Origin: Vitrella brassicaformis CCMP3155
Lineage: Eukaryota; Protista; Chromerida
Reading direction: 5' to 3'
Length of the DNA: 30,797 nucleotides
Assembly: GCA_001179505.1 (NCBI GenBank)
Contig: CDMY01000685.1
Span: 1-30,797 of the forward strand
A program made the translations under genes and the position numbers. The notes below the pieces were generated by a model. The model was given only the letters and a program-made list of their open reading frames with translations, was not told where the DNA came from and made no database searches. How positions within the stretch are numbered: position 1 is the first letter of the stretch; every line of letters begins with the position of its first letter. Shown in pieces: positions 1 through 30,797 of this stretch.

Positions 1-1850
1 GTACACATCATCGCCCACACTCAGATGCGTCACACCCGCTCCAACACTCACGACCGTCCCCGAGCAATCGCCGCCAGGCGGACCCGGGTCACCAGGATAC
101 AGACCCATCACGTTCAACACGTCACGGAAATTCAAACCAACCGCACGCACACGCACCTCCACGCACCCCTCGGGGAGCTGCACGTTGTCCGGCTGCTTCT
201 GGGGCCTCAGCCGTAGGTTGGATATGGCCCCACGCTCAGCCATGTGGAGCTCAACCGGTCCCCTTACGGGCAGGGTGGACTTGACGAGACGGGGAATCAT
301 CAGGTGCGTGCTTTTGACGGACACTTCAGGCTCGTATGGGGCCTCTGCCTGCCTCTCCATCACCAGATTGACGGTATCGCACCACTCGGCTGTCGACTGC
401 CGAGCAACCTCGATGCAGCCGATCGTCACTCGGTGGCTCATGTCCATCTCCATTTCAAGCCGAGCGCTCTTGGCGAAGCCCCACAGGCCCGAGTGCCGCG
501 GCGGCGTTCCATCATGGCCGTCGACTGACAGCACAGGCGCCCACACGAAGGGCAGCGAGCCGCCCTTGCGGGCAGATACGGCCTTGCACAGCTGCAGGAA
601 GCCGTCAAGCACGTCGATGGGATCGCTCGCTTCTTCCAGAGCGGCCACGTACAGGACGGTGCTGGATTCGCTCCTGTCCAGACTCTCGCCAACGGCCTCA
701 GCGCTCGGCAGCCCGCTGAGGACGGATGTCTTGCGCTGAAGCGATGCGCTCACTTCCTCGGCAAACGACTGATCGCGGCTGATGACGAGGACGGATGCAT
801 CGGCGTCGGCTGCTGGATGGTCCTCGGCAGACGGCTCTGCGCGCTCCCGCCACTCCAGCTGCCACAGGAGCTCGCGAGGGATCTCGACGCGCGCAGACAA
901 GTCGATCTTGCGAAGAGATAGCTCCTCGATGGCCACAGCCTTCTTCAGAGCCACCGTCGGTGGCTGATTCGCCTTGACGTCGGACTTGGGAGGGCAGTAT
1001 TGGTAGACAGTCACGTCTGCCTTCGCGTCTCCTTCGTTCTTATCGAGCAGAGTGACAACGGCCCAGCACTCGTGTTTCGTCATCTTTGTCACGGCCGCAC
1101 GTTTGGCCCCGACCGGCACGACTGGATGTCGTTCCTGTCGGCCCGCAGTCTTGGGACCATGCTCAGAGAAACGTGATAGGTCAGGATGAAGCAAGAGGGC
1201 GGTGGCCTGGAATGCTCCGTCAAGCAGAGCGGGATGTGAGACGAAGCCCTCCTCGAAATCATCTTCCAAGTCTGACGACAACCTTGCCAACGCTTTGTCA
1301 TCGCTAAGGTAGAGCTCTTTGATGGTCTGGAACCGCGGCCCATACTCAAGACCCACAGCTCGGAGCTCCTCGTAGAAGCGACCCACAGGGATCGGACGCA
1401 TCACACAGCTCTTGATGTCCTCGAGTGTCGTCTGGTCGGACTGGAGAGTGCTCGTCGTGACGGAAGACGCCTTGCCGAAAGCATGAGTCATTACATTAGT
1501 CTTGTCCGTTGCGGGACAGCTTCGAATCTCGATATCGCCGTTGACGTCCCGCGCCGCAATGACATCGACCTCTATATCCTCACTTAGGACGAGGGGCTGC
1601 TCGAAGGCGATGTTCTCTATCGTCACAGAGGTGGCTTTGGAACCCATGCCGGCAGGATGCTGGGCCTTGCCTTGGATTGCCACGGCAGCAAGCAGGTCGA
1701 TGAAACCAGCACCAGGCATCAAGACATTCTTCGCCACAACGTGGTCGAGGAACAGTGCCTTGACGTTATCTCGAATGGATGCACTGACAACCCATGTGCC
1801 ACCGGCCGACGGTCGCTTCCTGCCAAGCACCGGGTGCGCCGCCTCGATCC
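1..1850 (-). CDS. Module 4 DH - pseudo-KR - N-terminal part of ER (no AT); truncated by window edge
   Basis: Hand translation: HPVLG, DHVVAKNVLMPGAG, GLEYGPRFQ, HPALLDG, GLWGFAR, RGPVELHMAERG, GLNFRDVLNVMGLYPGDPGPPGGDCSG...VGDDVY, with the last codon ending exactly at position 1. Confidence 0.88.
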
Positions 1851-4800
1851 AAGGGAAGGGGCGATGGCTCCACGACGGCAGCCGTGTGCCGAGCTCCTCC
1901 AGGGCATCTGATGCTGACGGGGCCACATCTAGTAGCACATGGGCGTTGGCGCCTCCGAAGCCGAAGGAGCTCACACCACCGACGCGCGACCTTCCGCCGG
2001 ATCGTGCCCCAAAATCGACGGGTTGTGTGGGGAAGACGACATTGAATGTGTCCGTGTCGATGTGGGGGTTCAGTTGCTGGAAATGCAGGACGGGAGGCGC
2101 GACACCATGCGCCAACGTCAGGAGGAGCTTGATGAGCCCCGCAATGCCCGCTGATCCCTCCAGGTGACCGATGTTGGTCTTGAGTGCGCCCAGCACCAGC
2201 GGATGAGCCATCCGGATCGTATCCGCGCTGAACACATCTCGAAGGGCGCCGACTTCGATAGGGTCGCCGAGGGATGTGCCCGTGCCGTGGGTTTCAACGT
2301 AGGACACGTCGGAAGGTGAGAGGTGGGCCTGAGAAAGACATGCTCGAAGGACCGCTTGCTGCGATGGACCATTTGGCGCCGTCAGGCTGGCACTCCTGCC
2401 GTCGTGGTTGACAGCCGAACCAAGAATGATTGCCAAGAGGCTTGAGCCTTTCGCACGCACAGCGCTGAGACGGCGCAGCACCACCGCTCCCGCGCCTTCG
2501 CCCCTCACGTAGCCGTTAGCCTTGGCGTCGAACGTCTTGGACTGGCACTCAGGTGACAGCATCCGTGCCTTGGAGAAGGCAATGAAGAGGTGCGGGGACA
2601 ACATCAGGTTGACGCCTCCCACGAGCGCGCCAGTCGTTCCTGCACAGAGATGTGAACATGCCGTCAGGAAAAGCCTCACTCTCGCTATTCACTGGACTTA
2701 CCTAAGCCATTCGTTACTCCGTTCTCGATGCTCTTGACGGCCGAGTCCATGGCGACCAATGAAGAGGAGCAGGCTGTGTCGATCGTCATGCTGGGTCCCT
2801 TGAGACCGAAGATGTAGCTGATACGATTGGACAAGATGCTGCTGGCAGATCCAGTGCCAACGTAGCTGCTGTTCTTGTTCACGAAGCTGAGGAAGTTCCA
2901 GTCATTGTTGCAGTTACCGATGTAAACACCCATGTCGGCGCCCAGTAGAGCCTCCCGTGAGTAGCCCGCTGAAGCCAGGGCCTCGTAGCCGACCTCAAGC
3001 ATCATGCGCTGCTGCGGGTCCAATGTCTGCACCTCGAGGTTGCTGATGTTGAAGAAGCTGTTGTCGAACAGCTCAGCTCCCTGTACGAAAGCTGCCCTCC
3101 TGACGTAACACTTGCCGATTGCATCGGGGTCCGCGTCGTAGAACTCGTCCATGTCCCACCGGCTGAGGGGGACCTCCGAGACACAGTCCGTGCCGCTCAA
3201 GAGCATCGACCACAGAGCTGACAACGATGTAGCTCCTCTAGGAAGCCGACAGGCAGCGCCGACCACGGCGGCTCGCTCCCTGTGCCCACTCAACGTCGTC
3301 TTCGACATACGCTTTTCAGCCTTGGTTGCACGAGCCCTTCTTGACGAGCGGTCAGAAGTGTGGATCTTCTCAACGATCAGGTTAATGATGGCGCCGAGTG
3401 TGGGGTAGTCGAAGAGGGTGGTGGCGGGGAGCCTGACGCCCAGTTTGTTGGACAAGGCGTTGCGGAACTCGACGGCTCCGAGCGAGTCGATGCCCAGGTC
3501 CTGGAGCGGCGCGTCGAGGGAAGGGAGATCGCTCTCGGCCACGTGGCCCAGCACTTCGGTAGCGGTCTCCAACACGGTTGCCTTGACAAAGGCGCGCAGG
3601 TCGTCTGCAGCCATGCTCCTGAGCTTGCTGCGCAGCTCACTGTCCACGAGGATGCTGCTGTCGCCGCTGGCAGACGAGGGCGAGATGTGGTCGAAGAAGG
3701 TCGGCACCAGCTCATAGCGTCGAAGGAAGACATTCCAGTCGCCGAAGGGCTGGCATCCCACCACGCTGCTGCTGCTGGTGGCGCTGATGCCATCAATGGG
3801 ATTGTTGTTGACGAGGCAGAGGTCATGTAGCACCCGAAGGCCCAGGTCGTTGCTGATGCCGCGCAGTCCCACTTTGCTGAGGTGCTGTCGAAGGTTGGCG
3901 GCCATTCCCTGCTCCACCCACGGGCCCCACTGGATCGACTGGCCACTCAGCCCGCTCGCACGGCGATGCACCGCAAGGGCGTCGAGGCAAGCGTTGGCCG
4001 CCGCGTAGTTGGTCTGGCCAAAGTTGCCGTACAGTGATGCAGCCGACGAGAACAAGACGAAGTGGTCGACGTGGTGGTTGTGGCCTGAGGTGGTCGTGGC
4101 GTCATGGAGGTTCCACGCGCCTCCCACTTTCGGTCGGTAGACTTGCTCGATGCCCGTCACAGTCTGCTGCTCCAGTGAGGCGTCGGCCAGGACACCGGCC
4201 GCGTGGAACACGGCCTTGACAGGAGGCAGCCCCTCAGTTGTGGTGATGCGGGCCAGGAGCCCCTCGCAGGAGCTGAGGCTGCTTACGTCACACGCCATGA
4301 GGCTGATGATCCCTGGCTGCTTCGGCCCACTGCTGTTGCTGGCACTGGCGTCATTGGACGCGACCAAGGGCGCAAGCTCCCGCCAGAGGGCGCTGTCCTC
4401 CACTTGAGGAGAGGGGCGCCCCTTTCGCGACACCAAGACGACGTGCTTGGCGCCCTCAACCACGAGCCATCGCGCCACGACCAGCCCGAGGCCGCCAAGG
4501 CCTCCAGTCACCACATAGGTGCCGCCTCCTCCTGTGGCCGTCGCAGATTGATCCGTTTGGTGGCGGCCAGAGAGGTGCAAGTTGTTGTCGGCGATGCTGG
4601 GGAGGCGGATGACGACCTTGCCCATGTGGTGGGCGCGCTGCATGAAGCGGAATGCCGCGAGTGCGTCATGCTTGCCGCCGGCACTCGTCATGTCGAAGGG
4701 GTGGATGGGTGGAGGGGTCACATGGCCCGTTTCCACGAGCCTCGTGATCCTCTTGAGCATCGTCTGGAACCAGCCGGGGTCGCTCTCCACCATGTGGTCG

Positions 4801-7800
4801 ACAGCGATGGCCTCGTAAGTCACGTCGGGACGACACCGACGCATCTGGGCGGGACTGTAGATGCCCCGCTTGCCCAGCTCCATGAACCGGCCACCCTCGC
4901 CAAGCAGCCGAAGGGACGCCTCGAGCATCGCACCGGGCAGTGAGTTGAGGACAACGTCCACCTTATTGTCGTCGGCCGCCCCTTGTCCGTTGTCTTTGTC
5001 TCTGTTGCTGCTGTTGCTGTGCAGGGTGAGGAACGTGTTCATGTCGGTCTCGAAGGCTGCAGGGTCCCTCGAGGTGGTGATGTACTTGACGCCCAGCGAC
5101 CGCACGAATGNNNNNNNNNNNNNNNNNNNNNNNNNNNNNNNNNNNNNNNNNNNNNNNNNNNNNNNNNNNNNNNNNNNNNNNNNNNNNNNNNNNNNNNNNN
5201 NNNNNNNNNNNNNNNNNNNNNNNNNNNNNNNNNNNNNNNNNNNNNNNNNNNNNNNNNNNNNNNNNNNNNNNNNNNNNNNNNNNNNNNNNNNNNNNNNNNN
5301 NNNNNNNNNNNNNNNNNNNNNNNNNNNNNNNNNNNNNNNNNNNNNNNNNNNNNNNNNNNNNNNNNNNNNNNNNNNNNNNNNNNNNNNNNNNNNNNNNNNN
5401 NNNNNNNNNNCACTTTGCTGAGGTGCTGTCGAAGGTTGGCGGCCATTCCCTGCTCCACCCACGGGCCCCACTGGATCGACTGGCCACTCAGCCCGCTCGC
5501 ACGGCGATGCACCGCAAGGGCGTCGAGGCAAGCGTTGGCCGCCGCGTAGTTGGTCTGGCCAAAGTTGCCGTACAGTGATGCGGCCGACGAGAACAAGACG
5601 AAGTGGTCGACGTGGTGGTTGTGGCCCGAGGTGGTCGTGGCGTCATGGAGGTTCCACGCGCCTCCCACTTTCGGTCGGTAGACTTGCTCGATGCCCGTCA
5701 CAGTCTGCTGCTCCAGTGAGGCGTCGGCCAGGACACCGGCCGCGTGGAACACGGCCTTGACAGGAGGCAGCCCCTCAGTTGTGGTGATGCGGGCCAGGAG
5801 CCCCTCGCAGGAGCTGAGGCTGCTTACGTCACACGCCATGAGGCTGATGATCCCTGGCTGCTTCGGCCCACTGCTGTTGCTGGCACTGGCGTCATTGGAC
5901 GCGACCAAGGGCGCAAGCTCCCGCCAGACGGCGCTGTCCTCCACTTGAGGGGACGGGCGCCCCCTTCGCGACACCAAGACGACGTGCTTGGCGCCCTCAA
6001 CGACGAGCCATCGCGCCACGACCAGCCCGAGGCCGCCAAGGCCTCCAGTCACCACATAGGTGCCGCCTCCTCCTGTGGCCGTCGCAGATTGATCCGTTTG
6101 GTGGCGGCCAGAGAGGTGCAAGTTGTTGTCGGCGATGCTGGGGAGGCGGATGACGACCTTGCCCATGTGGTGGGCGCGCTGCATGAAGCGGAATGCCGCG
6201 AGTGCGTCATGCTTGCCGCCGGCACTCGTCATGTCGAAGGGGTGGATGGGTGGAGGGGTCACATGGCCCGTTTCCACGAGCCTCGTGATCCTCTTGAGCA
6301 TCGTCTGGAACCAGCCGGGGTCGCTCTCCACCATGTGGTCGACAGCGATGGCCTCGTAAGTCACGTCGGGACGACACCGACGCATCTGGGCGGGACTGTA
6401 GATGCCCCGCTTGCCCAGCTCCATGAACCGGCCACCCTCGCCAAGCAGCCGAAGGGACGCCTCGAACATCGCACCGGGCAGTGAGTTGAGGACAACGTCC
6501 ACCTTATTGTCGTCGGCCGCCCCTTGTCCGTTGTCTTTGTCTCTGTTGCTGCTGTTGCTGTGCAGGGTGAGGAACGTGTTCATGTCGGTCTCGAAGGCTG
6601 CAGGGTCCCTCGAGGTGGTGATGTACTTGACGCCCAGCGACCGCACGAATGCCTTCTTAGCGTCGCTTCCCACCGTCCCAAACACCGTCGCGCCCAGCGT
6701 GTGGCACAGCTGGATGGCGGCCATTCCGACGCCTCCCGAGGCGGCATGGACCAACACTCGGTCGCCGGCCTTGACCCTTGCCAGGTCGACGAGAGCGACT
6801 TGGACGGTGGCCATGATGACGGGCAAGGCCGCCGCCTGCTCGTGCAGCAACGAGGGCTGAGTCACCGGCAGCCGATGCACCAGCCGAGCGTCTGTCGCCA
6901 CGTAGCTCTGCAGACAGCCGGGAGCCAAGCCGAAGACGTCATCGCCGACCCTCACGTTGTCGACACCAGCAGTCGCCACGCTCACGACAGTGCCGCAGCA
7001 GTCGCCACCAGGAGCACCTGGTCCATTGAGTGATTGATTGATTGAGTGATTGATTGACAGACAAACAAACAAACGAACAGACAGACAGACAGACAGACAG
7101 AGGTACATCCATGTACTAAGCACTAAGCAGGCACAGTGCACTGTGAACTGTCTGCTTGTCTGTCTGTCTGTCTGTCTCATTGGCTTCTCGCTTTGACTGA
7201 CTGACTGACTGCTTTGACTGATTCACTCATTGATTCACTAATTGATTCACTCATTGACTGATTGGTTTACCTGGGTCTCCCGGGTAGAGTCCCATGACGT
7301 TGAGCACATCCCTGAAGTTGAGACCCACCGCCCGGACTCGCAGCAGGCAGGTGCCCGCGGGCAGCTCTCCTCCTTTGTCGGCATCTTGGCCGACACTGGC
7401 CCGGCTCAGGGGCGGATATGGACACGGCCGCAGCTTGAGGTTGGAGATGGCGCCTCGCTCAGACAGGTGCAGCTCCACAGCCCCGCGTGGCGCTATGGCG
7501 CTCTTGGCCAGTCGGGCAGCGTACAAGTGCTCCCCTCTCACAGCCACCTCCACCTCTCGGTTGGCGCCGCGACACACAGACAGGAGACGCTCCAGCTGTG
7601 ATGAGACCACCTCGACTCGACTGGCGCTGGGGGAGAGTGGCTCGATGTCGACACAGCCGACAGCCACTGGACGGCCGAAGGTCTGCTCCAACTCCAGCCG
7701 AGCGCACCGGGCGAGGCCCCACAGACCACCGCCCTCAGCCAGCCACCTGGGAAGAACCGCCGACGGTGTCCGAGACGACAGAGAACAATGTGATGGTGAC

Positions 7801-10800
7801 ACTGAGACGCTCTGCACGCCGCAGGACACCAACCACACGAAAGGCACCTTTGCCGGCGCCTGCCTGGGGGCCTCAGACTGAGGCTCCTCTTGTTGCTCGT
7901 TTGAGGCCGAGCGTGTGGGTCGCAAAGCCAAGAGAGCCTTGCAGATCTGAAGAGCAGCGTGCGTGTGCTCCACCGCCGCCTGGACCGCCCCGCCCTCTTG
8001 CTGTCTGTCCTCTTTTGCCGTGCTGTCATCAAACAGCGACCCAAGGTAGATGATCGTGTCCCAAGAGCCCTCGACCAGGCGCTGCTCGAGCCGCTTGGGA
8101 GCGGCCATGACGCTGGCAGCCGTCCAGTGATCCACTTGCATCGTCATGCCAGAGCCAGCGGTGTTCTTGTCTGCCCATTGTGTGGCCAGTGCCTCCCCCA
8201 CACCTCCCTCGCTGCCGATCACCAGCACCGAGGAGGGAGGCTCGGCAGAAGGGGAATCGCTGCTGGCTTCCGTGTCCGCCTCGGTGGTGGTCTCGTCGTC
8301 TTGTTGGCTGACTTGCTCCTCGTCGGACGGTCGTCGGATCGATGGTGCCTCCGGAGTGAGGTGCGTCCACTGGACCTCCCAGAGGACGTCCCGAGGGACC
8401 TGCACGGCCGGAGCAGCCAGGTCGATCTGCCGCGCGGTGACGCTGTCCAGGCTGGCCACCAGTTTGTGATGCTGGTCGAAGAGCTGCACGTCGAAACTGG
8501 CCTGCCCGGCAGTCGCCGACACCAGCTTGACGTGACTCCAGAAGACAGGAGCGGAGGGTCCACCCACAGCCACCTTGAGGCGGCCCAGGACAGCCCTGTC
8601 GATCGAGAAGGGCACCATCGCTTTGGCCTTGCTCTTGGCCGCCTCGCCGGCCATGGCGAAGAGAGCTGCTGCCGACTGGAGGGCCCCATCGAGGATGGCC
8701 GGGTGGATGCGGAAACCCTCCTCAAAGTCGTCCAGGCCGCTGCCATTCGTGCCTCCAGGCACCAGCTCAGCCAGCACCTCTGTGGCAGGCATCTGACCGC
8801 CCTCCTCGCCCTCGCTCTCGCCCCTCTCGGCGGTCGGAGGCCTCAAGACGTGAACGCGGCGGACCGTCTGGAACCGGGGACCGTACTCGAGACCGACCTC
8901 ACGAAGCTTCGCGTACAGCTCAGCCCCCTCGACCGTCTGGACAGCGGCGGAATCGTCAAAGGTGGCCTTCCTCTCAAGCAGCTCTGCCAGGGTTGCGCCT
9001 TGACAGTCGGAGGGAATCGATTGGTCCACACTCGTCACACCTGGCGCTTCTGACTGCTCTGGCACCTCACTCACACGCAGGACAGTCTTCGCGTGTACTT
9101 GTGACAGCCTGTCACCGCCATCCGCCCCTTGATGTTTTCCCATGTAAGACGATATCTCCAGCTCTATGCCGTCCTGTTGAGAGCCGGCCCTTCCACTCAC
9201 TTCCAGCGTTGGCAGCTCGCTCAGCGCTGCAAGAATCAAGGGCTGCTGGAACTCCACTCCTTCCAGGTACATGACATTCGACGATGGGAGGGCAGCGCTT
9301 GCCGACGCTGTGAAGATCTCGACGAAGCCAGTTGCAGGCATGACGGAGCGCTTGGATACGGCATGATCTTGAATCAGTTGGCAGACTTCGCGCCGTAGAC
9401 GTCCCACCGCCCGCCATGCATTCTTGTCCACGGGGTGCACGCGTTGCGTGAAGGGGTTGGCTGGAGGCTTCCACGGGAAGGGAGAGTGGGCCCACGTTGG
9501 CAGTGGGACAGCAGGCAGCTGGCCGCCGGCTCCCGTCTTCACTTCCATGATGACGTGAGCATTTGCGCCTCCAAAGCCAAATGAGCTGACACCGCCTATC
9601 AACATGCTGGCTTGCTCTGACGGTGTCAGTGCCGTCGCTTCGGTAGGGTAGATGACGTGGAAGTGTTCATCCACATCGATGTGGGGGTTCAGGGCCGTCA
9701 AGTGCAGGTTGGGCGGCGACACCCCGTGGTGAAGCGTCAGCAGGAGCTTGATGAACCCCGAGATGCCAGATGAACCTTCCAGATGACCGACGTTGGTCTT
9801 GAGTGCGCCCATGACCAGTGGTCTGTCGCTGGCCCTTCCCCTGCCCAGCACGGCTCTGATGGCGCCCACCTCGATGGGATCGCCCAGACTCGTACCTGTC
9901 CCGTGAGTCTCAATGTACGACACTGCGGAGGGACTGGCGCCGGCTTGCGCCAGCGCTCGAGACAAGACCTCTTGTTGAGCGGGTCCATTGGGAGCAGTAA
10001 GGCTTGCGCTTCTCCCATCGTGGTTGACGGCACTCCCGAGCACCGTTCCGAAAGACACGAGGGACTCACTTGCCGCAAAGGCCGACGGGTGACAGACCAG
10101 CACGGCGCCACACCCCTCACCGCGTGCAAATCCGTCAGCCCTCTCGTCAAAGGTCTTGCATCGTGAGTCCCGCGACAGCATGCGAGCCCTCGAGAAGGCA
10201 ATGAATGGCTGGGGAGACAGCATCAGGTTGACACCCCCCACCAGCGCGGCAGGGCATGTCTGGGTGCTGATGCTCCTGAGGGCCACATCCATAGCCACGA
10301 GCGACGAGGAGCAGGCCGTGTCAATAGTGAGACTGGGGCCCTTGAGGCCAAAGATGTACGAGAGGCGATTCGAGACGATGCTGGCGGCAGCGCCAGTGCC
10401 GGCGTAGGCACTGCGGCCACGGTCGAGTGACTGGACCAGAGCGCCCCAGTCGTTGTTGCAGCAGCCCATGAAGATGCCGATTTGTTGGCCCACCAGCGCC
10501 GCCTTGCTCAGGCCAGCGCTGTGCATGGCCTCATAGCCGACCTCGAGCATCAGCCGCTGCTGGGGGTCCATGGTGAGGATCTCGGCGGGGCCGATCTTGA
10601 AGAATGTGTTGTCGAACATGTGGGCGGCGTCCATGAAGGCTCCCTCACGAGAGTAGCAGCAGCCAGTCGCGTCGGGGTCGCTGTCCAGGACGGCCTCCAT
10701 GTTCCAGCGGGACACGGGCACTTCAGCGATGCAATCTCTCTGGGACATCAGCATGTCCCAGAAGCCTGTTGGGCTGTTGACCCCCCCAGGAAGACGGCAG

Positions 10801-13800
10801 GCCACACCCACCACCACAGCCTTCTCACGTCCACAGCTGTCCATTCCCGCCTCGGAGCTTGGCTGTGAGGATGTGCCGAACATTATCGTCTCGCCGTCAT
10901 GTCCGGTGGCACCCGTCGAGGCAGTCGAGGGCTCCCTAACTTGCTCCACGATGTAGTTGATGATGGCACGCAAAGTGGGATAGTCGAACAGGGTGGTCGC
11001 GGGCAGCTTGACGCCAATGCGCGCTGATAGGTCGTTGCGGAATTCGATAGCGCCCAGTGAGTCGATGCCGAGCTCTTGGAGCGGCGAGTCGAGAGGGGGT
11101 GCACTGATGTCGACCACTCCCTCACCCAAGGCATCAGCCGCTGCCTCAACTACCACCGACTGGATGTACGCTCGCAGCTGTGAGGAATTCAAGTCCATGA
11201 GATCCACCTTTGCAGCAACCTCCGTCCCGTCTGCCGCACGCGGCTTCCTTTCCGCCTGAGTGGTCCGCACCCTCAGCACATGTCGGGCTTTGTTTGGCGT
11301 GGGCGACGCGATCAGAGACACTTGCAGGGCTTCCATCAGGAGCCGCGGTTCCAGTTGAAGCAATGACGCATCCCACCGAGCAAGATACGACCGGTGGGAG
11401 GGCTTGGAATTGAGGATGCGGCTGAGGGCCTCAACAAGAGGCAAAGAGGGGACAGTGTGAGAGTCTGCTGTCTTGCCCAACGCCTCGAGAGTGACGACGG
11501 TTGATGCAGGCATATGCACCTGCATGGTCTCAACCAGACATCGAGCCCGGACCAGCTGCTGCTTGTCGTCTTGTGCGGGCTGTGCATTCACAACGCACAG
11601 ACACCAGGCGATGGGTGGACCCTCCCTGCTGGCCAAAGCCTCGGGCCACGACATATCTCCACATCGGATGCTGCCATCCAGTCCGTCATATCGCAGCCTC
11701 ATGGTGGTCACACGGACGCTGTCGGAGAGGTCCATCGCCCATGCGGCGAGATTCGCAGGGGGCGACTCCCATGAAGCGACGATGACGTCCTCGCATCCCT
11801 GCTCAACAGTGAGAAGTTGAGCTGCTGGGAGGGCAATGGCAGCCACATCACCGCAGATGAGGACGCATCGGGTCCTGGAGGCCGCGGCTGGGGTGAGCGG
11901 CAGGGGTCTCGGCACAGCGACGCGATCGTCGGCAGCGTTGCGCACGACCATGACGCTCTGATGCCCGAAGATGCCGTCGGTGGGAGTTGAGTACTCCAGG
12001 AGGAATCCCGTGTCATCGAAGGCCCTTTGCCAGCCCGACTGGGGCAGCAGGGGGCCGTCACGACGCATGTCGGAGTCAGTAAAGCGCCACCAGCCCTCGA
12101 GCAGGCCGAAGGTGGTCTGCAGCATGAAGCTGTGCCGCGTCAGCTCCGATATGATGAGTAGTCCGTCAGGCTTGAGTGAGGCCTTCAGATTGCGGAGCGT
12201 TGCACGGAGGTCCTGCGTTGCATGCAGCACGTTGACGGCAATGGCCAGATCAAACATCCCTGTCCCAAGGCCGCTGTGACGCGGATCGTTCTCGACGTTG
12301 AAGAGGCAGTACTCGACGTTGGAGTACTCGGCGAATCGTTTGGCGGCATTGCGCAGGAAGTAGTCGCCCAGATCAGTGAAGAAGTAGGTGGTGCGGCTGG
12401 CATCGAGCTTGGGCAGGACGCGGGACGTTGTGGCCCCAGTGCCGGCACCCACTTCGCATATGTGCATTCGCTGTGCGCCCACTGCCAGCCGATGCCGGCA
12501 TATTGCGTCGGCGACCTCCATGACCACACCGTTGCTGAACCGCGACGGGATGGTGTCCTGGTAGATGGCGGTGGCCAAGTCCATGGACCCTTCAGGGAAG
12601 ATCAGCTCCACTGCATCGACGTCACCCTTCAGGGCTTCCATCAGCCGAGGGGCGCAAGCCTGCGCCAGGGACGCCTCGTGCGACACCTCCTGTGGGGCGT
12701 TGGCGAGCGAGTCTCGGCCCTGAGTGGGGGAAGCGTCCCCATCTGAGTGCAGGGTGTCGACGAGGCTGCGGTACAGCCTGAGGTGGTGTGGATGGACCAC
12801 GTCAGCTTCCCGGACTGTCTTGATGGCCGACTGGCAGTACGTCCGACACGCTTGCTCGACTCCCACAAACCCATCCGCCCACTGTCGCGCTTCATCCGAC
12901 TCGAGCGCACGTTGAATTGACGCAGACAGATGCTCACTCAGGGACAGGGGAGCCGAGCCATCCGCACCAGTATCGTCGCGCACACCGCGACCAATCCGAA
13001 GGACGACAACCTCACTGTCACTGGCCGATCCCTTGTTCTTCTCCACTTCATTCGACAGTCGACAACTGTCCTCCACGTCCACCTCGCGCACCACCGCCCT
13101 GCTAGCGTCCGCCGTGTCACTCCGAAGCAGCTTGCGGAGCCCATGTGTGTCTGCGGCCCAAGCCTGCTGCGCGAAGCTGCGTCTTGATGCTTCGAGATGG
13201 CCCACAGCTGTCCAGCTGCTCTCCGGCGGCGTCCCAGTGGTGTCGATGCGCTTCAGAAGGCGTGCCTCCGTCACTGCCTTGTTGGTCCTAATCTCTCGTT
13301 GTGCGGCATTCTCAAGCCAGCCAACCACCTTGTCGCCCACTTTGAGGTGTGATACGGCATCTCCGACCTCCGCAACGATGCCGCCACATGCCAGGAAAGT
13401 GCTTTCTTGTGCACGGGACGGGAGGGCCAGTGCGTGGATACACAGCGCCACTTGTGTCGGCGGTGACGCTGGGGAAGTGGGTGTGCCGCTGTCAGGCTGC
13501 GGATCAGCTGCCCACCTGACCCGCACTCCCTTGTTGGCGGAGGCCTGTGTGTCCTGGGACAGGAGGACAGCCGGCGACACGTCGATGGACAGCGGGACGT
13601 CTGTGAGTGTCCGATACTCACGCGGCGCCAACAGAGTGCCGTCCCGATAGGCCCACGCAGCCTCAGAACCAGCGGAGCCATCTTGTGTCTTGGACGCTAT
13701 CGTGCCGATGACCGTGCGGATGACTGAGCCCAACACTGCGAGGGACGGAGGCGCTCCGATGAAATCAAGAGTGCGGATGGTGCACTTGGCGCCGTCATCA

Positions 13801-16800
13801 CCACTCTCGAGGCTCCGGAAGGTGAGCAGCGAGTCATAAGACGGCACATGACCGTCAGGTCTGTCGACCAGCACCAGAGTCCACACAGGTATGTCGAGAC
13901 CCAAAGACATCAGCGCCCGCACAAAGGCGCCAAGCTCTTCTTTTTGGTGCGCTGCATCCTCCGACTGAGTGCGACACCGATACAACAGCACGACCTCTCC
14001 TGGTCTGCCAGGGAGACGCTTCGCTGCGTTGGCAACTGCCTCCACGCTAGAACACACTTCCATGTGCTTGGTGCCTTGATCTGGCCAGAGGGCATCATAG
14101 AGCTCTGCAGCCCCATCCGTGAGCAGAAGCGCCACACTGTTTAAGGCCGAGCTGACGGGATGCTCCAAGGGGACCCAGCTCTCCTCAGACAGGAGCGTGC
14201 GAGCAGAGGAAGTTCCCCCCGCTGTGGCTGCTTTCTTCGACTTGGCTTCCTTGGCCATGTCCAGTCGGGAGAAGAATGGCGTGTGGGGGACGAGGCGGAA
14301 GTACATCTCCCAGCGGATGGGCTGGCAGCATATGACGTCAGTGGTCGACACGTGAGTCTGAACGGCCCACAGGCTCCGCAGCCCGAGGTCGTTGGTGACA
14401 GCAGCGAATCCCATCTTGTCGAGTTGGCTCTGGTTGACGATCTGTGCCGCCTTGCCCTGCTCGGTCCAGACGCCCCACTGGATGCTGTTGCCTGCAAGGC
14501 CCTGGGATCGCCGATATGTCACCAGAGCGTCGAGGCACGCGTTGGCAGCCCCATGGTTGGACTGGCCCAAGTTGCCCAGAAGACCAGCAATCGACGAGAA
14601 CACCAGGAAGGTGTCGGCCTGCACCCGCATCTCACCGAGGAGGTCGTGCAGCGCCCAGGCACTCGTCACTTTGGGTCCGTAGACATCCGCTATAGTCTCG
14701 AGCGTCTGGTTGCCGACGGCAGCGTCACTCAATGTCCCAGCAGCATGAATGACCGATTTGGCCACCAACCCCTCCCTCTGGAGTTGCGCGAGGAGGGCGC
14801 GGCAGTCTTTGACGGAGCTCACGTCGCACTTGGCTGGACGCAGTGTGATTGACGAACCATCCGTCGCTTCGGTACTCTGCATGATGGCCGTGAGGCGCTG
14901 CCACTCCTTGCTCTCCTTCATCTCCTCAGTCGGCTGGCCTCGTCGCGACACGAGGATGATGTTCCTGGCGCCGTGCTCAATCAGCCATTCAGCGACCACG
15001 AGACCCAGGCCGCCAAGGCCGCCAGTGATGACGTATGCGTAGCGGGAAGCCCCCGCCGGCCTCGCCGCCTGTCCCTGGATGGCCTCGAGCAGCGGAGCCG
15101 AGGGGATGGTGAGGACAATCTTGCCGATGTGGACCGCTCGCTGCATGAAGGTGAAGGCTGCTGAGCCCCCTTGCTGCTCGTCGCTGAGGTCGAAGGCGTG
15201 AATGAGGGGCGGGGTGAGCTGGTCCGTCGCGATCATGCGATTGATGCGGTTGAGCATGCGGCGGAACCAGACAGGGTCGTCACGGATCATCATGTCAAGG
15301 GCAACAGCTTCGTTGTTGACGTCTGCACGCTCTTGAGCCATCTTGCCCCGGCTCCAGATGCCTCGCTTGCCGATCTCGAGGAACCATCCACCAGGGCGGA
15401 TCAGCGCCAGAGAGAAGGTAATGAACTGACCGCTGAGGCAGTTCAAGACGGCGTCCAGCCGCCCTTCGTCTCCCAGGAACGATCTCATGTCCGTCTGGAA
15501 GCGCTGCGGGTCTCGTGAGCTTGTAATATACTGGACCCCTAGGTGGCGCAGGAGGGTCCTCTTGCGATCGCTGCCTGCCGTGGCGTAGACGATGGCTCCT
15601 GCTCGGATGCAGTGCTGCACAGCCGTCAATCCCACTCCGCCAGTCGCAGCGTGGATCAGCACACGGTCGCCGGCCTTCACGCCTGCCATGTCGCGAAGGC
15701 AGACCTCTACAGTGCCGACGATGATGGGCAGCCCGGCTGCCGCAGCGAAGGACATGTTGGGGGGCTTGAGGACGATTGGCCCAGCGGCTCTGGTCGTGAC
15801 GTATGTCTTGAGGCACCCGCTGACGACGCCATACACCTCGTCGCCCACTTTGAACTGTGCGTCGTCCACACGCGTCACAGTACCACTGCATTCCCCTCCA
15901 GCGTCAGCCGACACTCGTTCAGATGGATAAGCCCCCAGCACAATGAGAAGGTCGCGGAAGTTGAGGCCCGCGGCCCTCACGCGAATCTCCATCTCTCCAG
16001 GGGCCAGCTCTCGTCGCTCCTCAGGTGTCTGAGCACGGAGCTTCATGGTGCTCTTGAGCGACCCTCGGCCCGACAGCTCCAACTCAACAGGCCCTCTCGC
16101 AACCAGGGAGCTCTTGATCAGTCGATGCGCGTAGACCACGTCGGCTCGCAAGGCCAGTTCCGTCTCCCCGTCGGCTGTGAGCCGCGAAGGGCTGGCCGCA
16201 AGGGCCAAGAGCTGGCCTTCCCAGGTCAAGGTGCCCGCTGTGTCAAGATCCACAGTAACGAGGTGGGCAGCGTCCTGTCGCTCGAGCCTTGCGCTTCGCA
16301 GCATGCCCCAGATGCCCGCATGGACGGGTCGACGCTCGACATTGGCATCACGGGAGCGCACCCTGTGGATGCTCGACGTGAAGAACAGGGCTGTCCTGTT
16401 GCCGCTCTTCGAGCTCGAGTCGCCGATGAGTGCTGCTGCCACTTGCATGGCCCCGAACAAAGTGTGCTGCGCATGGACCTCGCAGCTCAGTCCAAGCAGA
16501 CACATGACCGTCTCCCCCCGTCCCTCCGCCAGCAACGTGGCGACATCCTCCTTGACACTGGCCGTGGAGGAGGCATCGCACCACACGACACCTGCAGCCG
16601 GCGCCTTCAGGCCTTTCGCGATGGCAGCGACGAGGGCCTCTTGGGATCGCTCGGCCACAATGATCGGCCCCACATCTTGCTCAGTTGTTGCCGCTTCGTG
16701 AGACTCCAACGTGAGGTGGGGGATCCACTTGGTCTCCCACAAGTCGCCATCTGGCTGCAGGGTCGACACACTCTTGTTGCCGCCCAGCGACAGCTCCCTC

Positions 16801-19800
16801 AGACGAAGCTTCTCGATAGACGCCACCTCCGTACCTGTCACAGACAAGACAAGACAAGGAGAGAGAAGGGATCACGTCACGTGACAAAGAGAGACTGAAA
16901 TGGTAGACACACACAAGGACTTGTGTGTGTCGTACCAGTCGATCCATCGCTTGACTCGTATATGGTAATGTCGACAGTGGCGGTGGATGGCGTGCTGTCG
17001 GTGATCCTCACGTGCGACCACAGCTCCTTGTCTTGTACCACAGCCCCAGGCCGGAGCCGCACACGTCCAATGATGAAGGGCACCATGGCCTTGTTGGCAC
17101 CGCCTGTCCGCTCAACAAGACAGGCTGCAGCCTGCAGGGCCCCATCCAGCACCCTCGGCGACGAGTGCAGGAAGCGCTCATAGGACGTCACTGAGTGGTC
17201 TCCCTTGATAAGCCCAAGAGCTTCTGACTTGCCTTTGTAGATCTCACGGAGCGTCTGGTAGGTCGGGCCGTAACACAGGCCGGCGTCCTCCAGTTGCCGG
17301 TAGAGCTCATCAATCTTGCCAACACCATCGCAGCGAGAGCGGATCTCAGCGATGTTGGCGGAGCCGCTCGAGAGCATCGGGGCTGCTGAGACGCGTCCAG
17401 TCACGTGAACCAGCTGCTCGTCAGACTCCCTTCGGCTGCCAATCTTGAACGCACCATCCTTGAGCAGCGTGCACCTTAAGGTGTGCGGCGAAGAAGCGCT
17501 GGTAAGGATGAGCGGCGCCTCGAAGCCCACATCCTCTATGGTGACGACATAGGATCGCACGCCTCCTCTCGGCCCCTTTGCCCCCCTCAGCTGGCGGTCA
17601 AGGGCTGCACTCATGGCGATCTCCATGTACCCCGCCGCCGGCCATATCAGTTGCTTGGCCACGACGTGGTCTGCCACCAGCTGCCTCACAGAGCCATCGA
17701 TCCGCGACTCGTATAAGACCACCGAGTCGTCGACCTGTCCAGCATCCTTCTTGGGCCTCCCGGCGATGAGGGGGTGCCGCAGCTCGGGCCACACGAACGA
17801 CTGGCGGTTAGTGAAGAGGTCGCGGTTGACCTGCACAGCCACATGGGTTTTCCGGGCCGCAGCCACCTCCTTGACCAAGTCTGCGAAGCTCGTGGAGCCC
17901 TCCTCTGCAGAGCTGGACCCTATCCACTGCTTGGACGCTGCGACGCGGCCTGTCAGACACTGCTTGGCCATGGTCAGCAAGACGGCCTTGGGCCCGATCT
18001 CGATGAATATGCTGCCGCCCGAGTGGTCAGCGCTGGCTTGCACAGCGCTGGCAAACCGCACGGGCTTGAGGATGTGGGAGGCCCAGTAGCTGGCGTCCTG
18101 GAGGATGTTCGTGGCCATCTCCCCGGTCACGGTCGAGTAGAAGTGGCAGTGGGGTGGGGCCAAGGACGTCTCCTCGACGAGGCGCGTGAAGGACTCCTTG
18201 ATGCCCATCATGAGATTGGAATGGAAGGCATGCGACACTGTCAGGTACTTGCAAGATCGGGTCGCTCCGAGGATCTCCAGGACCTGCTTGACAGCCTCGT
18301 CACGTCCCGAAAGCACCAAGCTCCGTGGACCATTGACGGCGGCGATGCTCACCAGCTGAGCAGCGGACTGCGGCAGCTGGCCCAGCGCCGCCTCGGCTTC
18401 TTCCTCACTCTTACGGATGGCAACCATGACGCCACCGTCCCGCGGCAGGTCACTCATGAGCCGAGATCGCTCCGACACGAGACGCAGGCCGCCCTCGAGC
18501 GTCAGAACTCCCGCAGTGACTGCAGCGACGTATTCGCCGAGGCTGTGGCCGACGACGGCGTCGGGTGTGATGCCGTGTGCCTTCCACAGCTCTGCCATGG
18601 CATACTCGAAGGTGAAGAGAGCGGGCTGGGCGTAGCGGGTGTCGTTGACGTCAGCACTGCCGTCGAAGATGATGTCCTTGATCGAGTAGCCCGCGTGGGC
18701 CATGAGGTACACATCACACCGGTCGAAGGCCTCACGGAAGGCATCCTCAGCCTCGTATAGCGTCTTGCCCATGCCGGCGCTCTGCGACCCCTGGCCAGTG
18801 AACAGGAAGACCACCCCCGGCAGCGCCTTCCGAGGGGCGTCCTCCTCGCAACTGCCGTGCTTCTCCACCAGTGTCGCCATGGCATCAGGGTCGCCCTCCG
18901 AGCAGCACACCGATGAGTTGGTACCTCCAAAGCCGAAGGAGCTCACTGTGAGCGTGAGCGGCCCCTCAGATGACAGGGCCATTGGCTGAGTGGGGAAGAC
19001 CACTGGGAAGTCACCTGGGACGATGTTGTGGTTGAGGCTCGCGAGGTGCAGGTTGCCTGGCGCTTGGCGGTTCATGAGCACCAGCACAATCTTGATGAAT
19101 CCTGAGATGCCCGCTGCGCCCTCGAGGTGACCGATGTTGGTCTTGAGAGCGCCTAGCACCAGCGGTGACGACGCACTCCTGTCCCTTGCGTAGACGGCCA
19201 TGATCGAGTTGAACTCTATGGGATCGCCGAGGGAGGTGCCCGTGCCGTGACACTCCAGCATCGACACATCCGACGGCACCTTGTTAGCGTAGGCCAGGGC
19301 CGTCTCAAGGCACCTCTGTTGCGACGGGCCATGGGGTGCCGTCAGGCTCAAGCTTCTCCCATCCTGGTTGACGGCAGTGCCTTGCAGGGTGGCGAAGACG
19401 CTCAAGTCTCCTAGCGTCACTTTCTCAAACGTCTCGAGCACCACCACACCGCACCCCTCGCCCCTGACGTACCCGTCGGCGCTGTCGTCGAATGTGCGAC
19501 ACCGGCCCTCCGGGGACAGCATGCGGGCCTTGGAGAAGACCATGAAGGGCAGCGGGGCCGTCATGACCTGTACACCTCCAACGAGTGCGCCGCTACATCG
19601 TCCCTCACGCAGAGAGTGGAAGGCCACGTCCATGGCCACCAGCGACGACGAGCACGCTGTGTCGACGCTGATACTGGGGCCCTTCAATCCAAGGACGAAC
19701 GACAGACGGTTGGCGACGATGGACGCGGCGATGGCCGTGCCCGTGTAGGGCGTCGGGATGGTTTCTTCACGGCTTGACAGGATGGCCCAGTCGTTGGAGC

Positions 19801-22800
19801 AGTTGCCCACAAACACACCCATGTCGGCGCCCCGCACGTCTTTCAGACTGAGCCCGGCACAGTCGAGGGCGCTGGTAGAGACCTCCAGGAGTATGCGCTG
19901 CTGGGGGTCCATCGTCACGGCCTCGCTGGGAGGGATGCCGAAGAACGAGTTGTCGAAGAGGTCGATGTCGTCCAGAAAGCCTCCCTGTTTGACGTAGTAG
20001 GACCGGCCAAACTTCTCGACATTGGGGTCGTAGAGGCCCTCAACGTCCCAGCGCATCTGAGGCATCTCGGTGATGCAGTCCGTCTGCGTCATCATCATGT
20101 CCCAGAAAGCCAGGGGGCCGTCCACGCCGCCAGGCAGACGACACGACATTCCAACCACAGCAAGGCCTCGAGACTTTCCCGAGACTGCTGCTGAAGTGGG
20201 CGTTGTCGAGGACTCTCTCGCCTTGGGCTGTTTATCGTCCTCGAGGGTAGTGGCCACGTATGTGACGATGCCTTCGAGAGTGGGGTGGTCGAAGAGTGCC
20301 GTGGCGGGGAGGCTGACGCCCAGCCTGCTGCTCAAACTGTTGCGGAACTCGACGGCGCCCAAGGAGTCGATGCCGAGGTCCGCCAAGGGCATGTCCATTG
20401 GCGGCTTCTCGTCAATGCCCAACACGTCACGGGCAGTATCCATGGTGATCCGTTCCAGCATCTGGCGGCGCTTGGTACCACTCAGGCTGCGCAGCCAGTT
20501 CTGTGCGTCAAGGCCTTGTTGGGCTGCTTTGGCATCAAGCTGCAGCGGCTTGACGCGAGAGAAGAGGTTGTTGTAGTGCTGGCCCGAAAAGGCCCTGAGA
20601 AGGAGACTCGTGTCGAGTGGCTGGGCTGTCGTGACACCGCCGGCAGGGTGGGCGAGGAGGGAGTCGAGCAGACGGAGGGCCAGCTCGTTGGAGATGGGCG
20701 GGATGCCCGCGGCCTTCATCTTGTCCATGCTGCCCGCCGCTGTCGCCATGCCTTGGTCCGACCACGGACCCCACTGGATGCTCATTGAAGGACGCTGAAG
20801 GAACGGACCAACACGACACACACACCAGACAGACAGAGACAGACAGAGGGGACACGTTCAGTACAGATGGGTGACGAACACGCACATGAGTGGTCTGCTC
20901 ACCTCTGACGATTGTCGATAGCTGACGAGTGCGTCCAGACAGGCGTTAGCGGCACTGTAATTGCTCTGGCCCACGTTGCCCAACAGGCTCGTGATGGACG
21001 AGAAAGCCACGAAGCGCTGGAAAGGCGACTTCAGCTGTTGTTCCGCTCGGTGGATGTTCCACGCTCCCACAGCCTTGCCGACGTATGTGGTGCGGATGGT
21101 GTCGGGTGTCTGCTGGGCGAGTGGGGCGTCGCTGAGTGCGCCTGCGGCGTGGAAGACGTGTGAGATGCGAAGGCCCTCCTGCTCGAGACCGCTCATGACC
21201 TCCAGCACACTCGTCTCAGCTCCGACGTCGCAGCTGATGGCCCTCACAGCTGCCCTGGAGTGCTGAAGCCGCGCCCATCGATCGGCCATCGACGCATCTG
21301 GCGCGCCTCGCCGTGAGAGAAGAGCGATATGGCGGGCGCCTTGCTCCACCAGCCAGTCGGCGAGCACCAGGCCCAGCCCGCCTGTGCCGCCCGTGACGAC
21401 ATGCACCCCAGATGCATCTGTGGCCGTGTCGACGGAGCTGGTGACGTTGACGATGACCTTGCCGATGTGCTGAGCTTGCTGCATGAAGCGGAAGGCCGCT
21501 GTGAGGCCGGTGCTCTTGTCACTGCTGTAGATGTCGAAGTTGCAGAGAGGGATTGGCTGGATGGACTGCCCCTCTGCCAGGGTGCTGATGTCGTCGAGAA
21601 GCTGACCGAACCACTGCGGGCGGGCCTCGATCATGTGGTCAAGGGCCACTGTCGTGTAGTGCACGTCTGGCCGCACACTCTTCATCTGCTCCTCCGTCCA
21701 GATGCCGCGCTTGCCCAGCTCCACGAACCGGCCGCCGTGGCCCAAGGACTCCAGTGAGGCCGGGATGTAGTCGTCAATCAGAGAGTTGAGCACCACAGTG
21801 GCGAGGCCCCCACTGGCAGTGAGGCTCTGCATCTCCTGCCTGAACTGTGAGGCGTCTCGTGAGGTTGCGATGAATACGATGCCCATCTGCCGAAGGAAGT
21901 CTTGCTTCTTGGCCGATCCCGCCGTGGCAATCACGTCCGCTCCCACTCGTCTGCAGTACTGGATAGCGGCGAGCCCCACTCCACCGGTGGCCGCATGGAC
22001 CAACACACGGTCACCCTTCACCACCTTGGCCGCGTAGCGCAACGAGAACTCCACGGTGGCAAACACGCTGGGCAGGGAGGCCGCAGCGCTGAATGACCAG
22101 CCGGACGGCATGCGGGCCAGCGTCCACTCGCTCGTCGTGGCGTAGGTCTTGAGGCACCCAGGGGAGATGCCGTAGACGCTGTCACCCACCTTGAACCGCC
22201 CGTCTGTCTGGTCGGCAGTGCCGATCCGGACGACTGTCCCCGCACAGTCGCCACCGGGCGGCCCAGGGTCGCCGGGATACAGCCCCATGACATTGAGGAC
22301 GTCCCGGAAGTTGAGGCCGATGGCGCGAATCCGAACCTCCACTTGCTGAGCCGACAGGTCGATGGCACGGGCCTCTTGAGGCATCGGGTGGAGGGACAGG
22401 TTGGAGATGGCCCCTCGCTCAGACATGACCACCTGGATGGGCCCCCTCTGCTGGATCCCCTGTGCTGGATGGACCCTCGGGACAAGGGTGCTGCCCTGCC
22501 GCACACACATCTCCATCTCGTTGGACTGCTGCACAAGCCAGTCCGGCAGGGCCTCCTTGGTCAGCTCATCGACGTCGACACATGCGATACGATCCGCCAT
22601 GCCCGTCTCCACCTCACACTCGAGGCGAGCGGACCGCGCAAGGCCCCACAGCCCACCATGCACTGGCAAGCCGTCGAATGCAGTCGCGGCGCCCATCTGC
22701 TTGCGGGTCAGCAGCACCGTCCGGGGCATCTGGCGCTGAGCACGATGGACACTTAGGGCGGTCTGCACGAGCCTGACAGCTCCACAGATAACTGCAATGG

Positions 22801-25800
22801 GGTCAGCGGCGTAGGCGTCGTTGACGGCTGCCGCGTAGACGATTTGAGATGCCGTATGCGCCGACACAAGTGACTCAGACACCTCGTCAGCGGCCGCAAA
22901 TCTGAGGCCCTCTCCCTCCCCCAGTGCTTCATTGAAGATGCGTTGCTGTTCATCTGATGCACCGATGACCAGGACGTTGCCGGCAGTGCCCTTGTTGGTC
23001 TCCTCGGCCAAAGGGACCCACTCGACCTCCCACAGGGAGGGCAGTGCTGCCGTGGTCTTGTTCGGCCGCCGTGAGAAGTCGACTTCCCGCAGCTTGAGGC
23101 CGCTCATGTGCAGAGCAAGATGGCCGTTTGCCGTCCTCAGAGTGACGTCGACCTCCGCTCCAGTCGCCTCTCGCGCCTTGAGCATCAGATGAGCCCACAG
23201 CTCTGTCACCCCAACGCAGGACCGCGGCCGTCTGCCGTACGTCATCCTCCTCACGCTCACTGGCACCATGGCCTTGGCGGATGGTGGCGCTTCGTCTGTG
23301 TCCTGCTGCTGCAGCAGCATGGCCGCCCCGTGCATGGCGCCATCCACCAGGGCGGGATGGTAGCCGAAGCCCTTCTCGAAGTCCTGAAGCTTGTCCACGC
23401 TGACGCGCACAAGGGCCTCCCCCTCCCCCATTTGGGCACTCCGCAGCGCCTGGAAGCGGGGGCCGTACTCGAGGCCGATCTTGTTGAGAGATGTGTAGAG
23501 ATGCGACACTGCAGATGGTACGGGGAGCCGTTCTTGCAGTGCCGTCAGCCAGTCTTCCTTATCGATGGCTGGGCTGCCCGCCGTCGGTGATTTCCCCTCC
23601 CAGAGGATCGCACGCGCCCTCACGTGCGGCTGCGGCTGGATGTCGCCCTGGTCCCCGCCACCCTGACTCCACAGAGTCGTCACTCCTTCCTTGTCAATGG
23701 TGCACCCAAACATAGGCCTCTCCCCATCTGCTGCTGGGTCGATTGTCATGGGCACCTCGAAGCTCACGTCCTCGCACACGACCTCCTGGCCCTCCACCGG
23801 CACATTCTTCTTCTGCCACTGGAACATCGCACTGCCCAAAGCGTCGAGGTAGGCAGCCGCTGGGACGACGGCCATCCCCTGCACCACGTGGTCACCGAAG
23901 AGGGACAGGGCGCTGCGGGAGAGGGTCCGCGTCGACTCCAGTTCGATCCCCTCCGATGTGTCCTTGCCGCCGACCAGGGGATGCGGCACCTCCACCCAGG
24001 GAAATGACCGCCGGGTGAATGTCACCGGAGAGGCGGGCCCAGCGTCGCAGCTGTCCGGCCGCTCCAGGATGACATGCGCATTGGTGCCGCCGAAGCCGAA
24101 AGATGAGACGCCTCCGTATACGGCCCCGTTGCTGTCTGCCAGCTTGGCAGGCTCCGAGGGGAAGACCATGGGGACGTCGTTGACTGCGATGTGGGGGTTG
24201 AGGGCCGAGAAGTGGAGATTGGGCGGGGCGGTCTTGTTACGCAACACTAGAATGACCTTGAGCAGGCCAGCGATGCCCGCCGCTCCCTCCAAGTGGCCGA
24301 TGTTGGTCTTCAGTGCGCCCATGACCAGTGGTCTGTCGCTGGCCCTTCCCCTGCCCAGCACGGCTCTGATGGCGCCCACCTCGATGGGATCGCCCAGACT
24401 CGTACCTGTCCCGTGAGTCTCAATGTAGCCGAGCGCATCATACGATATGCCTGAATGAACGAAGCAAACAACACAACAGCACCCAGCCAGCAGAAGGGAA
24501 ACATACATACAGGTGTGAGCAGCACCATGACTCATTCCTTTGTCTCGCTTGTGAATGACGGACGGACCTGCATCCTCGATGGCCTCGGCGAGAACCTGCT
24601 CCTGCGCAGGGCCGCTGGGAGCAGTCAGGCTGGCAGCTCGGCCACCATGGTTGACTGCTGAGCCACGAATGCGCGCCAACGCGTGTTTCTCCGTCACTCC
24701 CTCACTATCACTGTCGGCTGCCGCCTTGAGTACGATGGTAGCGCAGCCTTCACCTCTGACGTATCCATCAGCCGAGGCGTCGAATGTCTTGCACCGTGCG
24801 TTCCTCGCCATCATGCCGGCACGGCAGAAGGCGGCCGTCACCTTGGGCGACATCATCAGATTGACTCCAGAGGCAACTGCAGCTGAGCAGATGCCCTTCT
24901 GCAGGTACTTGACGGCCACGTCGACAGCCACAAGGGACGACGAGCATGCCGTGTCCAGTGTGAGGCTGGGCCCCTGGATGCCCAGCCAGTAGGACGACCG
25001 GTTGGCGATGATCGATGGCGCACTGGACGTGGCCGAGTAGCTGCTGACGGGCAGAGCTGTGGAGTCCACGACGTACGACCACTCGTTGCAGCAGCTGCCC
25101 ACAAAGACACCGATGCGCTGCCGCACCAGAGCTGCACGCTCGAAGCCCGCCTGGTGCAGAGCGGTGAAGGTGACCTCCAGCAGGAGGCGCTGCTGGGGGT
25201 CCATGGTCCTCGCCTCGCTCTCGGCGATCTTGAAGAAGGAAGAGTCGAACAGCTCGGCGTCCCGAATGAATCCGCCCTCCTTGATGTGCATCTTGGTCTC
25301 GCCCCTGCCCTCGGGATTGGGGTCGTACCACTCGTCCGCATCCCATCGCGTCGGCGGCACCTCCACTATCGCATCATGACCTCCTACCACCATGCGCCAC
25401 AAGTCGTCAAGGCTCTCCACGTCGCCCGGCAACCGACACGCGGCGCCCACCACGAGCACCGATGACGCATCAGCCGCGTCGGTCACCCTGGACAGTGCCC
25501 TCGATGAGAGGAAGGCAGTCGATTCAGTCAGCATTTCCACCAGATAGTCACATATGGCGCTGAGGGTGGGGTAATTGAAGATCAAAGATGGTTCCAAGCT
25601 GGGGGGAGGGAGGGTGGGACAGACACAATCAACACACAAAGACAGACACGCATCGATGAATGGATGGATGGGTGCACTCTGAGGCTACTGTGTCACTCAC
25701 TCACTGTTGTCTCACTCAGGTACCTGATGTTCAGACGGCTTGCCACCAGATCAGTGAATTCCACGGCGCCGATCGAGTCCACGCCCAGCTCCAGCAAGGA

Positions 25801-28800
25801 CGCATCGATCTCAGGCACTCGACCGTCGCCAAGGATCGCCTCTGCGCTCTCTATCAGCACTCGCAGTACCTCCTCGCGATCGGCTGGCGAGGGCTGCGGT
25901 GGGGAGTCCGGGGCAGGCGGGGAGTCGACAGCCGCCCGAGAAGAAGGGGTGGTGGGGACTCTCTCAGACGCGTCCTCAGGAGCGGGGGGCTCGGCAACCC
26001 ACTCCTTGCGAAATGTTGGCGTCTCGGGTGGTGCGGCTGCCGATTTCAACCGCGCCACCTCACTCATGGTGACGGACAGCAGGACGCCAGCCTGCTCGCC
26101 GCTCTCGATCAAATCCTTGGTCTTCTGGCGCTGGATCTTGCCGCTGGTTGTCTTCGCGATGCTCCTTGGCTTCAGCAAAGACACTCGGTGCACTGGCATG
26201 CCCAGCTTGGCGGCGACGTTGCCTCCGATGTGCTGCGCGAGTGTTTTGAGGACCTCCTCCTCACTCGCCTTGCGATCTTGCCCGAGGCCCAGACGCCTGC
26301 CGAGCCATCCCAGTGAAGTGCGATGCGCGGGGGTGTCGGCCCTCGCCGGGTCCGCCATGTAGGCATCCACTCGCTCAGCGAGCTTCTCAGGTCGGACCTC
26401 CACAGCTATGCCAACCATCTCGCTGCCGTCCACCTCCACGGCGAATGCGGCCGTGCAGCCGGGTCGGGCCGCATCGCTGTGGGACTCTATCTCCTCCTCG
26501 ATATCCTGCAGGCACAAGACAGGACAAGACAAGACGCAACCCAGCCAGTAGGCGACATGAGGTTGTTCGTTCGTTGGTCATGTGTGTACCTGTGGGAAGT
26601 AGTTGCGTCCTCTGATGACGATCATGTCCTTGAGTCTGCCGGCGATGAAGAGCTCCTCGTGGAAGAAGAATCCCCTGTCGCCGGTCTTCATGAAGGAGAG
26701 GCCCTCGGTCTCCTCGTCCAGCTCCAAAGATCCATCGCCCTCACGCCTGGGCGCTAGCCTCGCGTGGAAGGTCTCTTGACTGAGCTCGTGATGCTGGAAG
26801 TACCCCTGCGCTGTGCTCCCAGACTTGACCCACACCTCGCCGACGCGGCGCTCCGGCAATGGGCGCAAAGTCTCGGGATCGACTATCACGACTGATAGAC
26901 ACAAGGCACGCAGGCAGCAAGGAAGCGACAAGCACGATACGATGAGGGCGAGGATGGTCGTGTCTGTCGGTGTGCTCTTCCCGTTTTGTACCTGCGACCC
27001 CTGGGTATGGGACGCCGCAGCCCACAAGTCGCCTGCGCCCATCCGATTCGCCCTTGTCGTTATCCCGCACCCCCCGCCAATGGTCAAATACCTCAATGAT
27101 GCCCTAATCACACGTATGGAAACACGACAAACGAGTGGACGAGTCCCGCGCGTGGCTGGTCCAACCATGTGTGCATGTTTGTGCAGTGCAGTGCCCACCT
27201 GTTTGGTCATCTTGTCGATGTTGACCTCCACGACCAAAGGGAGGGTCGTAGAGGTCTTGCGCCCCGTCACAAAGAGGGTGTTCTCAGCCAACCCAAACGC
27301 CGGCAGGAAACCGCTGGCACGAAGACCTCGAGGCTCGAATTTCTGACATATACACGACAGACAGACCACAGACAGACAGACAGACAGACACAGACGGCAG
27401 TGTGCTGTTTGCCGTGTCGGCGCCTCTTGCCCCCCTCTCTCTCTGTCTCTCTCTCTCCCTTACTTTGATGAATTTTTCGACGGTAGAGTATCTGATGGGC
27501 TCAGCCCCACAGAGGAAGCCCACGGTCTTGCTGAGGTCGAGCCTCCGCCAGACGTCATCGGGTATCTTCCGCGTCACGAGCTCAAACCCGAAGTTGGGCG
27601 ACGCACATGCAGTTGCCTCGTACTTGGACATACACTCGAGCCACAGGTGGGGCTTGCGGATGAAGTCCAGGGGCGACATCATGTAGATCGTCTGCCCGAA
27701 GAACAGAGGCGCGCAAAGAAACCCTATCAAACCTGCAACATACACAACACACAAGCAACACACACGGAGGCTTATGTGTACGTCCTGGCCGACCGATGGC
27801 TGCTCTGCTGCCCCTGTCTGTCTTGTTGGTTGCTCAGTTGATCTGATCACTCACTCACCCATGTCGTGATATGCGGGGAGCCATGAGAAACATCTCAGCT
27901 CATGGCCCAGCGCCCTCCATGAGATGGCCTCGCGAGCTCTGCACACACAACACACCACACCACACCATGAGGGGAGAGGGGGAAGAGAAAGTGTGTGCAC
28001 GTCGATGCGTCTGTCTGTGTGTATGTGTCGAGGGTTTGTGTACCTGAAGAACTCGGAGTACTGGTGGTATGGGTAGTCGGCAATACTGATGCTGCAGGAG
28101 GGGTCTTCGACCCGTGCATCGAAGCCGAAGACCGACACGCACAAGTGGACGTTGTGGACGAGGTTGCCATGTGACACCATGACGCCCTTGGGGTGACTCG
28201 TCGACCCACTCGTGAACTGCAGGAAGGCGAGATCATCGCACCGCAGTGGCGGCGGGCTGAAGGATGCCGCCCGCCCCGTCTCACTGGACCGCCTCGTTAT
28301 CGTGTCAGTCGTCGTCCATCTAATGGATCTCCAAAAAGGATCTGAAGCCGCTGCTGAAGTCCACCCCAGCGCCTGCACGACCCGGTGATAGGTCGTGTTG
28401 GTCAAGGTGGCCTTGGCCTCCGTCGTGGCGGCAATCTTGCTGAGCCGCGGCACATCGATGGTGACCTTGCTGGGGTCTGGTGGGTACACGGGGACGGCCA
28501 CCACACCCGCATAGAGGCAGCCGAAGAAGGCCACAGCGAAGTCGTGGCCAGGCGGGTAGCACAGGACCGCCCTGTCACCCACTGTCAGCCCGAGGGTCTC
28601 TGAGAGGTGGTGGGCGATGGTCTTGGCGCGGCCATGCAGCTCGCCAAAGGTGACAGTGGTGGCGACCTTGCCGTCGCTGCCGAGGCAGTTGAGTGCGGGT
28701 TTTGGGGGGTGGTCGTGGGCCATCTCGTCGAGCATGGAATAGATGGCATGTTGGCCTCGTCTCCGGTTGCAGTAGAACTGATACAGATCAGCAGCCCCCG

Positions 28801-28900
28801 ACGCGGCCGCCACTCCGAGTGAATCATCCTCGCTGGAGGAGGACGTTCGTCGGGACCTCTCGTGCTTGTCAAGCGTCGAATCGCCGTCCTCTGGCGCCAT
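1..28900 (-). CDS. Giant modular type I PKS/FAS (FAAL-primed, at least 4 extension modules, single embedded AT, one C-methyltransferase); 13 exons in window, 3' end outside window
   Basis: Exons (minus): 28900-28044, 27938-27859, 27732-27464, 27342-27199, 27103-26992, 26891-26590, 26505-25724, 25598-24568, 24450-20903, 20794-16936, 16834-7271, 7017-2702 (spans N gap and duplication), 2639-<1. All 12 junctions are GT..AG, cumulative phases match, and splicing restores conserved motifs (HDMG|LIG, NYFPQ|DIE, PGDPG|APGGDC). Four KS (DTACSSS/HGTGT/GHLEG) and four ACP (G[IV]DS[IL]G) motifs are present. Confidence 0.93.
1910..3280 (-). CDS. Module 4 ketosynthase (KS4)
   Basis: VVGAACRLP, IDTACSSSL, intron 2701-2640, then ALVGGVNLMLSP, ETHGTGT, NIGHLEGSAG, SSFGFGGANAH. 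The part after the intron was translated by hand because it runs off the window and is missing from the ORF track. Confidence 0.92.
2640..2701 (-). other. Intron 12 (62 nt, phase 1), within KS4
   Basis: G|GTAAGT...GTGCAG|GA; joins VTNGLG to TTGALVGGVNLM. Confidence 0.88.
3370..9460 (-). CDS. Module 3 DH - pseudo-KR - ER - KR - ACP4 (no AT); ER C-terminus/KR appear twice around the N gap
   Basis: DH: HAVSKRSVMP and HPAILDG. ER: GLNFRD...PGDPG|APGGDC across intron 7270-7018, [44 protein letters not shown] at about 3470-3500. Confidence 0.88.
3870..6651. repeat. Near-identical 1,241-bp direct duplication (3870-5110 vs 5411-6651) flanking the gap
   Basis: Constant offset of 1541. Both copies end exactly at the gap edges. 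About 8 substitutions found by eye. Confidence 0.95.
5111..5410. other. Assembly gap (300 N)
   Basis: Run of n in the sequence. Confidence 1.
7018..7270 (-). other. Intron 11 (253 nt, phase 1), within ER3; microsatellite-rich
   Basis: G|GTAAAC...GACCAG|GT; (TGAC)n, (TGTC)n, (GACA)n and (TGAT)n patches on the + strand. Confidence 0.92.
9540..10830 (-). CDS. Module 3 ketosynthase (KS3)
   Basis: VVGVACRLPGG, IDTACSSSL, ETHGTGT, NVGHLEGSSG, SSFGFGGANAH. Confidence 0.95.
10940..11180 (-). CDS. ACP3
   Basis: [37 protein letters not shown]. Confidence 0.93.
11930..12900 (-). CDS. SAM-dependent methyltransferase domain, PKS C-methyltransferase type
   Basis: ICEVGAGTGATT (motif I, 12436-12456), YFFTDLG, FNVE, IAVNVLHAT (12218-12235), LKPDGLLIISE, FGLLEGWW (12087-12110). 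Confidence 0.88.
14290..17790 (-). CDS. Module 2 DH - pseudo-KR - ER - KR with His in place of catalytic Tyr
   Basis: DH: HVVAKQLIWP and SPRVLDG (intron 16935-16835 near its end). ER: GLNFRD and [21 protein letters not shown], YGPK, but GQSNHGAAN (CAT codon at 14553-14555). Confidence 0.9.
16835..16935 (-). other. Intron 10 (101 nt, phase 1)
   Basis: G|GTACGA...TGACAG|GT; links the 1314-aa and 3198-aa ORFs. Confidence 0.88.
17900..18820 (-). CDS. Acyltransferase (only AT in window), predicted malonyl-CoA specific
   Basis: VFLFTGQGSQ, QPALF, GHSLGE (catalytic Ser), AAVNGP, HAFH (18221-18232; established malonyl-type fingerprint), FIEIGP. Confidence 0.92.
18900..20170 (-). CDS. Module 2 ketosynthase (KS2)
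   Basis: VVGMSCRLPGG, VDTACSSSL, ECHGTGT, NIGHLEGAAG, SSFGFGGTN. Confidence 0.95.
20250..23980 (-). CDS. Module 1 DH - structural pseudo-KR - ER - KR - ACP2 (no AT)
   Basis: DH: HVVQGMAVVP and HPALVDG. ER: GLNFRDVLNVMGLYPG and [44 protein letters not shown] (Ser codon 20363-20365). No GHSxG/GQG AT motif between KS1 and DH1. Confidence 0.92.
20795..20902 (-). other. Intron 9 (108 nt, phase 0), within KR1
   Basis: GAG|GTGAGC...CTTCAG|CGT; joins YRQSSE to RPSMSIQWG. Confidence 0.88.
24040..25480 (-). CDS. Module 1 ketosynthase (KS1)
   Basis: VVGAACRLPG, MDPQQRLLLE, LDTACSSSL (Cys), ETHGTGT and NIGHLEGAAG (both His), SSFGFGGTNAH. Contains intron 24567-24451. Confidence 0.95.
24451..24567 (-). 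other. Intron 8 (117 nt, phase 1), within KS1
   Basis: G|GTCCGT...TTCAG|GC. The stop-free 39-codon read-through (PSVIHKRD...CCCVVCFVHS) is not KS-like. Confidence 0.85.
25530..25890 (-). CDS. ACP1 (loading acyl carrier protein)
   Basis: EEVLRVLIESAEAILG...LLELGVDSIGAVEFTDLVASRLNI|SLEPSLIFNYPTL, interrupted by intron 25723-25599. Confidence 0.9.
25599..25723 (-). other. Intron 7 (125 nt, phase 2), within ACP1
   Basis: AG|GTACCT...CCCCCCAG|C. Confidence 0.88.
26100..28900 (-). CDS. Loading domain: fatty acyl-AMP ligase (FAAL-type adenylation domain), exons 1-7
   Basis: Motifs LAFLQFTSGSTSHPKGVMVSHGNL, SWLPAYHDMGLIG (FAAL signature, split by intron 2), FGLAENTLFVT, KTGDRGF, GRLKDMIVIRGRNYFPQDIE and catalytic Lys in KTTSGKIQR. 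The N-terminus is Ser/acidic with no obvious signal peptide. Confidence 0.9.
26506..26589 (-). other. Intron 6 (84 nt, phase 0)
   Basis: CAG|GTACAC...(TCTTG)n...TGCAG|GAT; restores NYFPQDIE. Confidence 0.92.
26892..26991 (-). other. Intron 5 (100 nt, phase 1)
   Basis: G|GTACAA...ATCAG|TC; restores V-VIVDPET. Confidence 0.8.
27104..27198 (-). other. Intron 4 (95 nt, phase 0)
   Basis: CAG|GTGGGC...GATTAG|GGC; opens a 112-nt exon encoding LVGCGVP (FAAL-like). Confidence 0.75.
27343..27463 (-). other. Intron 3 (121 nt, phase 0)
   Basis: AAA|GTAAGG...(GA)n,(TGTC)n...GTCAG|AAA. Confidence 0.9.
27733..27858 (-). other. Intron 2 (126 nt, phase 1)
   Basis: G|GTGAGT...TTGCAG|GT; removal restores HDMGLIG. 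Confidence 0.92.
27939..28043 (-). other. Intron 1 (105 nt, phase 2)
   Basis: AG|GTACAC...GTGTGTGCAG|A; GT-repeat-rich; length 3n and stop-free. Confidence 0.8.
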
Positions 28901-29101
28901 AAAAAGCTGCCTGAGCTCTGAACCTCTCCGCCTGCGGAACGGTCGGAGATCTCCGCCTGCGCTCTAAGCCCCTCTCTCAGTGACACAATGTCCTGGGCCA
29001 TGTGGGGTGGAGAGGGAGGGCATAGTGGGCGCACCCGCACGGCTTTACGACGACAGATAGGCTCCTGCACATCGTGTACGGGAGGTAAAAGTTTTCCGCA
29101 A

Positions 29102-29129
29102 AACTAAACCCTAAATCTCAAACCCTAAA
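29102..29129 (+). promoter_or_regulatory. Degenerate telomere-like heptamer array / telo-box (AACTAAA CCCTAAA TCTCAAA CCCTAAA) in an AT-rich island about 200 bp upstream of the PKS ATG
   Basis: Two perfect AAACCCTAAA (29106-29115, 29120-29129) in period-7 register. A regulatory role is inferred only. Confidence 0.5.
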
Positions 29130-29137
29130 ATAGACCA

Positions 29138-30218
29138 GTGAGTGAGAGGGAGAAGCGGGAAGAGATGTCGGCCCGCACAAATGCGCTGCACAGACCACTC
29201 TGGCGTCTATATGACACAATTCTCTTCCTCTTCATTGCGTCATGCAGATCCTTGCCGTGAACGAGATGCTGGCGGCGCTGGTCGGTGATTCTCTCCTCGT
29301 GCTCCAGCTGGAGCCACACTTTGCGAGCACGTGCAACACCTGGAGAGCGCCCGACGTGGCAATCTGCCGCCCGTGGACCTGTTCAAGGGGCTGAAGATGA
29401 GGGAGTTTCGTTCAAGTATGTCAAGAAAGGGAGGCCTTTCGCAGGATGGCTGATGCTGTGGGACGCAAGCACGCAGGCCTCGGGTAGGTCTGTCGCCAGA
29501 TGAACTGCAATTGCTCATTTGTGTTCTGTTTCTCCAGCCACACCGTCAGCGGCACGGCGCAGGGCAAGGGCTCCGCCATCAGATGTGCTTAGTCTGCTTC
29601 ACCCAGTGAGTCGCGGGAAGAACCTCAGGCAGACACCACCTGCTGCTGCTGGTGGTGGTGGTGGTGGTGGTGGTGGTGGAGGGGGCAAATGGATTGGGGT
29701 GCTGGAGCAGGTCTTGTATGCCCTGTGGTTGGTGCTATATGGACCGAGGGAAGAGAGAGAGAGAGAGGCAGGTCATGACTTGCCCATTTGCGTGGGGCGT
29801 CGGCGCCATTCAACTCAGCCCAATCGCATGACCAGCACCACACTGGCGGCTGGCGAAGGCTTTATGAAGCATTCAGGAAGGCTAAGAGGACGTTCATCGA
29901 GACGGGCAGCCAACCGGTCAGTCAGTCAGTGATAGAGAGGTCGCGTCCGTGAGTACACGCCCATTCATACACATGTGCTGTCTTCTGCTTGGCTGCATGC
30001 AGGATGCCTTCCCGGAGGTGCTCGCGAGCCTCACACTCTCTGTGGCGGAGACGCCAGCCCAGTCGCTCCACCAACGAGGCGCGTCGCCCATGCAAAGTGG
30101 GGCGTCGTCGCCCATCAGCTCAGCCCAATCGCGGCTGAGTGAGCCGACGGATGACCACCACACCTGCTCTCTAACGCCCCGATTCGCCATCTCATGCGAG
30201 TCGATTGGCATCGGCTGA
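29138..30218 (+). other. Possible divergent spliced transcript of unknown product (coding status unresolved)
   Basis: Plus-strand donors GTGAGT (29138, 29606), GTATGT (29416), GTCAGT (29917). Acceptors CATGCAG (29247, 30002) and TCTCCAG (29537). Splicing 29917-30002 joins GGWRRLYEAFRKAKRTFIETGSQP in frame to DAFPEVLAS...IGIG* (stop 30216-30218). I could not build a complete start-to-stop model. Confidence 0.35.
29641..29677 (+). repeat. Trinucleotide microsatellite (TGC)3 + (GGT)9
   Basis: Direct reading: tgctgctgc t (ggt)x9. Confidence 0.9.
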
Positions 30219-30685
30219 GCGGGAACGAGAACGACAGCGTTGACGTCTGTGATGCCTTGGCGCCATGGCATCAGCCAACATCGAAGTGGCCAGCTCGGCA
30301 ACTGCTTCCTGGTCTGACCCCAAGTGAGGGAGGTTTGCTGAATGACACTCGTACGCGCTGCCTCTCGTGCTTATCATGTCCACACAAGCGGGAGGAGGGA
30401 GCCAACCACACACACTCCGGTTGTGTCGGCGCGTGATGTGTGTGCGGGGAGGGTTCTTTTTTGTACCACTAGTTGAGTATAGGCACTTCACCTTCAATAA
30501 GCTCGCATGATGGCAAGGGGGCTTCTCCATCGCAGGAGGCCATGGAGGCATAAGACGGAGCACGGCATCAGCTCCGCCTCCCCCTGACGGTCCTGGCGAC
30601 ATGCGATTCATCGGAGGAGGTCGACATCTGCAGGAGGCGCACCGGAGATGCAAAAAGGCTGACTGGGATAATTGAACCACTCGAT

Positions 30686-30797
30686 GCATCCTCGTGTGCT
30701 CCACTTAGGTATGCACGAGGACTCAGGTATGCATCCTCGTGTGCTCCACTCAGGTATGCATCCTCGTGTGCTCCACTCAGGTATGCATCCTCGTGTG
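30686..30797 (+). repeat. 27-bp tandem repeat (GCATCCTCGTGTGCTCCACTCAGGTAT), continues past window edge
   Basis: Units at 30686-30712 (1 mismatch), an 18-bp variant at 30713-30730, 30731-30757, 30758-30784, and a partial unit at 30785-30797. Confidence 0.92.

Follow-up and report, generated by a model that had tools for sequence, protein, structure and literature searches.

One in-line acyltransferase among the visible modules of a FAAL-headed type I FAS/PKS megasynthase from a Vitrella brassicaformis-type chromerid

Modules lacking an AT have been described as a hallmark of type I PKSs in algae and stated for all FAS-I-like giants of chromerids, and the FAS-I/PKS-I giants of Vitrella and Chromera have been catalogued (Tomcala et al. 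2020, PMC7464705). Mixed cis/trans-AT multimodule PKSs were described in dinoflagellates (Van Dolah et al. 2017, PMC5725682), e.g., K. brevis contig 28414 and the 7-module PKS of G. polynesiensis with six AT-less modules and one cis-AT, and for haptophytes and Breviolum minutum a single AT was proposed to serve the whole megasynthase, an arrangement termed 'semi-trans-AT' (O'Neill 2020, PMC7073580). Considering these three precedents, the novelty that the initial annotation of the present locus attached to an AT-poor synthase is not supported: the observation itself is correct, but descriptions of such synthases exist for these algae and for the parasites related to them.

The window analysed here, i.e., the whole stretch of 30,797 nucleotides, contains the 5' ~29 kb of a nuclear, intron-containing minus-strand gene of a Vitrella brassicaformis-type chromerid. 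The predicted product belongs to the chromerid/coccidian 'FAS-I-like' family and is a highly reducing megasynthase of the type I FAS/PKS kind.

Domain architecture and acyltransferase content

Domains were called with Pfam on ten stop-free minus-strand pieces, and database searches were performed exon by exon. The resulting order is FAAL-ACP; KS-DH-ER-KR-ACP; KS-AT-DH-ER-KR-(C-methyltransferase insert)-ACP; KS-DH-ER-KR; a gap of N; ER'-KR-ACP; and KS-DH-ER up to position 1 (Table 1). The gene is multi-exonic, with the exon pieces of the FAAL region parted by short CT-rich introns and KS4 interrupted by a 62-nt GT-AG intron (2640-2701), and the N-terminal strand of ER3 is encoded at the end of the 16871-7254 piece. 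As in the alveolate FAS/PKS type, the protein begins with an acyl-AMP ligase and ACP loading unit, for which sequence matches point to the FAAL type: the best NCBIfam families are the fatty-acid--AMP ligases FadD32, FadD21, FadD28 and PRK05850, and the best solved structures are 7r7e-g, 3kxw and FadD23/28/32, supporting the FAAL-type loading domain recognised earlier.

At least three or four extension modules carry the full KS-DH-ER-KR-ACP set. In line with a multimodule alveolate type I FAS/PKS with reductive DH, ER and KR domains, Cys-His-His (DTACSS / HGTGT / KTN[IV]GH) is present in all four KS domains and the ACP serine (GxDS) in four ACPs, the DH His is retained, and KR1 and KR3 are intact, module 1 showing KS C-H-H, DH HxxxGxxxxP and KR YSAAN. 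KR2 has His in place of the catalytic Tyr. Open frames span 1608, 1326 and 3206 codons, and another covers 896 codons. Among the closest matches is CEL92229.1, a protein of Vitrella CCMP3155, and a word search (proteins up to 5610 aa) for the annotated Vitrella protein or a transcript-derived peptide spanning the gap returned no match above 84% identity. The insert of about 1100 aa in module 2 gave one weak ADH_N match (E 0.0027); BLAST of it against the gene's own domains, to see whether it might be a vestigial ER/KR set, found nothing past the post-KR linker.

Table 1 Features of the megasynthase gene in the window, listed from the start codon to position 1.
Feature	Position	Strand	Evidence or composition
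ATG start (28900) and FAAL-type adenylation domain, at least four exon pieces	26095..28900	-	Pfam AMP-binding, four pieces (28729-26095)
ACP0, loading carrier, GVDSI	25690..25857	-	PP-binding and motif
Module 1	20903..25465	-	KS1 25465-24209; AT-less linker 24208-23984; DH1 23983-23081
Module 1, reductive part	ER1 22351-21449; KR1 21409-20903	-	
ACP1, GIDSL	20255..20437	-	Pfam and motif
Module 2	10950..20164	-	KS2 20164-19043; AT2 18811-17912; DH2 17734-16952
Module 2, reductive part	ER2 16001-15111; KR2 15038-14460	-	
Module 2 insert, ~1100 aa, with C-methyltransferase	12488-12003	-	EVGAGTG
ACP2	11156-10950	-	
Module 3 to KR	5411..10823	-	KS3 10823-9699; AT-less linker 9698-9447; DH3 9446-8421
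Module 3, reductive part	ER3 7033-6149; KR3 6064-5456	-	
Copy X' of 1241-bp ER(C half)-KR repeat, module-3 side	5411..6651	-	
Assembly gap, 300 N	5111..5410	.	
Copy X of repeat (partial ER and KR), ACP3/module-4 side	3870..5110	-	
ACP3, GIDSL	3375..3578	-	Pfam and motif
Module 4, incomplete, leaves the window	1..3278	-	KS4 3278-2702 and 2639-2080; linker 2079-1837
Module 4, remainder	DH4 1836-1003; start of ER4 168-1	-	

Acyl_transf_1 was found by Pfam in the piece 20857-16880 only (aa 683-982, E 1e-59), inside module 2 and about 3300 codons from the start. This domain (AT2) matches TIGR00128 fabD at 192.7 bits and, with GQGSQ, AQPAL, GHSLG, the Arg and HAFH, has every catalytic and malonyl-specificity motif, so that both Pfam and motifs support the malonyl-type AT previously noted in module 2 on the basis of GHSLG and HAFH. 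The reported lack of an AT in modules 1, 3 and 4 was likewise substantiated, as a second Pfam pass at E<=10 over every unassigned stretch and the three KS-DH linkers, the profile search suggested earlier for cryptic AT domains in these modules, identified none; in the linkers it matched only the first ~50 positions of KAsynt_C_assoc, and at this threshold the AT-less modules also showed no recognisable AT-docking or linker domain. The spacing from KS to DH is 75-84 residues in modules 1, 3 and 4 (75 in module 1), and alignment of the AT-less junctions with module 2 and with an AT-bearing paralogous module (L001) places 388 AT residues opposite 12 in module 3. Judged from this alignment, the AT is cleanly excised in all three modules, so that KS is followed by about 15 residues, the post-AT linker motif (W..R.FPW..HP) and DH. 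Because the AT-less junctions lie within the unbroken frames of 1608, 3206 and 896 codons, they are not artefacts of splicing or assembly.

The assembly gap and its flanking repeat

A direct 1241-bp duplicate abuts both edges of the gap, i.e., the ER-KR on either side is one sequence present twice, which the initial annotation had missed. The two copies are 99.36% identical, with eight differences (three changing an amino acid, five synonymous) and no indel. With the gap at its entered length of 300 N, the flanking sequences lie in different frames (offset 1541), and merging the copies makes the frame continuous. Word depth of the repeat in the runs X1, X2 and X3 was 26-31, 33-37 and 9.8-10.3, compared to 14-17, 18-24 and 4.7-7.4 for the unique flanking contigs, corresponding to ~1.7-1.9x the flanks in all three runs; moreover, each of the eight alternative letters is seen in the runs, and no variants are present in the long unique contigs between 181 and 3426. 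The ~1.8x depth and the presence of both variant sets indicate two real genomic copies and weaken an unmerged-overlap artefact as the sole cause of the gap, although the second copy may reside in another gene. These runs were DNA Logan contigs, 150-900 nt long and interrupted at conserved PKS motifs, and none of them bridges 3870 or 5110; in JGI metagenome contigs, an exact-pattern scan for a gap-spanning contig was empty and a protein scan yielded one 57%-identical fragment.

As the repeat flanks the gap, module 3 (KS-DH-ER-KR) is joined to ACP3 and module 4 by scaffolding only, and the gap may be empty or contain a junction or an entire module, so that the numbers of modules and ATs are to be read as minimums. 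The earlier count of at least four modules with one AT therefore stands for the visible sequence but not as proof for the whole gene, exactly one AT being the number in the 28.9 kb seen, with the gap and the 3' end outside that count. An AT-bearing, tandemly repeated paralogous KS-AT-DH-ER-KR-ACP module is present in L001 (GCA_029979685.1); this L001/L003 module stands in tandem at ~99% identity in sister assemblies, and the Vitrella runs contain an exact match to the first 30 bases of its intron. L001 was rejected as the segment hidden in the gap, since it is 89% and not 99% identical to the repeat and carries its own ER-KR.

Loading of the AT-less modules

Comparison with homologues was informative with regard to loading, the argument comprising three genes. 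Chromera Cvel_3424 is collinear with the window, and its KS1 pairs with the window KS1 in the KS tree (support 99/96), in which the two KS4 exon pieces were placed in one row with X between them. In Cvel_3424, AT1 reads GHGVG, with the nucleophile lost, and AT2 reads GHSLG; from the KS1-KS1 pairing it follows that the dead AT1 of Chromera and the deleted AT1 of the window are states of the same module. Cystoisospora suis PHJ15679.1 ('type I FAS') has the same module types as the window gene, with a dead AT (GVGLG), an AT with GHSLG and, next, an AT-less KS-DH; its junction and that of the window align column for column. Of these two homologues, only the Cystoisospora protein has a deleted AT in third position. 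Both proteins have exactly one intact AT, located in the second module beside a dead or deleted AT. This pattern of a dead or deleted AT followed by an intact one, common to Vitrella, Chromera and Cystoisospora, is the addition of the present analysis. Retention of one intact AT per lineage is expected if the whole polypeptide needs that AT, and the pattern thus indirectly favours AT2 serving the neighbouring ACPs. The earlier proposal that either AT2 or a stand-alone AT loads all ACPs is reasonable, since one or the other has to supply the AT-less modules, and its AT2 option gains indirect backing of a comparative kind from Cvel_3424 and PHJ15679.1.

A megasynthase with AT2 shared along the chain is our best overall explanation, and we regard the chances for and against it as balanced. 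Here the FAAL would activate a fatty acid as acyl-AMP and pass it to ACP0, each module would add one malonyl unit, a C-methyl branch might originate from module 2, and the His-for-Tyr exchange in KR2 might leave the beta-carbon unreduced. AT2 would malonylate its own ACP and the ACPs of the adjoining AT-less modules within the dimeric megasynthase ('semi-trans-AT'), and such sharing is the most likely loading mechanism, put at about an even chance. Such a synthase would yield a lengthened, mostly saturated and possibly branched lipid, likened to the lipids proposed for the apicomplexan oocyst wall or resistant stages, a prediction made uncertain by the possible inactivity of KR2. Against the shared-AT reading it was counted that the paralogous L001/L003 module in the same read sets has an AT, that no recognisable AT-docking or linker domain is kept in the AT-less modules through which an AT might reach them, that the gap may hide a further module, and that the gene runs past position 1, where more ATs may exist. 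More tentatively, and with slightly less than an even chance, AT2 could be a dedicated intramolecular shared AT from chromerids to coccidia, one live AT for at least three ACPs with the others dead or excised; the ER-KR repeat at the gap would then mark ongoing module duplication or gene conversion.

The ratio of one AT to four modules might also arise in part from the assembly, if further AT-bearing modules of an ordinary mixed line with several ATs lie in the gap and/or the unseen 3' part, a reading that we consider credible yet clearly short of an even chance. Two real ER-KR copies are consistent with this, the frame between them would need a whole ACP-KS-(AT)-DH-ER stretch, and the AT-bearing tandem module of the sister assemblies, together with its intron start in the Vitrella runs, points in the same direction. 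However, the merged copies form a canonical module 3 in a continuous frame, the second copy could belong to another gene, and L001, given its 89% identity, is not the missing piece itself. Rather unlikely, in our view, is a free-standing trans AT encoded elsewhere that loads ACP1, ACP3 and later ACPs and leaves AT2 to module 2, a true hybrid cis/trans-AT line like those of some dinoflagellate PKSs. AT-less PKSs of Karenia brevis are indeed accompanied by many stand-alone ATs, with 25 single-AT contigs (PMC5725682), and the chromerid survey lists 29 genes with AT domains (PMC7464705), but the only stand-alone Vitrella AT listed there is the plastid-targeted FabD, Vbra_21812, the 1.9 kb upstream of the gene contain nothing AT-like, and such an AT would leave unexplained why an intact AT persists in each homologue next to others that are dead or deleted.

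Very improbable is that the AT-less modules are decaying or non-extending and the gene is wholly or partly a pseudogene, which would make trans-loading needless. The lost catalytic Tyr of KR2 and the frame shift that a direct tandem duplication of 1241 bp would cause (1241 mod 3 = 2) would fit such decay, whereas the Cys-His-His of four KS domains, all ACP serines, the DH His and KR1/KR3 are intact, the frames of 1608, 1326 and 3206 codons are open, most of the changes that separate the repeat copies are synonymous (5/8), and a coccidian shares this conserved AT-less junction.

If AT2 loads neighbouring carriers, as the preferred shared-AT reading proposes, the gene would offer an experimentally tractable eukaryotic case of one AT shared along an assembly line, and this would bear on the understanding and inhibition of the related type I FAS enzymes of Toxoplasma-like parasites, which are candidates for making the lipids of the oocyst wall. 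Were the dedicated shared AT to prove true, the loading logic of the apicomplexan 'type I FAS' would be neither cis-AT nor trans-AT. For now, the gene adds a further case to a class that has been catalogued, and the practical value of this analysis lies in a warning: a real repeat borders the gap, so the numbers of modules and ATs taken from the assembly are lower bounds.

Comparison with known megasynthases

With bacterial trans-AT PKSs (bacillaene PksJ/PksL and others) the window gene has in common AT-less modules and a DH directly after the KS, but it differs by one in-line AT (17912-18811) and by showing no docking domain and no discrete AT in the 1.9 kb upstream of the gene. KS3 scores 422 bits with CurL and ~350 with DEBS versus ~290-303 with PksJ/PksL/'AT-less PKS' chains, a rough proxy that would place the window KS outside the trans-AT KS clade and the gene outside the bacterial type; the top KS3 match is 7zma (581.6 bits summed over two stretches), whose PKS type is not stated. 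In the KS tree, AT-less and AT-bearing KS domains interleave.

CpFAS1 and the mycobacterial FAAL-PKS systems (FadD32-Pks13, FadD28-Mas) resemble the gene in passing acyl-AMP to an ACP, followed by fully reduced malonyl extensions, and FAAL structures are the best PDB matches of its FAAL, with the KS of Mas and Pks13 among the matches of KS3. CpFAS1 of Cryptosporidium parvum has an AT in each module, unlike the window gene with one AT per three to four visible modules, and the mycobacterial FAALs are separate proteins, unlike its fused FAAL. The dinoflagellate mixed PKSs are likewise alveolate, combine AT-less and AT-bearing modules in one chain and have their KS in the protist clade, but they are transcript contigs, lack FAAL loaders and are mostly partially reducing. 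In the semi-trans-AT algal megasynthases, a single AT in a multimodule chain is also proposed to load all modules; there the AT is N-terminal, whereas in the window it lies within module 2 behind the FAAL-ACP loader, and sharing is a proposal in both.

Overall, the chromerid/coccidian FAS-I-like proteins share with the window gene the FAAL-ACP start, fully reducing KS-(AT)-DH-ER-KR-ACP modules, an intact module-2 AT, dead or missing neighbouring ATs, an identical AT-less junction motif and a KS1 orthologous to that of Cvel_3424. The window gene differs in that its AT1 is deleted, not dead, and in that its module 2 has the ~1100-aa C-methyltransferase insert and a His-for-Tyr KR.

Gene layout and AT content

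The gene, whose modules are numbered from its start toward position 1, has a GC content of about 62% and is split into stop-free pieces by short introns with CT-rich tracts, of which that in KS4 could be read exactly; the 1.9 kb upstream of the gene held no recognisable feature.

Table. Pieces, domains and sequence features of the gene
Feature	Positions	Strand	Content	Source
Translation start	28900		ATG	
Stop-free pieces	28963-27854, 27850-27287, 27459-26581, 26577-25696, 25684-20861, 20857-16880, 16871-7254, 7222-5411, [N gap 5111-5410], 5108-2688, 2688-1	minus		reading-frame scan
Start of gene		minus	AMP-binding spread over four pieces, then PP-binding (ACP0)	Pfam
Module 1		minus	KS-DH-ER-KR, then ACP	Pfam
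Module 2		minus	KS-AT-DH, ER-KR, long methyltransferase-bearing insert, ACP	Pfam
Module 3, up to gap		minus	KS-DH, then ER-KR	Pfam
Beyond gap		minus	partial ER-KR-ACP-KS, KS (C part)-DH-ER (N part), leaving the window at position 1	Pfam
AT2	17912-18811		Acyl_transf_1	Pfam
KR2	14460-15038			
KR2-ACP2 insert	11157-14459			
C-methyltransferase	12003-12488			
KS4 intron	2640-2701		62 nt, GT-AG	
Repeat, left of gap	3870-5110		1241 bases	
Repeat, right of gap	5411-6651		1241 bases	
KS3/KS1 tract	9775-9917, 24285-24427		143 bp	

When the ten stop-free pieces were searched with Pfam, Acyl_transf_1 matched a single time (E 1e-59), in module 2. Because AT2 has GQGSQ, AQPAL, GHSLG, the Arg and HAFH and scores 192.7 bits against fabD, established motif rules predict a competent malonyl-type AT, in agreement with the initial annotation. 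The same annotation had described modules 1, 3 and 4 as lacking an AT with their motifs otherwise intact, and this holds: Cys-His-His is present in all four KS and GxDS in four ACPs, every module retains the DH His, and YxxxN is found in KR1 and KR3; in modules 1, 3 and 4, KS and DH lie 75, 84 and 81 residues apart, respectively. Cryptic AT domains in these modules, which would have spoken against its reading, were not found by Pfam at E<=10, the sole match of the three linkers being the first ~50 positions of KAsynt_C_assoc, and no other unassigned stretch gave an AT signal at this threshold. The post-AT linker motif W..R.FPW..HP is retained immediately ahead of DH at the AT-less junctions, as aligned with module 2 and an AT-bearing paralogue, and the AT has been cut out cleanly there.

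KR2 reads GQSNHGAAN near 14540-14580 against the YxxxN of the other two KRs, so that the reported His in place of the catalytic Tyr in the methyltransferase-carrying module is indeed present. About 1100 residues separate KR2 from ACP2 and include the C-methyltransferase with an intact SAM motif (EVGAGTG); the flanks of this insert (656 and 282 residues) matched no Pfam family except ADH_N weakly (E 0.0027), and had no BLAST match to the gene's own domains.

The gap and its flanking repeat

The two ER-KR stretches abutting the gap differ by eight substitutions (five synonymous), with identity reaching both gap edges, so the ER-KR after the gap is the same sequence as that before it. Reads of this region were seen as Logan contigs, which are fragmentary here. 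All eight alternative letters are present across the runs, each in some run; unique long contigs covering between 181 and 3426 are variant-free in three runs, and word depth within the repeat is 1.7-1.9x that of flanking unique contigs. Given these observations and the synonymous changes, the genome holds two genuine copies of the repeat. In all runs, two further stretches (1-171 and 2395-2565) reach 8-25x the contig word depth of neighbouring unique sequence, and short-read assemblies break there because identical ER/KS-motif 31-mers are common to many modules of the genome.

Two unannotated NCBI sister assemblies (GCA_029979685.1, JARPNZ010001952.1; GCA_029979645.1, JARPOD010001294.1) hold a paralogous ER-KR-ACP-KS-AT-DH module, which shares 89% identity with the repeat and the sequence close to either side of it. 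The ends of this KS-AT-DH-ER-KR-ACP module overlap at 98.5-99% identity with a period of ~7.7 kb, which points to a tandem array of near-identical AT-bearing modules. An intron carrying (CT)n/(CCCT)n tracts interrupts its ACP, and the Vitrella runs contain the leading 30 bases of this intron without a change, at a loose end, so AT-bearing sister modules are present in the same or a very close organism.

With the nominal 300 N the two gap sides are not in the same frame, and merging both copies yields one canonical KS-DH-ER-KR-ACP module. By our own rough estimates, one copy might lie at this locus and the other elsewhere in the genome, and it is just as conceivable, if equally tentative, that the gap conceals one or more entire modules; a short tandem duplication at the gap seems improbable, and a wrong scaffold join is similarly doubtful. 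The numbers of modules and ATs are therefore lower bounds.

AT loading and comparison with related megasynthases

From established FAAL/PKS chemistry, the FAAL would put a fatty acid on ACP0, and every module would add one malonyl unit followed by full reduction; module 2 may yield a methyl-branched, less reduced position, because its SAM motif is intact and KR2 carries His for Tyr. We favour a model in which AT2 would serve neighbouring ACPs of the AT-less modules, since three lineages each keep one intact AT next to dead or deleted ones; loading by a free-standing AT is a serious rival.

The closest matches include the Vitrella CCMP3155 protein CEL92229.1. Collinearity between Chromera Cvel_3424 and the window gene extends from FAAL through module 2. 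In Cvel_3424, AT2 has GHSLG and AT1 is present, though with GHGVG, whereas the AT1 of the window gene is deleted. In Cystoisospora suis PHJ15679.1 ('type I fatty acid synthase'), an AT with GHSLG is followed by an AT-less KS-DH, the junction of which matches the window's at every alignment column. Its first-module AT has likewise lost the nucleophile (GVGLG) along with HAFH, which in Chromera is ACHS with the second His kept. Both first-module ATs are dead domains retained for structure, intermediate between an intact AT and the window's deletion. In the KS tree, KS1 groups with Cvel_3424 KS1 (support 99/96), and AT-less and AT-bearing KS are intermixed. By bit score, KS3 is closer to cis-AT KS (CurL, DEBS) than to single trans-AT KS chains. 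A tract shared by KS3 and KS1 has 95.8% DNA identity in otherwise diverged domains and looks like gene conversion between modules. Parts of the gene also occur at >=95% identity in marine sediment metagenomes and metatranscriptomes of three studies (runs X7, X12-X20), where Vitrella-like organisms therefore seem to be present.

Overall, the AT-poor observation is correct, and the gene is a well-documented case of an already described class. Tomcala et al. 2020 (PMC7464705) reported at least one AT-less module in all chromerid FAS-I-like giants, a trait that they regard as a hallmark of PKSs in algae, and noted methyltransferases in two of the Vitrella enzymes; mixed cis/trans-AT PKSs are known from alveolates (Van Dolah et al. 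2017, PMC5725682), in TgPKS2 the KS-AT linkers are short and an AT is inactive (D'Ambrosio et al. 2022), and 'semi-trans-AT' was coined for one AT serving a whole megasynthase (O'Neill 2020, PMC7073580).

What the first reader, a model, noticed from the sequence alone, without database searches (positions are those of the whole stretch)
11180..14290. About 1,000-aa insert between KR2 and ACP3: intact C-methyltransferase nested in a vestigial pseudo-KR/ER/KR set
Seen: SIQWG-to-ACP spacing is about 0.27-0.31 kb in modules 1 and 3 but about 3.3 kb in module 2. The extra sequence reads in order: (1) a pseudo-KR-like segment ending AWAYRDGTLLAPREY (13615-13658), like the E.AxRxG...RL ends of the structural subdomains before each ER; (2) an ER N-terminal relic GIVAEVGDAVSHLKVGDKVVG (13318-13383); (3) a complete MT; (4) a decayed Rossmann start VLICGDVAAIALPAAQLL (11815-11876). 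Established: PKS C-MTs normally sit between DH and ER/KR, not after KR. Inference: a second reductive loop was fused in, decayed to a scaffold, and now presents an MT at a non-canonical position.
Basis: partly seen in the sequence, partly recalled or inferred. Interest (0 to 1): 0.8.

Follow-up and report, generated by a model that had tools for sequence, protein, structure and literature searches.

The report
Decayed second reducing loop keeps methyltransferase
One module of a giant polyketide synthase gene of the alga Vitrella carries, after its working reducing domains, a second run of about 1,000 residues in which only the methyl-adding domain is intact; the finding is real, but it is a variant of known designs rather than a new kind of enzyme.

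Summary
On the minus strand, the SIQWG motif of KR2 lies 3.4 kb from the ACP serine in module 2, against 0.4 kb in modules 1 and 3. The extra ~1,035 codons are one open, coding-like frame.

What each part is:
- **Methyltransferase (MT):** a complete PKS C-methyltransferase (CurJ C-MT, E 1e-53) with the SAM, His and Glu motifs kept.
- **Upstream flank:** a statistically solid relic of an enoylreductase (ER) N-terminus. Before it lies a stretch with only modest support as a KR structural subdomain.
- **Downstream flank:** the first ~80 residues align, in the right register, with the start of a KR catalytic subdomain, but the glycine-rich NADPH motif is destroyed. The last ~160 residues are unrecognisable.

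Two points need correcting:
- An MT after KR is not non-canonical. Among 361 classified MTs in this MT's relatives, about 200 sit KR-MT-ACP.
- The MT was probably not inserted into the loop. The order DH-[KRs]-ER-MT-KR-ACP exists intact in rare metagenomic PKSs, and the alga's MT sits inside that group, with moderate support.

No RNA data were available and both structure predictions failed. I rate it a new variant of a known kind, of moderate interest.

The parts
15111..16001 (-). ER2 of loop A, the module's apparently working enoylreductase (ORF aa 283-579)
   Evidence: Pfam ADH_N, ADH_zinc_N and ADH_zinc_N_2. The alignment with ER1 and ER3 keeps the HAATGGVG motif.
14259..15038 (-). KR2 catalytic subdomain of loop A (aa 604-863). 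It has His in place of the catalytic Tyr (SNHGAANA, 14538-14561).
   Evidence: Pfam KR, E 3e-52. Motif seen. It clusters with KR1 and KR3 of the same gene, SH-aLRT 97.
14181..14258 (-). Short Lys/Ala/Ser-rich linker between KR2 and the second loop (aa 864-889)
   Evidence: Translation. No relic of an ACP, KS or DH was found here.
13614..14180 (-). KRs': probable vestigial KR structural subdomain (aa ~890-1078), ending in AWAYRDGTLLAPREY
   Evidence: Modest support only:
- Language-model look-alikes at 0.93 / 0.92 to clusters carrying SpnB_Rossmann plus ADH_N.
- hhalign against a KRs profile: E 0.035 over 102 colinear columns.
- 14 of the top 40 weak hits fall in KRs zones, against 6.3 +/- 2.5 for shuffles.
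- The end motif is colinear with the KRs ends of loops 1 and 2A and of P0140 and P0141.

Pfam and my own HMMs did not detect it.
13251..13613 (-). ER': relic of an enoylreductase N-terminal (GroES-like) part (aa ~1079-1199). The best-conserved core is at 13269-13394. It also holds a Pro/Ser-rich low-complexity stretch.
   Evidence: - Pfam ADH_N, E 0.003.
- ER HMM: 21.7 bits against at most 3.9 in 300 shuffles.
- hhalign: probability 81%, E 1.2e-5.
- BLASTP colinear with the ER of P0124, E 0.002.
- About 120-127 aa are missing relative to P0124 between the ER motif and the MT. That is about the size of the ER nucleotide-binding subdomain (size from my own knowledge).
12951..13250 (-). Unrecognisable spacer (aa 1200-1299) between the ER relic and the MT. 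It is possibly the remnant of the ER C-terminal part and the ER-MT linker.
   Evidence: No match in any test. It still reads as coding by frame and codon usage.
11928..12950 (-). Intact C-methyltransferase domain (aa 1300-1640), comprising the helical lid and the class I SAM-binding core
   Evidence: - Pfam Methyltransf_12, E 4e-18.
- CurJ C-MT (5thy), E 1e-53; DisA, AprA MT2, the citrinin PKS and the LovB MT are also hit.
- Motifs EVGAGTG, FTD, NVLHAT, SELT and GWWRFTD are kept.
- 7,930 relatives at E <= 1e-10.
- It groups with MTs that sit directly before KRc.
11682..11927 (-). KRc' proximal part (aa 1641-1722): the MT-KR linker and a decayed Rossmann start. VLICGDVAAIALPAAQLL replaces the vLITGGxGxLG motif.
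   Evidence: - MT-KRc didomain HMM: 308.1 bits against 294.3 +/- 0.56 when the C-flank is shuffled, with 0 of 300 shuffles reaching it. The alignment runs through to the 'cDv' strand.
- 25 of the top 40 weak hits fall in KRc, against 5.5 +/- 4.3 for shuffles.
- The spacing from the end of Methyltransf_12 to the Rossmann start is 99 aa, against 93-95 aa in P0134 and P0124.
- Language-model look-alikes are all KR, at 0.84.
11208..11681 (-). KRc' distal part (aa 1723-1880). It is unrecognisable. No Lys/Ser/Tyr/Asn catalytic motifs are detectable.
   Evidence: No significant match. The MT-to-ACP distance is 30-75 aa shorter than in P0124, P0140 and P0134.
10950..11156 (-). ACP of module 2 (aa 1898-1966), with the GIDSL phosphopantetheine serine at 11055-11069
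   Evidence: Pfam PP-binding, E 1e-13. Motif located.

Best explanation
Module 2 of this Vitrella brassicaformis type I PKS reads:

KS-AT(malonyl)-DH-[KRs-ER-KRc] - [KRs'-ER'-MT-KRc'] - ACP

It carries two beta-processing loops in tandem.

- **Loop A** is the gene's own house type and looks functional.
- **Loop B** is of a different, rare type, KRs-ER-MT-KRc, with the MT immediately before the KR catalytic subdomain.

In loop B:
- Only the C-methyltransferase has been kept.
- ER' has shrunk to an N-terminal relic and has lost about 125 residues.
- KRc' has lost its NADPH motif and all recognisable catalytic residues.

**Working model (inferred).** After KS2 condenses a malonyl unit, the MT of loop B methylates the alpha-carbon of the beta-ketoacyl-ACP with SAM. 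KR2, DH2 and ER2 of loop A then reduce it, giving a methyl-branched saturated unit. The decayed KRs'/ER'/KRc' remains persist as an open, weakly constrained scaffold or spacer that holds the MT next to the ACP.

**Origin (inferred).** Either a house-type loop was copied in front of an older ER-MT-KR loop, or the MT-bearing loop was recombined in behind KR2. The redundant reductases then decayed.
For: **Shown**
- Domain order and the size of the excess.
- One open, coding-like frame.
- An intact PKS C-MT.
- The ER relic.
- The KRc-like start of the C-flank, in correct register and spacing behind the MT.
- Modest signals for KRs'.
- An intact DH-ER-MT-KR-ACP order in P0124 (Pfam) and an ER-MT-KR-ACP order in P0140.
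- MT directly before KRc, with a gap of 14-29 aa, in six of the fetched proteins.
- The alga's MT lies with those MTs: all five nearest rows by path, a 7-row clade at SH-aLRT 78, then a 12-row clade that holds all ten 'direct' MTs.
- KR2 belongs with KR1 and KR3 of the same gene, SH-aLRT 97. Loops A and B therefore have different ancestry.
- AT2 carries GHSLG and HAFH, the malonyl type, so a methyl branch needs the MT.
- DH2 keeps its His and the D..Q motif. ER2 keeps its nucleotide motif.
- The flanks are single-copy in DNA assemblies, and the junctions are covered in two studies.
Against: - There is no structural evidence. Both single-sequence AF2 models failed, at pLDDT 40 and 35.
- KRs' and the distal C-flank are not detected by Pfam, by my own HMMs or by PDB sequence search.
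- No homologue of either flank was found, so conservation and constraint cannot be measured.
- There is no RNA evidence that the whole stretch is in the mature mRNA.
- Support for the MT tree is moderate only (54-79).
- The MT core is multi-copy, so the assembled link across it is less certain.
- KR2 has His for the catalytic Tyr. If that inactivates it, the reduction steps of the model fail. I did not find direct evidence that His-type KRs are active.
Confidence: 0.68

Rival explanations
1. The flanks are lineage-specific linker or low-constraint filler with no reductive-loop ancestry. This would be simply a KR-MT-ACP module of the common (trans-AT-like) type with unusually long linkers, and the ER-like and Rossmann-like strings are small chance or convergent resemblances.
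For: - KR-MT-ACP is by far the commonest context of related MTs.
- Pfam finds nothing above threshold in the flanks.
- Most of the flank length has no detectable homologue.
- AF2 gives no confident fold.
- Codon bias is about half that of the catalytic domains.
Against: - The ER match is far above shuffles and colinear.
- The Rossmann start lies at the exact spacing behind the MT seen in MT-KRc didomains, and it adds 14 bits.
- In KR-MT-ACP modules the gaps never exceed 210 aa (KR to MT) and about 94 aa (MT to ACP). Here, measured the same way, they are about 510 and about 255 aa.
- The MT groups with the 'directly before KRc' class, not with the KR-MT-ACP class.
Confidence: 0.17
2. The arrangement is partly an artefact. 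Either in-frame introns inflate the insert, or the assembly joined two loci across the multi-copy MT core, so that the real protein has a shorter or different KR-to-ACP region.
For: - The gene has other ORF breaks that look like short introns (16848-16876 and 20822-20857).
- The weakest codon-usage window (aa 1111-1170) is a Pro/Ser-rich stretch.
- Contigs of four DNA runs break inside the MT core, where depth is 4-5 times higher and variant contigs exist.
- The window contains a 300-N gap with near-identical ER-KR copies on both sides.
- No RNA run was available.
Against: - There are ~1,100 codons without a stop, where the other frames of the same strand show 11-13 stops per flank.
- Frame 0 is best in every window.
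- The order KRs'-ER'-MT-KRc'-ACP is colinear with intact relatives on both sides of the MT. A chimeric join would not be expected to produce that.
- The junctions KR2/N-flank, N-flank/MT and C-flank/ACP are each covered by contigs from two studies.
Confidence: 0.1
3. Loop B is not vestigial. KRc' or ER' retains a non-canonical catalytic or substrate-handling role, such as epimerisation or gating, on the methylated intermediate.
For: The frame has been kept open over about 700 non-MT codons. KR-like domains with non-reductive roles are known in PKSs (my own knowledge).
Against: - The glycine-rich nucleotide motif is gone (CGDVAAIA).
- No catalytic Lys/Ser/Tyr/Asn region can be aligned.
- ER' lacks about 125 residues, about the size of its nucleotide-binding subdomain.
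- Codon bias is relaxed.
Confidence: 0.05

Closest known systems
PKS modules with the order DH-[KRs]-ER-MT-KRc-ACP, or MT directly before KRc: metagenomic proteins P0124 (module at aa 3919-5499), P0140, P0141, P0134; also P0056 (Lasiodiplodia theobromae) and P0073
   Same: - The order ER, MT, KR catalytic subdomain, ACP is the same.
- The spacing from MT to the KR start is the same (93-99 aa from the end of Methyltransf_12).
- The alga's MT is nearest to these MTs in the tree.
   Different: - In those proteins ER and KRc are intact and are the module's only reducing loop.
- In the alga they are decayed, about 250 aa shorter in total, and preceded by a complete additional KRs-ER-KRc loop.
- I found no paper naming the ER-MT-KR order. 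That search covers open-access text only.
KR-MT-ACP modules of AT-less (trans-AT-like) bacterial PKSs, e.g. P0121, P0122, P0123, P0125
   Same: The MT lies after a KR and just before the ACP. The MT is the same C-MT family, at 33-38% identity.
   Different: - The median KR-to-MT gap is 124-134 aa (maximum 210) and the median MT-to-ACP gap is 42-49 aa (maximum 94). The alga has about 385-420 extra residues before the MT and about 205-220 after it.
- There are no ER or KR relics in those linkers.
- The alga's MT does not group with this class.
CurJ C-methyltransferase (PDB 5thy/5thz) and other solved PKS C-MTs (DisA, AprA MT2, the citrinin PKS, LovB)
   Same: The domain family and motifs are the same. 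The match runs over query 78-328 at E 1e-53, with NVLHAT and the Glu of the proposed His-Glu dyad conserved.
   Different: CurJ's MT sits between DH and KR in a cis-AT module. Nothing comparable to the decayed flanks is present.
Pseudo-methyltransferase and pseudo-ketoreductase of animal FAS, and the inactive ER of fungal LovB (my own knowledge; LovB is also hit)
   Same: A megasynthase keeps decayed catalytic domains as structural parts of its modifying region.
   Different: In animal FAS the MT is the decayed part and the reductases work. Here the MT works and a duplicate set of reductases has decayed. The domain order also differs: DH-MT-psiKR-ER-KR.

Membership tests
PKS C-methyltransferase domain (CurJ C-MT type, class I SAM-dependent) | Significant sequence match to solved PKS C-MTs and to the Pfam Methyltransf_12 core | tested here: met
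   CurJ E 1e-53, DisA E 9e-38, LovB E 1e-20. Pfam E 4e-18 against a cut-off of 30 bits.
PKS C-methyltransferase domain (CurJ C-MT type, class I SAM-dependent) | SAM-binding motif I (ExGxGxG) and the acidic residue after beta-2 | tested here: met
   EVGAGTG at 12435-12455. YFFTDLG aligns with CurJ YIFTDIG.
PKS C-methyltransferase domain (CurJ C-MT type, class I SAM-dependent) | Catalytic His (NVLHAT) and partner Glu | tested here: met
   NVLHAT is identical to CurJ. The Glu of IISELT aligns with CurJ LVLYEAT. The role of the His is confirmed by mutagenesis in a fungal modular PKS (PMC13749307).
PKS C-methyltransferase domain (CurJ C-MT type, class I SAM-dependent) | Methyl transfer to beta-ketoacyl-ACP | not testable with these tools
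   Needs an enzyme assay.
PKS enoylreductase (MDR superfamily) - the ER' segment | GroES-like N-terminal part | tested here: met
   A partial match only, covering about 42-50 residues of the profile: 21.7 bits against at most 3.9 for shuffles, hhalign E 1e-5.
PKS enoylreductase (MDR superfamily) - the ER' segment | NADPH-binding Rossmann subdomain with the GGVG motif | tested here: not met
   There is no alignment beyond the N-terminal part. About 120-127 residues are missing relative to P0124. It is therefore a relic, not an ER.
PKS ketoreductase catalytic subdomain - the C-flank (KRc') | Rossmann start at the expected position, homologous to KRc | tested here: met
   The anchored didomain HMM gains 14 bits, with 0 of 300 shuffles reaching it. 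25 of the top 40 weak hits fall in KRc. Unanchored HMMs were not significant.
PKS ketoreductase catalytic subdomain - the C-flank (KRc') | TGGxGxLG nucleotide motif and Lys/Ser/Tyr/Asn catalytic residues | tested here: not met
   The motif reads CGDVAAIA. No catalytic half can be aligned. It is a relic, not a KR.
KR structural subdomain (Pfam SpnB_Rossmann type) - KRs' | Truncated Rossmann fold preceding ER, ending in the E.A.R.G....RL-type motif | tested here: inconclusive
   The motif and colinearity are present. There is no Pfam or HMM hit, and the AF2 model is unusable.
Module type KRs-ER-MT-KRc-ACP (MT directly before KRc) | Domain order, and an MT-to-KRc spacing of 14-29 aa between domain envelopes | tested here: met
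   The order is colinear. The spacing is 99 aa against 93-95 aa, measured from the end of Methyltransf_12.
Module type KRs-ER-MT-KRc-ACP (MT directly before KRc) | MT phylogenetically within that class | tested here: met
   All five nearest rows by path belong to the class. The clade supports are 78, 54 and 64, none of them strong.

The most novel reading that the evidence does not exclude
ER-MT-KRc defines an undescribed, mainly eukaryotic class of PKS module. Vitrella shows its fate after a second, house-type reducing loop is added: the redundant ER and KR decay into a dedicated scaffold that presents the MT to the ACP. Meanwhile the incoming KR independently acquires the Tyr-to-His change. 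In the PKSs sampled here, that change is almost confined to KRs working behind a C-MT. This would be a natural experiment in subfunctionalisation inside a single module, and a template for grafting MTs into reducing modules.
Probability: 0.25. Interest if true: 0.6.

Novelty: new variant of a known kind. Interest (0 to 1): 0.45.

Why it matters
If the model holds, one PKS module tolerates a roughly 700-residue dead scaffold between its working KR and its ACP, and still uses the MT embedded in that scaffold.
- That bears on how far an ACP can reach, and on where methyltransferases can be grafted when engineering reducing modules.
- It mirrors animal FAS, where the MT is dead and the reductases are alive.
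- It also brings out a rarely noted domain order, ER-MT-KR.

For chromerid biology, it predicts that this synthase makes a SAM-derived methyl-branched, reduced chain. It does not change the general picture of PKS enzymology.

Tried and rejected
**Steps that led nowhere**
- AF2 single-sequence folds of the N-flank (aa 861-1298) and the C-flank (aa 1641-1897) gave pLDDT 40 and 35. They were unusable, so no fold search was run.
- I did not fold with an alignment of KR or ER domains, because that would have imposed the fold being tested.
- Word searches restricted to each flank found no hit. They cover only proteins of 1,759-5,596 aa.
- The exhaustive phmmer search with the whole insert listed only MT matches in its top 150. 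It cannot show flank-only relatives that rank lower.
- PDB sequence searches of the flanks gave nothing significant.
- Unanchored HMMs built from the gene's own KRs and KRc, or from 146 KRc domains, did not exceed shuffles on the flanks.
- A KRs-ER junction HMM and a two-sequence KRs-ER-MT HMM gave no extension into KRs' or the spacer.
- For RNA evidence, only four DNA-like contig sets held the stretch, so splicing is untested.
- Literature strings such as 'ER-MT-KR' returned nothing.
- A search on KR Tyr replacement with MT returned nothing.

**Readings considered and rejected**
- *The insert is a degenerate whole module.* Rejected: there is no trace of ACP, KS or DH in the 26-residue KR2-KRs' linker.
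- *Loop A descends from an MT-KRc(His) loop by loss of the MT.* Rejected: KR2 clusters with its Tyr-type sisters KR1 and KR3.

Full report
**What is there**

The window holds most of a multimodular type I PKS gene on the minus strand. Earlier notes of this scan name the organism as the chromerid alga Vitrella brassicaformis.

Pfam gives this order:
- FAAL-like AMP-binding pieces and an ACP
- KS-DH-ER-KR (ORF 25639..20858)
- ACP-KS-AT-DH (ORF 20821..16877)
- ER-KR-...-MT-...-ACP-KS-DH (ORF 16847..7251, 3,198 codons)
- ER-KR(-ACP-KS)

Residue n of the long ORF starts at window position 16847-3(n-1).

**Checking the observation**

The distance from the SIQWG motif of each KR to the GIDSL serine of the next ACP is about 0.40 kb in module 1, 3.40 kb in module 2 and 0.43 kb in module 3.

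The insert reads as coding sequence:
- The roughly 1,100 codons between KR2 and the ACP contain no stop, while the two other frames of the same strand carry 11-13 stops in each flank.
- GC by codon position has the coding pattern.
- A codon-usage model trained on the rest of the gene prefers frame 0 in every 60-codon window.
- The flanks reach only about half the score of the catalytic domains (5.5-6.6 against 11.8-12.8). That fits relaxed constraint.

DNA assemblies from two independent studies cover the junctions KR2/N-flank, N-flank/MT and C-flank/ACP. They break inside the MT core, where k-mer depth is 4-5 times higher and variant contigs exist. Near-identical MT copies must therefore lie elsewhere in the genome, while the flanks are single-copy. 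None of the runs held RNA, so splicing could not be tested.

**The methyltransferase**

Residues about 1300-1640 (window 11928-12950) are a complete PKS C-methyltransferase:
- Pfam Methyltransf_12, E 4e-18.
- CurJ C-MT, E 1e-53, followed by DisA, AprA MT2, the citrinin PKS and LovB.
- Motif I (EVGAGTG), FTD, the catalytic-His motif NVLHAT, the partner Glu and GWWRFTD are all kept.
- An exhaustive search found 7,930 relatives at E <= 1e-10. Every one of the best 150 matched the MT part only.

**The upstream flank (aa 864-1299)**

*ER relic.* This part is solid:
- Pfam ADH_N, E 0.003.
- 21.7 bits against an ER profile built from 58 PKS ERs, where 300 shuffles reach at most 3.9.
- hhalign probability 81%, E 1.2e-5.
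- A colinear BLASTP match to the ER of P0124, E 0.002.

Only the N-terminal, GroES-like part is recognisable. Between the ER motif and the MT, the alga is 120-127 residues shorter than P0124. That is about the size of an ER nucleotide-binding subdomain.

*KRs'.* The roughly 190 residues before the relic end in AWAYRDGTLLAPREY. That string is colinear with the ends of the KR structural subdomains of loops 1 and 2A and of P0140 and P0141. It is followed by a GVRVRWAA strand that matches the 'veVrVrA' start of ER. Statistical support is modest:
- Language-model look-alikes at 0.93 and 0.92 to clusters carrying SpnB_Rossmann plus ADH_N.
- hhalign E 0.035 over 102 colinear columns.
- 14 of the top 40 weak phmmer hits fall in KRs zones, against 6.3 +/- 2.5 (maximum 12) for shuffles.
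- Pfam and my HMMs do not detect it.

*Spacer.* Residues 1200-1299 match nothing.

**The downstream flank (aa 1641-1897)**

I built an HMM from ten MT-KRc didomains in which the KR follows the MT directly. It aligns the alga continuously from the MT, through the linker, into the first ~85 KR positions:

`ylitGGlgGLGLltarvl.vesgarklvLlSrSg...cDv`
`VLICGDVAAIALPAAQLLTVEQGCEDVIVASWES...RYDG`

- It scores 308.1 bits against 294.3 +/- 0.56 when the C-flank is shuffled, and 0 of 300 shuffles reach it.
- 25 of the top 40 weak hits of this stretch fall in KRc domains, against 5.5 +/- 4.3 for shuffles.
- Language-model look-alikes are all KR, but only at 0.84.
- The glycine-rich nucleotide motif is destroyed.
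- The distal ~160 residues cannot be aligned to anything.

Both single-sequence AF2 models failed, at pLDDT 40 and 35. There is therefore no structural evidence either way.

**What the neighbours say**

I annotated 266 distinct PKS proteins fetched through their MT similarity, and classified the context of 361 MT domains.
- About 200 sit KRc-MT-ACP. Their median gaps are 124-134 aa and 42-49 aa, and Pfam confirms the order for P0121, P0122, P0123 and P0125.
- 58 sit MT-[KRs]-ER.
- 49 sit MT-[KRs]-KRc.
- Only 10, in six proteins, sit directly before KRc, with a gap of 14-29 aa.

Two of the rare proteins carry the exact order of the alga's insert, with every domain intact:
- P0124: DH-[KRs]-ER-MT-KR-ACP
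- P0140: ER-MT-KR-ACP

Both are confirmed by Pfam. The distance from the end of Methyltransf_12 to the KR start is 93-95 aa in P0134 and P0124, and 99 aa in the alga.

In a maximum-likelihood tree of 91 MT domains:
- The alga's five nearest rows all belong to this 'direct' class.
- It sits in a 7-row clade with the MTs of P0140, P0141 and P0134 (SH-aLRT 78).
- It then sits in a 12-row clade that holds all ten 'direct' MTs (supports 54 and 64).

The support is moderate, but the placement is consistent. The simplest reading is that the MT was an original member of a KRs-ER-MT-KRc loop, and that its reductases decayed around it.

**The first loop**
- KR2 of loop A clusters with KR1 and KR3 of the same gene (SH-aLRT 97). 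Loop A is therefore the gene's house type, and of different ancestry from loop B.
- AT2 has GHSLG and HAFH, the malonyl type, so a methyl branch must come from SAM.
- DH2 keeps its His and D..Q motifs, and ER2 keeps its nucleotide motif.
- KR2 has His at the catalytic Tyr (SNHGAANA).

In my sample, His at that column occurs in:

| KR context | His / total |
|---|---|
| C-MT upstream in the module | 59 / 117 |
| C-MT downstream in the module | 2 / 200 |
| no MT in the module | 2 / 177 |

. The His-type KRs include those of proteins annotated as yersiniabactin synthase and a Lasiodiplodia modular PKS. The change may therefore be a feature of KRs that work with C-MTs, rather than an inactivation. 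The sample is biased, because it was fetched by MT similarity. Activity is not shown.

**Model**

Module 2 = KS-AT-DH-[KRs-ER-KRc] - [KRs'-ER'-MT-KRc'] - ACP.

- *Inferred chemistry:* condensation with malonate, then C-methylation of the beta-ketoacyl-ACP by the loop-B MT, then reduction by loop A. This would give a methyl-branched saturated unit.
- *Inferred role of the relics:* a scaffold or spacer.
- *Inferred origin:* a fusion or duplication put two loops in tandem, and the redundant ER and KR then decayed. Duplications of modules and of single domains are documented for algal PKSs (PMC4661987).
- MT domains in two V. brassicaformis synthases have been noted before, without detail (PMC7464705).

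**Limits**
- No RNA, no structure and no orthologue were available.
- KRs' and the distal C-flank remain assignments by position and weak signals.
- The assembly across the multi-copy MT core is not independently confirmed.

**Verdict**

It is corrected on two points: the position after KR is common, and the MT is native to the loop. It is a new variant of known kinds (vestigial megasynthase domains, and MT-bearing reducing modules), of moderate interest.

Noticed in passing
window 14538-14561 (KR2 motif SNHGAANA); fetched proteins P0001-P0271: His replaces the catalytic Tyr of KR2. Across about 500 KR domains of the fetched PKSs, His at that column is found in 59/117 KRs with a C-MT upstream in the module, 2/200 with the MT downstream, and 2/177 without an MT. 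KR2 nevertheless clusters with its Tyr-type sisters KR1 and KR3 (SH-aLRT 97), so the change arose independently. The sample is biased because it was fetched by MT similarity, and the activity of His-type KRs was not established.
   Followed up: partly
window 5111-5410 and ORFs 7180..5039 / 5531..2685: A 300-N assembly gap sits here, and the ER-KR sequences on its two sides are nearly identical. This is either a collapsed or duplicated assembly, or a very recent tandem module duplication.
   Followed up: partly
window 12000-12600: The MT core has 4-5 times the k-mer depth of its flanks in four DNA contig sets. There are variant contigs with differences at 12114, 12120, 12543, 12546 and 12566. 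Near-identical MT copies must exist elsewhere in the genome.
   Followed up: no
window 16331-16421: Two DNA-like runs hold a contig that skips 89 nt here, with ends AC..GT. It is not a canonical intron on either strand, and 89 is not a multiple of three. It is probably a repeat-related contig variant or an allele.
   Followed up: no
window 16848-16876 and 20822-20857: The PKS reading frame is interrupted between DH2 and the KR structural subdomain, and again inside KR1 about 40 nt upstream of its SIQWG motif. The ORF gaps are about 30-37 nt. These are probably short introns whose exact borders were not determined.
   Followed up: no
L001 (metagenome contig carrying P0140): The contig has 58-64% GC. 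Its PKS is split into same-strand ORFs with short gaps, like the Vitrella gene, which suggests a eukaryotic (protist or algal) source for the ER-MT-KR module class.
   Followed up: partly
window 17900-18830 (AT2, ORF aa 661-985 of 20821..16877): The only AT in the three modules seen carries GHSLG and the malonyl-type HAFH motif. Modules 1 and 3 have KS joined directly to DH, with no AT.
   Followed up: partly

What the first reader, a model, noticed from the sequence alone, without database searches (positions are those of the whole stretch)
14540..14580. KR2 catalytic Tyr replaced by His in the module that carries the methyltransferase
Seen: KR2 reads GQSNHGAAN (CAT at 14553-14555) whereas KR1 reads GQSNYSAAN and KR3 GQTNYAAAN. 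Its NADPH motif, Lys and LSD motif are kept, and DH2/ER2 motifs look intact. Established: the Tyr is the catalytic acid of SDR-type KRs, and C-MTs act on beta-ketoacyl substrates. Inference: either KR2 is redox-dead so module 2 leaves an alpha-methyl-beta-keto unit, or it is slowed so that methylation precedes reduction (kinetic gating), or His acts as an alternative acid.
Basis: partly seen in the sequence, partly recalled or inferred. Interest (0 to 1): 0.7.

Follow-up and report, generated by a model that had tools for sequence, protein, structure and literature searches.

The report
His-type ketoreductase beside a C-methyltransferase
In a giant polyketide synthase gene of the alga Vitrella, one ketoreductase domain has histidine where the textbook catalytic tyrosine should be; this is a conserved variant that recurs, in bacteria and protists alike, in modules that also carry a C-methyltransferase, and it probably still works.

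Summary
On the minus strand, codon CAT (window 14553-14555) puts His765 at the catalytic-Tyr column of KR2 (GQSNHGAAN). KR1 and KR3 have Tyr.

It is not an error or a private mutation. Four paralogous modules elsewhere in the genome (Vitrella brassicaformis CCMP3155) have the same His, and wherever the contig reaches far enough (three of the four) the same methyltransferase (MT). About 25 other KRs whose motif I read all have Tyr.

The pattern extends well beyond Vitrella. In 225 PKS proteins from public data, 83 of 116 KRs in MT-bearing modules have His. Only 7 of 433 KRs in modules without an MT do. The change arose many times.

A second change always goes with it: the lid Met of the "G-M-A" motif is lost in 94 of 94 His-KRs. 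In KR2 it is Lys799.

His-KRs keep their NADPH motif, Lys, Ser and Asn, and they sit with intact DH and ER domains. KR2 evolves under the same constraint as its Tyr sisters.

The KR of the yersiniabactin synthase HMWP1 also has His, and its product is reduced. A 2026 paper notes this as a puzzle.

Most likely KR2 is an active reductase that accompanies C-methylation. The "redox-dead" reading is disfavoured.

The parts
14553..14555 (-). His765 codon (CAT) at the catalytic-Tyr column of KR2
   Evidence: Aligned to the catalytic Tyr of 5bp4 and 3slk.
14460..15038 (-). KR2 catalytic domain (Pfam KR PF08659, residues 604-796 of ORF 7251-16847)
   Evidence: E 3e-52.
15003..15026 (-). NADPH-binding motif TGGLGGLG of KR2, intact
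14721..14744 (-). AAGTLSDA: LSD (LDD-type, B-type) stereo motif of KR2
14667..14681 (-). YGPKV with catalytic Lys726
14583..14603 (-). VFSSIAG with the catalytic Ser
14541..14543 (-). Asn769 (the N of the Y/H-x-x-x-N motif), kept
14469..14471 (-). Val793 in WGVW. KR1 and KR3 have Pro here (WGPW). Most His-KRs have Ala or Val.
14451..14453 (-). Lys799 at the lid 'G-M-A' position. KR1 and KR3 have Met. No His-KR (0 of 94) has Met or Leu here.
12003..12488 (-). C-methyltransferase domain of the same module, downstream of KR2. SAM motif EVGAGTG at 12435-12455, catalytic His in NVLHAT at 12216-12233, Glu in LEGWW at 12087-12101.
15111..16001 (-). ER2 (ADH_N / ADH_zinc_N), NADPH motif intact, dN/dS 0.12-0.18 in the deep comparisons (0.12-0.25 excluding the near-identical C858/C127/C496 pairs)
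16952..17734 (-). DH2, catalytic motifs conserved in the C236 paralogue
17912..18811 (-). AT2, the only AT among the three modules in the window
19043..20164 (-). KS2
10950..11156 (-). ACP that closes module 2
20945..20971 (-). KR1 comparator motif GQSNYSAAN (Tyr). Its lid WGPWSDQGMA lies in the next open frame at 20738-20773; the two pieces were not joined.
5534..5560 (-). KR3 comparator motif GQTNYAAAN (Tyr). Its lid WGPWVEQGMA is at 5441-5470.

Best explanation
KR2 belongs to a recurrent 'His-type' form of the PKS ketoreductase domain that accompanies SAM-dependent C-methyltransferase domains. Shown here: (a) His765 sits at the catalytic-Tyr column. (b) The lid Met is replaced (Lys799) and the WGPW Pro is Val. 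(c) The NADPH site, Lys, Ser and Asn are intact. (d) Paralogous modules share the state, and it has been held under purifying selection. (e) The same pair of changes has arisen repeatedly in KRs of C-MT modules from unrelated bacteria, dinoflagellates and this chromerid. Inferred: KR2 is still an NADPH-dependent beta-ketoreductase in which the imidazole(ium) of His765 takes over the proton-donor role of Tyr. Module 2 (KS-AT-DH-ER-KR-...-MT-ACP) would then make a C-methylated, fully reduced unit. More speculative: the remodelled active site makes reduction wait for, or prefer, the alpha-methylated beta-ketoacyl-ACP, because the C-MT needs the beta-keto group and loses its substrate if the KR acts first.
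For: Paralogues: four KRs at 76-81% identity (C236, C858, C127, C496) all read N-H-A-A-A-N, whereas about 25 other KRs whose motif I read in the fetched genome loci read Tyr. The C236, C858 and C496 paralogues share the whole ER-KR-X-MT-X-ACP layout; C127 is an 1800-bp contig covering only the ER-KR part and too short to show the rest. The PKS-type MT occurs in the genome only at the four loci whose context is readable.

Constraint: KR2 dN/dS is 0.21-0.28. Over the same span and gene pair, KR1(Tyr) is 0.26 and KR3(Tyr) is 0.27. The decayed linkers are 0.33-0.41. DH2 motifs are conserved, and ER2 dN/dS is 0.12-0.18 in the comparisons with the window copy.

Generality: in 225 PKS proteins, 83 His, 32 Tyr and 1 Gln were found in MT modules, against 7 His, 419 Tyr and 7 other in modules without MT. 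In the first search, which was seeded without an MT, the counts were 7 His and 5 Tyr with MT against 2 His and about 300 Tyr without. On a tree of 541 KRs there are at least 28 His/Tyr changes. In phylogenetically independent pairs the MT goes the same way in 8.8 and the opposite way in 1.0 (median p 0.02).

Coupled lid change: the lid column is Met or Leu in 395 of 448 Tyr-KRs and in 0 of 94 His-KRs. Independent pairs go 8.2 the same way and 0 the opposite way (p about 0.008).

Live look: His-KR modules keep both DH motifs in 43 of 51, the ER NADPH motif in 30 of 30, the KR NADPH motif in 82 of 90, and Asn in 88 of 90.

Characterised precedent: the intact E. coli HMWP1 (KS-AT-MT-KR-ACP) reads GQSAH with CAT, and the gene stretch is present in 2266 E. 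coli genomes. PMC12997852 reports the same Tyr-to-His in HMWP1, MicC and AgrA and says it conflicts with the hydroxyl seen in the product.
Against: No enzyme assay of any His-type KR was found, and activity is inferred from product structures and domain context. Purifying selection could also reflect the structural role of the KR as scaffold of the reducing region. HMWP1 additionally lacks the Asn (it has Cys), so it is not a perfect model. In Vitrella the MT lies after the KR, inside a decayed second reducing loop, unlike most bacterial cases (MT before KR). The Vitrella copies represent one evolutionary event. The second database sample was seeded with a His-KR plus MT module and is therefore enriched. 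Both Tyr and His occur in MT modules of single proteins (P0125, P0190), so His is not obligatory for methylating modules. The residue at the lid position is not uniform (Glu, Ala, Ser, Lys, Arg), so no single partner for His can be named. No reads or RNA data were available. The product of this PKS is unknown.
Confidence: 0.68

Rival explanations
1. KR2 is reductase-dead (C1-like) and is kept only as the structural hub of the reducing region. Module 2 then leaves an alpha-methyl-beta-keto unit, and DH2 and ER2 are idle.
For: By the standard fingerprint, loss of the catalytic Tyr predicts an inactive KR (as quoted in PMC12997852, and PMC7327777). Purifying selection is compatible with a scaffold role.
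Against: The NADPH motif and the Lys, Ser and Asn are all kept in KR2 and in about 90% of His-KRs, unlike typical C-type KRs. DH2 and ER2 keep their motifs and are constrained. Forty-three of 51 His-KR modules with a DH keep both DH motifs, and 30 of 30 keep the ER cofactor motif. Products of HMWP1, MicC and AgrA are reduced. KR2's dN/dS is not relaxed relative to the Tyr KRs.
Confidence: 0.17
2. The His is a sequencing or assembly error, or a private, recent mutation of this copy.
For: CAT is one change from TAT. The assembly has gaps and duplicated stretches nearby. Reads could not be consulted.
Against: Four further copies on other scaffolds, at synonymous distances from 0.08 (among the C858, C127 and C496 copies) to about 0.5 (between these, the window copy and C236), read His. 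The codon was read as CAT in the three copies where the codon alignment covered it and was not recorded for C496. The NCBI protein model of the C127 copy also has His (P0226). The coupled lid change (Lys799 for Met) is a second, independent difference.
Confidence: 0.01
3. The His-type KR has a non-redox job, for example epimerising or enolising the beta-ketoacyl-ACP, or presenting it to the C-MT. Reduction is done by another enzyme.
For: Redox-inactive KRs that epimerise are known (C2 type; PMC7327777). The AEM 2026 authors suggest 'an alternative mechanism' for the ketoreduction.
Against: C2-type KRs need the Tyr and Ser and usually have a broken NADPH site, which is the opposite pattern. The C-MT has its own His-Glu dyad.
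Confidence: 0.08

Closest known systems
KR domain of yersiniabactin synthase HMWP1 (Irp1), and by report MicC (micacocidin) and AgrA (agrochelin)
   Same: His at the catalytic-Tyr column (CAT). A C-MT in the same module. NADPH motif, Lys and Ser kept. An LxD (B-type) motif. Lid Met lost (Arg in HMWP1). WGAW instead of WGPW. The products are reduced at that carbon (PMC12997852).
   Different: HMWP1 is bacterial, with MT before KR, no DH or ER, and gem-dimethylation. Its Asn is also replaced (Cys). Vitrella KR2 keeps the Asn, sits in a DH-ER-KR module with the MT downstream, and groups with alveolate Tyr-KRs, so its origin is independent.
Canonical B-type PKS ketoreductases (for example the KRs of MAS-like PKS 5bp4, SpnB 3slk, AmphB 3mjs)
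   Same: The same fold family (Pfam PF08659; E 4e-31 to 5bp4), the same cofactor motif, the Lys-Ser-Asn residues and the LxD motif.
   Different: Tyr is replaced by His, the lid Met by Lys, and the WGPW Pro by Val.
C-type (reductase-incompetent) KRs of modular PKSs
   Same: A canonical catalytic residue is missing, so the usual fingerprints and predictors would file KR2 here.
   Different: C-type KRs usually have a damaged NADPH site and sit in modules whose product keeps the ketone. KR2 has an intact site and live-looking DH and ER partners.
Competition between C-MT and KR in fungal highly reducing PKSs (LovB, tenellin synthase)
   Same: The same logical problem: the C-MT must act on the beta-ketoacyl-ACP before the KR removes the ketone. 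Papers on the topic were listed but not read (PMC6839510, PMC7870829). The kinetic-competition model for LovB is from my own knowledge.
   Different: In those iterative enzymes the KR matched here (LovB, 7cpx) was not checked for His. Control there is ascribed to relative rates and substrate selectivity, not to a changed catalytic residue.
CurJ C-methyltransferase (5thy) and DisA C-MT (6cca)
   Same: The MT of module 2 is their closest solved relative (E 3e-50 and 8e-36), with the catalytic His and Glu kept.
   Different: In CurJ-type modules the MT lies between DH and KR.

Membership tests
PKS ketoreductase domain (SDR fold, Pfam PF08659) | Significant match to the KR profile and to solved KRs | tested here: met
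   E 3e-52; 41 PDB sequences, best 4e-31.
PKS ketoreductase domain (SDR fold, Pfam PF08659) | Glycine-rich NADPH motif | tested here: met
   TGGLGGLG at 15003-15026.
PKS ketoreductase domain (SDR fold, Pfam PF08659) | Catalytic Lys, Ser and Asn | tested here: met
   Lys726, the Ser of VFSS and Asn769, aligned to 5bp4 and 3slk.
PKS ketoreductase domain (SDR fold, Pfam PF08659) | Catalytic Tyr | tested here: not met
   His765.
C-type (reductase-incompetent) KR | Loss of a catalytic residue | tested here: met
   Tyr is absent.
C-type (reductase-incompetent) KR | Degenerate NADPH-binding site | tested here: not met
   The motif is intact in KR2 and in 82 of 90 His-KRs.
C-type (reductase-incompetent) KR | Module leaves the beta-ketone, with no functional DH or ER behind it | tested here: not met
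   DH2 and ER2 motifs are intact and constrained. The product itself is unknown.
His-type KR of C-methylating modules (HMWP1-like; an informal class) | His at the Tyr column | tested here: met
His-type KR of C-methylating modules (HMWP1-like; an informal class) | C-MT domain in the same module | tested here: met
His-type KR of C-methylating modules (HMWP1-like; an informal class) | Lid Met (G-M-A) replaced | tested here: met
   Lys799. Met or Leu in 0 of 94 His-KRs.
His-type KR of C-methylating modules (HMWP1-like; an informal class) | NADPH-dependent reduction actually occurs | not testable with these tools
   Only indirect evidence: product structures of yersiniabactin-type compounds and retained DH and ER.
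PKS C-methyltransferase (CurJ type) | SAM motif plus the catalytic His-Glu dyad | tested here: met
   EVGAGTG, NVLHAT and LEGWW aligned to 5thy.

The most novel reading that the evidence does not exclude
Tyr-to-His together with loss of the lid Met defines a distinct, convergently evolved KR type that accompanies embedded C-methyltransferases in all kinds of modular PKS, bacterial and eukaryotic. This type is catalytically active with His as the acid. Its purpose would be to enforce the order 'methylate, then reduce'. Current predictors that call such KRs inactive would then mis-predict the products of most C-MT modules.
Probability: 0.4. Interest if true: 0.75.

Novelty: new variant of a known kind. 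Interest (0 to 1): 0.6.

Why it matters
KR fingerprints are used routinely to predict polyketide structures from sequence, and they treat the Tyr as indispensable. If the His form is active, and is the usual partner of C-methyltransferases, two things follow. Product predictions for many cyanobacterial, myxobacterial, Chloroflexi and algal clusters need correcting. The old question of how a module makes methylation precede reduction also gains a concrete, mutable handle: His/Tyr plus the lid residue. For Vitrella it means module 2 most likely adds a saturated methyl-branched unit rather than a keto unit. The same substitution in HMWP1 was called puzzling in 2026. The association found here offers a context for it, though not yet a mechanism.

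Tried and rejected
Neither the base nor expression could be checked in reads.

2. Literature: several full-text searches for a stated link between His-KRs and C-MTs found nothing general. Only the passing remark in PMC12997852 turned up. The Skiba 2016 CurJ paper is not held. The library is partial, so the absence is weak evidence.

3. Named characterised enzymes: the second protein search returned almost only unnamed or generically named proteins. A JGI fragment labelled McyG has His, but the label is automatic, so I count it only as a hint.

4. Codon variation at the His: every copy whose codon I read uses CAT, so synonymous variation gives no extra evidence.

5. Structure prediction was not run, because the tool returns no coordinates and so could not show whether Lys799 touches His765.

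6. The large representative-protein search was not used, because the claim does not rest on absence of relatives. As a result the Chromera velia MT-bearing PKS (PMC7464705) was not examined.

7. Exons were not joined. KR1's lid lies in the next open frame and was read separately.

Full report
**What is there**

The window is scaffold C685 of a 72,700,666-base, 1064-scaffold assembly. These are exactly the figures published for Vitrella brassicaformis CCMP3155 (PMC4501334). A paralogous protein on an 1800-base scaffold is named for that strain at NCBI (P0226).

The minus strand carries a modular type I PKS, read here as three long open frames separated by short intron-like gaps:
- 25639-20858: KS-DH-ER-KR1
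- 20821-16877: ACP-KS-AT-DH
- 16847-7251: ER-KR2-X-MT-X-ACP-KS-DH-ER, followed by KR3

**The observation**

The + strand has ATG at 14553-14555, which is CAT on the coding strand. The translation reads GQSNHGAAN at residues 761-769. KR1 reads GQSNYSAAN and KR3 reads GQTNYAAAN.

HMMER alignment to solved KRs (5bp4, 3slk) puts the His on their catalytic Tyr. It puts Lys726, the Ser of VFSS and Asn769 on their Lys, Ser and Asn. The NADPH motif (TGGLGGLG) and the LSD motif are present.

**Not an error and not private**

A six-frame search of the genome with KR2 found 73 KR matches. Four of them, on scaffolds C236, C858, C127 and C496, are 76-81% identical to KR2, and all read N-H-A-A-A-N. About 25 other KRs whose motif I read in the fetched loci all have Tyr.

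The C236, C858 and C496 copies are colinear with the window over ER-KR-X-MT-X-ACP-KS at about 70-79% identity. C127 is an 1800-base scaffold that covers only the ER-KR part. The PKS-type MT occurs in the genome only at the four loci whose context is readable, plus one weak 27% hit elsewhere.

The copies differ by dS of about 0.4-0.57 in the deeper comparisons, and by about 0.08-0.12 among the C858, C127 and C496 copies. Every copy whose codon I read uses CAT.

**Constraint**

Pairwise Nei-Gojobori dN/dS values:

| Region | dN/dS |
|---|---|
| KR2 | 0.21-0.27 (deeper pairs) |
| ER2 | 0.12-0.18 (pairs with the window copy) |
| MT | 0.18 |
| KS3 (the KS after the module-2 ACP) | 0.16 |
| KS2 | 0.18 |
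| AT2 | 0.19 |
| DH2 | 0.31 |
| The two linkers around the MT | 0.33-0.41 |

Over the same roughly 185-codon span and the same gene pair (window against C236), KR1(Tyr) gives 0.26, KR2(His) gives 0.28 and KR3(Tyr) gives 0.27. There is no sign of relaxation. The DH2 catalytic motifs are conserved in the paralogue.

**The pattern outside Vitrella**

A word search with the KR2 region returned 120 large PKS proteins. Among about 340 KR domains in them, 9 have His at the Tyr column. Seven of those nine sit in a module with an MT. In the Fisher table restricted to modules with a complete left boundary the counts are 6/2/3/299, p = 2e-9.

A second search, seeded with one such bacterial MT-KR module, enlarged the set to 225 proteins. 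The combined counts are:

| Module type | His | Tyr | Other |
|---|---|---|---|
| With MT | 83 | 32 | 1 (Gln) |
| Without MT | 7 | 419 | 7 |

The second sample is enriched by its seed, so I rely more on the first sample and on the tree-based test.

The His-KRs are polyphyletic. One (P0018) nests among the Tyr-KRs of its own protein. The Vitrella clade groups with coccidian and Vitrella Tyr-KRs. Two eukaryote-type His-KRs (Durusdinium P0041, and P0119) form another group.

On a FastTree of 541 KRs, at least 28 His/Tyr changes are needed. In phylogenetically independent pairs the MT changes in the same direction in 8.8 pairs and the opposite direction in 1.0 (median p 0.02).

Named carriers span Chloroflexota, Cyanobacteria, Acidobacteriota, Planctomycetota, Beta- and Gammaproteobacteria and a dinoflagellate. 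Among short KR fragments, 19 of 35 have His.

**A coupled second change**

Comparing His- and Tyr-KRs column by column, the strongest difference after the His itself is 34 residues downstream, at the Met of the W-G-P-W-x-x-x-G-M-A lid segment.
- It is Met or Leu in 395 of 448 Tyr-KRs and in 0 of 94 His-KRs, where it is Glu, Ala, Ser, Val, Lys or Arg.
- Independent pairs go 8.2 the same way and 0 the opposite way, p about 0.008.
- KR2 has Lys799 (14451-14453), KR1 and KR3 have Met, and HMWP1 has Arg.
- The Pro of WGPW tends to become Ala or Val. KR2 has Val793. This trend is weaker, p about 0.07.
- Tyr-KRs in MT modules also often lack the Met (19 of 32, against 34 of 416 without MT).

The lid change therefore seems tied to the MT context as well. 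That this segment borders the active site follows from general knowledge of SDR and KR structures. I could not measure distances here.

**Do His-KRs work?**

Indirect evidence says they do.
- His-KRs keep the NADPH motif (82 of 90) and the Asn (88 of 90).
- Their modules keep both DH motifs (43 of 51, similar to Tyr modules) and the ER cofactor motif (30 of 30). A dead KR would make those domains useless.
- There is a characterised case. I located irp1 in E. coli CFT073, where it is frameshifted and I left it so. I also located an intact allele (WP_113415167.1). Its KS-AT-MT-KR-ACP module has a KR that reads GQSAH with CAT, with the NADPH motif, the Lys and the Ser kept.
- A 2026 paper states that the KRs of HMWP1, MicC and AgrA all carry this Tyr-to-His change and are predicted inactive, and that this conflicts with the hydroxyl observed in the product (PMC12997852).
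- A 2024 update of KR motifs, 90% actinobacterial, does not mention His (PMC11228615).

No assay of a His-type KR was found.

**Mechanism**

Shown: the anatomy, the conservation and the associations above.

Inferred: His765 serves as the proton donor to the carbonyl during hydride transfer from NADPH. Histidine does this in lactate and malate dehydrogenases and in 3-hydroxyacyl-CoA dehydrogenase (established knowledge, not tested here).

More speculative: the remodelled pocket delays reduction, or restricts it to the methylated intermediate. The reasoning is that a C-MT needs the beta-keto group, a race that does not exist when the methyl comes from methylmalonyl-CoA.

The MT of module 2 is a genuine C-MT. 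Its closest solved relatives are the CurJ and DisA C-MTs, and its His and Glu are kept. Module 2 would then add a saturated, methyl-branched C2 unit.

**Rivals**

- A dead scaffold KR remains possible (about 0.17).
- A non-redox role is possible (about 0.08).
- An error or private mutation is effectively excluded.

**Comparison and novelty**

KR2 is a KR by fold and by four of its five catalytic or cofactor features, but it fails the Tyr criterion. It does not fit the C-type pattern, because its NADPH site and partner domains are intact.

It matches the informal HMWP1-like His type in all sequence features tested. It arose independently, and its MT lies downstream in a decayed second reducing loop. 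That loop was the subject of the earlier scan note s1-201695. I confirmed only that its MT is intact and that its linkers evolve faster.

I found no statement in the searchable literature of the general association with C-MTs or of the coupled lid change. The library is partial, and specialists may know of it.

Noticed in passing
window 2685-7180 (-): Two nearly identical ER-KR3 stretches (KR motif at 3702-4658 and 5432-6199) flank runs of N. This is probably an assembly duplication around gaps rather than two real modules.
   Followed up: no
window 7000-7180 (-): A low-complexity CTGTC-rich stretch reads through as an odd peptide between the start of ER3 (end of the frame 16847-7251) and the rest of ER3. 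It looks like a short intron. A similar read-through lies inside KS1 (frame 25639-20858).
   Followed up: no
window 20858-25639 and 7251-10900 (-): Modules 1 and 3 have no AT (KS-DH-ER-KR-ACP). Only module 2 has one, as reported for algal PKSs.
   Followed up: no
G000:C791:103400-103729 (+): A weak MT-like match (27% identity, E 1e-8) lies just upstream of a Tyr-type KR (C791:103970-104542). It could be a decayed or divergent MT beside a normal KR.
   Followed up: no
G000:C858:4030-5661 and G000:C496:61976-65176: Each paralogous locus shows two MT matches about 1-2.5 kb apart. These are either tandem duplications of the MT stretch or assembly redundancy.
   Followed up: no
P0125 and P0190 (Bryobacterales MAG proteins): Single proteins carry several AT-DH-MT-KR modules, some with His and some with Tyr. 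The choice therefore seems module-specific, perhaps linked to the number of methylations or to stereochemistry.
   Followed up: no
KR alignment: Tyr-type KRs in MT modules have also often lost the lid Met (19 of 32, against 34 of 416 without MT). The lid change may therefore precede or be independent of the Tyr-to-His change.
   Followed up: partly
P0089 residues 479-734 (Vitrella protein): Another Vitrella PKS has a KR-like domain with Ala at the Tyr column and Cys at the Asn column (LNVSAGAAC). It is a clearly degenerate KR, in contrast with KR2.
   Followed up: no
L038:34035-43522 (E. coli CFT073): irp1 is annotated as frameshifted, and irp2 is interrupted by an IS200 element in this strain. 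I only read the KR motif and left the genes as they are.
   Followed up: no
G000:C236:1-17802 (-): The paralogous gene on C236 has the same order of KR types as the window (KR3-like, KR1-like, then the His-KR with MT). This suggests the PKS family grew by duplication of a three-module block.
   Followed up: partly
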